Assembly: GCA_035650695.1 (NCBI GenBank)
Contig: DASRHD010000047.1
Location: 1 to 56,785 of the forward strand
From: Opitutaceae bacterium
GTDB taxonomy: Bacteria; Verrucomicrobiota; Verrucomicrobiia; Opitutales; Opitutaceae
DNA length: 56,785 nucleotides
Direction of reading: 5' to 3'
The first letter of the stretch is position 1. Each line of letters begins with the position of its first letter. A program made the position numbers and the translations under genes. Positions 1-56,785 of this stretch are shown here, in pieces. Below the pieces are notes generated by a model that ran no database searches, was not told the origin of the DNA, and saw only the letters and a list, made by a program, of their open reading frames with translations.

Positions 1-1
1 C

Positions 2-469
2 CTCGGCTGGCTCCGCGCGCTTCCCGCCTCGGAGGGCCGGAACTATGCGCTCGCCTCGCTCGCCACGGGCTGGACCGCGACCGACCCGGAAACGGCGATG
101 AACTGGGCCACGACATTGTCCGCCGCTGACGGCCGGGCCGATGCCATGCAGCGCGTTTTTAATCGCTGGTCCAATCAAGACGCCGTGGCCGCCGTCCAAT
201 GGCTGACCGAACACACGGCCGATCCCGCGTCTGATCAGCTCATCGCCGAATGGGTTGGCGATTCGCCCGTGCTGCAGGCCAGCCCGTGCCTGGCCGCCAC
301 GTGGGCCGAATCGGTTGCTGATCCCGCATTGCGGCAGGACGTGCTGAATGCCGTCATGCTGCCCTGGGGCCGCCGCGATCCCGCCGCCGCGGAAAACTAC
401 CTTTCCCAGGATTCGCTTTTGCCTGACGACCAGAAAAAGCAATACCTTGCGATGATCCGTTCGCTTTAG
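2..469 (+). CDS. helical-repeat protein, C-terminal part (5' end outside window)
   Basis: Frame is open from nt 2 to TAG at 467-469. It contains repeated ~35-aa units of the type W..DP..A..W (GWTATDPETAMNW, RWSNQDAVAAVQW, PWGRRDPAAAENY). No family recognised. Confidence 0.45.
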   Translation, partial: LGWLRALPASEGRNYALASLATGWTATDPETAMNWATTLSAADGRADAMQRVFNRWSNQDAVAAVQWLTEHTADPASDQLIAEWVGDSPVLQASPCLAATWAESVADPALRQDVLNAVMLPWGRRDPAAAENYLSQDSLLPDDQKKQYLAMIRSL

Positions 470-478
470 GCGAGGGAG

Positions 479-1528
479 ATGCGTTTCCCGGCGAGTTTGA
501 CGTGCCTGGGAATTTTTGTTTTCTCTCAACCGATGTTTGCCGATCCAGCCGGCCATGGTGGAAGCGTGTCCAGCTTCCGGAAAAAAATCTCGTTTTGCCT
601 CCGCCCGTTTCATCCGCGGCTGGCCGCGACGTTTTGTTCGGCGACCGTGGCGACGTCCCTGCTGGCCGCGCCGGCCGGCGCCGGCGTTTCCGGCCATCCT
701 TTTCTCTGCGCGGACTACACCGCCGGCAAAGTCTGCCTCGTTTCGCCGGCCGGCAAAGTGGAATGGGAATATCCCGCGCCGTTATGCAACGATGTCTGGG
801 CGTTGCCCAACGGACACCTGCTCTTCACGACCGGTCATGGAGTGAAAGAAGTGACTCGCGACAAACAGGTGGTGTTCTCGTATGAAAGTTCCGCCGAGAT
901 TTTCGCCTGCCAGCGTCTGGCGAACGGCGACACCTTCATCGGGGAGTGCACGAGCGGCCGCCTGCTCGAAGTGCGGCCGGACGGATCGATCGCCAGGGAA
1001 ATCCGGCTCCTGCCGGAGGGAAAATCTGGCGGGCACAGCTTCATGCGCAATGCGCGCAAGCTGGCTGATGGCCATTACCTCGTGGCGCATTTCGGCCTCG
1101 ATGTCGTCCGCGAGTACGACAATTCCGGCACCCTGGTTTGGGAAATTCCCGCTCCCGGCGGCCCGCATACCGCCATCCGCCTCCCGACCGGTCACACCCT
1201 TATCGCTTGCGGCGACCGCAAGGGCCAGGGCGCGCATGTCTTCGAAGTCGATCACGCGGGCCGCGTCATCTGGGAGGTCAAGGCCGACGAGCTGCCCGGC
1301 GTCAGCCTGAAATTTCTCAGCGGGCTGCAACGGTTGCCCAACGGCAATACGGTTCTGACCAACTGGCTCGGCCATGACCAATTTGGCCGCGCGCCGCACG
1401 TTATCGAGGTGACCCCGGACAAAAAAGTCGTTTGGACTTTTTCCGACTTCGTCGCGTTCAAGACCATTTCCAGCATACAGCTGCTCGACATCGCCGGCGA
1501 CTGCACGCGTGGAGAAATTTTGCACTGA
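479..1528 (+). CDS. secreted beta-propeller-type protein, function unknown
   Basis: 349-aa ORF with a signal-like hydrophobic segment (RLAATFCSATVATSLLAAPAGAG). This is followed by repeated blade-like strands (GKVEWEY, GHLLFTT, GTLVWEI, GHTLIACG, GRVIWEV, GNTVLTNW, KKVVWTF). The true start is uncertain because there are several in-frame starts. Confidence 0.5.
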   Translation: MRFPASLTCLGIFVFSQPMFADPAGHGGSVSSFRKKISFCLRPFHPRLAATFCSATVATSLLAAPAGAGVSGHPFLCADYTAGKVCLVSPAGKVEWEYPAPLCNDVWALPNGHLLFTTGHGVKEVTRDKQVVFSYESSAEIFACQRLANGDTFIGECTSGRLLEVRPDGSIAREIRLLPEGKSGGHSFMRNARKLADGHYLVAHFGLDVVREYDNSGTLVWEIPAPGGPHTAIRLPTGHTLIACGDRKGQGAHVFEVDHAGRVIWEVKADELPGVSLKFLSGLQRLPNGNTVLTNWLGHDQFGRAPHVIEVTPDKKVVWTFSDFVAFKTISSIQLLDIAGDCTRGEILH

Positions 1529-1668
1529 TTGCCGTCCGCCCGGAAAGTGAGCGCCGCGGAGCGGGCACGCGTAACGGACCCGTTACCTAATTTGGAATGA
1601 AACGGCCGACTGATTCAAGTATGTCTGACTGACTGGATTGTCGCTGATTTTGGGGTCCGATTGCAACT

Positions 1669-1700
1669 GCCGGGCCGGTTCGCCGGCCCGGCGTTTTTTT
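1669..1700 (+). terminator. rho-independent terminator
   Basis: Perfect 10-bp GC-rich stem GCCGGGCCGG (1669-1678) / CCGGCCCGGC (1683-1692), loop TTCG, then G plus T7 (1694-1700). It lies about 140 nt after the stop at 1528. Confidence 0.7.
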
Positions 1701-1963
1701 GTGGCCATAGAAAATTGTGAAAAGCTCGTGCGCCTGATGGAGGCCGGTCTGCTTCAGGTTGTCACAATGACCCCTAATCAACGGTCGGGGAAAACCTGAA
1801 GGCGTCATCATGCGGTAGATTTCACCTTGCTGCCTGATTCGCTCAGGGAATGAGTGGGCCACTTCACTTGTACCCCTCATTCCAGCCGCACGAGCGAAAG
1901 CCTCGATCGGGACTCTCGGATAGCTGTGCTTCCTCCGACGGCGCGAACGGGTGAATTAATTTT

Positions 1964-3844
1964 ATGAAAAATTGCATCCTGCGCTCACTCACCGGCTGTA
2001 TTCTTTTTTTATCAACCGCCGCGCTGTTGCGCGCCGATCGCGAGGCCGATCGCCGCGGAGAAATCATTCCGGTCGGCCACACCATGCACCCGCCGGTCCA
2101 TCGTTCGATAATTCCTTTTGCCACGGGCTCGAGCCCGACTGGTTATACTCCGCAGCAGCTCCGGCACGCCTATGGATTCGATCAGCTCAGTGCCACCGGA
2201 GCGGGACAGACGATCGCGATCGTCGACGCTTACGGCAGCCCGACGATCCAGGCTGACCTTGATACCTTTTGCGCGCAATTTGGCATCCCCAGCACCACGG
2301 TTGCGATCTATTACCCACAAGGCACTCCGGGCACGAATAGCGGATGGGCGGGCGAAACTTCGCTCGATGTCGAATGGGCGCATGCCATCGCTCCGGACGC
2401 GACGATTGTCCTGGTCGCTGCCAAGTCGGCATCGACGACCGATCTTTTCGCCGCGGTCGACTACGCCGTGGGCTTGGGCGCAAAACAGATTTCGATGAGT
2501 TGGGGCGGCTCGGAATTTTCCACGGAATCGACCTCCGATTTTCATTTTAATGTTTCGGGCGTTTCATTTTTCGCTTCTTCCGGCGACAGCGGTGCCGGGG
2601 TCTCTTATCCGGCGAGCTCTCCCTTTGTCGTTGGCGTCGGCGGCACGTCGCTGCATCTCGATTCTTCAAACAACGTCACATCGGAGACCGCGTGGTCGGG
2701 CAGCGGAGGCGGCCTCAGCGCCTACGAACTGATCCCGAGCTATCAAACCGGCTGGTTGAGCGGCACGAAGCGCGGCGTTCCGGACGTGGCTTATGATGCC
2801 GATCCCAACACGGGCGTGCCGGTTTATCAGACCGGCCCGGGTTGGGGGCAATATGGCGGCACAAGCATGAGCGCTCCACAGTGGGCCGCGCTTTTCGCCC
2901 TCGCGAACTCGCTGCGCGCGCAATCGATCAGTTCGGCGCCCAGCCTCATTTACTCGTTGGCGAATTCCAATTATGCCGGCTATTTCCGCGACATCACTTC
3001 CGGCAGTAACGGCAATCCTGCGGGCACCCGCTATGATTTGGTGACAGGATTGGGAAGCCCCTTGAGTAATAAGCTTATTCTGGCGCTGGCCGGCCCGTCC
3101 GGCTGGACGGTGAAAGATTTCGACGGTGACAGCGGGGCGGACGTGCTCTGGCGCAATGCGAGTACCGGCGACTTCGGTATCTGGAACATGAGCGGAACGA
3201 CACAGACCGGCTTCACCGCGCTGGGCAACGTGCCGGCACCGTGGAGCATCGCAGCGGTGGGCGACTTCAACCACGACGGCAAGGCCGACATTCTCTGGCG
3301 CAATGCCGCCACTGGCGAGGTTGGCGTTATGCTGATGAACGGAACGTCATTCAGCAGCTACGTCGGTCTCGGCGTGGTCGATTCGTCTTGGAGCATTGTC
3401 GGCCTCGGTGATTTCAACAACGATGGCCAGACGGATATTCTTTGGGAAAACACCCGCGGCGCGCTCGGATTCTGGACCTTGAACGGCACGACGGTCACCG
3501 GCTTCACCTCGATCGGCGCGCTGCCGGTGCCTTGGACGATCGTCGGCGTCGGCGATTTCAACAGTGACGGCAAATCCGACCTGCTGTGGTACGATCCAAC
3601 GAGCGGCAATCTGGTCATCAGCCTGATGAACGGCGCCACGGTCACGAGCTTCGCGCCGGTCATCGATCTGCCGTCGCCCTGGGTCGTGTCCGGTGTGGCG
3701 GATTTCAACGGCAACGGCTCGCCGGACCTGCTGCTGGACAATCCGACCACGGGCGACGTTGGCATCCTGCTCATGAACGGCACGACGCCGGCCAGTTTCA
3801 GCCTCGTCGGCAACGTCCCCGCGCCCTGGCAGCCGCTGGATTGA
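1964..3844 (+). CDS. secreted S53 (sedolisin/kumamolisin-type) serine peptidase fused to C-terminal FG-GAP/VCBS-like repeats
   Basis: Signal peptide MKNCILRSLTGCILFLSTAALLRA. S53-type motifs are present: TPQQLRHAYGF, GQTIAIVDAYG, ETSLDVEWAHAIAP, SSGDSGAG, GGTSMSAPQWAALFAL. The C-terminal third consists of DFxxDGxxDxLW repeats. Confidence 0.8.
   Translation: MKNCILRSLTGCILFLSTAALLRADREADRRGEIIPVGHTMHPPVHRSIIPFATGSSPTGYTPQQLRHAYGFDQLSATGAGQTIAIVDAYGSPTIQADLDTFCAQFGIPSTTVAIYYPQGTPGTNSGWAGETSLDVEWAHAIAPDATIVLVAAKSASTTDLFAAVDYAVGLGAKQISMSWGGSEFSTESTSDFHFNVSGVSFFASSGDSGAGVSYPASSPFVVGVGGTSLHLDSSNNVTSETAWSGSGGGLSAYELIPSYQTGWLSGTKRGVPDVAYDADPNTGVPVYQTGPGWGQYGGTSMSAPQWAALFALANSLRAQSISSAPSLIYSLANSNYAGYFRDITSGSNGNPAGTRYDLVTGLGSPLSNKLILALAGPSGWTVKDFDGDSGADVLWRNASTGDFGIWNMSGTTQTGFTALGNVPAPWSIAAVGDFNHDGKADILWRNAATGEVGVMLMNGTSFSSYVGLGVVDSSWSIVGLGDFNNDGQTDILWENTRGALGFWTLNGTTVTGFTSIGALPVPWTIVGVGDFNSDGKSDLLWYDPTSGNLVISLMNGATVTSFAPVIDLPSPWVVSGVADFNGNGSPDLLLDNPTTGDVGILLMNGTTPASFSLVGNVPAPWQPLD
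3116..3841 (+). repeat. five tandem ~48-aa (about 145-nt) FG-GAP/VCBS-like coding repeats inside the S53 peptidase gene
   Basis: Units start DFDGDSGADVLWRN, DFNHDGKADILWRN, DFNNDGQTDILWEN, DFNSDGKSDLLWYD, DFNGNGSPDLLLDN. Each is followed by G..G....NGT......G..P.PW. Confidence 0.7.
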
Positions 3845-3868
3845 GCTTAGTCACAGCTCCATGTGCTG

Positions 3869-3907
3869 AAAAAAAAGCCCGCCGGCATCGTAATGATACC
3901 GGCGGGC
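3869..3907 (-). terminator. rho-independent terminator of ppdK
   Basis: Stem GCCCGCCGG (3877-3885) / CCGGCGGGC (3899-3907) with a 13-nt loop. On the minus strand it is followed by T8 (A8 at 3869-3876 on plus). It starts 14 nt after the ppdK stop. Confidence 0.75.
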
Positions 3908-3920
3908 AAGGGTAGGTAGG

Positions 3921-6647
3921 TTACTTTTGCTCTTCCAACGCGGCTTGGGCCGCGGCGAGACGGGCGACCGGCACACGGAAGGGCGAGCAGCTGACATAGG
4001 TGAGTCCGAGCTTGTGACAGAACTTCACCGAGGCGGGATCACCGCCGTGTTCGCCGCAGATGCCGAGCTTGATTTTCTCGCGCGTCTTCCGGCCTTTTTC
4101 GACCGCGATCTGCATGAGCTGGCCGACGCCGCTCTGATCGATCGAAGCGAAGGGATTCTTCGTCACGATTTCCAGTTCAGCATAGGGCGGGAGGAAGGAG
4201 CCGGAGTCGTCGCGGCTCATGCCGAGGCAGGTCTGGGTCAGGTCGTTGGTGCCGAAGCTGAAGAACTCTGCGCTCTGCGCGATTTCGTCAGCGGTGAGCG
4301 CGCCACGCGGCACCTCGATCATGGTGCCGACAAGGTAATCGAGCACGACGGATTTCTCCGCCATGACCTCCTTGGCTACGCGGTGGACGACCTCGAGCTG
4401 GAGATCGAGCTCCTTCTTGAAGCCGACGAGCGGAATCATGACCTCCGGCTTCACCTTGATGCCGGCCTTCTGGACCTCGGCGGCGGCTTCGAAGATGGCG
4501 CGGGACTGCATTTCGGAAATTTCTGAATAAACGATGCCGAGGCGGCAGCCGCGGAAGCCGAGCATGGGATTGAATTCATGGAGCTCCTTGACGCGCTGTT
4601 TGATCTTGGCCACCGGCACGCCCATCTTGGTCGCCAGGTCCTGCTGGGCGGCGTCCTCGTGCGGGAGGAATTCGTGCAGCGGGGGATCGAGGAAGCGGAT
4701 GGTCGCGGGCAGGCCTTTCAGCTCCTTGAAGATGCCGACAAAATCCTTCTTCTGGTAGGGGAGGAGCTTGGCCAGGGCTTTCTTCCGGTCATCGAGGTTG
4801 TCGGCGAGGATCATTTCGCGCATCGCGTCGATGCGGTTGCCTTCGAAGAACATGTGCTCTGTGCGGGTCAGGCCGATGCCGGTGGCGCCAAAGGCGACGG
4901 CGTTGGCCGTCTGCTCCGGCGTGTCGGCGTTGGTCCGGACCTGGAGCTTGGTGGCTTTCGCGCACCAATCCATCAGCTTGTTGAACATCTGGCAGGTCGG
5001 GCTGTCCTTGGCGTCGAGCGATTTTTCGACCAGCACCTGGACGATTTCCGAAGCGGCGGTGGGAAGTTCGCCGGGATAAACCTCGCCGGCGGTGCCGTTG
5101 ATGGAGATGTAGTCGCCCTCCTTGTAGACCGTGCCGTCCACCGTCATGGTCTTGGCGGCATAGTCGATTTGCAACGCGGCGGCGCCGCAGACGCAGACCT
5201 TGCCCATCTGGCGGGCGACAAGCGCGGCATGCGAGCTGACGCCGCCCTTGGCGGTGAGGATGCCCTCGGCGGCGATCATGCCGCGCAGATCTTCGGGTGA
5301 GGTTTCATTGCGGACGAGCAGGACTTTTTCGCCCTTCTCGGCGGCGGTCACGGCGCGCTCGGCGTTGAGATACATCCGGCCGGAGGCGGCGCCGGGTCCG
5401 GCGGGCAGGCCCCTGGCGATGCACTTCGCGGCCTTGACGGCCTTGCGGTCGAAGACGGGCGCAAGCACCTGGTCGAGCTGGTCGGCCGGAACGCGACGGA
5501 CCGCGGTCTTCCAGTCGATCAGTTTTTCCTTCTCCATCTCGATGGCGAAGCGGACGGCGGCGAGGCCGGTGCGCTTGCCATTGCGGGTCTGGAGCATGAA
5601 GACCTTGCCGTCCTGGATGGTGAATTCGAAATCCTGCACGTCCTTGAAGTGCGACTCGAGCGTCTTGCGGATGATTTCGAGTTCATCGAAGGCGGCGGGC
5701 AGGTGGTTCTTGAGCTGCGCCACGGGCTCGGGGGTGCGCACGCCGGCGACGACGTCCTCGCCCTGGGCGTTGATGAGAAATTCACCGTAGAAAACTTTTT
5801 CGCCGGTAGCCGGGTCGCGGGTGAAGGCGACGCCGGAGCCGGACTTGTCGCCGGTGTTGCCATAAACCATGGCCTGGACGTTGACGGCGGTGCCCCATTC
5901 GGTGGGAATGTTGTATTTGCGGCGGTAGACGATGGCGCGGTCGTTCATCCACGAGCCAAAGACGGCGCCGACGGCGCCCCATAATTGCTTCCACGGATCC
6001 TGCGGAAATTCGCTGTTCGTGCGTTGCTTGATCAGTTTCTTGAAACGGGTGACGAGCTCCTTGAGGTCGGCCACGGTAAGCTTCGGATCCTCGACGTCGG
6101 CATGGTAGCGCTCGTGCTTGAGGTCGTGAATGACGGTTTCAAACGGCTCGTGGTCCTCGCCGGCGCTTTTCTGCACGCCCATGACGACGTCGCCGTACAT
6201 CTGGATGAAGCGGCGGTAGCAATCCCAGGCGAAGCGCTCGTTTTTGGTCGCGTTGACCAGGGCGAGGACGGTTTCGTCGTTGAGGCCGAGGTTGAGGATC
6301 GTGTCCATCATGCCCGGCATGGAATCGCGGGCGCCGGAGCGGACGGAGACGAGCAGGGGCATGGCGCTTTTGTCGCCGAACTTCGTGCCCATGATGGCCT
6401 CGATGTGGGCCATGCCGGCCTCGACGGTGGGGGCCAGGTTCTTGGGATAGGAACGCTTGTGGGCGTAATAATAGGTGCAGACCTCGGTGGTGATGGTGAA
6501 GCCCGGGGGCACCGGCAGGCCGATGCGCGACATCTCGGCGAGATTTGCGCCCTTGCCGCCCAAGAGCGGTTTCATGGAGCCGTTGCCATCGGCTTTTTTG
6601 TTACCAAAGAGGTAAACGTATTTGGGAGATTTTGTTTTTGTGGTCAT
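3921..6647 (-). CDS. ppdK: pyruvate, phosphate dikinase
   Basis: Full-length match to the PPDK architecture. Landmarks: N-terminal [24 protein letters not shown], catalytic His loop [19 protein letters not shown]-terminal PEP/pyruvate domain GTNDLTQ and [10 protein letters not shown]. Start set at the ATG (6645-6647) giving [12 protein letters not shown]; the ORF-track start at 6788 is an upstream extension. Confidence 0.95.
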
Positions 6648-6862
6648 AACCGATCTTCGTTGCGGAAATTGTTTTCCATCCCTGTAAATAGGACAGGCGG
6701 TCAACTTTATCCCAACCGGAGTGGCGGCACTTCTCCAATCTTGGCATTTGCTCGGCCTTTCTTGACGGGCTCTTCGCGGTGATCGCATTCACCCAAAAAA
6801 TGGCCACCCAATCCCAATTAATGCGGAGAGCCTTTTGGCGGTTGGGCTTATGCTGAGGCATC
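6648..6862. promoter_or_regulatory. divergent promoter/regulatory region between ppdK and hoxE
   Basis: 215-nt non-coding gap between two divergently oriented genes, so it must contain both promoters. I could not assign confident -35/-10 hexamers. Confidence 0.4.
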
Positions 6863-7402
6863 GTGAAAGCAGATGCCGTAATGCCGGAAACAAAGCGACT
6901 GTCCTCCGCCCGCGTGCTGGAGCACGCCAGCGGCGACAAGCGTTTCAAGATTCTCGATGCGCACATCAAGCGACACCAGCACCGCCAGGACGCCTTGATC
7001 GAGGTGCTGCACAAGGGCCAGGAATTGTTCGGATTCCTTGACGACGACCTGCTGCTCTACATCGCCAACCGGCTGATGCTTCCGCCCAGCCGCGTCTACG
7101 GCGTGGCCACCTTCTACCATTTCTTCACCCTCAAGCCGCAGGGCGCGCACACCTGTGTCGTCTGCCTCGGCACCGCCTGCTACGTCAAGGGGGCGGCCAA
7201 GGTCCTGGCCGCGGTCGAGGCGGCGGCGAAGGTCAAGGCCGGCGAGACCACGCCGGACAAGCAACTCTCTTTGCTCACCGCGCGCTGCATCGGCGCCTGC
7301 GGCATCGCTCCCGCCGTCGTCTATGACGGCGCGGTCACGCCGCACCAGACGCCCGAGAGCGCGCTCGCCCAATTGAAAGGATGGCTGCCCCATGGTCATT
7401 GA
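6863..7402 (+). CDS. hoxE: bidirectional [NiFe] hydrogenase diaphorase subunit HoxE (NuoE-like, 2Fe-2S)
   Basis: NuoE/HoxE motifs [35 protein letters not shown]. Start is either GTG 6863 or ATG 6881. The gene overlaps hoxF by 11 nt. Confidence 0.85.
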
Positions 7403-9050
7403 TGATCTCATCGCAATCGCGGAAAAGGAGCGGGCCTCCCGCAAGAAAACGGTCATCCGCTGCTGCATGGCCGCGGGCTGCATGTCCTCCAATTCCGAGG
7501 CGGTCAAAAAGAACCTCGACCAGGCGGTGAAGGAGGCCGGCTTGAGCGACCAGGTGGAGGTGCGCGGAGTCGGCTGCATGCGGCTGTGTTGCGAAGGACC
7601 GCTGGTCGGAGTCGATCCCGGTACCAAGCTTTATGAAAAGGTCACGCCGGACGACGCCAAGGCGATCATCGCGGCGCTGAAGGGCGGCAAGACCAGCATC
7701 AAGCAAGGCGACCTGAACCAGCCGTTTTTCCGCAAGCAACTGTCCATCGTCCTGGCCAACAGCGGCGAGATCGATCCCGAGCGCATCGAGGCCTACATTG
7801 CCGTCGACGGCTACCAGGCGCTGCATCACGTCCTGCGCGAGATGACGCCGAAGGAAGTCGTGGAGGAAATGGTCAAGAGCGGGCTGCGCGGCCGCGGCGG
7901 CGCCGGCTTTCCCACCGGGATCAAGTGGGGCACGGTGGCAAAGACCCCAGGCCAGCAGAAATACGTCGTTTGCAACGCCGACGAAGGCGACCCCGGCGCG
8001 TTCATGGACCGCAGCGTGCTGGAAAGCGATCCGCACGCTGTGCTCGAAGGCATGGCAATCGCGGCCTACGCCGTGGGGGCGAACCAGGGCTTCATTTACT
8101 GCCGGGCGGAATATCCGCTCGCGATCAAGCGGCTGCAGACCGCCATCAAGCAGGCGAAACAACTCGGCCTCCTCGGCAGCGGAATTTTCGAATCGCCGTT
8201 CAATTTCAACATCGATATCCGCATCGGCGCGGGCGCCTTCGTCTGCGGCGAGGAAACCGCGCTGATGATGTCGGTCGAAGGCAAGCGCGGCACGCCGCGC
8301 CCGCGCCCGCCATTCCCGGCCGAGAGCGGCCTGTGGGGCTGTCCGACCCTGATCAACAATGTGGAAACCTTCGCCAACGTCCCGCCGATTTACCGCCGCG
8401 GCGCGGCCTGGTTTGCCAGCATCGGCACGGAAAAAAGCAAGGGCTCTAAGGTCTTCGCCCTCGCCGGCAAAATTTCCAACACCGGTCTGATCGAGGTTCC
8501 CATGGGCACGCCCCTCCGCCAGATCGTGGAGGAGATGGGCGGCGGCGCACCCGACGGCGGCAAGATCAAGGCCGTGCAGACCGGCGGCCCCTCCGGCGGC
8601 TGCATTCCCGCCGAGGCGCTCGACACGCCGGTCGATTACGAATCGCTGACCAAGCTCGGATCCATCATGGGCTCGGGCGGCATGATCGTGATGGACGAAA
8701 CCACCCGCATGCCCGACGTGGCGCGGTTCTTCATGGAGTTCTGCATGGACGAGTCCTGCGGCAAATGCATTCCCTGCCGCGCCGGCACCGCCCAGATGCA
8801 CCATCTCCTGGAGAAAATTCTCGACCGGAAAGCCACCGCGCGCGACCTCCAGACCCTGGAGGAACTCTGCGACATGGTGCGCAACACCAGCCTCTGCGGC
8901 CTCGGCCAGAACGCGCCGAATCCGGTCGTCAGCACGCTGCGGTTCTTCCGCCAGGAATACCTGGAGTTGCTGCAGCCGGATCAATACGGCCCGCGCAACG
9001 GGACCACCGCGCCGGCCACGGCCGCGAAAACCAAAACGGAGGCGAAATAA
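7392..9050 (+). CDS. hoxF: hydrogenase diaphorase subunit HoxF (NuoF-like, FMN/NAD(P)H binding)
   Basis: N-terminal thioredoxin-like 2Fe-2S domain, then NuoF motifs [25 protein letters not shown] and the 4Fe-4S motif [12 protein letters not shown]. Confidence 0.92.
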
Positions 9051-9056
9051 TTTCCC

Positions 9057-9773
9057 ATGGCCGCCAAAACCTTAATCATCGATGGGAAGCAGGTCAGTGC
9101 CGACGAAGGCGCGACGATCCTCGAGGTCGCCGCCGACGCCGGCATCAAACTGCCGACGCTCTGCCATCTCGAAGGCGTTTATGACGTCGGCGCCTGCCGT
9201 CTCTGCCTGGTCGAGCTCGCCGGCACGCCCAAACTCCTGCCCGCCTGCACGACCAAGATCAGCGAGGGCATGGAGGTCAGGACCGACAGCGAGCGGCTGC
9301 GCAAGTACCGCCGCATGACCCTCGAGCTGCTTTTCGCCGAGCGCAACCACGTCTGCGCCGCCTGCGTCGCCAACGGCTACTGCGAGCTGCAAACGCTCGC
9401 CTACAACCAGGGCATGGAGCACGTGCGCTACGACTATTGCTACCCGAAATGGCAGATGGATGCGACCCACCGGCTTTTCGGCATGGACCACAATCGGTGC
9501 ATTCTCTGCACCCGCTGCGTCCGTGTCTGCTGGCACATCGAAGGCGCCGGAACCAAGAACGTCGCCGGCCGCGGAGCGAAGTCCACCATCATCAACGACC
9601 TCAACCAGCCATGGGGCGACGCCGAGACCTGCACCTCTTGCGGCAAATGCGTGCAGTCCTGCCCCACGGGCGCGCTGTTCCACAAGGGCTCGACGGTGTG
9701 CGAAATGGAGCGCGACCGCACCAAACTCGAATTCATCGTCAACGCCCGGGAGAAAAAACAATGGATCGTCTGA
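9057..9773 (+). CDS. hoxU: hydrogenase diaphorase subunit HoxU (NuoG N-terminal-like Fe-S protein)
   Basis: 2Fe-2S motif CRLCLVE..C, then [11 protein letters not shown] and [12 protein letters not shown] cluster motifs. 238 aa. Confidence 0.9.
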
Positions 9774-10309
9774 AAATAGCCACGGTTTGGTTTGGCGGCT
9801 GCTCCGGCTGCCACATGTCATTTCTCGACCTCGACGAGTTCCTCATCGAACTGGCGGGGAAGATCGACCTCGTCTACAGCCCGGTGATCGATGTGAAGGA
9901 ATATCCGGACAAGGTGGACGTGTGCCTCATCGAGGGCGCGATCTGCAACGAGGACAACCTTGAGCTGCTGCACAAGATCCGCCGCCGGACCAAGGTCCTC
10001 GTTTCCTTCGGTGATTGCGCCGTGACGGGCAACGTGCCCGCCATCCGCAACCAGCTCGGCGCAAACAACGTCGAAAACGTCCTGCAGTGCGCCTACATCG
10101 AGCACGCCCAGAACAATCCACGCCCGCCGAAGGAGGATGGCATCGTGCCGGCCTTGCTGGACCGGGTGCGGCCGGTGCACGAAATCGTCCACGTTGAATA
10201 TTTTCTGCCCGGCTGCCCCCCGCCGGCCGCCCACATCAAGGCGCTGCTCGTGCAGGTGCTTGAAGGGACCGCACCCAAACTGGAAGGAGCTCAACTCAAG
10301 TTCGGTTAA
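9761..10309 (+). CDS. hoxY: [NiFe] hydrogenase small subunit HoxY
   Basis: [42 protein letters not shown]. Start set at ATG 9761, in frame within track ORF 9437-10309. Overlaps hoxU by 13 nt. Confidence 0.9.
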
Positions 10310-10326
10310 ACCGAAAGGAGCGAACC

Positions 10327-11751
<1,425 letters not shown>

Positions 11752-11773
11752 TTCTCTTAGGCTGTGGCAAAAG

Positions 11774-11807
11774 AGCGGGGGAACGGAACTTGGGCCGTTT
11801 CCCCGCT
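11774..11807 (+). terminator. stem-loop after hoxH (possible weak terminator/attenuator)
   Basis: 13-bp stem AGCGGGGGAACGG / CCGTTTCCCCGCT with one G-T pair and an 8-nt loop, followed by CATCTTT. The T tract is poor. Confidence 0.35.
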
Positions 11808-11840
11808 CATCTTTAAACAAGCCCATACGGAGAACTCATC

Positions 11841-12329
11841 ATGAAAAAAATCCTGTTCGCCATGGTGGTCGTGATCGCGGCGTCACTCTCGCATGGCCAG
11901 ACCAATCAAAATGAAACTGCCCCCCGTCCCGAGTGCCGAAAAGCTGAACAGGCACTCCAGACATTGGAACAGGAATGGGCCAATGCCGTGAAACACCGGG
12001 ATGTCGCGAAAATCGACCAAATCCAAGCGGAAGAATTCATGTTCACCGACCCGGCCGGGCGGGTCTGGACCAAAGCTCAGGCGCTCAAAACCGTCGGGTC
12101 CGGCAGCCTGATCATCGATTCCTTTGAACTCAGCGACCTGAATGTCCGGATCTACGGCACCGCTGCCGTCGTCACTTTCCGCGTCGTATGGAACGGCCGG
12201 TCCAACGGCGTCGACATCAGCGGACCGCAACGGATGACCGATGTGTTTGTACAACGGGACGGGCGCTGGCAATGCGTGGCGAGCCAGACCACCCGCATTC
12301 CGTCCCCGCCGGCGGATGAGGCCAGGTGA
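11841..12329 (+). CDS. secreted NTF2-superfamily protein (DUF4440/SnoaL-like)
   Basis: Signal peptide MKKILFAMVVVIAASLSHG. Pattern typical of DUF4440: LEQEWANAVKHRD...EEFMFTDPAGRVWTK...GTAAVVTFRV...RMTDVFVQRDGRWQCVASQTT. Confidence 0.6.
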   Translation: MKKILFAMVVVIAASLSHGQTNQNETAPRPECRKAEQALQTLEQEWANAVKHRDVAKIDQIQAEEFMFTDPAGRVWTKAQALKTVGSGSLIIDSFELSDLNVRIYGTAAVVTFRVVWNGRSNGVDISGPQRMTDVFVQRDGRWQCVASQTTRIPSPPADEAR

Positions 12330-12386
12330 CGCTGCGTCGCCGGGCCATCTTCCCGCTGGTTTTCCGGGGCGCCGCCGGTCTAGACT

Positions 12387-12860
12387 TTGATTGTGCGAAA
12401 TGAACCTTCTTCCGGGGCGGACGGCGGCTTGCTTGTCATTGGCTACGGCAATGTGCTGCGCCGTGACGATGGCGTGGGGCCGCGCGTGGCCGACGCGGTG
12501 GAGGCATTGCATCTGCCAGGTGTCCGCACGTTGGTCTGCCAGCAGCTTTCGCCCGAACATGCCGAGGCGGTGGCGCAGGCGCAGACGGTGATTTTCGTCG
12601 ACGCCGCGGTGGACGCGCCGGCCGAGGTGCAGTTGCGCAAGCTCGAGCCCGGGGAGTCCACCCAACTCATGGCTCACGCCGCCGATCCGCGCACCATGCT
12701 GGCGCTGGCGCGCGACGTTTTCGGTCACGCCCCGGAGGCCTGGTGGCTGACGATTCCGGCCGTGAAGCTCGGTTTCGGCGAGGATCTTTCGCCGGACGCG
12801 CAGCGCGGCCTGGAACGTGCGGTCGAGGAAATTAAGCGGCTCAGGCGGCAGGCGAGGTGA
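12387..12860 (+). CDS. hoxW: hydrogenase maturation endopeptidase
   Basis: LVIGYGNVLRRDDGVGPRVA motif of HybD/HoxW-type proteases, ~155 aa. Start is TTG 12387 or GTG 12393. Confidence 0.85.
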   Translation: MIVRNEPSSGADGGLLVIGYGNVLRRDDGVGPRVADAVEALHLPGVRTLVCQQLSPEHAEAVAQAQTVIFVDAAVDAPAEVQLRKLEPGESTQLMAHAADPRTMLALARDVFGHAPEAWWLTIPAVKLGFGEDLSPDAQRGLERAVEEIKRLRRQAR

Positions 12861-13665
12861 CGGCGACCGCGCCATTCGCGCCGCCGGCCGGTGCCGGGGG
12901 AAAATGGTGGTCCGGCGTCAGCTTGGCCAGGACGAGCTGGCGGGTGCGCTCGTAGATTTCTTCCGGCGTGCCCTTGGCCTCGATCGAGACAAGCAGCCCG
13001 CGCCGCCGGTAAAAGTCGATCAGAGGCTGGGTGCTTTCCCGATAAGCCTGCATGCGCACGCGGATGGACTCCGGACGATCGTCGTCGCGCTGGAAAAGTT
13101 TTCCGCCGCAGCGGTCGCAGATCCCCTCGACCTTCGGCGGAAGGCTGGTGAGATGATAAACGGCCTTGCAGCTGGAGCAGACGCGGCGGGCGCCGAGGCG
13201 GGCGACGATCTGCGAAATCGGTAGCCGGTAATTGAGCACGGCAGTCAAGCCGACATCCTGTTCCTTCAGCAGTTTTTCCAGTGCCTTGGCCTGGGGAACG
13301 GTGCGGGGAAAGCCGTCGAGAATGAAGCCGCCCGAGCAGCGCAGACAACGGCTGCGCTCCGCCACCATTTGCAGGACGGTCTCGTCCGGCACGAGGGCGC
13401 CGCGCGACATGAAATCGAGCGCGCTCGTCAGGGCGGGGGAAAGTTCACTTTCGGGCGTGGATTTGGAAGCGCGAAAAACGTCGCCGGTGGAAAGGTGACA
13501 GGCCCCGAGCCGCTCGCAGAGCAGGTCGGACTGGGTGCCCTTGCCGACGCCGGGCGCACCGAGGAGAACCAGGCGCCAGGGCAGTCCTGCCGGCTGGCCT
13601 GGCGGCGTCAGGCAGCGGGCAACCCCGCCTTTGAGCCAGGAAGTACGATCATGATATTTGGCCAT
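12841..13665 (-). CDS. adk: adenylate kinase (Zn-lid type) with N- and C-terminal extensions
   Basis: P-loop LLGAPGVGKGTQ, and LSTGDVFR. The LID carries CSSC...CDRC. The protein is ~25 aa longer at each end than the usual ~215 aa. Confidence 0.9.
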   Translation of the reverse strand: MAKYHDRTSWLKGGVARCLTPPGQPAGLPWRLVLLGAPGVGKGTQSDLLCERLGACHLSTGDVFRASKSTPESELSPALTSALDFMSRGALVPDETVLQMVAERSRCLRCSGGFILDGFPRTVPQAKALEKLLKEQDVGLTAVLNYRLPISQIVARLGARRVCSSCKAVYHLTSLPPKVEGICDRCGGKLFQRDDDRPESIRVRMQAYRESTQPLIDFYRRRGLLVSIEAKGTPEEIYERTRQLVLAKLTPDHHFPPAPAGGANGAVAVTSPAA

Positions 13666-13916
13666 AACAAGCCTTGGTTGAAGGGTGAAAATATTCCGAC
13701 GCGCGGAGTTTGGGCCGGCGCCGACCCCGGTTCAAGCGATGGGCCCGATAATGACAAAAAAGGCTCTTCCATTGCCAAAATTTGCGGGCCGGCACGCCAT
13801 TTTTTTAAAGGACCGGAAACGAACCGGAAAAAATTCAACCGAGGCGCGGCAAGATAGGTTAATATTTAGCCAACAACCGTGTAGTAGCTGGCCGCATCCG
13901 GGTCTATGATGCGCCC

Positions 13917-14852
13917 ATGCCAGATTCGTCGGGCAAACATTCGTCCAAGCCCGCGTCAGCCACCGGTCGCTCCGAAGTCAAGAACGGCGAGGCGGGGCAT
14001 CCCTTTTCCGTCAACGACACCGCTTTCGGCCGTCCGCGCGATTTTCTCGGCAATCGTTTTGTTTACGCGGTCATTTCGCCCCGCGCTCGCGGGCTTTCCC
14101 TGGGGGTGAACATGACGCCCGACCGGCAGTGTAATTTCAACTGCCTCTATTGTGAGGTGGACCGGCGCACATCGTCACCCTACGCCAAGCTCGACGTCGA
14201 GGCGATGGGCGCGGAGCTCCGCCGAACCCTCGGTCTGCTCCAACAGGGCGGATTGCGAGAGCGGCCCTGGTACCATTCGCTGCCGGACGAGCTGCTGCAG
14301 CTGCACCACGTCGCCTTGAGCGGCGACGGTGAGCCGACCCTGGCGCCGAATTTTTCCGACGCGGTGCAGACCGTCGTGCGGGTGCGGGCATTGGGCGGAT
14401 TTCCGTTCTTCAAGATCGTTCTCATCACCAACGCAACCGGGCTGGACCGGTCGGACGTGCAGGGCGCGTTGCAGCAATTCGCCAAATCGGACGAAATCTG
14501 GGCCAAGCTCGACGGCGGCACCCAGGCCTTCGTCAACCGCATCAACCGGCCCAACGTTCCGCTCGAGAAAGTGCTGTGGAACATCCTCACCCTGGCCCGC
14601 CGGCGGCCGGTGATCATCCAAAGCCTGTTTCCTGCGATCAACGGCGAGGAGCCGCCGCGGGAGGAAATCGATCAGTACGCCCAGCGGCTGTGGGAACTGA
14701 AGAACGAAGGCGCACAAATTTCCCTCGTGCAGATCTATTCCGCGGCGCGGCCGATGGCGCACGCCGAATGCAACCACCTGCCGCTGAAGACGCTTTCCCG
14801 CATCGCCCAGACCGTGCGCCACGTGACCGGCCTGAAGGCGGAGGTGTTTTGA
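13917..14852 (+). CDS. radical SAM protein, subfamily not recognised
   Basis: CNFNCLYC (CX3CX2C) cluster motif, ALSGDGEPTL SAM-binding motif, ITNATGL. There is no C-terminal Cys-rich SPASM-type extension. Confidence 0.8.
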   Translation: MPDSSGKHSSKPASATGRSEVKNGEAGHPFSVNDTAFGRPRDFLGNRFVYAVISPRARGLSLGVNMTPDRQCNFNCLYCEVDRRTSSPYAKLDVEAMGAELRRTLGLLQQGGLRERPWYHSLPDELLQLHHVALSGDGEPTLAPNFSDAVQTVVRVRALGGFPFFKIVLITNATGLDRSDVQGALQQFAKSDEIWAKLDGGTQAFVNRINRPNVPLEKVLWNILTLARRRPVIIQSLFPAINGEEPPREEIDQYAQRLWELKNEGAQISLVQIYSAARPMAHAECNHLPLKTLSRIAQTVRHVTGLKAEVF

Positions 14853-14883
14853 CCGCTACCGCCACGGTCCGCACCTGTCTTTT

Positions 14884-14903
14884 AAAACGGCTTCCGCCGT
14901 TTT
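14884..14903 (+). terminator. short hairpin with U-tail (weak terminator candidate)
   Basis: AAAACGGC-TTCC-GCCGTTTT, a perfect 8-bp stem of which only 4 bp are GC. Located between the radical SAM gene and the small membrane protein gene. Confidence 0.3.
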
Positions 14904-14921
14904 CGAAAACCCCCGAAACGC

Positions 14922-15317
14922 ATGAATCCCCTCAGAGCCGCGGTCCTAATCGGCGGAATCTTCAATTCGCTGCTCGCCCTTTTCCACATCTTTCTCTGCT
15001 ACCAGATCTTCAAATTTTATGGATCCAAGCCCTTCTTTCCGTTGATGGAAATGATGAGCATTGGCGGAACAATTCTCATTTTTTTCCTCGCCGTCACATC
15101 GTTGTTTTGCGCCAAGGCATTGACGGAGACCCCACTGGGCCGACTCGTTGTCCTCCTGAATATTTCCATCTACCTGGCGCGGACGTTGGGTGAGCTCATG
15201 CTTTTTCCCAAGCCCAGCAGCCTCATCGTCGGACTGTGCGCGTTTCTGGCGCTTTTATACGCCTACATCTACGTCGAAGGCGGCAAAGGCGCGGCGCGAC
15301 ATCTGACAAGGCTGTAG
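14922..15317 (+). CDS. small integral membrane protein (about 4 TM helices), unknown function
   Basis: 131-aa ORF made of four hydrophobic stretches. It is visibly more AT-rich than its neighbours. No family recognised. Confidence 0.5.
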   Translation: MNPLRAAVLIGGIFNSLLALFHIFLCYQIFKFYGSKPFFPLMEMMSIGGTILIFFLAVTSLFCAKALTETPLGRLVVLLNISIYLARTLGELMLFPKPSSLIVGLCAFLALLYAYIYVEGGKGAARHLTRL

Positions 15318-15349
15318 CGGCGGCCTGAATCCGCCGGAAACGGCCGGCT

Positions 15350-16546
15350 CTAAAGTTCGCGCAGGGCCGTGGCCACGGACATCCGGGCCGCGCGGATCGC
15401 TGGAAGTAGACCGCCGACCAAGCCGATCAATGTGGCCAAGCCAATGCCCTGGCCCAACAATTCAGGTGTCACCGCGAAGGCGAAGGTGATCTGGCTGAAA
15501 CTTTGCCAATTCATCGTCGCGGCGTGAAATCCATTGAAAATGAAATAAGCCAAGCTGGCGCCGATCGCGCCACCGGCGAGCGACAGCGCCACCGATTCCA
15601 GCATCACCGACACCACCACGGCACCGCCGCCAAAACCCAGCGCTCGCAGGGTTGCGATCTCGCGCGTCCGGGCCGAAACCGAACTATACATGGTGTTTAA
15701 CGCCCCGAAAATTGCGCCGACCGCCATCAGCAAAGCAATAAGATAGCCCAGAGTCGTAACGAGCGTAGTCAGGGCTGTCGACTGGCTGGCGTAGAATTCA
15801 CTTTGCCGCATCACCGTGACATCGAGCTGGGGGTTGGTGGTGAGGGCGTCTTTGAATGTGTCGAACGCCGCCGGCGACTCGAGGCGGGCGTAGACAGACT
15901 GGAAGGTATCGCCGCGATGATAAGCTTCCTGGAGAACCGAGGCGTCGGTCCAGATTTCCGATTCGGCCGCGCCGCCGCCGGCGGAAAAGACGCCGACCAC
16001 CGGCCATTCGGCGCTGCCGACCTTGATCGTTCCGCCGACCTGGAGGCCGGCGAATTCCCGGGCGGCGCCCGCTCCGACGATGACTTCGTCCTTGCCCCAA
16101 GCAAATGCGCGACCCTCGGTGATCTTCAGATCCCGCACTTTGAAGGCAGCGGGCTGGACGCCGCGCAGCGGCACATTGGCGTCCCTGCCGGTCGAACGTT
16201 TCGGCACGTCGATGATGGCAAAGAGTTCGGCCGAGGCGAGCGGGCCTTCCGGTGTTCGGGCCAGGCCCGGCGCGTCGGCGATCACGCGCGTATTTTCGTG
16301 CAGCAGTCCACTGACCATTTCACTGTTCGCGCCGCTGCGGAGCACGATGGCGGAGTCCGGGGTGGCGGAAGCGATCATCACCCGCTGGAAACCGGCGGCG
16401 ATGGAGAGCACGCCGACGAGTACGGCCACGACGCCGGCGATGCCGCAGACCGCGGCGGCCACGGAGCCCAGTCGTTGCGGGATGCTGAGCAGGCCGAACT
16501 TCGTAACCGAGGCGACCTGGGAATTCCAGTTGATGAAGCCAGCCAT
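15350..16546 (-). CDS. ABC transporter permease, FtsX/MacB-type (single FtsX domain)
   Basis: TM1, a large extracytoplasmic domain, then the FtsX TM2-4 block (REIATLRALGFGGGAVVVSVMLESVALSLAGGAIG). 398 aa. Confidence 0.85.
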   Translation of the reverse strand: MAGFINWNSQVASVTKFGLLSIPQRLGSVAAAVCGIAGVVAVLVGVLSIAAGFQRVMIASATPDSAIVLRSGANSEMVSGLLHENTRVIADAPGLARTPEGPLASAELFAIIDVPKRSTGRDANVPLRGVQPAAFKVRDLKITEGRAFAWGKDEVIVGAGAAREFAGLQVGGTIKVGSAEWPVVGVFSAGGGAAESEIWTDASVLQEAYHRGDTFQSVYARLESPAAFDTFKDALTTNPQLDVTVMRQSEFYASQSTALTTLVTTLGYLIALLMAVGAIFGALNTMYSSVSARTREIATLRALGFGGGAVVVSVMLESVALSLAGGAIGASLAYFIFNGFHAATMNWQSFSQITFAFAVTPELLGQGIGLATLIGLVGGLLPAIRAARMSVATALREL

Positions 16547-16547
16547 G

Positions 16548-17702
16548 TCACATCCTCCTTAAAGCATCGGCCACACGCAGGCGCATCGCCTGCAAGGCAG
16601 GGAAAATTCCGGTGATCACGCCAAGGGCGACGCTGATTTCCAGCCCGGTGAGCAGGTCCCGCGCGGGAAAGAAGAACAGCGGCAAGAGGCCATGGGTCGG
16701 ATCGCCTCCGGCGGTCATCAGCTTGGCCAGTCCAAGCCCGATCGCCCCGCCCAGCACCGCCAGCAGGCACGATTCGAACAGCACCAAGGCCAGGACCTGG
16801 CTATGAGTGAACCCGATCGCTTTGAGCACCCCAAGTTCGCCGGTTCGCTCCCGCACCGTCTGTGACATGGTGTTGCCGGTGACCAGCAGGATGGTGAAGA
16901 AGACCGCGCCCATAATCGAGGCGGTGATGAAAACAATGTTGCCGATCTGGCCGACCCAGGCCTGGACGAAGGCGCCCTCCGGCTCGGTCTTGGTCTCGGC
17001 CGACGAGTTGGCAAATTCGGCATCGACCCGCTTGGCCACCTCCGCCGACTGAGCGGCGTCGGTCACGCGAATGGTGTACCAACCGACCCAGCCCTTATGT
17101 CGCGGTCGGGCCTCGTCGAAATAGTCGTAACGAAAAAAAAGTGGCGTGGTATCAGTGTTCTTTTCCCGGCCATCGAAGATGCCGACGATATCAAATTCCC
17201 AGAGATGACTGCCGTTGGTTTGCGGCCAGATCGGCGACATGATCGGCACCCGGTCGCCGATTTTCCAATGAAAACGCTCGGCGGTCTTGCGGCCGACGAT
17301 GGCGCCGGTCCGCGTCGCCAGCCAGGCTTTCATTTGGTCCGGCGGCAGGATCAGCTCCGGAAACATGTCCATGAGCTCCTCCGGCACGACCGGGCACTGC
17401 ATAAAGAAATTTTTTGGGTCCTGATAAATTCCGCCAAACCAGGTCTCGTGAACCGCCGCGGCCACGCCGGGGATCCGTTTCATTTTTTGCTCATAACTTT
17501 CCGGCAGCTGTTGGATGATAGAAACCTTGTGGCGGACGATCAAGCGATTGGCGCCGGCTACATCGATGCCCCCGGTAAGTGCCTGTTTGATGGCGGAGAG
17601 AAAACCGAAAAGGATGAAGGCAACGACGATGGAGAGCAGAGTCAGGATCGTCCGCAGCTTTTTTCGCTTCAGGTTGCTCCAAATGAGATGGAAAAATTTC
17701 AT
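16548..17702 (-). CDS. ABC transporter permease, FtsX/MacB-type (single FtsX domain)
   Basis: N-terminal WSNLKRKKLRTILTLLSIVVA and FtsX block ERTGELGVLKAIGFTHSQVLALVLFESCLLAVLGGAIG. 384 aa. 1-nt gap to the next permease. Confidence 0.85.
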   Translation of the reverse strand: MKFFHLIWSNLKRKKLRTILTLLSIVVAFILFGFLSAIKQALTGGIDVAGANRLIVRHKVSIIQQLPESYEQKMKRIPGVAAAVHETWFGGIYQDPKNFFMQCPVVPEELMDMFPELILPPDQMKAWLATRTGAIVGRKTAERFHWKIGDRVPIMSPIWPQTNGSHLWEFDIVGIFDGREKNTDTTPLFFRYDYFDEARPRHKGWVGWYTIRVTDAAQSAEVAKRVDAEFANSSAETKTEPEGAFVQAWVGQIGNIVFITASIMGAVFFTILLVTGNTMSQTVRERTGELGVLKAIGFTHSQVLALVLFESCLLAVLGGAIGLGLAKLMTAGGDPTHGLLPLFFFPARDLLTGLEISVALGVITGIFPALQAMRLRVADALRRM

Positions 17703-17727
17703 GGGCGCGGCGCCTCCGGCTGGCCGG

Positions 17728-18432
17728 TTATTTCACCGGTTCGGCACTGAGCTGGCCTTTGTTGAGATAAACCGTGCGCGAAGCCCGGGCCGAGGCGTGC
17801 GGATCGTGCGTGACCATGATGATGGTCTTGCCCTGCTGGCGGTTGAGTGCCTGGAGCAGGTCGAGGATCTCGTCGCCGGCTTTGCGGTCGAGATCACCGG
17901 TCGGCTCGTCGCAGAGGAGGAGTGTCGGATCGGTCACGATGCCGCGAGCGATGCCGACGCGCTGCTGTTCGCCGCCGGATAGCTGACGGGGATAATGTTT
18001 GGCTCGATGGGTCAGACCGACCGCGGCCAGCGCTGCCTCGACGTGTTTCCGGCGCTCCGCCTTGGACAGGTGGGTGAGGAGCAGCGGCAGCTCGACATTG
18101 CGCTCGGCGGTCAGAACGGGCAGCAAATTATAAAGCTGGAAGACGAAACCGACATGGCGGGCCCGCCAGGCGGCGAGGCGGCGGTCCGGCAGCGTGTCGA
18201 GGCGCTCGCCGGCGATGCTCACGGTTCCGTTGGTCGGCCGGTCGAGTCCGCCGATGAGATTGAGGAGGGTGCTCTTGCCCGAACCGGAAGGTCCCATCAG
18301 GGCGAGAAATTCTCCCGCCGGAACCTTCAAGTTCAGATCGCGCAGCACGTGGATGTCCTCCGCGCCGCGACGAAAAATTTTCTCCACGCCGGTAACGGCG
18401 ACCAATTCGCCATCGTTGGGTTGTGCGCTCAT
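17728..18432 (-). CDS. ABC transporter ATP-binding protein (MacB/LolD-type)
   Basis: Walker A GPSGSGKST, signature LSGGEQQRV, Walker B LLLCDEPTGDLD. ATGA start/stop overlap with the adaptor gene. Confidence 0.95.
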   Translation of the reverse strand: MSAQPNDGELVAVTGVEKIFRRGAEDIHVLRDLNLKVPAGEFLALMGPSGSGKSTLLNLIGGLDRPTNGTVSIAGERLDTLPDRRLAAWRARHVGFVFQLYNLLPVLTAERNVELPLLLTHLSKAERRKHVEAALAAVGLTHRAKHYPRQLSGGEQQRVGIARGIVTDPTLLLCDEPTGDLDRKAGDEILDLLQALNRQQGKTIIMVTHDPHASARASRTVYLNKGQLSAEPVK

Positions 18433-19661
18433 GGTGCGTTCTCCTTCACAGCGGCTCCATCCGCCAAATCCTTCGGTCCATCCACCACGACTTTTTCGCC
18501 GGCGGTCAGGCCGGCGCGGATGAGGATGTCATCCTCCTCGGTTCCGCCGGTGGTGACGGCCCGGCGTTCCACCCGCCCGCCCTGCACCACCCATACGACA
18601 TTGTGGCCGTCGCGCTCCTGCAGCGCCGCCTTGGGGACCAGCACTCCGGGATGACCAGCCGATTCCGCCGGTCCGGCTGCTTGAAAGGCGACTTTGGCGC
18701 TCATCTCCGGCAAAATGCGCGGATCGAGCTGGTCGAAGCCCACCCGGACCTTGACCGTCGACTTGTCGCGGTCAGCGGTGGGAATGATGGCGATGACCTT
18801 GCAGGGAATCCTCCAGTCGGGATAGGCGTCGAGCGTCGCCGCGGCCGGCTGGCCTGGTGTGACGCGATTGATATAACTTTCGTTGACATCAATTTCGATC
18901 TCGAGCGACTCCATGTCGACGATGGTGCAGATGCCGGTGCGGGTGAAGCCGCCGGATGACATGGGTGAAATCATTTCGCCGGGCTGGGCATCCTTGGAGG
19001 TGATGACGCCGGCAAACGGTGCGCGGATGACCATGTCGTCCAGCTGCTGCTGCCAGATGCCGACGGTGCGGTCGGCCACGGCGACATCGGCCTGCTGCTG
19101 CTCGAGCTTCGCGCGGAAGGCGAGGGCGGCGGCCTGGGCGTGATCAAAATCGGCCTGCGGTCCCACGCCACTCTGGCGGAGGGCGGTTTGGCGACCGAGA
19201 TCCTGCTCGGCCTCCTTCAGGCGCACGGCAGTCTCCTCCAGCGCTGTTTTGGCCGAGGCCAGCTGGGCCTGGGCGAGAAGGAGGCTGGCCTTTGTGTTGG
19301 TGTCGTCGAGCCGGGCCACGACCTGCCCGGCCGTCACCTTCATGCCTTCCTCGACCAGCACTTCCGTAACTTTGCCCATCACTTTGGATGAAACCGTGGC
19401 TTCGCGGCGTGCGGTGACGTAGCCGGAAGCGTTCAAGACCGTGCGGTCGGCCCCGCCAGCGCTGATGGATTCGTGTGCGATCGCCGTGCGCACCGCGGCG
19501 GACCGGGAGCGTGTCGCCCACCACAGGGACAGGCCGATCACCAGCGCGCCCGCCACCACCACCGCCGCCAGCCATATTTTCCGGGGCGGCTCCGTCCGCT
19601 CCGGGCGGTCAATGCGCAACTCATCCAGCCTCGACTGCGGCGAGCTCATAAGTGGCACCAT
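18429..19661 (-). CDS. periplasmic adaptor (HlyD/MacA family membrane fusion protein)
   Basis: N-terminal TM anchor, a coiled-coil segment (LLLAQAQLASAKTALEETAVRLKEAEQDL) and barrel-sandwich/beta-barrel regions typical of MFPs. Confidence 0.9.
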   Translation of the reverse strand: MVPLMSSPQSRLDELRIDRPERTEPPRKIWLAAVVVAGALVIGLSLWWATRSRSAAVRTAIAHESISAGGADRTVLNASGYVTARREATVSSKVMGKVTEVLVEEGMKVTAGQVVARLDDTNTKASLLLAQAQLASAKTALEETAVRLKEAEQDLGRQTALRQSGVGPQADFDHAQAAALAFRAKLEQQQADVAVADRTVGIWQQQLDDMVIRAPFAGVITSKDAQPGEMISPMSSGGFTRTGICTIVDMESLEIEIDVNESYINRVTPGQPAAATLDAYPDWRIPCKVIAIIPTADRDKSTVKVRVGFDQLDPRILPEMSAKVAFQAAGPAESAGHPGVLVPKAALQERDGHNVVWVVQGGRVERRAVTTGGTEEDDILIRAGLTAGEKVVVDGPKDLADGAAVKENAP

Positions 19662-19689
19662 TTAGAAAATAATTTGCCTTCATGGCAAA
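19662..19689 (-). terminator. weak hairpin plus T-rich tail after the DHOD-like gene
   Basis: TTTGCC-TTCAT-GGCAAA (19673-19689). On the minus strand it is followed by TTATTTTCTAA. The stem is only 6 bp, and it ends right at the adaptor gene start, so it may instead be part of a translation-initiation region. Confidence 0.25.
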
Positions 19690-19707
19690 CCATGAACGCA
19701 ACCCGAT

Positions 19708-20700
19708 TCAGACGCGCCAGCCCTGGAGAATGCGGATGTAATTGGCTCGTTCGAAGGCCAGCGGGTCGGGGCAGCGGCGGAGATTGAGAATGCCGCGCAG
19801 GTCGTCGATGTTTTCATAACCGTGCTCGTCCATCCAGTGCTGCAGTCCCTTGAGCAGAATGGTAAGGAAGTGCGGGCCGAGCTTGAGCAGCGCCGACACC
19901 AGCTGCACCGCGTGGGCGCCGGCGAGCAGGGCTTTGATCACATCCTCGGCGGAATGCACGCCGCCGCTGGCGGCGAGTGAACCGCGCAGATGAGGCGAGA
20001 TGATCGCGAGCCAGCGCAGGCGCAGCAGCAGCTCGGTGGGGTCGGAGAGTCGCAGATGGCGGTGCACCTCGAGCTCTTCGAGGTCAAAGTCCGGCTGATA
20101 AAAACGGTTGAACAGAACCACTCCGGCGGCGCCGACGCGTTCCAGCTCTTGCGCGAAGTTAACCGGAGACGTATGGAAGGGTGAGAGCTTGACCGCCACC
20201 GGCACGCGGACGGAGTTCACCACCAGCTGCACGGTCTTGAGCATGTCCCGCTCAAGTTCTTCGGCGGAAACCTTGGGATCGACCGCGAGCGGATAGAGAT
20301 TGACCTCGATCCCGTCCGCGCCGGCGCCTTCAAAGCGGCGGGCATATTCGATCCAGCCGCCGGGCCGGCAGCCATTCAGTGAGGCGATGACGGGAATGGT
20401 GAGCGATTTGCGGAGCCGGTCGATTTGCCGGAGGTATTGGTCGGGACTGAACTGGTATTCGGCGAAGCCGGGAAAGTAGGAGGTCGCCTCGGCGTAGCTT
20501 TCGGCCGGTGTCTCAATCTGATGGGTGAGGGCGCGCTGTTCGAAATCCACCTGCTCCTCGAAGAGAGAGCGCATCACTAGGGCGGATGCGCCCGCGTCCT
20601 GCAGCTCGCGGGCGACGTGGACGTCGTCACAGAAGGGCGACGCTCCGACCACGAGCGGGTTGTTGAGCTTCAGGCCGAGGTAGGTGGTGGTGAGTTTCAT
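19708..20700 (-). CDS. dihydroorotate dehydrogenase-like TIM-barrel flavoprotein (catalytic base motif absent)
   Basis: Class-1 DHOD-like layout (LKLNNPLVVGASP, IPVIASLNG, VAVKLSP, ASGGVHSAEDVIKALLAGAHAVQL). The canonical N(L/I)S(C/S)PN active-site loop reads NLYPLA. The start overlaps the nifJ stop (ATGA). Confidence 0.8.
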   Translation of the reverse strand: MKLTTTYLGLKLNNPLVVGASPFCDDVHVARELQDAGASALVMRSLFEEQVDFEQRALTHQIETPAESYAEATSYFPGFAEYQFSPDQYLRQIDRLRKSLTIPVIASLNGCRPGGWIEYARRFEGAGADGIEVNLYPLAVDPKVSAEELERDMLKTVQLVVNSVRVPVAVKLSPFHTSPVNFAQELERVGAAGVVLFNRFYQPDFDLEELEVHRHLRLSDPTELLLRLRWLAIISPHLRGSLAASGGVHSAEDVIKALLAGAHAVQLVSALLKLGPHFLTILLKGLQHWMDEHGYENIDDLRGILNLRRCPDPLAFERANYIRILQGWRV

Positions 20701-23700
20701 GGGGGTGGGGCGCCGGGTGCGGCGGCCGCGGGCGCGGCGGCCGGTGCTGCCTGGCCGTCGCCGGCGAGGGCGGAGAGGTGACGATAAAGCGCGTAATGGC
20801 GGTGCACATACGCCTGGGCGCGGCCAGCGAGCTCGGTGGCGCGTTCCGGGTCGACATTGCGAAGGATGCCGAAACGGGTCTCGTTGCCGGTGAACCTGGC
20901 GAGATCGCCTTTCGGTGCGCCGGAGTCGAGGCGGAGGGCGGGTTCGCCTTTCTCCGCCAGGCGGGGATCGTAGCGGAAAAGCATCCAGTAGCCGCTGTCG
21001 ACGGCGAGCTTCTGCTGCTCCGCGCCGAGGTGAAGGGGGAAGCCATGGGCGATGCAGTGGGCGTAGGCGATGATCAGGGCGGGACCGTTGTAGGATTCGG
21101 CCTCGCGCAATGCCGCGACCGTCTGGCTGTCCTTGGCGCCGAAGGCGACGTGGGCGACGTAGACGTGACCGTATTGCATGGCCATGAGGGCGAGATCCTT
21201 TTTGGGGATGGATTTCCCGCCGGCGGCAAACTTCGCCACCGCGCCGAGCGGGGTGGACTTAGAAGACTGGCCGCCGGTGTTGGAGTAAACCTCGGTGTCG
21301 AGGACGAGCACCTTGACGTTGGCGCCGGAGGCGAGCACATGGTCGAGACCGCCGTAACCGATGTCATAGGCCCAGCCGTCGCCACCGATGATCCAGACCG
21401 TTTTCTTGACGAGATCGTCAGCCAGGGCTTCGAGCCGGCGGGCGTCGGGCATGGGCAGGGCGCGGAGGGTCTGGCGCAGGGCGGCCACCCGCTCACGCTG
21501 CAGGGCGATCCCGGCCTCATTGGCCTGATCGGCGTCGAGCAGAGCGCGGGCAAAATCAGCGCCGACGGCCGGCGCGAGGCGCGCGAGCAGTTCGCGGGCG
21601 GCGCGGGCGCGCTGCTCCACGGCGAGGTGCAGGCCGAGACCGAATTCAGCGTTGTCCTCGAAGAGAGAGTTGGCCCAGGCGGGGCCGCGGCCGTCGCGAT
21701 TGGCGCAGTACGGCGTGGTCGGCAGGTTGCCGCCATAGATGGAGGAGCAGCCGGTGGCGTTGGCCACCAGCATCCGGTCGCCGAAGAGCTGGGTGAGCAG
21801 CTTGAGATAGGGCGTTTCGCCGCAACCGCCGCAGGCGCCGGAAAATTCCATCAGCGGAGTGAAAAACTGGGAGTTTTTGACCGTGGCGGCGTCGAGCTTG
21901 GTGCGGTCCGGGTCGGGAAGCTGAAGAAAGAATTCCCAGTTCTTGCGGTCGGCGGCGAGGCGGGGCGGTTGCGGAACCATGTCGATCGCCTTGTGGCGCG
22001 GGTTCGTCTTGTCCTTGGCCGGGCAGACCTGGACGCAGATGGAGCAACCGGTGCAATCCTCAGGTGCGACCTGGAGGGTGTAGCGCTGATTGGGAAATTC
22101 GTTGGAGCGGAAGGGCGTGGAGAGGAATCCTTCCGGCGCGCCCTTGAGCGCGGCGGGATCGAAGAATTTCGCCCGGATCACGGCATGCGGGCAGACGAGC
22201 ACGCACTTGTTGCACTGGATGCACACCGCCGGGTCCCACGCCGGAACTTCCAGCGCGATGTTGCGTTTTTCGAACCGGGAGGTGCCGGTGGGCCAGCAGC
22301 CGTCGAAGGGCATGGCGCTGACCGGCATGAGATCGCCTTGGTTGGCGAGGAGCGGCGCCGTGACCTTCTGCACGAATTCGGGCGCATGACGGAAGCTGCG
22401 CGCCGCCGTCGGCGTGGCGGTGGCGTCGGGTGCGGCCGGGATTTTGACCTCATGCAGCCCGGCCAGGGCGGCATCGACCGCGGCGTAATTCATCTTCACG
22501 ATCTGCTCGCCCTTCTTGCCGTAGGTCTTGTCGATCGCCTTCTTGATTTGCTTGATGGCCTCCTCGGGCGGAAGCACGCCGGAGAGGGCGAAGAAACAGG
22601 TCTGAAGCACGGTGTTGGTGCGCCGGCCCATGCCGCAGGTGTGCGCCACCTGGGTGGCATCGATGACGAAAAGACGGAGTTTTTTCGCGACGAGCGTCTC
22701 CTGCCATTCGCGGGGGAGTTTTTTCCAGGTCTCCTCCGGCGAATAAGGCGAATTGAGCAATACAGTGGCGCCGGGCGCGGCGTAGCCGAGAACATCGGCG
22801 GTGCCGACGAAGCTGAACTGGCTGCAGGCGACGAAGCCGGCCTGGCGGATGAGGTAGGGCGCGCGAATCGGCCGGGGCCCGAACCGCAGGTGCGAGACCG
22901 TCATCGAGCCGGACTTCTTCGAATCGTAAACAAAGTAGCCCTGGGCGAAGTTACTCGTTTGTTCGCCGATGATCTTGATCGAATTTTTGTTCGCTCCGAC
23001 GGTGCCGTCCGCACCGAGGCCGACAAAAACGCACCGCCGCACATCCGCCGCCTCGAGGTCGAAGTCGGCCTCATAAGGCAGGGAGGTGCCGGTGACGTCG
23101 TCGTTGATGCCGACGGTGAAACCATGGCGCGGGGCTTTGGTCGCGAGGTGGGCGAAAACTCCGCGGGCCATGCCGGGGGTGAATTCCTTCGAGCCGAGGC
23201 CGTAGCGTCCGCCGATGACGCCGGGGGCGCCATGGGTCCCGTTTTGGGCGAGCGCACCGATCACGCTGAGATAAAGCGGCTCGCCGAGCGAGCCGGGCTC
23301 CTTGGTCCGATCGAGGGTGGCGATGATTTTTGCCGTCTTGGGCAGGGCGGCGCGGAAGGCCGCGACGTCGAACGGCAAAAAGAGGCGCACGGCGATCACG
23401 CCGACCTTTTCGCCGTGCGCCACCAGCCAGTCTACGGTTTCAGAAAGAGTTTCGACGCTGCTGCCCATGGCGACGACGATGCGCTCCGCTTCGGGATGGC
23501 CATGGTAATCGAACAAGCGGTAATTCCGGCCGGTGACGGCGGCAAATTTGTCCATCACCGCCTGGACCGCTCCCGGGGCCGCTTGATAGAAGCGGTTGAC
23601 CGCCTCGCGGCCCTGAAAGTACACGTCGGGATTCTGGGCCGTGCCGCGGAGGGTGGGCCGGTCGGGCGTCATCGCCCGCGAGCGGAAGGCGGCGATGTCG

Positions 23701-24365
23701 GCCTCGTCGATCACCGCGCGCAAAACGTCGTCGGAGAGAAGGGCGAGCTTGGAGACCTCATGCGAGGTGCGGAAGCCGTCGAAGAAATGGATGAAGGGCA
23801 GGCGGGTGCGGTAGCTGGCGGCGTGGGCGATGAGGGCGAGATCGTGCGCCTCCTGGGCGGAATTGCTGCAGAGCAGGGCGCAGCCGGTGGCGCGACAGGC
23901 CATCACGTCCTGGTGGTCGCCGAAAATGGAAAGCGCCTGGGCGGCGAGGGCGCGGGCGCTGACGTGCATGGTGAAGGGGAGCAGCTCGCCCGCGATCTTG
24001 TAGAGATTCGGGATCATCAGCAGCAGTCCCTGCGACGCGGTGAAGGTCGTGGTCAGCGCCCCGCCGAGCAGGCCGCCGTGAACCGCGCCGGCCACGCCGC
24101 CCTCGGACTGCATCTCGACCACGCGGGGAACCTCGCCCCACAAGTTCGGCCGGTCCGCCGCGGCCCATTCGTCGGCCAACTCCGCCATCGTCGAGGACGG
24201 CGTGATCGGATAGATGGCGACCAGCTCGTTCAGCCGGTAGGCGACGTCCGCCGCGGCCTCGTTGCCATCGATGGTCTTGAACGCCGCCGGCTTCACGACC
24301 TCGCCGGGAGCCGGCAGGGAAGGTTTGTCCGCCGGGCTGGCAGAAACTTTTTTGGGTGCGACCAT
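20697..24365 (-). CDS. nifJ: pyruvate:ferredoxin (flavodoxin) oxidoreductase
   Basis: ~1220-aa single-chain PFOR with two ferredoxin-type motifs (CIQCNKCVLVCP, CTGCSICVQVCP) and the TPP domain GGDGWAYDIGYGGLDH. Start set at ATG 24365 (MVAPKK). The C-terminus is an Ala/Pro-rich tail. Confidence 0.95.
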   Translation of the reverse strand: MVAPKKVSASPADKPSLPAPGEVVKPAAFKTIDGNEAAADVAYRLNELVAIYPITPSSTMAELADEWAAADRPNLWGEVPRVVEMQSEGGVAGAVHGGLLGGALTTTFTASQGLLLMIPNLYKIAGELLPFTMHVSARALAAQALSIFGDHQDVMACRATGCALLCSNSAQEAHDLALIAHAASYRTRLPFIHFFDGFRTSHEVSKLALLSDDVLRAVIDEADIAAFRSRAMTPDRPTLRGTAQNPDVYFQGREAVNRFYQAAPGAVQAVMDKFAAVTGRNYRLFDYHGHPEAERIVVAMGSSVETLSETVDWLVAHGEKVGVIAVRLFLPFDVAAFRAALPKTAKIIATLDRTKEPGSLGEPLYLSVIGALAQNGTHGAPGVIGGRYGLGSKEFTPGMARGVFAHLATKAPRHGFTVGINDDVTGTSLPYEADFDLEAADVRRCVFVGLGADGTVGANKNSIKIIGEQTSNFAQGYFVYDSKKSGSMTVSHLRFGPRPIRAPYLIRQAGFVACSQFSFVGTADVLGYAAPGATVLLNSPYSPEETWKKLPREWQETLVAKKLRLFVIDATQVAHTCGMGRRTNTVLQTCFFALSGVLPPEEAIKQIKKAIDKTYGKKGEQIVKMNYAAVDAALAGLHEVKIPAAPDATATPTAARSFRHAPEFVQKVTAPLLANQGDLMPVSAMPFDGCWPTGTSRFEKRNIALEVPAWDPAVCIQCNKCVLVCPHAVIRAKFFDPAALKGAPEGFLSTPFRSNEFPNQRYTLQVAPEDCTGCSICVQVCPAKDKTNPRHKAIDMVPQPPRLAADRKNWEFFLQLPDPDRTKLDAATVKNSQFFTPLMEFSGACGGCGETPYLKLLTQLFGDRMLVANATGCSSIYGGNLPTTPYCANRDGRGPAWANSLFEDNAEFGLGLHLAVEQRARAARELLARLAPAVGADFARALLDADQANEAGIALQRERVAALRQTLRALPMPDARRLEALADDLVKKTVWIIGGDGWAYDIGYGGLDHVLASGANVKVLVLDTEVYSNTGGQSSKSTPLGAVAKFAAGGKSIPKKDLALMAMQYGHVYVAHVAFGAKDSQTVAALREAESYNGPALIIAYAHCIAHGFPLHLGAEQQKLAVDSGYWMLFRYDPRLAEKGEPALRLDSGAPKGDLARFTGNETRFGILRNVDPERATELAGRAQAYVHRHYALYRHLSALAGDGQAAPAAAPAAAAPGAPPP

Positions 24366-24378
24366 TTTAAATAAGTGT

Positions 24379-25506
24379 TTAGTTAGCCGAGAACTTGGGC
24401 CCGGTAAGATTACCGCCAACCGCCCCGCCGGACTTCACTGTCTTTGGCAATTGTTCGTCGTTTTTTGCCGCGGCGGTTTTCGGCGGCGAAAACGGGGCCG
24501 GTCCCGGCGTACCGGCGGCCTTGGGGTCAGGATTCCACTGGGCGGTGGATTGCGCGCGGTAATCGCTGGGTGACTGGCCGAGGAGCCGGCGGAAGACGCG
24601 ATTGAAGTGGGTGAGGGATTGGAAGCCGACGGCAAAGGCGATCTCGCTCACCCGCAGGTGGGGATTGATCAGAAGATTTTTCGATTTCTCGATTCGGACG
24701 CGGGAGACGTAGTCGGTGAAATTGATCCCGGTGGTCTTCTTGAAGACCTTGCAGAAGTGGAACGGGCTCATGTTGACCGCCTTGGCCACGCGGCCGAGGG
24801 AGAGCTCCTCGGCATGGAACTCCTGGATGTGCTCGCGGGCCCGGGTGATGCTGGGCGGCTCGGCGTTTTCCCGCTCGATGAAAACCTGGTTGCTCAACAT
24901 GGCGAGGTGCTGCGCAAAAATGGTAAGCAATTTGATGAGCGATTCCTGCTGTTCGTGGGAGAGGTGCCGGCTGGCGAAGTACGCCTTCTTCAGCACCGGC
25001 GACGGCAGGTCCACGCCCCATTTGGCCATCAGCCGGGCGGTGCGGGCGAACTGGCGTGGATTCGGTTTCTTGCGGAAGAGCTGTCCGGTCTGCAGGAATC
25101 CGATCAGGCGGCCGCTCAACCGCACCGGCACGGCGATTTCGCACAGACCGGTCGGGCAGGAGATGGTTTGCGCGTCCATCGCCGCCTTTTCGACCAGGCG
25201 GGCCTGGACCTGGAGGCATGAGGCGCAGACCCGTCCCCAGCGGGAGATCAGGGCGCAAAAATGGTTTTCATTGCGCTTGCCGTGATGCGGCAACTTCCAC
25301 GGATCGACCGGCTGGAGAGTCATGGACAGACCCGTCATGTTGCTGAAGGCGCGCTCGTATTCCCGGTAGATCTTCGAATTGGTCAGCGCGTCGATCAGGG
25401 CGCGGTTGTCGCTGTCCTGATCTTTGGCCTCGGCCAGGTTCTCGGAGTGAAACGGATCCTGGTGCACCAAGGAGAGGGAATCGGATTTAACAAAGGGTGG
25501 TTGCAT
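24379..25506 (-). CDS. AraC-family transcriptional regulator with N-terminal PocR-type sensor domain
   Basis: The N-terminal half has the PocR-like block CALISRWGRVCASCLQ...ISCPTGLCEIAVPV...GFLQTGQ. The C-terminal half has the AraC HTH pair (LGRVAKAVNMSPFHFCKVFK, VSEIAFAVGFQSLTHFNRVFRR). The stop is 13 nt from the nifJ start. Confidence 0.85.
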   Translation of the reverse strand: MQPPFVKSDSLSLVHQDPFHSENLAEAKDQDSDNRALIDALTNSKIYREYERAFSNMTGLSMTLQPVDPWKLPHHGKRNENHFCALISRWGRVCASCLQVQARLVEKAAMDAQTISCPTGLCEIAVPVRLSGRLIGFLQTGQLFRKKPNPRQFARTARLMAKWGVDLPSPVLKKAYFASRHLSHEQQESLIKLLTIFAQHLAMLSNQVFIERENAEPPSITRAREHIQEFHAEELSLGRVAKAVNMSPFHFCKVFKKTTGINFTDYVSRVRIEKSKNLLINPHLRVSEIAFAVGFQSLTHFNRVFRRLLGQSPSDYRAQSTAQWNPDPKAAGTPGPAPFSPPKTAAAKNDEQLPKTVKSGGAVGGNLTGPKFSAN

Positions 25507-25863
25507 GACGGCAAGATAAGTTCAGGGCGGGCCCAATTTAGGTAATGTATAGGAGTGGGCCTTTTCCCGCCGTGCGTTTGTTGGCAATCATCGCGCAAGT
25601 CTTGCCAAAAACCGCATATGAATAGCCAACCGATGCACAGCCGGCGGGCGCCGGGCATGCTACGTTTGAGCGCCGCCATGAAACTGAACCGCACTCTCTT
25701 CCACCCGCCGGGGCCGCGTCGGCCGTTGCTCGCCCTCGCACCGGCGGCCCGGGCCCATCCCGGGGAGGGGGCGACGCCGGGTTTTGACGACGATCTGGCC
25801 GGCGGCGCCGGCTTTGTCGCCGCCCGGGCGGTGGGATCATTTCTGTCGGGAAAATTTTAAGCC

Positions 25864-26208
25864 ATGCACGAAGCCGGAATCATGGAATCAACCCTCGCTC
25901 TCGCCGCGGCCAAGGCCCGCGACCAGGGGGCGACGCGGATCCATCGCATCGTGCTTCGCATCGGCGCACTTTCCGGTGTTGAGCCGGAAGCCTTGCGTTT
26001 CGCGTTCGACGCAATGGCAAAGCAAACCCCCGCAGCCGGTGCCGTGCTCGACATCGAGACGGTGCCGGCTTGCGGACGGTGCGAGGAGTGCGATCTCGAA
26101 TTCGAAGTGACCTCCGGTTTCATTTTCACCTGCCCGAAATGCGGACGAATCTCGGGCGATTTGAACCAGGGGCGGGAGCTTGAGCTCGCCCGTCTCGAAA
26201 TTTCCTGA
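25864..26208 (+). CDS. hypA: hydrogenase nickel insertion protein HypA
   Basis: N-terminal MHE motif. Zn site CGRCEEC...CPKCG. 114 aa. Confidence 0.9.
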   Translation: MHEAGIMESTLALAAAKARDQGATRIHRIVLRIGALSGVEPEALRFAFDAMAKQTPAAGAVLDIETVPACGRCEECDLEFEVTSGFIFTCPKCGRISGDLNQGRELELARLEIS

Positions 26209-26210
26209 CC

Positions 26211-26891
26211 ATGTCCTCCGACTCCGCCACCGCCTCCATCCGCTCGATCGACGTCGGAATTTCCCTGCTCGAGGCCAACGACCGGTTGGCGGAGCGCAAT
26301 CGCGCCGAATTCCGCCGCCGCTGTATCACCGCGCTCAACCTTTTATCCTCGCCCGGGGCGGGCAAGACCACGCTGCTCGAGCGCACGCTCGACCAGTTCG
26401 GCCGGGAAACCCGCTGCGCCGTGATCGTCGGCGACCTCGAGACCGACAACGACGCGCGGCGACTGCGCCGGCCGCATGCGCCGGTCGTCCAGATCACCAC
26501 CGGCACCGCCTGCCATCTCGAGGCGGCGATGGTGGCGCGGAGCGCGGCGGCGATGGACTTGAGCGGCGTCCGGATGCTTTTCATCGAAAATGTCGGCAAC
26601 CTTGTCTGCCCCGCCTCCTTCGATTTGGGCGAGACGGCGCGGGTGGTGCTCCTTTCCACCACCGAGGGCGAGGACAAGCCGCTGAAATATCCGCCGATTT
26701 TCAAATCTGCACAGGTTGTGCTTCTGACCAAGATCGACGTCGCCGACGTGCTCGGTTTCGACCGGGCGGCCGCGATCAAAAATATCCACCGCATCGCCCC
26801 CCAGGCAAAATTGATTCAACTCTCCGCCCGCACCGGCGAAGGCCTGGAGGAGTGGTACGACTTTCTCCGCACGCTGGTGCCGCGGACCTGA
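26211..26891 (+). CDS. hypB: hydrogenase nickel incorporation GTPase HypB
   Basis: P-loop SSPGAGKTTLLE, ENVGNLVCPA, LTKIDV. No His-rich N-terminus. Confidence 0.9.
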   Translation: MSSDSATASIRSIDVGISLLEANDRLAERNRAEFRRRCITALNLLSSPGAGKTTLLERTLDQFGRETRCAVIVGDLETDNDARRLRRPHAPVVQITTGTACHLEAAMVARSAAAMDLSGVRMLFIENVGNLVCPASFDLGETARVVLLSTTEGEDKPLKYPPIFKSAQVVLLTKIDVADVLGFDRAAAIKNIHRIAPQAKLIQLSARTGEGLEEWYDFLRTLVPRT

Positions 26892-26895
26892 TCCC

Positions 26896-29229
26896 ATGGT
26901 CGCCGGTTTTCAGCCTCCGCTGGGACAAGCCGCCGGGGCCGATGTGACGGTGCGGGTAAGGGGCACTGTCCAGGGGGTGGGCTTCCGCCCGTTCGTGCAT
27001 CGCGTCGCCTCGCAGCTGCAACTCCGCGGCTGGGTGCGCAACGATCCGCAGGGCGTCCTGATCCGGGCCGCGGGCGCGCCGGCCGCCGTGGCCGCGCTCG
27101 TGCAGGCCCTGGAGGAGGAGGCGCCGCCCGCCGCCCGCGTCCTCTCGGTGGAAAGCCGGGCCACCGGCCAGGCCGCGGAGCCGCTGACCGGCGCCTTTGC
27201 CATCGTCGCGAGCGAAGCCGGGGGTTTGCCCGTAAAAACGGCCCTGCCGGCGGACCTCGCGCTTTGTCCCGACTGCCGTCGCGAGCTGCTCGATCCGACG
27301 GACCGCCGTCACCGCTATCCCTTCATCAATTGCACCCAGTGCGGGCCTAGGTATTCAATTATTAAATACATGCCGTACGACCGCCCGCAGACGACGATGG
27401 CGGCCTTCCGGATGTGCCCGCACTGCCAGGCGGAGTACGGCGACCCGGCCAACCGGCGTTTTCACGCCCAGCCCAACGCCTGTCCGGCCTGCGGCCCGCA
27501 TGCGGTTCTGCGCCAGGCGGGCGAGCTGGACCGCCGGGGGGAACCGGCGATCGGCCGGGCGGTGAAACTGCTGGCCGGCGGCGGCATTCTCGCGGTCAAG
27601 GGCGTGGGCGGCTACCACTTGATGGTCGATGCGACCAATGAGGCGAGGGTGGCGGAATTGCGGCGACGGAAGCACCGCGACGAGAAACCGTTCGCGGTGA
27701 TGTTTCGCGACCTGGCGGCCGTGGCCGCCTCCGCCGAGGTCTCCGCAGAAGCCGCGGCCTTGCTCACCTCCGCCGCCGCGCCGATCCTGCTGTTGCAGCG
27801 GAAGCCGGATGCACCGCTCGCCCGCGGGATTGCCCCCGGCAATCCCTGGGTTGGAGCGCTCCTGCCTTACGCGCCGCTGCAGTTGCTGTTGCTCGAGGCT
27901 TTCGGCCGCCCGCTCGTCGCCACCAGTGGCAATCTGGCGGAGGAACCGCTTTGCACCGCCGAAGCCGACGCCCACCGCCGGCTGGCCCGCATCGCCGACG
28001 CTTTCCTCGAGCACAATCGTCCGATTGCGCACCCGGTGGACGATTCCGTGGTCCGTCTGACCCGCGGCGGCCCCGTCCGCCTGCGCCGCGCCCGCGGTTA
28101 TGCGCCTTCGCCCCTGCGCCTGCCCGCCCGGATCGACGGCAGCTGGCTGTGCGTGGGCGCGCAGATGAAAAATACGCTGGCCGTGGCGACGCAGGACCAG
28201 CTCGTGCTCAGCCCCCATATCGGCGATCTCGGCGGCGCCGCCACCCGCGACGTTTTTCACCGCACCGCCGAGGTGCTCGAACAAATCCACGACGCCAAGT
28301 TCACCCGGGTGGTTTGCGACAAGCATCCGGATTACGCCTCGACGCGCTACGCCGAGCAGACCGGCCTGCCGCGGATCGCGGTGCAGCATCATCTCGCGCA
28401 CGTGCTGGCCTGCCTGCTGGAACACGGGCGGCGGGCCGACGACGTGCTGGGCATCGCCTGGGACGGGACCGGCTACGGCGAGGACGGCACGGTGTGGGGC
28501 GGCGAATTTCTGCTGTTGCAAAATCACGAAGCCTGCCGGTTCGCGCGGCTGCGCCCGTTCCGGCTGCCGGGCGGGGAGGCGGCGATCCGCGACGGCCGTC
28601 GCACCGCGCTCGGCTTGGCCCACGCAGCCGGCCGGGAGCGTTTCGAGAGCATCGCCGGTTTGCTGGAATTTCCCGCGGTGGAAACAACCTTGCTGCAAAC
28701 CATGCTGGATCGATCGGTGCATTCGCCGGAGACCACGAGCATGGGGCGGCTTTTCGACGCGGTCGGCGCGCTGCTCGAGCTTTCTCCCCGCAACCATTTT
28801 GAAGGCCAGATCCCTCTGGCGGTGGAGGCGGCGGCCGGCGGCGGCCGTGACGTGGAACCCTTGCCGCTGCCGTTGCGCGACCTTTCCCCCGGCCGTGGCG
28901 CGATCAAGGAGCTGGATTGGGAACCGCTGCTGGACGCACTCATGCGTGCCCGGGCGCGCGGCCGCGCGCCGGGAGATATTGCCGCCGCTTTTCACCACGG
29001 GCTGGCCCGGGCCGCCGTCGCCGTCGCTCGCGAAGCCGGCGCGGGCACGGTGGCCCTGAGCGGCGGTTGTTTTCAAAACGCCCTGCTGACCGACCTGACC
29101 ACCGCGGCCCTACAAGAGGCCGGGTTTACCGTCCTGGTCCCACGCGAACTTCCCCCCAACGACGGCGCGATTGCCGCCGGCCAGGCGCTTGGCGCCTTGC
29201 TTCAACTCACCTCCGTCCGAATGCCCTAA
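26896..29229 (+). CDS. hypF: carbamoyltransferase HypF
   Basis: Acylphosphatase domain (VRGTVQGVGFRPFV), two Zn-finger pairs (CPDC..NCTQCGPRYS, CPHC..CPACGP), a YrdC-like domain (VKGVGGYHLMVDA) and a Kae1-like C-terminus. Confidence 0.95.
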   Translation: MVAGFQPPLGQAAGADVTVRVRGTVQGVGFRPFVHRVASQLQLRGWVRNDPQGVLIRAAGAPAAVAALVQALEEEAPPAARVLSVESRATGQAAEPLTGAFAIVASEAGGLPVKTALPADLALCPDCRRELLDPTDRRHRYPFINCTQCGPRYSIIKYMPYDRPQTTMAAFRMCPHCQAEYGDPANRRFHAQPNACPACGPHAVLRQAGELDRRGEPAIGRAVKLLAGGGILAVKGVGGYHLMVDATNEARVAELRRRKHRDEKPFAVMFRDLAAVAASAEVSAEAAALLTSAAAPILLLQRKPDAPLARGIAPGNPWVGALLPYAPLQLLLLEAFGRPLVATSGNLAEEPLCTAEADAHRRLARIADAFLEHNRPIAHPVDDSVVRLTRGGPVRLRRARGYAPSPLRLPARIDGSWLCVGAQMKNTLAVATQDQLVLSPHIGDLGGAATRDVFHRTAEVLEQIHDAKFTRVVCDKHPDYASTRYAEQTGLPRIAVQHHLAHVLACLLEHGRRADDVLGIAWDGTGYGEDGTVWGGEFLLLQNHEACRFARLRPFRLPGGEAAIRDGRRTALGLAHAAGRERFESIAGLLEFPAVETTLLQTMLDRSVHSPETTSMGRLFDAVGALLELSPRNHFEGQIPLAVEAAAGGGRDVEPLPLPLRDLSPGRGAIKELDWEPLLDALMRARARGRAPGDIAAAFHHGLARAAVAVAREAGAGTVALSGGCFQNALLTDLTTAALQEAGFTVLVPRELPPNDGAIAAGQALGALLQLTSVRMP

Positions 29230-29231
29230 CC

Positions 29232-29510
29232 ATGTGCCTCGCCGTTCCAGGTAAATTGCTCGATGTCCAGGGTGACGACCCGCTCTTGCGCAGCGGGCGC
29301 GTCAGTTTCGGAGGTGTGATCAAACCGGTCAGCCTGGCCTGCACGCCGGAGGCGCGGGCGGGCGATTACGTACTGGTCCACGTCGGTGTGGCCATCAGCG
29401 TGGTCGATCCGGCCGAGGCCGAGCAGACTTTGGGTTATTTGCGGGAAATGGGCGAGCTGGCCGAACTGGAAGACGAGCCGGCCTCCCCGTCATCCGCTCC
29501 ATCGCCATGA
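29232..29510 (+). CDS. hypC: hydrogenase assembly chaperone HypC
   Basis: [11 protein letters not shown]-terminus, 92 aa. In frame inside track ORF 28917-29510. ATGA overlap with hypD. Confidence 0.9.
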
Positions 29511-30631
29511 AATTTGTCGATGAATATCGCGACGCCGGGGCCGTGCGCTCGCTCGCCCGGGCCATCGCCCGGGTGACCACCCGGCCGTGGACGATCATGG
29601 AAATTTGCGGCGGGCAGACGCACGCTATCGTCAAATTCGGCCTCGACGAAATGCTGCCGCGCGGCGTCACCCTTGTGCACGGACCGGGCTGTCCGGTTTG
29701 CGTCACGCCGGCCGAGCTGATTGATCAGGCGGTCGCGCTCTCCCTCCGGCCCGAAATCATGCTTTGCTCCTTCGGCGACATGCTGCGCGTGCCGGGCACC
29801 GGCATCGACCTGCTCACGGCCAAAGCGCGCGGGGGCGACGTCCGCATCGTCTATTCGCCGCTTGACGCGGTGACCCTGGCGAAGAACAACCCCGCCCGCC
29901 AGATTGTCTTTTTTGCCGTCGGCTTTGAAACCACCGCGCCGGCCAATGCCATGGCGGTGTTGCGTGCGCGGCACGAGCGGCTGGAAAACTTTTCCCTGCT
30001 TGTTTCGCATGTGCTCGTGCCGCCGGCGATGTGCGCCATTCTCGGCTCGCCGGACAACTGCGTGCAGGGCTTCCTCGCCGCCGGTCACGTCTGCACCGTG
30101 ATGGGAACCCGCGAGTACGCGCCGATTGCGGAGAAGTATGGCGTGCCGGTGGTCGTCACCGGCTTTGAACCGGTGGACATTCTTGAGGGTACGCTGCGTT
30201 GCATCCGCCAGCTGGAGGCCGGGCGCGCGGAAGTGGAGAATGCTTACGCCCGGGTGGTGCGGGCGCCGGGCAACGAGGCTGCACGCGCCATCGTCGAGCA
30301 GGTTTTCACCGTGGTCGATCGCAACTGGCGCGGACTCGGTCCGATTCCCCGGAGCGGTTGGGACCTCGCTCCGGCTTTCGCCCGCTTCGATGCGGTGCGC
30401 AAGTTCGGCCTGGAGGTGACCGCTTCGGAGAATCTGGGTGGCTGCATCAGCGGCGAGATCATGCGCGGGGCAAAAAAGCCGGTTCATTGTCCGGCCTTCG
30501 GCACCCGCTGCACGCCGGAACATCCCGTGGGCGCGCCGATGGTGTCGAGCGAAGGCGCCTGCGCCGCCTACTACCGGTACCGCAACCGGCTGCCCGCCGT
30601 GGCGGCCGCCGCCGCGCGTTCGTCCGTTTAA
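29507..30631 (+). CDS. hypD: hydrogenase formation protein HypD
   Basis: [32 protein letters not shown] motifs. 374 aa. Confidence 0.95.
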
Positions 30632-30704
30632 AAGTATTTCTTTCGGGCAGGCCGGTCACGCCGGCAAATTACAACCCAAGCGGCTTGGAAAAAACCTTAA
30701 GCTG

Positions 30705-31859
30705 TCAGCAGATGCGGGGCAATTGCTCGCCGCTGAGCCGGTCGAGAATGCGTTCCGCGCCGATCACGCTGCGCAGCGACGCTTCACCGGCGGGCGCAGC
30801 GCGCACGTGGCCAATCAAGGCCGGCGTGCCGCCCGGCGCGGTGCGCCCGAGGATTTCCAGCGCCGCCGCCGCCTGGTCCTGCGGTAGAATGCAGACGAAC
30901 CGTCCTTCATTGGCCACGTAGAGCGGCTCGAAGCCGAGAATTTCGCAGGCCCCACGCACCGCCTCGGTCACCGGCACCTTCTGTTCGTCGATGTTGACAG
31001 CCAGGTTGGCCGCCTCGGCGATTTCCACCAGGGCGGTGGCGAGTCCGCCGCGGGTGAGGTCGCGCAGGCAGTGAATCTGCAACCCGGCCGCGAGCAGGGC
31101 CTGCACCGGCGCGATCAGCGCCGCACAGTCGCTCTCGATCGGGCTTTCAAAAGCCAGCCCTTCACGCGTGGCCATGATGGCCATCCCATGCCGCCCGATA
31201 TCGCCGCTCACCAGCACGGCATCGCCCGGCCGGATGCTGGTCGGCGCGATCGTCAGGGCATGTTCGATCACACCGACACCGGCCGTGGTGATATAAAGTC
31301 CATCGCCCTTGCCGCGCTCAACCACCTTGGTGTCGCCGGTGACAACGCCGACGCCGGCCGCGGCCGCCGCCGCGCTCATCGACGCAGCCACGCGCCGGAG
31401 CGTTTCGAGGGAAAGACCTTCTTCGAGGATGAAGCCTGCGCTCAGCCACAAGGGCCGCGCGCCGCACATGAGCAGATCGTTGACCGTGCCGTTGATTGCG
31501 ACCTTGCCGATGTCGCCGCCGGGAAAAAAAAGGGGACTGACGACATGCGCATCTGTGGTGAAAGCCAGCCGGACGCCGGCCAGTTTCAAAACCGCACCAT
31601 CGTGCTGGCATTCCTGCGCCACATGTGCGAAGGCCGGGCGGAAGATGCCGTCGATCAGCTCCTGGGTCAGCTTCCCCCCGCCGCCGTGGCCGATGGTGAC
31701 CTCGGTCCGCTGGGGCAGGGGAACCGGACATTGCAATACCGGCCGGGCGGACGATGCGGTTCCATGGCTGGCGCTGTAATCGTCGAGACCGGGCGGGAAA
31801 GGCTCGAAATTCAGTGAAAGTCCGGCAATGGGGACGGCTTTTTTTTGCGACGATTTCAT
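30705..31859 (-). CDS. hypE: hydrogenase expression/formation protein HypE (opposite strand to hypABFCD)
   Basis: AIR-synthase-like fold ([37 protein letters not shown]) with the C-terminal PRIC motif. It has ~40 extra N-terminal residues if the first ATG is used. Confidence 0.9.
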
Positions 31860-31979
31860 GTCCAGCGTTCTCCCTAACTATCGCCGGAACAGGCGCTCGC
31901 GGCTCCGCGCAGATTGCCCAAGTCTGTGCAGTTCTTGCCATCTCCGGCGTAATTGGGAGCCGGTGCGGATGAGAAGGGC

Positions 31980-33962
31980 TTACGGTGCCGGCGTGGGATT
32001 GGTTTTCGGGCGCGGGTTGAAATCGGCCGGCACGGCGTTCGGAATATTCCGGGCGACATCGACCGGCACAATGCCAATTTGCTTCAGGCCATAGATGCTT
32101 TCCGTGCCTTTTTGCGGCAGAACGTTCACGATCTCATCAGGAATGACCGCATATGATGCCGGCAGCGGCGCCACCGAGCCCTTGAGGCGCGCCGGGTCGA
32201 AAGCGCAGAGCAGGTCGCTCACGTCCGGCGTGATGGCATCGTCCGGTCCCCAGTCATCCTGGTCGAACTTCTCCTTTCCCAGCGCGCGGCCTTTTTCCTC
32301 GTCCGGCAGCTGGGCCAGGGGCTTGAGACCGAACACGGTGTCGACAAACTTGACCACCGAGCCGTGGTCTCCGGTTTCGTGCGCGATATGATGAACCCGC
32401 GCATAAGGTGAAATCAGGATCAGTGGAACCCGCGGGCCATCGGCAATCACGCTTCCGTCCGGTCCGCGGGAGCGGATGGGCGGCGGGACGTGATCGTAAT
32501 CGCCCTCGGAGTCGTCCCAGGTGATGATGATGGCGCACTGCGACCAATACTTGCTCCGGGCAATGGCATTGACCGCCCGGGCGACGAGGGCCTCGCTGAT
32601 CTGCGCGTCGGAATATGCCGGATGATCGTCGTCACCGAGAAAATTTTTCTGCACGGCGGGATCGGGGTCGGCCGGCTTCAGGCCAAAGATGTTTTGGTAA
32701 CCGCCCTTGACGAAATAAACTCCGCCGGCGTCCGGAAGCGTCTGGTTTTGGACCGCGGCGAAGAAATCCTCCAGGCCATGGAGGTTGCGGCTCAGCTGGG
32801 GGTTGTTGGCAATGTAGCCGAAGTACTGCGGCCCGTTGTGGTGGGTGATGTAGGAGGCGTGCACGCCGTTGGCGTCGGCCGGACCGTCGTCCGGATCGGT
32901 CGGCTCCTTGTCGTAGCCTTCCTCATACCAACCCCACGGAATTGATTTCTGGCCGTGATGGGCGAGAAAATCGACATCATCCAAAATGTCGGCGAGGTCG
33001 CCCGCCGGATCCCGATCGGCCGCGGTGGTTTCCTTGGCGTCCTTGCCGGTGAGCGAGAGCGGCAGCGTGGCGTAGGTCTGGTTCAACTGCACGCCGTAGG
33101 GCGATGGGCCGGTATAGTCACGGGGATTGGCCGGCAATCTGCCGGCGGCAGATGTCTTGTCCGCCGGCGAACCCCAGAACGGATCGTTGTCGTTCAGCAC
33201 CGGCGAGCCTGGCGTGTGATTGCCATTATCGGTGTATTTTTGTTCCGGATGGAGCGCCTGCTGGGTCTGACCGGACTGCGCCGCGATGATCGAGAGATTT
33301 CCCGGCGTGGAAGGGCCGGTCATAAGCTGAAAAATATGGTCGAAAAGCACGAAGCGGTTCGCATAGCGCCAGAGAAACGGAATGGTGTCGCCGTCTTCGT
33401 AAGCCATGGCGAGTTCGCCCATCTGTTTGGCCTTCAGGCTGGGTGCGGCACCTGAAGTCCAGTACTTGCTTTCCTCGACCTGGGCGAACTTGTCCATTTT
33501 CGCCGCGCCCTTGGCGACGTCCATTTTTGCCACGATGAGCGAATGGGAATGGTCGATGTCATCCGTATCGGCCGCATAATCCTTCGGTCCGATCCGAAAC
33601 GGTTGCAGGGTGGAAGAGGAGCCGTCGGGATTGGTGACGGTCTGATAGAAACCGGGGGTTTTCTCCGACGGCTGGGAGAAAAGCCCGTCGGCCCCGGGGA
33701 AGGTGCCAAAATAGGAATCGAACGAACGATTTTCCTGATAGAGCACGAACACGTACTTGATGCGGCGGCGCACCCATTCGATCCGCCGTTCGTTGGAAAA
33801 TTTCGGTTCACTCGCCTCGGGCACAAGAAACTGCGGCACCGCCGGATCGCCTGGCGTACCGCCTTCGTCACGGCTGGCGAGTGTTTCCGCCACCGCGGCT
33901 GCGCCGGCCACCACGGCAACCGCGACGGCGGCATGGAGAAGGAATTTCGACGCTGGCGTCAT
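31980..33962 (-). CDS. secreted phosphoesterase-family protein (PlcN/AcpA-type phospholipase C / acid phosphatase)
   Basis: Signal peptide. YVFVLYQENRSFDSYFGTFPGADG motif of the phosphoesterase family (PF04185-type). 660 aa. Confidence 0.8.
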   Translation of the reverse strand: MTPASKFLLHAAVAVAVVAGAAAVAETLASRDEGGTPGDPAVPQFLVPEASEPKFSNERRIEWVRRRIKYVFVLYQENRSFDSYFGTFPGADGLFSQPSEKTPGFYQTVTNPDGSSSTLQPFRIGPKDYAADTDDIDHSHSLIVAKMDVAKGAAKMDKFAQVEESKYWTSGAAPSLKAKQMGELAMAYEDGDTIPFLWRYANRFVLFDHIFQLMTGPSTPGNLSIIAAQSGQTQQALHPEQKYTDNGNHTPGSPVLNDNDPFWGSPADKTSAAGRLPANPRDYTGPSPYGVQLNQTYATLPLSLTGKDAKETTAADRDPAGDLADILDDVDFLAHHGQKSIPWGWYEEGYDKEPTDPDDGPADANGVHASYITHHNGPQYFGYIANNPQLSRNLHGLEDFFAAVQNQTLPDAGGVYFVKGGYQNIFGLKPADPDPAVQKNFLGDDDHPAYSDAQISEALVARAVNAIARSKYWSQCAIIITWDDSEGDYDHVPPPIRSRGPDGSVIADGPRVPLILISPYARVHHIAHETGDHGSVVKFVDTVFGLKPLAQLPDEEKGRALGKEKFDQDDWGPDDAITPDVSDLLCAFDPARLKGSVAPLPASYAVIPDEIVNVLPQKGTESIYGLKQIGIVPVDVARNIPNAVPADFNPRPKTNPTPAP

Positions 33963-34144
33963 GACTCGTATCGGGACGAATCAGGCAGACCGCGGCGAAA
34001 ATTGCAGCCCCGAAGAGGTTACATTTGGGGAACAAATTCGCTTCCCCTGCGGCAAGCCGTCCATCGGGAGAATGACCGGCGGCGGGGACATCGGCCTCCA
34101 CTCTCCCGCCGCCTGGGGCCCCAACCGGCTCCGGCGGGCACCGC

Positions 34145-36421
34145 CTAAGCCCGGCGACGCTTTCGCCGCAAAATGCCGGCCGCCGCGAGCACCCCAAGAA
34201 ACCAACTGTCGAAGGCACCCCCACCCGAGCCGCCGCCACCGCCGCCAGTTTGATTTGCGCTGTTGGAGACGGATGACGTCGAAGGGGCCGGGTTGGTGCT
34301 GTTGTTGCCTTGCAGGGCTGGCTGCGCGCTCGGAATCGAAATCCGGCTGGTGAAAGACGTGGCGTCGAAGTCGATGCTGTGTCCGGCGGCCTCGATTGCA
34401 AAGTCGATGTTGTCGCCATGGTTGATCGTGATGTTTGACACCGCATAGTTCACCGTCGCGCCGGCGGAGATCGCTTGGTGATAAACTTCCGTTCCGTTGA
34501 TCAGAATATGAGCGACGACGCCGGCGCTGCCCGCACCGGGCCCGTTGATCGTGCCACTGAGCGTGGCGGTCCCGGCCGCGCTGCTCCGCCAGCGGCGGAC
34601 GACCCAGATGTCGCTGGTGGCATCGGCATACGGATGCATCGTCTCAGCCTGAATGTAGGGATAGCCCGAACCCCAGCCCATCGGGCCGCCCTGCCAGAAA
34701 TCCCAACCCAAGGGGACGAACGAGGCCGGATTGTAGGGGCCGCCGACCGTGGCGGACCCGTAATACCAGCCGTCCGTACCCTGCACCCGGGCGTAACTTG
34801 CCACTGAATCGGCCACAACGGTGTTCGACGCTTCGCCAAAATCGCTGGCCGGTGCGCCCCGCACCGTGACATAGACCGGATCGAGCGACAGCGGCACGCT
34901 GATCTCACCGTTGCTGGCGTGGAGGACGGTGTCGTTGCCCATGACATCGGTCAACGTCGCGGAAGCCGTTGGGAGGGTGAAGGTGACGGTGGTGGGCGCG
35001 GCAGATTTTGCAGCGCCGGCCCAACAGACGTAAGTATGGTCGCCGCTCCGTGAATTGGTGTAGGAATAGATGTGCGTCGTGGGGGCCAACCCGTGCCCCG
35101 TGATGCGGCCGTCGGCGCTGGAATTATACAGTTTGTCGATCAACCAGGCGTAGGCTGGATAGGCGGGATTCGGCAAATAGTCGCCCTGGACCGGGTCTGC
35201 CGCGCCGACCAAGCCCATGTAAGGCGTGACCGAATCGTCCTGCATGCAATAATAATACATCCGCGACACGCCGCTGGCCTGCATCATCACGACCATGCGA
35301 ACCAGATAAGAGACCTGATCGAAAGTGTCGGCCGTGCTCGCGGCATCCATCCCGAATTCGGTCGCCCAGATCGGCTTGGGCGTTCCGCCATTTCCGGCCT
35401 TGATGACGTCCTGCAATGCGGCGAGATCGACGTCCACTCCTTCCGGTATCGTCCGGTAGGGATGGACCGAAATCACATCGAAGTAGGGGTTCGCGCCCTG
35501 ATTGATGATCGATTGGACAAAACCCTGGTCGACCGGAACAACCGCGCCGGCCACAACCTGGACGTCGGGATGATTCGGTTTGATCGCATTCCACACGCTC
35601 TGCAGCATGCGTGTATAGTAAAGCGGCTTGTTGCCGGTGGCGGGCCCGGCGATAAAGGTGCCTCCGTTATATTCGTCCCACACTTCCACCTGTTTGACGC
35701 GATTGAGCGAGGCGTTGTGCTCAATGACGCTAAGGGCATAACTTCCATAACCGGCGAGACCGGCGGTGGTGTAGGGACCGGTAAAGATCCCGGCGCTCCA
35801 GTCATAGTGGGAATTCGCCCAATCAAGGGTGAGCAGCGGCTGGAGGCCGGCCGTCGCCGTCGCCTGCATGTAATCGATGTAGCTCGGCGGATAATTGTAA
35901 ATGCCGGTCAGCGTTTCCACCTGATCCCAGTACTGCTCATCGCGAAACTGCACAATGCCTGCCTTGAGCATGAGCTGGGTGATTTCCAACGGCGTGAATT
36001 GCGCAAAATGGGTCTGCACCCCAAAAGGCGAATCGGTCCGATCGGCGACCGGAGGCAGAATGGCGAAAGCTGTCGCCAGGGTCGCCATGGTGGCGTTGCC
36101 CTTCGCCTCCGTGAGGTTCAGGCCAAAATAGCCGACTTCGCCGGCGGTGGATGGATGCAGGAGGATGGTGCTTCCACCCAGGCCGGTGCTGCCGGTGGAA
36201 ACCTGCCGGCCAAAATAATCCACCACGGTCCAGGAGAGAATCGTGCTTCCGGAATCGATCGTGACAGGAATGGTCAACGTTTCGCCGGCGGAAAATACAT
36301 TTCCAAGATTGCTCGGGACGACGGCGAGCGCGTGAAGCCGGGAACAGAGGGCAAATAATGCGACCAGGCTGAGAAAAAATTTTACGGCGCGAGGAGAATG
36401 CGGTGGCGGGCGGTCTGACAT
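34145..36421 (-). CDS. secreted clan GH-A (TIM-barrel) glycoside hydrolase with beta-sandwich region and C-terminal sorting tail
   Basis: Signal peptide. Acid/base-type motif VEVWDEYNG and nucleophile-type motif IWATEFG. The C-terminus is GGGGGGSGGGAFDSWFLGVLAAAGILRRKRRRA (Gly-rich stretch, hydrophobic helix, poly-basic end). Confidence 0.7.
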   Translation of the reverse strand: MSDRPPPHSPRAVKFFLSLVALFALCSRLHALAVVPSNLGNVFSAGETLTIPVTIDSGSTILSWTVVDYFGRQVSTGSTGLGGSTILLHPSTAGEVGYFGLNLTEAKGNATMATLATAFAILPPVADRTDSPFGVQTHFAQFTPLEITQLMLKAGIVQFRDEQYWDQVETLTGIYNYPPSYIDYMQATATAGLQPLLTLDWANSHYDWSAGIFTGPYTTAGLAGYGSYALSVIEHNASLNRVKQVEVWDEYNGGTFIAGPATGNKPLYYTRMLQSVWNAIKPNHPDVQVVAGAVVPVDQGFVQSIINQGANPYFDVISVHPYRTIPEGVDVDLAALQDVIKAGNGGTPKPIWATEFGMDAASTADTFDQVSYLVRMVVMMQASGVSRMYYYCMQDDSVTPYMGLVGAADPVQGDYLPNPAYPAYAWLIDKLYNSSADGRITGHGLAPTTHIYSYTNSRSGDHTYVCWAGAAKSAAPTTVTFTLPTASATLTDVMGNDTVLHASNGEISVPLSLDPVYVTVRGAPASDFGEASNTVVADSVASYARVQGTDGWYYGSATVGGPYNPASFVPLGWDFWQGGPMGWGSGYPYIQAETMHPYADATSDIWVVRRWRSSAAGTATLSGTINGPGAGSAGVVAHILINGTEVYHQAISAGATVNYAVSNITINHGDNIDFAIEAAGHSIDFDATSFTSRISIPSAQPALQGNNSTNPAPSTSSVSNSANQTGGGGGGSGGGAFDSWFLGVLAAAGILRRKRRRA

Positions 36422-36681
36422 GGGATTGACTGCCGGGAAGCCCGTCGCCGGAAGGAATTATCGAGCGCGAACCGTGGCGGTAACAGCCCCTTGCATCGGC
36501 CTTACTTCTTCACGCTTGAGCGGATTTTTTTATTGCCTTTGGCGATGAGGCGCGGACCGCCGAAATCCCCCGCATTTTGCATGTCGGGTTAAATGCAAGA
36601 ATCCGCCGCCCGGGCATCGGCACGGACCGTCTGGGCCGGCGGGACGCGAGCGTGGTAATACCTGAAAATTATGAAGAGCCA

Positions 36682-36699
36682 CCGAGCTCTAAAGCTCGG
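36682..36699 (-). terminator. hairpin about 75 nt after the last gene of the ADOP block (weak terminator candidate)
   Basis: CCGAGCT-CTAA-AGCTCGG, a perfect 7-bp stem. On the minus strand it is followed by TGGCTCTTCATAATTTTC, which is T-rich but interrupted. Confidence 0.3.
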
Positions 36700-36774
36700 C
36701 AAGGGCCTGTCGATGACCAAGCGTCGTCTTGATCTCCCTTCCGAACCCAAATCATACCTTTTGCAGAAGGTCGT

Positions 36775-37467
36775 TCACGGTGGCGCCACCGGAGTGATTT
36801 TGAGATTGGCGAAGTCGCCGCCGGCAATGTCGACCCAGAGGCCGATCCAGCCGCGTCTGTGATCGTTCAACTGATCCACCACGAGGCTCGGATCCCTGGC
36901 GCCGTCGACAAACACAGAGACCTTCGGCCAGGCGACGACAATCCGGGCGTGGAACCAGCCGTCGGGATCGGGTGCAGGCACGATCGGTTTCTCGTACTCT
37001 CCGGGATGCTCGGTGCGGAGTTTTTTCCAGCCGTAGGCGGGATGCGAAACGTACTGGACGGCATGTAACCGACGCTCCGGATCGGCGGCCTGGAAATTAA
37101 ACGGCCGGAAATAAATTACATCGTAATTTGTGTCATCCATGCCGTGAAAGGCGACGCCGAGGAAACTGCGCTGGACCACGTTCTGGCCCCGGGCGTCGAA
37201 CTCGATCACGCCGTCGTCGAAGGTGACGTTTTCCAGCCGGGCGATCCCGGTGCTGCCGTTGTTGTTGTCGAAATGAACCGCCGGCTTTCCGTCCTTTTCG
37301 ATGGCCGTCACGGTGCAATTGGCGACCTTCCAGCCCTGGCCGGCAACGAGTCCTGCGAGGTCGGGTTCGATGGGCGTTGGCTGGGCGGAAGCGAGGCTGG
37401 TCGCGATGAACCACGCGCAGACCGCAACGGCCGGGGCGCGGAAGTGGAGAAACGGGAGGGTTTTCAT
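36775..37467 (-). CDS. secreted concanavalin-like (DUF1080 / 3-keto-disaccharide hydrolase-like) protein
   Basis: Signal peptide MKTLPFLHFRAPAVAVCAWFIATSLASA and a jelly-roll-like pattern (GWFHARIVVAWPKVSVFVDG...GWIGLWVDIAGGDFANLKI). Start set at ATG 37467. 11 nt after the ADOP-1 stop. Confidence 0.6.
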   Translation of the reverse strand: MKTLPFLHFRAPAVAVCAWFIATSLASAQPTPIEPDLAGLVAGQGWKVANCTVTAIEKDGKPAVHFDNNNGSTGIARLENVTFDDGVIEFDARGQNVVQRSFLGVAFHGMDDTNYDVIYFRPFNFQAADPERRLHAVQYVSHPAYGWKKLRTEHPGEYEKPIVPAPDPDGWFHARIVVAWPKVSVFVDGARDPSLVVDQLNDHRRGWIGLWVDIAGGDFANLKITPVAPP

Positions 37468-37478
37468 GGTGAAAAAGA

Positions 37479-39893
37479 TTATTCGGCGCGAAGGGCCTCG
37501 ACGGGATTGACGCGCGTCGCGCGGTGGGCGGGCAGCCAGCAGGCGAGCAGCATCGTGCCGGTCAGCACGGCGATGTTGGTGGCGAGCAGCCACAGCCCGG
37601 GCAGCGGCACCTCCGGAATCGTGCGCTGCACAAAAATATTCAATGCCAGGAAGGCCGGCACGCCAAGCGCGACGCCGATGACGAGCAGTCGGACACCCTC
37701 GCCGAGCACCATCCCCATGATGTCGCGATAGTGCGCCCCCAGGGCGATCCTCACGCCGATGTCGCGCGTGCGCTGGATGGCCAGCTGTGAGATCACGCCG
37801 AACAGGCCGATCGCGGCGATCAGCAGCCCCATGGTCGCGGAAATCCCGAGATTGATGGTCATCAGATTGACGTTGGAAAGCATACGGTCGATTTCGGCGC
37901 GGAGCGAACCTGCGCGAGCCACAGGCAGGTCCGCATCAAGCGCGGCCACCGCCTGCCTCACCGCCGGGGCAAGCATCTCTGGCGACATGTCGGCGCGCAG
38001 GGCGATCGTGAAGTAGTTGGGGGAGGTCTGGACGAGCGGCCGGTAAAGCTGCAGGCGGGTCTCCGGCTCATCGGCCCGCACCGCCATGCGCACGTTGCCC
38101 ACTACTCCGACGATCTGCATCCATCTTTCCCTGTCGGCAAAACGCACCCGCCGGCCAATCGGATTCTCACCGGGCCAGAACCGTTGGGCGAACGCTTCGT
38201 TGACGATCGCGACGGGTGGATCATCCGCTTTTAGGGCCGTGGAAAAGAGCGCGCCCTGCTTGAGGGAAATCTGCAACGCGGCAAAAAAGTCAGATGAGAC
38301 CGAGCCACTTTCCGCGATCGGTTCACGCCCACGTTCCGGCGCCGGCTGGCCTTCGACGATCAAAGGGCGCGCGCCGCCAATCGCATAAACCGGCAGATTT
38401 GTGGAGAGCGCGGCGTGTTTCACGCCGGGGATGGCGGCCAGACGGTCGAGAACTGCGCGCTGGAAGTCGCGCCGGCGGGCGTCGTCCGGATAGCGGTTCA
38501 TGGGCAGGACCACGTAACCGGCAAAAAGGCCGTCGGGCTGCCAGCCGAGTGGGCGGTGGGAAAACAATTTTGCGCCGACGCCGAACGAAGCGGCAATGCC
38601 GACCAGCGCGAGGGCGAGGGCCAGCTCGCCGACGATCAAGATGCATTTCAGCCGCTGGTGCGAGCGGCTGGCGGTGGCCGAGCGCGAGCCCTCCTTCAGG
38701 GCTTCCGCTGCACGAGCGCCCGCCGCAAGCCAGGCGGGCGCGAGCCCGAACGCCAGGCCGCTTAACAGCGAACTGAGAAGCGCGAACACGACGACGCGCC
38801 AGTCGAGGGGCAGCGAAAATCCGGCTTCATTGTTGATGATGAGGAAGCGGCCGACGGCGTTGTTTGACCACGAGGCGACGAGCAGACCGAGCGAGCCGCC
38901 GATAAGCGCCAAGACCATGCTTTCGGCCAGCAGCGGCCCCATCAACTGCCGCCGGTTTCCGCCGAGCGCGGCGCGCACGGCGAAGTCGCGACTGCGTCCG
39001 AGCGCGCGTGCGACCTGCAGGCTGGCCAGATTGGCGCACGCGATGAGTAGCATGGTGAGGGAAAGCCCGGTCATCAGCCACGTCAGGCTGCGGCTGGTTC
39101 CATCCAGGTTTGAGTCATGCAACTTAACCACGCGCAGTCCGTCGCCGCCGTTTTCCTTCGGGTACTCCTTCGCGAGCCGGGTTGCGATGGTCCCGAGTTC
39201 GGCTTGCGCCTGGTGGAGGCTGACGCCGGGCTTGAGCCGAGCGACGCAGTGCAGGAAGGCGTTGGTGCGCTGCGTCCGAAAACCGGGGAACTGGATCTGC
39301 GGAATGATGAATTCCGACGGTCCCCACACGAGCGGTGCCTCGAATGCGGGCGGCAGCACGCCGATGATGGTGAACGGCTGGCTGTTCAGCCGCACCGTCC
39401 GGCCGATCACGCCCGGATCGCCGCCGTAGCGACGCATCCACGCGCGGTGGGTGATGACGGCGATCCGGCCCTTGTCCGGCTGATCATCGCCCGCCGCGAA
39501 GCCGCGGCCTAGGGCTGGTTGCACGCGGAGCACATTGAAAAAGTCCGCGGTCACCGCGAGGCCGGAGACTTGTTCGGCCGACTGGCCCGGTTCACCGAGC
39601 GCGTAATTGTCCTCGTTGTAGAGGGCGAACCCGCTGAACGAGGCGGCTGTTTCGCCGATCTCCATGATGTTTCCCGGCGCATGCGGGCGGGTGAGCGACT
39701 GGCGCGAAGTGCGAAAAACGCGCACGAGACGTCCGCTCTCGGGATAGGGCACGTCGCGCAGCAGAAACGCATTTGTGGTGCTGAAGGTCGAGGTGCTGAA
39801 ACCGATGCCGAGCGCGAGGGTGAGCACGGCGACGGTGGTGAAGCCGGGCGATTTGGCGAGCTGGCGGAAGGCGTATTTGAGGTCGGAGAGCAT
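37479..39893 (-). CDS. ADOP-type duplicated FtsX/MacB-like ABC permease (ADOP-1; last in transcription order)
   Basis: 804 aa. N-terminus [19 protein letters not shown]. Two FtsX TM2-4 blocks (LLIACANLASLQVARALGRSRDFAVRAALGG... and IQRTRDIGVRIALGAHYRDIMGMVLGEG...). C-terminus RVNPVEALRAE. Confidence 0.9.
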   Translation of the reverse strand: MLSDLKYAFRQLAKSPGFTTVAVLTLALGIGFSTSTFSTTNAFLLRDVPYPESGRLVRVFRTSRQSLTRPHAPGNIMEIGETAASFSGFALYNEDNYALGEPGQSAEQVSGLAVTADFFNVLRVQPALGRGFAAGDDQPDKGRIAVITHRAWMRRYGGDPGVIGRTVRLNSQPFTIIGVLPPAFEAPLVWGPSEFIIPQIQFPGFRTQRTNAFLHCVARLKPGVSLHQAQAELGTIATRLAKEYPKENGGDGLRVVKLHDSNLDGTSRSLTWLMTGLSLTMLLIACANLASLQVARALGRSRDFAVRAALGGNRRQLMGPLLAESMVLALIGGSLGLLVASWSNNAVGRFLIINNEAGFSLPLDWRVVVFALLSSLLSGLAFGLAPAWLAAGARAAEALKEGSRSATASRSHQRLKCILIVGELALALALVGIAASFGVGAKLFSHRPLGWQPDGLFAGYVVLPMNRYPDDARRRDFQRAVLDRLAAIPGVKHAALSTNLPVYAIGGARPLIVEGQPAPERGREPIAESGSVSSDFFAALQISLKQGALFSTALKADDPPVAIVNEAFAQRFWPGENPIGRRVRFADRERWMQIVGVVGNVRMAVRADEPETRLQLYRPLVQTSPNYFTIALRADMSPEMLAPAVRQAVAALDADLPVARAGSLRAEIDRMLSNVNLMTINLGISATMGLLIAAIGLFGVISQLAIQRTRDIGVRIALGAHYRDIMGMVLGEGVRLLVIGVALGVPAFLALNIFVQRTIPEVPLPGLWLLATNIAVLTGTMLLACWLPAHRATRVNPVEALRAE

Positions 39894-40012
39894 GGGAAAA
39901 AGTTGGGAGTCGGGAGCTGAGAGTTGAGAGCCGGAGGGAGGAAAACAGAGGTCGGAAGTCAGTGGTCAGATGCCAGACGGTGAAGTGGATTCGGTGGTTT
40001 GAACTTCAACCG
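39894..40012 (-). repeat. conserved ADOP intercistronic element, copy A (119 nt; 48-nt core 39965-40012)
   Basis: Plus-strand core GTCAGATGCCAGACGGTGAAGTGGATTCGGTGGTTTGAACTTCAACCG abuts the ADOP-2 stop. The remainder is a purine-rich tract on plus (pyrimidine-rich in the mRNA) ending GGGAAAAA next to the ADOP-1 ATG. Confidence 0.85.
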
Positions 40013-42451
40013 TTATTCGGCGCGAAGGGCTTCGACCGGATCGACGCGCGTGGCGCGGCGCGCGGGGATCCAGCAGGCGAGCAGGGCCACGGCGGCTATC
40101 ACCACCGGGACGGCGATGAATGAGAGCGGGTCGCGCGCGCTGGTTTCGAACAGCATCGCCTCGATCAGCCAGCTGGCAGCGAATGCGATGCCGAGCCCAA
40201 CGAGGAGACCGGCGCCAACGAGCCGCACGCCCTGGCTCAGGACCATGCGCAGCACGTCGCTGCCTTGGGCCCCCAACGCCATGCGGATACCGATTTCGCT
40301 CGTGCGCCGGGCCACATTGTAGGCGACCACGGCGTAGATTCCTACGACGGCGATGAGCAGCGCCAACCCGGAAAATAGCGTGAGCAATTGCGCCGTGAAT
40401 CGGCGTTGCGCGAGCAGGTTGTCCAGTTGCGCTTGCAGCGGAGCGACGTCGACGATTACGAGTCCAGGCTCTACTTTGCGGGCCTGCGCCTGTATGGCCG
40501 CGAACAGTGCGGCGAGATCCCCTTGTCCGCGTACGATGACTTTGTGTTTGGTGCCGGTGGTGGCGAAGGGGAAATAAATCTGGTCGGCAATCGCGCTTTC
40601 GGGACCGCTCTGGCGCACGTCTCCCACGACGCCGATAATCTCCTGTGTCGGCGCGTTGGCCCGAGAAGAGACGACGAGCCGTTTGCCTACGGGATTTTCG
40701 TTGGGGAAACAGTGACGGGCGAGCGTGGCGTTGACGATGACGACGCCCGGCATCCCGGTTATTCTCGAATCCGACGGGACAAAGGTGCGTCCCTGGAGCA
40801 GTGGCACTCCCACGGCCGAAAAATATTCGGGTGACGCGCCGAGTATCATGGCGCGGGCGCGTTCGCTTTCCGGCTTCGGCCGGCCTTCCACACTGTAGGG
40901 TTGACTTGCCGGATAGGGGCTGATGGCGAACACGTTCCCGGTGCCGACCGCCTGCACGTTGGGCAGCTCATGCAGGCGTTCGATGAGACGCTGCCCAAAC
41001 GCGACGCAGGCTTCCGGAGTTGTGTACTGCTTGGGCGGGATCATGTAGTTGAACGCAATCGCCTGGCTCGGCTCGAAACCCGGATCGATCGCCGTGGCCG
41101 CCAGAAAACTGCGCAGAAAAACACCGGCGCCGATCAGCAGCACCACGGCCAGGGCCGTCTCGGCCACGACGAAGATGCCCCGCCAACGTCCGACGCCTCG
41201 GCCTTCCGTCGAGCCGCGACTACTTTCTTTCATTGCCGCCACGAGATTGATTCGTGAACCCAACAGCGCCGGGGCGGCACCGCAGAGCAACCCAGCGATG
41301 AGGGTGGCCGCAAAGGCGAAACCGAGCACCGGCCAGTCGAGTTGTACCTGCGGCAGGCGGTACAGCCCCGTGCCCACCTCGCCGATTTGCTGCACCTTGG
41401 CCACGCCGGAGGCGCGCACGAGATTGATCGCTCCCGCCGAAATGGCGAGGCCGAGAATGCCGCCGAACGATGCCAGCACGAGGCTCTCTATCATGAAAAG
41501 CCGTACGAGCCGACCACGGCCCGCGCCGAGCGCGGCGCGCAACGCGACCTCATGCTGCCGAGCGGTGGCGCGCGCCAACAAGAGATTGGCGATATTCGCA
41601 CAGGCAATGAGGAGCACGCATCCCACCGCCCCAAGCAGCGACCAAAGCATCGGTCCCGATTTGGAGGAGATGAACTTGGCCTTGTTGAGAACCACATAGC
41701 CAAAATTGGCATTGTGCGACTGCTCGGGCGTGACAGCGGCCGCCAATCGATTGATTTCTGCCTGCGCCGCCGCCATCGGCACGCCGGGTTTGAGCCGCGC
41801 CTCGGCGCCAATCAACAGCGGCCGATTGGGGTCCTGCGTGGCCGCGGGAACCAGCGGTGTCCAAGCGTCGATCTGGCTTGCCGAAAACGTGTCGGCGTCC
41901 GCCGTCGCCGGCAGCACCCCGATGATCGTGTACGGCTCGTCGTTGATTTGAAGAGTCTGACCGATCGGATCGGAGCCGTCGGGGAAGGCTTTCCGCCAGA
42001 GGCGCTCCTTGATCAAGGCGACCCGGTTCCGTCCGGCGGTGAATTCTTCCGGCAGGAATCCGCGACCACGGATCGGCTTGATTCCGCTTACGTCGAGCAG
42101 TTGCCCCCGCACTTCTTGGATTCCGATGCGAAACGCCTCACCCCCCGTCGAACTCATCGCAAAAGATCCGGCCACCCCGCACAACGCTTCGAACGAGGTG
42201 GCATGAGCCATCCATGCGTCGAAATGCCGGCCATCCGAAAAAACTGAACCAACCCCGGCATATCCCTTGGGCCGGATGAGCACCACGCGGTCGGAATGAA
42301 CTCCGTTCAATGGATGCAAAACGATCGTGTTGACGATCGAGAACACGACAGTGCACGCGCCGATCGCCAAGGCCGTCGCGAGAACAATGATGATCGCATG
42401 CGAAGGCGACTTCGCGAGCTGGCGGAAGGCGTATTTGAGGTCGGAGAGCAT
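40013..42451 (-). CDS. ADOP-type duplicated FtsX/MacB-like ABC permease (ADOP-2)
   Basis: 812 aa. MLSDLKYAFRQLAKSPSHAIIIVL, two FtsX blocks, C-terminus RVDPVEALRAE. Close paralog of ADOP-4. Confidence 0.9.
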   Translation of the reverse strand: MLSDLKYAFRQLAKSPSHAIIIVLATALAIGACTVVFSIVNTIVLHPLNGVHSDRVVLIRPKGYAGVGSVFSDGRHFDAWMAHATSFEALCGVAGSFAMSSTGGEAFRIGIQEVRGQLLDVSGIKPIRGRGFLPEEFTAGRNRVALIKERLWRKAFPDGSDPIGQTLQINDEPYTIIGVLPATADADTFSASQIDAWTPLVPAATQDPNRPLLIGAEARLKPGVPMAAAQAEINRLAAAVTPEQSHNANFGYVVLNKAKFISSKSGPMLWSLLGAVGCVLLIACANIANLLLARATARQHEVALRAALGAGRGRLVRLFMIESLVLASFGGILGLAISAGAINLVRASGVAKVQQIGEVGTGLYRLPQVQLDWPVLGFAFAATLIAGLLCGAAPALLGSRINLVAAMKESSRGSTEGRGVGRWRGIFVVAETALAVVLLIGAGVFLRSFLAATAIDPGFEPSQAIAFNYMIPPKQYTTPEACVAFGQRLIERLHELPNVQAVGTGNVFAISPYPASQPYSVEGRPKPESERARAMILGASPEYFSAVGVPLLQGRTFVPSDSRITGMPGVVIVNATLARHCFPNENPVGKRLVVSSRANAPTQEIIGVVGDVRQSGPESAIADQIYFPFATTGTKHKVIVRGQGDLAALFAAIQAQARKVEPGLVIVDVAPLQAQLDNLLAQRRFTAQLLTLFSGLALLIAVVGIYAVVAYNVARRTSEIGIRMALGAQGSDVLRMVLSQGVRLVGAGLLVGLGIAFAASWLIEAMLFETSARDPLSFIAVPVVIAAVALLACWIPARRATRVDPVEALRAE

Positions 42452-42461
42452 GGGAAAAAAC

Positions 42462-44867
42462 CTATTCGGCGCGGAGGGCTTCGATCGGGTTCACGCGTGC
42501 GGCGCGCCGGGCCGGGATCCAGCAGGCAAACAAGGCGATGGCAGCAAGGAGCGCCGGGACCGCCGCAAACGTGACGGCGTCGTAAGGTGGTACTTCAAAG
42601 AGCATTTTGCGGATGGTGAAGGCCGTGAACACGCTGGCACCCAGGCCGACGGCGAGGCCGGTCGCGATCGGGATCGCGCCTTGGCGCAGGATCAGGCGCG
42701 TCACTCCGCGAGCCTGAGCTCCGAGAGCCATCCGCACTCCGATTTCCCGGGTGCGCTGCGCGACCGAATAGGAGACCACGGCGTAGATTCCGATTGAGGC
42801 CAGAAGCAGGGCGAGGCCGGCAAAGGCGCCGATCAGGATGAGAGGAAACCGGCGGCCCAGGGCCGGTTTCGCCACCACGTCGTCCATTGTTGTGACGTTT
42901 GAGACAGGTACGGAAGGGTCGATCTGCTGCAGCACGTGCTTGGCGACGGCGACACAGGCAACGGGAGCAAGCGTCGTCCGGATGGTGATGAAAGCACTGG
43001 CAAACAATCTCTGGGACAGAGGGAAATAGAGGTCCATGCCAGGTCCGGCCTCGGGACCATTGCTTTTCACGTCGTTGACGATTCCGACGATTTCCGCTCC
43101 GTCGATGTGCTTGCCGATGGCCTGGCCGTCGGAAAAAAATTTGCGTGCGAGCGCCGAATCAACAATCACGACCGGCGGACCGTGTTCATTATCCTGGGCG
43201 GTGAAGTATCTTCCCTGGATCAACCTGATTCCGACCGTGCGGAAATAGTCGGGACTGACCCCGTGGCGGTTGGCGACCGGCGTTTCCGCGCGACTGCGGA
43301 AGACATGGCCTTCGGGAACAAACGGTCCACTCCAGTAAGCGTTGCCGATAAGGTCCGAACTCAGGCCGACCGATTCGAAACCGGGCTCAGCGCCAAGCTC
43401 GGCTTGAAGCCGGGTATAAACCGAGCGGAGGGACTCTTCCTCGCCAAACCGCGGATTGTAGAATCCGACGCGCATGGAAATCACACGGGCCGACTCAAAA
43501 CCCCAGGATGCGGCCTGCAGGCGATGGAAGCTTCGGAGCAACAGTCCGGCGGCGACAAGCAGAACGAGGGAGACGGAAACTTCGATCGCGACAAGCGTTG
43601 AGCGCAAGCGGCGTCGTTGCACGCCGGTCGTTCCGCCCCGGCTGGCACCGGCCAGGGCCCGGTTGGGATCGGACGAGGAGATTTCCAGGGCGGGGGCAAG
43701 GCCGAAGGCGATTCCGGTCAGGAGCGACAGGCCCAGGGCGAAGGCGAGCACTTCCCCGTCGACGCGTACCGCCGCCAGACGGGGAATGCTGGTGGGCGCG
43801 AGGGCGAGCAGCAGCCTCGTTCCGCCGAGACCGATCAAGACTCCGAGGACGCCGCCGAACAGGGCCAGCAGCAGGCTTTCCGTCAGCGCGTGGCACGCCA
43901 CGGCCCAACGGCTGGCGCCCAAAGCCATCCGTATGCCCATTTCCCGCTGCTGCGCCGTGGCCCGGACGAGGAGAAGATTGGCAATGTTGAGGCAGGCGAT
44001 GAGGAGGACGAGGCCGACACAGCCAAATAATGTGCCGAGAATCGGCCGAATCTGACCGACCGTCTGGTGGCGCATGGTTACGAGGTACACCGGCCGGTTC
44101 ATCTGGTTGGGATTGGGCAAGGCGCGCACCAATGCCGCCAGCTCTGCTTGCGCGCGGTCGACCGACACGCCGGGTCGCAGACGAGCCACAATTGTTCGTA
44201 GATAGTTGCCCCGGCCGTTGGCGTCGAAAGCCGCGGCCCCGACGTAGCTCTCCGGCACCTGCCCCGCGGGGCTGACATAGATTCCGGCTTCGTTCGGAAA
44301 CCGATAGTCGGGTGGCATGACCCCCATGACGACGAAGTCCACGCCGTTGATCGCGAAATGCCGGCCGATCGCGTCGTTGCCGCCGCCAAACTTGCTCCGC
44401 CAGTAGTCGTAGCTCAACACGGCAAGGCGCCCGGAGCCAAGCCGGACGTCTTCCGGCGTGAATACACGGCCGACGAACGCCCTGGCGCCAAGCACGGCAA
44501 AAAAATTGTCGCTGACCACCGCGCAGCCAACCACGTCCGGAGATCCGACGCCGGTAACCGCGCTGCCAAAAGCCGTGTAGGTCGCGGCATCGGCCAGGCT
44601 CTGTGAATGTTTGCGGATGTCGAGATAGTCGGCGGCAAAAAGACCGACTCCGTTGACCCGGATCGAGCCGCTTCCTGCCGGAGCCTGTTGGAAGATCACC
44701 AGGCGATCCGGATCGTCGAAGGGAAGCGGCCGGAGCAGAACGCCGTAAAAGAAGCTGAAGATGGCCGTGTTCGGCCCGATCCCCAAGGCAAGCGTGAGCA
44801 CGGCGACCGCAGTAAATCCCGGACTCCTGGCGAGTCGGCGGAAGGCGTATTTGAGGTCGGAGAGCAT
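42462..44867 (-). CDS. ADOP-type duplicated FtsX/MacB-like ABC permease (ADOP-3)
   Basis: 801 aa. MLSDLKYAFRRLARSPGFT, two FtsX blocks, C-terminus [11 protein letters not shown]. 10-nt gap to ADOP-2. Confidence 0.9.
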   Translation of the reverse strand: MLSDLKYAFRRLARSPGFTAVAVLTLALGIGPNTAIFSFFYGVLLRPLPFDDPDRLVIFQQAPAGSGSIRVNGVGLFAADYLDIRKHSQSLADAATYTAFGSAVTGVGSPDVVGCAVVSDNFFAVLGARAFVGRVFTPEDVRLGSGRLAVLSYDYWRSKFGGGNDAIGRHFAINGVDFVVMGVMPPDYRFPNEAGIYVSPAGQVPESYVGAAAFDANGRGNYLRTIVARLRPGVSVDRAQAELAALVRALPNPNQMNRPVYLVTMRHQTVGQIRPILGTLFGCVGLVLLIACLNIANLLLVRATAQQREMGIRMALGASRWAVACHALTESLLLALFGGVLGVLIGLGGTRLLLALAPTSIPRLAAVRVDGEVLAFALGLSLLTGIAFGLAPALEISSSDPNRALAGASRGGTTGVQRRRLRSTLVAIEVSVSLVLLVAAGLLLRSFHRLQAASWGFESARVISMRVGFYNPRFGEEESLRSVYTRLQAELGAEPGFESVGLSSDLIGNAYWSGPFVPEGHVFRSRAETPVANRHGVSPDYFRTVGIRLIQGRYFTAQDNEHGPPVVIVDSALARKFFSDGQAIGKHIDGAEIVGIVNDVKSNGPEAGPGMDLYFPLSQRLFASAFITIRTTLAPVACVAVAKHVLQQIDPSVPVSNVTTMDDVVAKPALGRRFPLILIGAFAGLALLLASIGIYAVVSYSVAQRTREIGVRMALGAQARGVTRLILRQGAIPIATGLAVGLGASVFTAFTIRKMLFEVPPYDAVTFAAVPALLAAIALFACWIPARRAARVNPIEALRAE

Positions 44868-44929
44868 GGGAAAAGTTGAGTGTCAGATGCCAGACGGTGA
44901 GGTGGATTCGGTGGTTTGAACTTCAATCG
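44868..44929 (-). repeat. conserved ADOP intercistronic element, copy B (62 nt; 48-nt core 44882-44929)
   Basis: Core GTCAGATGCCAGACGGTGAGGTGGATTCGGTGGTTTGAACTTCAATCG differs from copies A and C at 2 positions each. This copy lacks the long purine-rich middle part. Confidence 0.85.
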
Positions 44930-47362
44930 TTATTCGGCGCGGAGGGCGTCGATCGGGTTCACATGTGCGGCGCGCCGGGCCGGGATCCAGCTGGCAAGCA
45001 GGGCCACGGTGGTGAGCACGGCCGCGACGATGGTGAACGCCAAAGGATCGCGCGCGCTGGTTTCGAAAAGCATCGCTTCGATCAGCCGGCCGGCGGCCAG
45101 CGCGATACCGAGTCCAAGCACGAGTCCCGCTCCCGCCAGGCGGGCGCCTTGGCGCAGGATCATGCGCAGCACATCGCGGGACTGCGCTCCCAACGCCATG
45201 CGGATGCCGATTTCGCTCGTGCGCTGCGCCACGTTGTACGCCACGACGGCGTAGATGCCGACGGTGGCGATTACCAACGCGAGCACGGAAAAGATCGTGA
45301 GCAGTTGCACCGTGAATCGCCGTTGCGAGAGCAAGTTGTCCAGCTGGGCCTGCAATGGGGCGGAATCAACCATCACGATGCCCGGCTCCAGCTTCCGCAG
45401 CTGCGATTGCACGGTTGCCAGCAATGCGGCGGGATCGCCTTCGCCACGGATAATCACTTTCTGTTTCGAGCCGGTAAAATCGAGCGCGTAGTAAATTTGA
45501 TCCGTAATCCCCTTTTCCGGGCCGTTCTGCCGGATGTCGCCGACGACGCCGACGATTTCCACCGTGATCGATCCTCGTCGCCCGTAGAGCGCCAAGCGCC
45601 GGCCAACGGCGTTTCCGTTGGGAAAATGGTGGCGGGCAAGCGCCGCATTGACCACGACCGCAGTCGGCAACGCATTTATTTTGACATCCGAGGCCGCGAA
45701 CGCGCGCCCCTGCAGCAGGGGAACCCCGACTGCCGCGAAATACTCCGGCGAGGCTCCCATGACCGCGGCGTTGGCCCGTTCGCTTTCCGGCTTCGGGTCG
45801 CCGTCGATATCAAATGGTTGCGTCGCCGGGTAATGGCTGATGGCCAGGGTGTCGCCCGTCGCCACCGCCTGCACACCCGGTAGTTCGTGCAGCCGCTCGA
45901 CGAGCCGTTGTCCAAATGCGACACAGGCCCCGGTCTGCGCGTACTGCCGCGGCGGCAGCATGTAGCTGAACGTAACGGCATGGCTTGGTTCGAATCCCGG
46001 ATCCACGGCCGTCGCCGCGAGAAAACTGCGCATGAAAACACTGGCGCCGACCAGCAGCACGGCAGCCAGCGCGATTTCCGCGATGACAAAGGCACTTTGC
46101 CAGCGCCCAATGCCTCGACCTTCCGTCGAGCCGCGGCCGCTTTCCTTCATCGCCGCCGTGAGGTTGATCCGCGAGCCGAGAAACGCCGGGGCAATGCCGA
46201 AGAGCAGGCCGGCGCCCAGCGTCACGACCACGGCGAAGCCCAGTACCTGCCAGTCGAGCTGCACGTAAGGCAGACGATATAAACCCGAGCCCGCCTCCCC
46301 GATCTCCTGCACCTTGGAAATCCCGGAGGCGCGCACGAAATCGATCGCCCCAATCGAGAGAAGGACGCCCAGAAGACCTCCGGCCAACGCTAGCACAAGG
46401 CTCTCGGTGATGAAGAGCCGCATGATCCGACCGCGCCCCGCGCCGAGCGCCGTGCGCAATGCGATCTCATGCTGCCGGGCGGTGGCGCGCGCCAGCAAGA
46501 GATTGGCGACGTTGGCACAGGCGATGAGCAGCACGCAGCCCACCGCGCCAAAAAGCGACCAAAGCATCGGACCCGCTTTTGCGGAAATGAACGCGCCCTT
46601 GTTGAACAAGGTATACCCGAAATTCGCCCGGCGTGAGTCGCCCGGCGTGGCGGCGGCCGCCAGGCGATTGAGCTCCGCCTCGGCCACGGCCATCGGCACT
46701 GCGGGCTTGAGCCTCCCCTCGGAAACGACGGAAAATCGCGACTGCTGCGGGTTCTGCAGGGTGAGCGGCACCCAGACGTCGATCTGACTGGCGGTAAAGG
46801 TGTCGGCGTCCGTCAGCGACGGCAGCACGCCGATGATCGTGTACGGCTCCTCGTTGATCTGGAGAATGTGGCCGACGGGATCGGCGACATGGGGCAACGC
46901 CCGCCGCCAGACACGCTCTTTGATCAGCACCACCTTGTTGCCGCCCTCCGCGAATTCCCCCGGCAGGAAACCGCGCCCCCGCGCCGGCTTGACTCCGAGT
47001 ACGCCGAGAAAATCACCCCGCACCGCCCGCATTCCGATGCGAAACGATCCGGCGTCCGTCGTGCACATGGCGAAGGAGCCGGAGAAGCCGCAAATCGCAT
47101 CGAATGAAGTCGCGTGGGCCGCCCACTCATCGAAATGCCGGCCATCCGTCGAAAAAAAACCCACGCCGGCATATCCCTTCGGGCGGATGAGGATCTGGCG
47201 GTCGGCATTCGGGCCTTCCAGGGGGTGCAGGACAATGGTGTTGACGATGGAAAATACGACGGTGCACGCCGCAATCGCCAGGGCCGTGGTGAGGACGATG
47301 ATGATCGCATGCGACGGCGATTTTGCCAGCTGACGGAAAGCGTATTTCAGGTCGGAGAGCAT
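44930..47362 (-). CDS. ADOP-type duplicated FtsX/MacB-like ABC permease (ADOP-4)
   Basis: 810 aa. MLSDLKYAFRQLAKSPSHAIIIVL, two FtsX blocks, C-terminus HVNPIDALRAE. Confidence 0.9.
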   Translation of the reverse strand: MLSDLKYAFRQLAKSPSHAIIIVLTTALAIAACTVVFSIVNTIVLHPLEGPNADRQILIRPKGYAGVGFFSTDGRHFDEWAAHATSFDAICGFSGSFAMCTTDAGSFRIGMRAVRGDFLGVLGVKPARGRGFLPGEFAEGGNKVVLIKERVWRRALPHVADPVGHILQINEEPYTIIGVLPSLTDADTFTASQIDVWVPLTLQNPQQSRFSVVSEGRLKPAVPMAVAEAELNRLAAAATPGDSRRANFGYTLFNKGAFISAKAGPMLWSLFGAVGCVLLIACANVANLLLARATARQHEIALRTALGAGRGRIMRLFITESLVLALAGGLLGVLLSIGAIDFVRASGISKVQEIGEAGSGLYRLPYVQLDWQVLGFAVVVTLGAGLLFGIAPAFLGSRINLTAAMKESGRGSTEGRGIGRWQSAFVIAEIALAAVLLVGASVFMRSFLAATAVDPGFEPSHAVTFSYMLPPRQYAQTGACVAFGQRLVERLHELPGVQAVATGDTLAISHYPATQPFDIDGDPKPESERANAAVMGASPEYFAAVGVPLLQGRAFAASDVKINALPTAVVVNAALARHHFPNGNAVGRRLALYGRRGSITVEIVGVVGDIRQNGPEKGITDQIYYALDFTGSKQKVIIRGEGDPAALLATVQSQLRKLEPGIVMVDSAPLQAQLDNLLSQRRFTVQLLTIFSVLALVIATVGIYAVVAYNVAQRTSEIGIRMALGAQSRDVLRMILRQGARLAGAGLVLGLGIALAAGRLIEAMLFETSARDPLAFTIVAAVLTTVALLASWIPARRAAHVNPIDALRAE

Positions 47363-47377
47363 GGAAAATGGGCCGGC

Positions 47378-47430
47378 TTATTCTGCGTGGCGGACTTCGA
47401 TCGGGCCGAAGCGCATGGGACGGCGTCTTC
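47378..47430 (-). pseudogene. relic of the 3' end of a further ADOP gene
   Basis: TTATTCTGCGTGGCGGACTTCGATCGGG matches 23 of the first 27 nt of the genuine ADOP 3' end TATTCGGCGCGGAGGGCTTCGATCGGG. It translates to ...PMRFGPIEVRHAE-stop, compared with ...[12 protein letters not shown]-stop. It lies 15 nt upstream of the ADOP-4 ATG, and similarity decays after about 30-50 nt. Confidence 0.45.
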
Positions 47431-47481
47431 GGCCATCGAAGCTGTGGCGGGGAGAGAAGGCGCGAGGCTGGTGAAAGAATT

Positions 47482-48189
47482 TCATTGGCTCACAAGGGAC
47501 GGTCGTGCCTCCGGCACCTTGGCTCCTTTCACGAGCAACCAGAGAATCATCGCCAATTCGCCGGCGGCGTAAAACGGCATCGCGAACTGGGAGACCACCG
47601 ATCGGCTGGCGGGCAGGACGATGGCGGTGAAACTCAACGCGACATAAGTGACGCCACCGACAATCAACAGAAGGCCGAGCCACTTGGGGAAGAACCCGGA
47701 TTTGATGACGAGCCGCCCGAAGGGGAAGAGCCACAGGCCCCAAAAGATCATCGCGATGGGAATTCCCTGGCGATATAATCTCAGGAAGCCCATGGCCAGG
47801 GCGTTCAGTTGCGGCGGCGTGAAAGCCGCAGCGTATTCAGGGCCCCTCAGGAAGATGAGCGGCGCGATTTGATTGACGAGATTGACAATGCCGATGGCGG
47901 CGGCGACGGCCACCAACACCACTAACAGCCCCGCCTGCTTTCGGTCCACGTCCCGGAACAGTTCATAGAGGGTCAGGGCCAGGTAGAGAAAAACGATGCG
48001 GGCAACGAGTCCGCTGAAAATGCCGAGGCGGAAGGTCAGTTCGCCCGCCATGATGGCATGCGCCGTGGCGGCCGGATCCCCGGTGACGAGGAAGGCGCGG
48101 GGAATATAGATTTCGTTGAACGGTGCCGTGATCGCGAGCAGGAGGTAGAGGAATCCTGCCCGCCGGGCGGTTGTCTGGATTGAGTTCAT
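47482..48189 (-). CDS. DUF4386-family integral membrane protein
   Basis: 235 aa with about 6 TM helices. N-terminal pattern RRAGFLYLLLAITAPF...VTGDPAATAHAIMAGELTFRLGI is typical of DUF4386. Confidence 0.7.
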   Translation of the reverse strand: MNSIQTTARRAGFLYLLLAITAPFNEIYIPRAFLVTGDPAATAHAIMAGELTFRLGIFSGLVARIVFLYLALTLYELFRDVDRKQAGLLVVLVAVAAAIGIVNLVNQIAPLIFLRGPEYAAAFTPPQLNALAMGFLRLYRQGIPIAMIFWGLWLFPFGRLVIKSGFFPKWLGLLLIVGGVTYVALSFTAIVLPASRSVVSQFAMPFYAAGELAMILWLLVKGAKVPEARPSLVSQ

Positions 48190-48228
48190 GGGGGTCTCCT
48201 GCAGTATGGATTGCGGCTGGCTACGACT

Positions 48229-49095
48229 TCATTTCGCATCGAGCTTCTTGAGCGCGTCGCTGGCTTGTTGGTAGCCCGGGTTGATGGCGAGGGCGGCTTC
48301 GTAGGCGGCGCGGGCGGCTTTCTTGTCGCCCTGTTTATCCCGGAGGTTGCCCAGGCGCCAGTGGACGGCATCGTATCCCGGCGCGCCCGGAGGCGGCGAG
48401 AGCGTGAGGCACTTTTGGAGCGCCTCGACGCCGTGGTCCATGCGTTCACCCGTCATACCGGCAAGCCGGCCGAATTGGTAGAGCGCGAGGTAGTTTTCGG
48501 GCGCGGCCTTGAGTGCTTCTTCCAGCTCGGTGAACGCTTCCGCATATTTTTTCTCGCCAATGTAGAGCATGGCGTAGGCGGTGCGGCCCTGGCTGGCGTC
48601 GATCTTCTTGATCTCCCCGGCTTGGGCGTAGGCTTTTTCGGCACTTCCGCCGATGATGCCGGGCGCCTGTTGGTAGAACATCATCAGGCTGCTGCGGGCG
48701 TTGAGGTTTTGCGGGTCGAGTTCGACGGCCTTCTCGTAGGCGAGGCGGCATTTTTTCGCCCAGCTCATCTTGGTTATAATCCCGGCCTTTTGCGCGGTGA
48801 AACCGTAGGCCTCGCCGAGCTGGCGGCGATATTCGCTGTTCTGAGGGGCAAGCTCCACCGCCTTCTCGCAGGCCGTGACGGCGGCGTTGGGATCGCCCTT
48901 GGCCAGGCTGATGCTGCCAAGCAGGGCATAGCCTTCGGCCTCGTTCGGGTCCGCGGCGATCACGGCGCGCGTGGCGGACTCGGCTTCGGCGACTTTGTGG
49001 TCTCGAAGCAGCCCACGGATGGTTTCGATTTTTTCGGGGGAAACCGCCGCCTTGGCGACGGCGGCGATGAAGAGGAGGAGGAGGAGAGAGCGCAT
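48229..49095 (-). CDS. secreted tetratricopeptide-repeat protein
   Basis: Signal peptide MRSLLLLLFIAAVAKAA. Several 34-aa TPR units (e.g. AEGYALLGSISLAKGDPNAAVTACEKAVELAPQN; AARAAYEAALAINPGY). Confidence 0.8.
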   Translation of the reverse strand: MRSLLLLLFIAAVAKAAVSPEKIETIRGLLRDHKVAEAESATRAVIAADPNEAEGYALLGSISLAKGDPNAAVTACEKAVELAPQNSEYRRQLGEAYGFTAQKAGIITKMSWAKKCRLAYEKAVELDPQNLNARSSLMMFYQQAPGIIGGSAEKAYAQAGEIKKIDASQGRTAYAMLYIGEKKYAEAFTELEEALKAAPENYLALYQFGRLAGMTGERMDHGVEALQKCLTLSPPPGAPGYDAVHWRLGNLRDKQGDKKAARAAYEAALAINPGYQQASDALKKLDAK

Positions 49096-49123
49096 GGGTA
49101 AACAGGATTGGAAAACGAGGCGA

Positions 49124-51544
49124 TCACTCGGTGCGTAATGCGATCATCGGATCAATCCTCCCCGCCCGACGGGCGGGCAGCCAACAGGCGACCAGCGCAA
49201 CGGCGATGAGGAAACAGATGGTGGCAATCAGCACCGGCGGACTGTTGAAGTGCATGCCGGGAAATCCGGTGGCGATGAGGCGCGAAACAACCAGCGCGCA
49301 GAGCAGGCCGAGCGCCGACCCGAGCAGGGCCAGTTTCACCCCGGCAGTCAGCACGAGGCGGGTGATGCCCTGGGCACTCGCGCCCAAGGCGAGGCGGATG
49401 GCGAATTCGCCGGCACGCTGGGCCATCGTGCAGGCGATGACGCCGTAGATGCCGAGCGAGGCGAGACCGAGTCCGAGCGCCGCGATTGAGCCCAGGATTT
49501 CGCGGATGATGCCGAGCTGGAAATTCGCCTGGTAGATGGTCTCATCGGCGGTCTGGAGGTTTCGCACCGGCAGGTCCGGATCGAGATCCGCCATCGCCTG
49601 GCGGATACTGGCGACAACGGTGGCGGACGAGACGCCGGCGATGCGCACGGCGATTTCGTTTTGGCGGCGCGGCTCCTGGGCCAAGGGTTGGTAGAGTTGA
49701 AACGTCACCGGTCCCGGATTGGGAACCACGGATGTTACGTCAGCCACGACGCCGACGATCTCGCCCCATTGGAGATTGGGGCCACCGGCGGTGGCGAGGC
49801 GCCGCCCGATCGGGTTTTCCTTGCCGAAAAGTCCCGCGGCCATGGTTTGGTTGATGATGAAAACTTTTCCCGTGCCCGCGGTGTCGCGCTCGGTGAAGGC
49901 GCGCCCGGCGAGCACGCGCGTGCCGACGGTCTCAAAATAACGCGGCGTGACGCCGTTGACGACGGCCGTGGGTTCATGCCCCGGCGCCGGAGGCTCCCGG
50001 CCTTCGACCAAATACGGGCGGGCCTCGTACCATTTGAAGAAGGGGGTGTACGACGAAATGCTGGCGGAGACGACGCCCGGGAGGGCTTCGAGACGTTCCA
50101 CGATGAGCCGGTGGAAGGCGTTCATTCTCTCCGCATCAGGGTAGCCGGCGGCCGGGAGCACGACGGTGCCGGTGATGAGCGATTCGGAATTCCAGCCGGC
50201 TCGACGGCTGTTCAGCTCATCGACTCCACGGATGAAGAGGGCGGCCCCGGCAAGCAAAACCATCGCGAGGGCAAACTGGCCGACGATGAGAACGTCGCGG
50301 AAGTGCCGATGGCCGCGGTCGCCCGTCGTGCCGCGGCCACCGCTCTTGAGCGTTTCATTCAGGCCAAGCCGCATGGCAAAAAGTGCCGGAGCCAATCCGA
50401 AGGCGACGGCCGTGACGAGCGATGCCGCCAGCGCCCAGCCGAGCACGTGCCCGTCGAGGGTGAACACGATTCTCTCGCCGTTGTCCACGGTGGCGCGGAC
50501 GGAGAGGTAATCCGTGCTCCAGCGCGCGACAACGATGGCGCACAAGCCCCCGGCGAGGGCCAGCAACAGCGACTCCATGATCAGGGGACGCAGCAACTGC
50601 AGGCGCGAGGCGCCCAGGGCGGAGCGCACCGCAAATTCACGAGCGCGCGCGATCGTGCGGACCAGCAGGAGATTCGCCAAATTGGAACACGCGATGAGCA
50701 GCACAAAGCCGGAAAGGCCGACCAGCATCGGCATCATCACGACACCGGCCTTGGGCACGACCGAGTCGTTGAGCGGCACGGCACGCCAGGTGTTGCCGGC
50801 ATCGACTTCCGGATGGTCGGCGGCGAGGCGCGCGCCAAAATTGGCGATAAAACCCGCGGCTTCGGAGCGAGAAAGCCGGCTGGAACGCCGGCCGATCAGG
50901 CGGAGAACCAGGCTGCGACGGTCGGCGGACTTCTGCCGGTCGAGAGCCAGCGGCCGAAACAGATCGATCCCGCCAAGATGGCGGAAATCGTTAAACGAGG
51001 CGGGCAGCACTCCCACGATTTCATGCGGCTCGCCGTCGATGCGCAGGGTGCGGCCGATGATATCGGTCCTGCCGCCGAAGCGGTTCTGCCAGCAACGTTG
51101 ACTGATGATCACGACGCGATCGTTGCCCGGCGCGTCCTCCCGCGCCAGGAAGCCACGACCGAGCTGCGGCCTCACTCCGAGCGTGGAAAAGAAATTCGCC
51201 GAGGTGCGGACGGCCTTGGCCACCTCGGCGGGCTGTCCGGGTTCCGACAGGCTGGTATCTCCATAAGCGAAAGCGGCGATCTCACCATAGCCGTGCATCT
51301 CCCGCTGGAGATCGAGAAAATCAGCCGGCGACACACGGCCATCAGCATTCTGCGCGGTTGTGCGTTCGATGCTGTCGAGTTGCGCGCTGTTGGCATAAGG
51401 CAGGGGTTTCAACACAACCCGGTTGAGCATGCTGAACATCGCGGTATTCGCCCCGATCCCGAGCGCGAGCGTGAGCACGGCGACGGCGGTAAAGCCGGGC
51501 GACTTCGCGAGCTGGCGGAAGGCGTATTTGAGGTCGGAGAGCAT
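49124..51544 (-). CDS. ADOP-type duplicated FtsX/MacB-like ABC permease (ADOP-5)
   Basis: 806 aa. [19 protein letters not shown], two FtsX blocks, C-terminus RIDPMIALRTE. Confidence 0.9.
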   Translation of the reverse strand: MLSDLKYAFRQLAKSPGFTAVAVLTLALGIGANTAMFSMLNRVVLKPLPYANSAQLDSIERTTAQNADGRVSPADFLDLQREMHGYGEIAAFAYGDTSLSEPGQPAEVAKAVRTSANFFSTLGVRPQLGRGFLAREDAPGNDRVVIISQRCWQNRFGGRTDIIGRTLRIDGEPHEIVGVLPASFNDFRHLGGIDLFRPLALDRQKSADRRSLVLRLIGRRSSRLSRSEAAGFIANFGARLAADHPEVDAGNTWRAVPLNDSVVPKAGVVMMPMLVGLSGFVLLIACSNLANLLLVRTIARAREFAVRSALGASRLQLLRPLIMESLLLALAGGLCAIVVARWSTDYLSVRATVDNGERIVFTLDGHVLGWALAASLVTAVAFGLAPALFAMRLGLNETLKSGGRGTTGDRGHRHFRDVLIVGQFALAMVLLAGAALFIRGVDELNSRRAGWNSESLITGTVVLPAAGYPDAERMNAFHRLIVERLEALPGVVSASISSYTPFFKWYEARPYLVEGREPPAPGHEPTAVVNGVTPRYFETVGTRVLAGRAFTERDTAGTGKVFIINQTMAAGLFGKENPIGRRLATAGGPNLQWGEIVGVVADVTSVVPNPGPVTFQLYQPLAQEPRRQNEIAVRIAGVSSATVVASIRQAMADLDPDLPVRNLQTADETIYQANFQLGIIREILGSIAALGLGLASLGIYGVIACTMAQRAGEFAIRLALGASAQGITRLVLTAGVKLALLGSALGLLCALVVSRLIATGFPGMHFNSPPVLIATICFLIAVALVACWLPARRAGRIDPMIALRTE

Positions 51545-51656
51545 GGGAAAAAGTTGAGAGTCGAGAGCCGGAGGGCGGAAAACAGAAGTCAGAGATCAGA
51601 AGTCAGCGGTCAGATGCCGGACGGTGAGGTGGATTCGGTGGTTTGAACTTCAACCG
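51545..51656 (-). repeat. conserved ADOP intercistronic element, copy C (112 nt; 48-nt core 51609-51656)
   Basis: Core GTCAGATGCCGGACGGTGAGGTGGATTCGGTGGTTTGAACTTCAACCG abuts the ADOP-6 stop. The purine-rich (plus strand) tract is similar to copy A and ends GGGAAAAA next to the ADOP-5 ATG. Confidence 0.85.
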
Positions 51657-54095
51657 TTATTCGGCGCGGAGGGCTTCGATTGGATCGACGCGCGTGGCGC
51701 GGAATGCGGGCAGCAGGCAGGCGATGCTGGTGACGGCGAGTAGCAGAAGCGCGATGCCGGCGAAGACGCCCGGATCTTGAGCCGTGACACCGAAGAGGAG
51801 CGTGTTGAGCACGGTCGCCATCGCAAAGGATCCCGCGAGACCGAGCGCCACGCCAAGCGCGACGAGGCGAAGACCGCCCCCGAGCACGAGTCGCAACACG
51901 TCATGCCGCTGCGCACCGATCGCCAGACGGATACCGAACTCGCGGCGACGTTGCGCGACGGCGTAACTCAGCACGCCGTAGGTGCCAATGGCCGCCAACA
52001 CCAGCGCTGCCGCCGCAAAGAGGCTGGTGAGCAGCGCGGAGGAGCGCCGTTGGATCAGGCTGTCGTCGATGTAGCCCTGCATGGATCGGATGTCGTCGAC
52101 CGGGAGTTCCGGATCGAGGCGTTGCACCGTTTTTCGCAGCGTTGAGGTTATGGCGGCCGGCGCGAGACGGGTCCGCACGACGATCGTGATCGTGCGATTG
52201 GCATTATACCGGTAGGGAAAGTAGATCGAACCCAGTGGCGAGGTTTCGGCGAGTTCGGTTGTTTTCACATTCCCGACCACGCCAACGATGGTGAAGTTGT
52301 CGGCTTCCTGGAAGGTGGCATCCTTGGTGAAGCGGCGGCCGATCGCGTCGCCTTTCGGCCAGTAACGTTGAGCAAACGCCTCGTCCACGACGCAAACTCG
52401 CTGACGGCTGCTCTGGTCCGCCGCTTCCAGCCAACGACCCGCGCGCAACGGAATCCCGAGCGTCGATCCAAAATCACCATTGATCCAGAAACAGCGGTGC
52501 GCGCGAATCGAATCGCCCGGGCGAGCCGCGTATCCTTCCACCGTGACCACCGACGAGTTCGTCACGGCCTCCGGCGTGAAAGGGACCGCCGTCGTCGCCG
52601 CCACGGACTCCACACCCGGCTGCGCCTGCAATTCGCTGAGCAACCGTTGCTCGAAATCCAGGCGACTCGTTGTATCCTTGTAACGATTACCGGGAAGACT
52701 GAGCCGGCCGGCGAAAACATGCTCGGGCTGGAAACCCGGCGAAACGGCGAGCACGCGATGCAGGCTGACGCCGAGCAAGCCGGCGCCGGCCAACAGCACG
52801 AACGCGAGGGCAATTTGCGCAACGATGAAGCTCTGGCGCAGACGTTGGGCGGCGCGACCGGAAGTCCCGCCGCGAGAGCCGGATTGCAGCGCGAGCGCGA
52901 CGGGCTGGCGCAAATTGAACCAGATAATGGGGACAGCGAGAGCAGCGCCCACGAGGAGTGAGCCGAGCCAGGCCACGGCGGCGACGCGCCCGTCAAACGT
53001 CACTTGCGCCCCGAGCGGGAGTTCGTTCGTGCCGAGGATCGACAACAAATCGACGCCAAACGCGCCCGCCACTATGCCAACCGTGCCGCCGAGGATGCTC
53101 AGCAACAGCGTCTCTACCAGAACCTCGCGTATCACGTCGCGACAAGCGGCACCGAGCGCCTGACGTACCGCGAATTCCCGCGTCCGCCCGCTGGCCCGAA
53201 CCAGGAGGAGGTTGACCAAGTTCACGCCGCCGATGAGCAGCAGGCAAAGAGCGCCCGCTTGCAATAGCACGAGCGTCGGACGCACCGAACGCACGTGATC
53301 GGCGTGGAGCGAAGACACCGAAGCACGATAACCGGCTGCCTGCAGTTGAGTCGCCACGGGATCGTCGGCGAGTTGGCGGGCATCAAGGGCGCGAATCTGC
53401 GCCTGCGCGGTCTCGAGGGAAGCACCGGGCGCCAGGCGAGCGATGACGCGCGTGTTGCCGGTGTGTCGGCGATCGACGGCGCGCTCTCTGACTGGAGAAG
53501 CCAGCGGAAAGTACAGCTGTGCACGGCTGGAGAGGTAACGAAAATCACGGGGTAAGACGCCTACGATGGGAGCGTTCTGGCCATCAACCCGAAGCTCACG
53601 GCCAAGAATGTCCGGGTCGGCATTGAAATGGCTGCGCCAATAGGCATCGGTCAGCACCACGGCATTGCCCCCCAATTTATTCGTGTCTTCTTCGGTAAAG
53701 AATCGTCCCAGCGCCGGCTTGATTCCCAAAGTGGCAAAAAACTCCGAGGATACTCGCCCGCAGAGCACGCTGCTTGGAGCGTCGCCGGAACCGATTATGA
53801 CGCTGCCATTGCGCTCGGCGGAGACCGAAGCAAAGGCGGGAATGCCCGTGCGCCAATCATAGTAGTTGGGCAGCGAACCGTCGGCCCGGCTAATCCCGGC
53901 TCCCGGGTAGTCCTTCGTGACAATCACGAGCCGGTCCGCCTCGGGAAACGGCAACGGACGGAGCAGAATGGCATCGACGACGGCGAAGATGACGACGTTG
54001 GCCCCGATGCAGAGCGCGAGGGTGAGCAAAGCAACCGTCGTGAAGCCGGGCGATTTTGCGAGTTGCCGGAGGGCGTAGCGGAGATCGGAAAGCAT
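51657..54095 (-). CDS. ADOP-type duplicated FtsX/MacB-like ABC permease (ADOP-6; first in transcription order)
   Basis: 812 aa starting [19 protein letters not shown] at ATG 54095, in frame inside track ORF 51657-56105. Two FtsX blocks, C-terminus [11 protein letters not shown]. 5 nt after the ATPase stop. Confidence 0.9.
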
Positions 54096-54100
54096 GGGCT

Positions 54101-54796
<696 letters not shown>

Positions 54797-54799
54797 GGC

Positions 54800-56053
54800 C
54801 TAGTTGAGTTTGATGCGGTCGTTGGCGTCCCATTGGGACATGTCGGAAAGGATCACGCGGTCGCCGGGCTGGAGGCCCTTGACGATTTCGATCGTATTGA
54901 CGGAACTGCGGCCGAGTTCCACCTGCGTGCGTGCGGCGTAAACGCCGCCGGAATCGAGTTTGAAGATGCCCACGGTGCTTTTCTCCTCGCCGAAGGCGGG
55001 CCGGCCCACGTAAACGACGTCTTCGAGCCGTTCGAGCTCGATCGTGCCGTCGACCGAAAGATCGGGGCGCGCGCCCCGGGGCAGCGCGCCGGCCAGGGTC
55101 ACATCCACCGTGACCGTGCCGTTCTGGACGGAAGGATCGATGCGCGCGACCCGGCCGGTGACGATGCCGTTGCGCGTATCGATTGTCGCGGGTTGGCCGA
55201 TCTGGATGTCCCTTGCCTGGGTTTCGGCGATCTGCACCGCGGCCTTGAGGCGCGTCGGATCCGCCACGCGCGCGAGGTTGGTGCCGGGCTGCACGCGTGT
55301 GCCGACCTCCACCGGCACCAGTTGCAGGACGCCGTGCATGCCCGCCCGAACATTGAGGGCATCGGCTTCCGCGTGGCGGAGTTTCGCCTGGGCCCGGAGC
55401 TGGTCCACCGTGGCTTGTTTTGAAGCCAGTTGTGGCGCCATGGACTCCTTTGCGAAGGCGCAGCGCTTCTGCTGGATAGAGTTGACTGCCTCGGCCTGTT
55501 CGGCGGTGACCCTGGAAAGCTGCACGTTGAGATCGGACTCGAGTCCTTCCTTGAAAAGCTGGGCGGTGACCTCGGCCCTGAGACGGGCCTGATTGTAATT
55601 CGCCCTGGCGTTGGCCGCGTCGAACTCGGCCTGGAGTTCGCTGCTCTGCAACTGCACGCGCAGGTTTTCCAGGTCGGCTTCGGCGGCCTTGAGCTGGGAA
55701 TCGGCATCGATCGCCGCCTGCTCGACGTTGGGATTGCTCAGCACGAGGATGATGCTGTCCGGTGCCACGGTGGCGCCGGGGTTCAGGACGATGCGATCCA
55801 CGTGTCCCTCGGTGCGCGCCGGAATCCAGCTGATGTCCTCCGGCACCAGTGTGCCCAGGCCATGCACCTCGCGGATCATGGAGCCGCGTTTCACGCTGTC
55901 GATCCAGACCAGGCTGCGCTCGACCGAGGGCACGGCGGGCTTGAGCCGCGCGAGTCCGATCGTGATGCCAGTGAGCGCCAGCACCGTCGCACCGGCGGCG
56001 AGCAGGCGTTTTCTGAACTTGGCCTTGGCTTGGGATGGACGCGGAATATCCAT
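54800..56053 (-). CDS. periplasmic adaptor (HlyD/MacA family membrane fusion protein)
   Basis: N-terminal TM anchor ([19 protein letters not shown]), a long coiled-coil ([38 protein letters not shown]...) and a beta-barrel C-terminus. Confidence 0.9.
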
Positions 56054-56090
56054 GGCTTGCCTCGTTATTTGCAGGCGCTGTGCCAGTACT

Positions 56091-56113
56091 AAAATCGGTG
56101 CACAACCGATTTT
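56091..56113. promoter_or_regulatory. perfect 9-bp inverted repeat (possible operator) upstream of the adaptor-ATPase-ADOP block
   Basis: AAAATCGGT-GCACA-ACCGATTTT, located 38-60 nt upstream of the adaptor ATG (56053) in an AT-rich 147-nt gap. Confidence 0.4.
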
Positions 56114-56200
56114 ATATTAACGACTAATATATTTCATGCGCAAACAGTCTCGGCTGAATTTAACCGGTTGCGGGACGCCGTCGTCCCAAAAGTGGGAAGG

Positions 56201-56785
56201 TCATGATGGATGTCCGGTCAGGGGCAGGCGCAAAATGGCGGTGCAGCCAGGCCCGTCGTCGCGATTATTCAAATCGAGCGAACCGCCATGATTCTCCGTG
56301 ATCTGCCGGCAAAGCACTAGGCCGATGCCGGAACCGTCAGGCTTGGTGGTGAAGAACGGAACGAATAAATTGGCGGTCTGGGCGACGCCGGGTCCGTCGT
56401 CCTCCACGCGGATTTCAACCATTCCGCCGTTTTGCCGCCAGCCCACGCGCACGCCCGCCTTAGGGCGGCCGGCGGCGCGCTGTTCGAGCGCCGCATCGAC
56501 CGCGTTTCTGGTCAGATTGATGAGCGCCTGTTCGATCTGCGCCGCGTCGCAGCGCAAGACAAGCGGCGGTCCGCCCGGCGAAGACACCGGCAGACGCGTT
56601 TCCAGGGCAATGATGCGCTGGACAAGTTTCGCCAGATCGCAGGGGGCGAACGCGGGCGGCGGCAGGCGTGCGAGGTTCGCATAAGCCTGGAGAAAACGGC
56701 CCAGGGCTTCCGCTCTCGCCACGATGATGTCCAACCCGGTGCGCAGATCCTTTTCCCAATCGGCCGGGCGCGGTTCGCGTCGCAG
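56201..56785 (-). CDS. sensor histidine kinase, C-terminal part (5' end outside window)
   Basis: HATPase_c boxes: N box NLTRNAVDA, G1 EDDGPGV, F box FVPFFTTK, G2 GSGIGL. The frame is open to the window edge. Confidence 0.85.
   Translation of the reverse strand: MRREPRPADWEKDLRTGLDIIVARAEALGRFLQAYANLARLPPPAFAPCDLAKLVQRIIALETRLPVSSPGGPPLVLRCDAAQIEQALINLTRNAVDAALEQRAAGRPKAGVRVGWRQNGGMVEIRVEDDGPGVAQTANLFVPFFTTKPDGSGIGLVLCRQITENHGGSLDLNNRDDGPGCTAILRLPLTGHPS

Follow-up and report, generated by a model that had tools for sequence, protein, structure and literature searches.

The window, the whole stretch of 56,785 nucleotides analyzed here, encodes entirely on its minus strand a partial sensor kinase, a periplasmic adaptor (MFP), an ABC ATPase and six permeases of 801-812 amino acids, which raises the question whether one ATPase/adaptor pair can serve several permeases. 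The histidine kinase (56201..56785; HATPase_c, 69 bits) is represented by its C-terminal part, as it is cut by the window end. It is separated by 147 nt from the MFP gene (417 aa, 54800..56053), which is followed after 3 nt by a soluble ABC ATPase of the MacB/LolD/DarD type, termed type A (231 aa, 54101..54796), and after another 5 nt by ADOP6, a fused double MacB-type permease (812 aa, 51657..54095). The array continues with ADOP5 (806 aa, 49124..51544), a secreted TPR protein (48229..49095; multiple Pfam TPR families, signal-peptide-like N-terminus), a DUF4386 membrane protein (47482..48189; PF14329, 160 bits), ADOP4 (810 aa, 44930..47362), ADOP3 (801 aa, 42462..44867), ADOP2 (812 aa, 40013..42451), which starts 10 nt after ADOP3, and ADOP1 (804 aa, 37479..39893). 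Another secreted protein is encoded 11 nt downstream of ADOP1 (36775..37467); its membership in the unit is uncertain. Its earlier designation as DUF1080-like is based on a PF06439 match that is weak and under the cut-off (E 0.007), and its one weak homologue (33 bits) is located just upstream of the ADOP array in locus L029. Every structural statement of the preliminary description on gene order, gaps and the inserted TPR and DUF4386 genes was reproduced. As described there, neither an outer-membrane factor (OMF) nor a PadR protein is encoded within the window, and the same applies to a sigma-54 regulator.

The six large proteins are members of the ADOP family. All of them align over the whole length of TIGR03434 (NCBIfam, ADOP) and score 771-858 bits (784, 797, 858, 771, 803 and 813 bits for ADOP1 to ADOP6) at a curated cut-off of 622.3 bits, but are far under the equivalog cut-offs of MacB and LolCE (MacB: 88-133 bits versus 966). 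The original family assignment thus holds for all six, which by score are not ordinary MacB/LolC-type permeases. In each, Pfam detects MacB_PCD twice and FtsX twice, and the AF2 model of ADOP6 (pLDDT 77) comprises eight TM helices along with two periplasmic domains of alpha/beta fold, with YbbP, MacB, Spr0695, LolC/E and BceB as top Foldseek matches. The N-terminal MLSDL(K/R)YA(F/L)R... and C-terminal ...ALR(A/T)E motifs are present as claimed, and the contrast drawn between conserved cytoplasmic ends and divergent periplasmic domains was borne out: averaged over all pairs, residues 1-17 are 88% identical and the final 12 residues 70%, against 39-41% in the TM2-4 and TM6-8 blocks and 26-28% in the two periplasmic domains. 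These terminal motifs are found family-wide and are no special property of this array, so alone they do not demonstrate a common partner. Thirteen of the 15 ADOP pairs are only 32-38% identical, whereas ADOP2 and ADOP4 share 70.7% of their residues. Orthologues of ADOP6 in other genomes score 840-862 bits and that of ADOP1 in L034 1052 bits. Paralogues this distant, together with closer orthologues elsewhere, indicate an old, maintained diversification instead of recent amplification.

The two proteins at the head of the array belong to families known from tripartite pumps. The ATPase reaches 253 bits with the NCBIfam model of DarD, 224 with LolD and 220 with the MacB NBD, has intact Walker A, Walker B, Q-loop, LSGGQ signature and H-loop motifs, and is closest to the solved chains of Spr0694, MJ0796, LolD, the MacB NBD and YbbA. 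The MFP passes TIGR01730 (103.6 bits versus a cut-off of 94.9), contains the Pfam domains HlyD_D23 and HlyD_3 and aligns over its full length, with a weak score, to the DarC model. Its AF2 model displays an N-terminal TM helix and a 60+60-residue alpha-hairpin with a pLDDT of 81-85; the remainder is poor. The proposed direct attachment of a MacB-type soluble ATPase and a HlyD-type adaptor to the first ADOP is therefore supported, as is the MacAB-like tripartite reading. In L021, L079, L041 and many metagenome loci, the MFP gene is immediately preceded by that of a full-length kinase homologue (~445 aa). These homologues possess two closely spaced TM helices without a periplasmic domain, followed by a cytoplasmic linker and sensor region that, judged by eye, is HAMP/PAS-like.

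Upstream of the MFP gene, a sigma-54-type -24/-12 element (TGGCACagcgcCTGC, 56071..56085, minus strand) is located 32 nt before the start codon, and the palindrome GGGACGACGGCGTCCC (56172..56187, minus strand), unique in the window, is a putative binding site (UAS) of a sigma-54 activator. Both motifs are conserved. The -24/-12 element is carried by 37 of 82 related loci, in most of them 27-46 nt before the MFP start, and GGGAY-N4-9-RTCCC is present in 43 of 82 MFP upstream regions, mostly ~100 nt farther upstream than the -24/-12 element; control frequencies per 260 nt are 1% and 1.8%, respectively. The window and 29 related loci carry both the element and a GGGAC-N6-GTCCC palindrome, ~100 nt apart.

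According to the preliminary description, ADOP genes essentially never adjoin an ATPase gene. This wording agrees with the original curated family description, which reportedly covered three Acidobacteria genomes with ADOP genes not adjacent to ATPase genes. The premise was not borne out, as the MFP-ATPase pair is directly followed by an ADOP gene in 32 of the 51 metagenome loci with enough sequence; relatives of this adaptor number over 520 in metagenomes. The same pair occurs at seven genome loci of Verrucomicrobiota, Gemmatimonadota and Acidobacteriota, with an ADOP gene within three genes in six of them, while at the seventh the contig ends. The module thus recurs across phyla. Among Verrucomicrobiota, ADOP genes as a rule stand in tandem arrays: of the 41 ADOP-anchored loci sampled, 31 contain at least three of these genes and 13 have a MacB-type ATPase within 10 kb. 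Since the layout is common in uncultured soil bacteria, the cluster, itself from a soil Verrucomicrobia-like bacterium, is no rarity; of the earlier caveat that ATPase-linked ADOP arrays might be common and already characterized, the first part is true, but they are still uncharacterized. The conserved module consists of sigma-54 response regulator, kinase, MFP, ATPase and ADOP(n). In the closest relatives (64-80% MFP identity) the order is ATPase-B, OMF, sigma-54 response regulator, histidine kinase, MFP, ATPase-A and ADOP(n), so that the TolC-like channel and the second ATPase would fall beyond the end of this window.

The gaps in the same-strand array measure 3, 5, 10, 11, 28, 39, 62, 112, 119 and 119 nt, and a terminator-like site was found in none of them. 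Across 152 ADOP-to-ADOP junctions in relatives, the median gap is ~40 nt. Close gene packing without terminators favors co-expression, and the array genes may be co-transcribed. A conserved 48-nt element occurs in the intergenic leaders ADOP4/ADOP3 (44868..44929) and ADOP2/ADOP1 (39894..40012) and at the start of the pyrimidine-rich, unstructured leader (z -0.09) between ADOP6 and ADOP5 (51545..51656). The region upstream of ADOP4 (47363..47481) forms a stable hairpin (MFE -41 kcal/mol, z -3.08) that none of 200 shuffles matched and that has no following U-tract; it is possibly a transcript boundary or processing site. Together with the two unrelated inserted genes, TPR and DUF4386, the latter without a homologue in any related locus compared and thus unique to this window, the hairpin implies that ADOP1-4 may form a separate unit. 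The three gaps of 112-119 nt could also accommodate promoters of an unrecognized type.

Taken together, the region appears to be the permease-rich portion of a sigma-54-controlled tripartite type VII ABC exporter of the MacAB-TolC kind. A membrane-embedded kinase without periplasmic sensor domain and an NtrC-type activator, probably encoded just past the window end, would act on the sigma-54 promoter before the adaptor gene. Transcription from this promoter would cover the genes of the adaptor, of one soluble ATPase and, as a minimum, of the first ADOP, and may reach all six. Each ADOP is predicted to be a single-chain pseudo-dimer of two MacB units (TM1, periplasmic domain, TM2-4) and should therefore bind two ATPase copies on its two conserved coupling helices, a 2:1 stoichiometry of ATPase to permease. 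The adaptor ring above the ADOP would join a TolC-like channel encoded elsewhere in the genome, and on ATP binding the periplasmic domains would be compressed (mechanotransmission), driving substrate from the periplasm or outer leaflet out via the channel. That transport runs outward is inferred, and so is the nature of the substrate, for which envelope-active peptides, lipopeptides or other amphiphiles would be a guess. With their ATPase-facing ends kept and both periplasmic domains varied, the six ADOPs are most likely alternative substrate-specific modules that would use a common core of ATPase, adaptor and channel. We are confident that this is a MacAB-TolC-like, sigma-54-regulated system with an ADOP as permease; the full model, in which six permeases share one core of such an exporter, has about an even chance of being correct.

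The sharing of the core is supported, though unproven, by three observations. Firstly, the permease adjoining ATPase-A varies, being of the ADOP6 type here, of the ADOP1 type in L092 and ADOP3-like in L086 and L093. Secondly, cores without permease exist: an FtsX-type gene is absent from the available flanks of six MFP, ATPase and OMF cores (L147, L149, L151, L156, L157 and L160), which extend 10 kb upstream in L149 and L151, 2 kb more past the kinase in L151 and less on the other contigs, and in L140 and L143 the 6-9 kb after the MFP-ATPase pair contain no permease. Thirdly, the paralogues are ancient. The earlier proposal of one ATPase/adaptor pair for several permeases is thus plausible and has indirect comparative support, but was incomplete, as the homologous loci also carry genes for a two-component system of the sigma-54 type, for a TolC-like channel and often for another ATPase paralogue. 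Among ADOP arrays of at least three genes with a visible upstream end, an MFP-ATPase head within 10 kb is found in 5 of 13; its absence from most arrays weighs against sharing.

Alternatively, this ATPase and adaptor would build a pump with the translationally coupled ADOP6 alone, and ADOP1-5, present through tandem duplication and recombination of ADOP genes, would be independent units using other ATPases, e.g. of type B elsewhere. Type B is 45% identical to type A and the usual ATPase inside arrays, including MFP-less arrays at at least seven genome loci, so the partner of ADOP1-5 could be an ATPase outside the window. ADOP6 is the one permease gene with a 5-nt gap and a 5' sequence of its own, ADOP1-5 have in common another, T-rich leader and near-identical first 29-55 nt, and the hairpin and inserted genes separate ADOP5 from ADOP4. 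The variable subtype next to ATPase-A, the permease-less MFP-ATPase-OMF cores and the spacing without terminators argue against this explanation, which we regard as rather unlikely. Still less probable is that ADOPs are not efflux permeases but mechanotransmitters or extractors like FtsEX, LolCDE or YbbAP-TesA, passing lipids, lipoproteins or signals to periplasmic partners, with the channel-linked pump confined, if anything, to the array head. This would be consistent with YbbP as best structural match, with the absence of an MFP from most ADOP loci and with the secreted TPR and other secreted proteins encoded within or after the array. However, the conserved ADOP neighbors in this module are MFP, ATPase and OMF genes, the ADOPs contain complete MacB-type periplasmic core domains, and no conserved gene for such a periplasmic partner turns up repeatedly; of the two inserts, DUF4386 was compared and is confined to the window. 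That the array consists of recently amplified or decaying copies without individual function, as the similarity of ADOP2 to ADOP4 and the near-identical junctions might suggest, is hardly credible and already contradicted by six intact, full-length ORFs above the family cut-off, the low identity of thirteen of the fifteen pairs, the closer orthologues of ADOP1 and ADOP6 elsewhere and comparable arrays kept in many lineages.

Compared with known systems, the exporter favored here combines familiar parts. Its permeases are ADOPs in their end-to-end match, double domain set and ~800 residues, but in contrast to the original family description, reportedly restricted to Acidobacteria, the nearest relatives belong to Verrucomicrobiota and an ATPase and MFP are attached; the PadR-ADOP pairs typical of Acidobacteriota loci are absent. 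With MacAB-TolC of E. coli, whose kin include Spr0693-0695 and DevBCA, it shares the TM1-PCD-TM2-4 fold, the MacB/LolD-type NBD, the HlyD-type adaptor with a long hairpin and, in homologous loci, a TolC-family gene. It differs in its separate NBD protein, two non-identical permease units fused in one chain, six permease genes per ATPase and adaptor, and sigma-54/two-component control. In E. coli YbbAP(-TesA), the double MacB-type permease is likewise fused and the ATPase (YbbA) a protein of its own, and YbbP (9ge6_A) is the best structural match of the ADOP6 model (E 1.4e-19, TM 0.49, identity 13%). Unlike ADOP6 with its eight TM helices, YbbP is described as having two extra linking ones (PMC5985334), and according to PMC12646458 it extracts hydrophobic compounds on behalf of a hydrolase, with no adaptor involved; YbbAP works with a lipid hydrolase and has neither adaptor nor channel. 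DarBCD, the trans-envelope exporter of darobactin, follows the same logic of three genes for permease, MFP and ATPase (PMC8442675). DarD is the top NCBIfam model for ATPase types A and B (253 and 237 bits), the DarC model spans the entire MFP and the DarB model, with 777 positions, is about ADOP-sized, but no score attains its equivalog cut-off, the ADOPs match DarB marginally (E about 1e-5 to 1e-6), and no RiPP precursor or radical-SAM maturase adjoins the array. A further contradiction to the supposed isolation of ADOPs from ATPases is genomic island 43 of Psychroflexus torquis, a 42-kb cluster of ~ten ADOP paralogues with ATP-binding and other transporter genes (Feng et al. 2014, PMC3914696), whose proteins are highly abundant; it stems from a Bacteroidota host and was published without regulatory or mechanistic analysis. 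The BceAB-BceRS modules of Firmicutes also place a type VII fused double permease and a separate ATPase beside a two-component system, the kinase of which possesses two TM helices but lacks an extracellular sensor domain. They differ in that BceB contains ten TM helices and a single extracellular domain, the regulator is of the OmpR type and not sigma-54-dependent, and each module has one permease and neither adaptor nor outer-membrane channel. Shared energizing modules are known from group II ECF transporters, in which one EcfAA'T serves many S components, and from MsiK-type ATPases, which energize several importers. These have unrelated folds and are importers, not envelope-spanning exporters; if sharing were true here, one ATPase-containing core would likewise serve many substrate-specific membrane components, with their genes side by side or at other sites. 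New here are the module of sigma-54 response regulator, kinase, MFP, ATPase and ADOP(n), the upstream TolC-like channel and second ATPase of close relatives and the conserved promoter and palindrome. The locus represents an uncharacterized form of tripartite type VII ABC pump that is nevertheless widespread.

The six large permeases of the array were compared with the curated family model TIGR03434 (NCBIfam ADOP), whose trusted cut-off is 622.3 bits. ADOP1 to ADOP6, numbered from low coordinates, scored 783.7, 796.9, 857.9, 771.3, 803.1 and 813.2 bits, respectively, in each case over model positions 2-803. All six exceed the cut-off end to end and remain far below those for MacB and LolCE, and each of them harbors two PF02687 and two PF12704 domains, which agrees with the family and the double FtsX architecture assigned in the preliminary description. 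Hydropathy and AlphaFold2 agree on eight transmembrane (TM) helices, arranged as TM1, a periplasmic domain and TM2-4, after which the whole unit is repeated. In the AlphaFold2 model (pLDDT 77, pTM 0.68) short helices between TM2/TM3 and TM6/TM7 occupy the position of the coupling helix of MacB-type proteins, and the cytoplasmic linker between TM4 and TM5 comprises about 25 residues. Type VII ABC transporters are built from a 4-TM unit in which the periplasmic domain separates TM1 from TM2, the stalk helices are long and a coupling helix connects TM2 with TM3; this unit is seen twice in the ADOP model. Foldseek matched the model with a probability of 1.00 to YbbP, MacB, Spr0695, LolC/E, BceB and HrtB, and the closest solved chain by sequence was MacB (E 1e-21).

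The ORF map reproduced exactly the gene order, coordinates and gaps described before. A partial histidine kinase gene (56201 to the window end, minus strand as for all following genes) is followed after 147 nt by the adaptor gene (54800-56053), after 3 nt by the gene for a 231-aa ABC ATPase (54101-54796) and after another 5 nt by ADOP6 (51657-54095). Beyond ADOP6 are located ADOP5, a TPR gene, a DUF4386 gene, ADOP4, ADOP3, ADOP2 and ADOP1; the gene of a secreted protein starts at 37467, 11 nt past ADOP1. The DUF1080-type label of this protein corresponds to a sub-threshold match. The identity of the DUF4386 gene was confirmed, but it has a counterpart in no related locus and is therefore treated as an insertion, not as a conserved accessory component. 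ADOP6 starts at an internal ATG, and upstream of it the same frame remains open through the genes of ATPase and adaptor. Naive ORF calling would yield a spurious 1482-aa ORF (51657-56105, minus strand) over ADOP6, ATPase and adaptor, which consists of the ADOP6 frame and 670 further codons, the ATPase and adaptor being encoded in another frame. In about half of 28 gene starts checked, CCC directly precedes the ATG, and a Shine-Dalgarno-like GGAG occurs in few, an indication that this organism may initiate translation in an unusual sequence context.

The adaptor scores above the cut-off of TIGR01730 and matches Pfam HlyD_D23 and HlyD_3; the ATPase belongs to the MacB/LolD/DarD type. These HMM classes and the gaps of 3 and 5 nt bear out the attachment of a MacB-type ATPase and an HlyD-type adaptor to the first ADOP, and neither an outer-membrane factor nor a PadR-type regulator was found in the window, as had been stated. 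Exact-sequence look-ups of the ATPase and adaptor retrieved identical genes only on contigs of 0.9 and 2.2 kb (JGI 3300005532, SRR5581483). The window also contains a second operon, of the conventional MacAB/DevABC-like kind (15350-19661, minus strand). It comprises an adaptor (18429-19661), an ATPase (17728-18432) sharing 45% identity with its ADOP-linked counterpart, and two FtsX/MacB_PCD permeases of one unit each (16548-17702 and 15350-16546). Unrelated neighbours at 19708-31859 encode a dihydroorotate-dehydrogenase-like protein, a 1240-aa pyruvate:ferredoxin oxidoreductase, a PocR-AraC regulator, the hydrogenase maturation factor HypF and an AIR-synthase-related (HypE-like) protein; they may indicate a lifestyle that is anaerobic or involves hydrogen metabolism.

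The original description of the ADOP family reportedly gave the lack of an adjacent ABC ATPase gene as its 'orphan' trait, which is not part of the HMM. The original family name also includes a restriction to Acidobacteria. Neither trait holds here. The ATPase gene ends 5 nt before ADOP6, and the closest relatives, among the matches listed, are metagenome-assembled genomes of Chthoniobacterales and Opitutaceae. A genome scan with the six-paralogue alignment as query and one genome per species yielded at least 568 confirmed relatives, including members in Gemmatimonadota and Corallococcus; 79 loci were kept and their six-frame ORFs annotated with the window's own proteins. The 41 loci from Verrucomicrobiota have a median of four ADOPs, and 31 of them harbor three or more within about 22 kb (maximum eight genes); a MacB-type ATPase is present in 13 and a PadR gene directly upstream in one. 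For the 27 acidobacterial loci the median is one, with three or more ADOPs within about 22 kb in four, a MacB-type ATPase in three and a PadR gene directly upstream in eight, a pattern that fits the situation from which the family reportedly took its name.

The same adaptor-ATPase head was found, among the matches listed, in seven genome loci (L012, L021, L036, L041, L066, L075 and L079) from Gemmatimonadota, Verrucomicrobiota (including Udaeobacter and Opitutus) and Acidobacteriota. It is followed directly by an ADOP in five of the seven and one gene later in L012, and the contig of L021 ends there. A metagenome scan with the adaptor as query returned at least 520 relatives. Where at least 600 nt beyond the ATPase could be read (51 metagenome loci), the next gene encodes an ADOP in 32, a TolC-like protein in eight, a second ATPase in four and another or unknown product in seven. 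In the Bacteroidota, where the family is known from the literature, a cluster of about 10 ADOP paralogues with ATP-binding transporter genes has already been published for Psychroflexus torquis (PMC3914696). ATPase-adjacent ADOPs occur in 19/79 genome loci and in 32 of the metagenome loci, which, with the published cluster, renders obsolete the premise that ADOP genes are essentially never adjacent to an ATPase gene. The literature searched (TIGR03434, ADOP with Acidobacteria, MacB/FtsX paralogues) yielded no functional study of any ADOP and assigns a function, partner or regulator to no member.

Two other upstream contexts were observed. A DUF4097 ('toastrack') gene lies directly upstream of ADOPs in L032 (3862-4833), L036 (11727-12728), L052 (1449-2573) and L009 (1509-2615), in the first three between ADOP and the gene for ATPase-B, a second ATPase type related to that of the window (ATPase-A); this neighbourhood represents a second conserved, adaptor-free ADOP context. 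Homologous small genes (about 100-160 aa) directly precede the first or only ADOP in L026, L033, L040, L049, L051, L055, L069, L070, L076, L077 and L078, mostly from Acidobacteriota and Gemmatimonadota. The L040 copy was confirmed as PadR (PF03551) and the others cluster with it by similarity; no such PadR-like small gene is present in the window.

The closest relatives, with adaptor identities of 64-80% (L081, L085, L086, L088, L092 and L093, for example, among the matches listed), share the gene order ATPase-B, TolC-family gene, regulator, kinase, adaptor, ATPase-A and one or more ADOPs. In relatives, full-length kinase homologues are located immediately upstream of the adaptor, preceded by a sigma-54 response regulator of the NtrC/AtoC/ZraR type. 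A TolC-family gene (PF02321, TIGR01844-like) accompanies the module in L021, in L081, which is the closest relative among the matches listed, and in numerous further metagenome loci; the outer-membrane factor that the window lacks most likely has its gene a few kb past position 56785. ATPase-B (221 aa) is 45% identical to ATPase-A and has all catalytic motifs intact, the D-loop (NLHS versus NLDS in ATPase-A) being the sole motif difference, and it also occurs inside many adaptor-less ADOP arrays. The kinase homologues contain two TM helices about eight residues apart and no periplasmic domain, followed by segments that, read by eye, appear HAMP- and PAS-like. This two-TM build is that of kinases sensing within the membrane or through a partner.

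A -24/-12 element, TGGCACagcgcCTGC (56071-56085, minus strand), is positioned 32 nt upstream of the adaptor start and fits TGGCAC-N5-CTGC, with GG at -24, GC at -12 and exact spacing. The palindrome GGGACGACGGCGTCCC (56172-56187, minus strand) is found about another 100 nt upstream. Across 82 adaptor upstream regions the -24/-12 motif occurs in 37, mostly 27-46 nt ahead of the start, the palindrome in 43 and both together in 30, in nearly all of these about 100 nt apart; the background, taken from random 260-nt stretches of these loci, was 1.0% for the motif and 1.8% for the palindrome. This conservation and the adjacent NtrC-type regulator gene in relatives, whose homologous position falls outside the window, provide strong comparative evidence for a predicted sigma-54 promoter with an upstream activator site ahead of the adaptor. 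It is highly probable that the locus encodes a sigma-54-regulated MacAB-TolC-like system with an ADOP as permease.

The preliminary description had coupled its claim of rarity, which is refuted by these neighbourhoods, to a MacAB-like machine in which one ATPase-adaptor pair serves several permeases, an interpretation that is supported in part. In a wider and more tentative form of this model, a single core of ATPase, adaptor and TolC-like channel under sigma-54/two-component control would energise many ADOPs, encoded in arrays or scattered round the genome, and some genomes would encode the core without any permease. Co-expression is favoured by the location of all array genes on one strand and by the short ADOP-ADOP junctions of relatives, half of 152 being 40 nt or less. 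In line with co-expression, terminator-like sites were found in none of the intergenic gaps of the array; scans for sigma-70 promoters and intrinsic terminators gave counts at the level of shuffled sequences and were uninformative. The ADOP subtype beside ATPase-A varies, from ADOP6-type in the window to ADOP1-type in L092 and ADOP3-like in L086 and L093, and ADOP6 orthologues (840-862 bits) are located mid-array in L002 and L022. Furthermore, an FtsX-type permease gene is absent from the readable flanks of L147, L149, L151, L156, L157, L160, L140 and L143. Such permease-less clusters harbor the adaptor, ATPase-A, an optional ATPase-B, a TolC-like gene, a sigma-54 regulator and a kinase. To our knowledge an ATPase and adaptor are unable to work without a membrane partner, and thus these cores must recruit permeases encoded elsewhere.

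If, however, only the first permease used the core, the locus would be a MacAB-like pump beside a duplication hot-spot. The array is broken by two inserted genes, promoters could be located in three gaps of 112-119 nt, the 5' context of ADOP1-5 differs from that of ADOP6, and type-B ATPases are possible real partners of some ADOPs. A strong stem-loop between the DUF4386 gene and ADOP4 (47363-47481, minus strand; -41 kcal/mol, z -3.1) also argues against sharing and co-expression; it is not followed by a U-tract and could act as a transcript boundary, in RNA processing or as a stabiliser. With the variable first permease and the permease-less cores on the other side, the full model, in which the six permeases of the array share one core, is about evenly balanced.

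The ADOP paralogues are 32-38% identical, except for ADOP2 and ADOP4 (70.7%). Mean pairwise identity is 88% over the first 17 residues and 70% over the last 12, falls to 39-41% in the TM2-4 and TM6-8 blocks and is lowest in the two periplasmic domains (26-28%), so that the near-invariant N-terminus and the divergent extracytoplasmic domains noticed earlier are real. The N-terminus was nevertheless rejected as specific evidence for a partner shared in this array, because its motif, M(x)xD(L/F)(K/R)(Y/F)A(F/L)R..KSPGF, is a property of the whole family and extends to other phyla. The pattern MLSDL[KR]YA[FL] alone retrieves hundreds of genes in four phyla, and close variants occur in neighbouring array members of other genomes.

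At the nucleotide level, ADOP1, ADOP2, ADOP3 and ADOP5 share identical first 29 nt and a common T-rich leader, ACTTTTTCCC (junctions at 39865-39903, 42423-42461, 44839-44877 and 51516-51554, minus strand). At sites where amino acids are identical among ADOP1-5, codon identity amounts to 0.73 over the first 17 codons versus 0.44 elsewhere in the genes. A 48-nt element follows the stops of ADOP2, ADOP4 and ADOP6 (39965-40012, 44882-44929 and 51609-51656, minus strand) and is 98% identical between copies, whereas ADOP6 is only 32-33% identical to ADOP2 and ADOP4. The element was rejected as a conserved regulatory RNA or terminator, since it folds no better than shuffles (z -0.09 to -0.85), is present in none of the related loci and is without an Rfam match, as is the entire window. 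It was also rejected as a sigma-54 promoter, its TGGCAT lacking a correctly spaced GC, and is regarded as a junction homogenised locally. In arrays of other genomes the peptide motif is kept and synonymous sites vary freely. The homogenised junctions would most simply be read as the result of gene conversion, or of unequal recombination from junction to junction, in this lineage; alternatively, a common translation-initiation region may be under selection. An obligatory heterodimer of ATPase-A and ATPase-B serving the two unlike ADOP halves is not supported: ATPase-B is present in only 13 of the 38 loci with long flanks, and both types keep all catalytic motifs.

Recombination at the homogenised junctions, where the first 29 nt are identical and intergenic elements shared in paralogues of 33% identity, might reshuffle permease cartridges in the genome of the window. 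We tentatively suggest that the 'orphan' state of ADOPs could reflect a role as interchangeable, substrate-specific cartridges for few shared ATPase/adaptor/TolC-like cores, and that the junctions might aid this reshuffling. In abundant soil phyla, namely Acidobacteriota, Verrucomicrobiota, Gemmatimonadota and some Bacteroidota, the ADOP-type permeases form one of the largest paralogous families. The locus and its relatives provide a parts list for them, which comprises a sigma-54 activator, a kinase that lacks a sensor domain in the periplasm, an adaptor, MacB-type ATPases (one or two), a TolC-like channel and a set of ADOPs that varies. Should one core serve many permeases, the 'orphan' puzzle would be explained and a modular multi-specificity design added to type VII ABC pumps, which would bear on how uncultured soil bacteria cope with antibiotics and amphiphiles.

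The system is best described as a widespread, so far genomically known variant of tripartite type VII ABC pumps, in which fused double permeases are encoded in multi-gene arrays, the ATPase is a protein of its own, an adaptor and a TolC-like channel are the further components and control is by sigma-54. In MacB proper the nucleotide-binding domain is fused to the permease and the transmembrane domain is homodimeric, whereas the window encodes a separate 231-aa nucleotide-binding protein and a fused pseudo-heterodimeric permease; MacB equivalog scores in the window do not exceed 133 bits against a cut-off of 966. Of the features of MacAB-TolC adaptors (membrane anchor, alpha-hairpin, lipoyl and beta-barrel domains), the TM anchor and alpha-hairpin were modelled confidently by AlphaFold2 and the remainder of the window adaptor poorly (mean pLDDT 49, two-sequence alignment). 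YbbP consists of two MacB units and two extra linking TM helices, ten in total (PMC5985334), whereas ADOPs are direct 4+4 fusions with eight TM helices and no extra linking helices. The BceAB permease likewise differs, with ten TM helices and one large extracellular domain compared to eight and two periplasmic domains in ADOPs. If true, the shared-core design would represent among exporters what group II ECF transporters are among importers.
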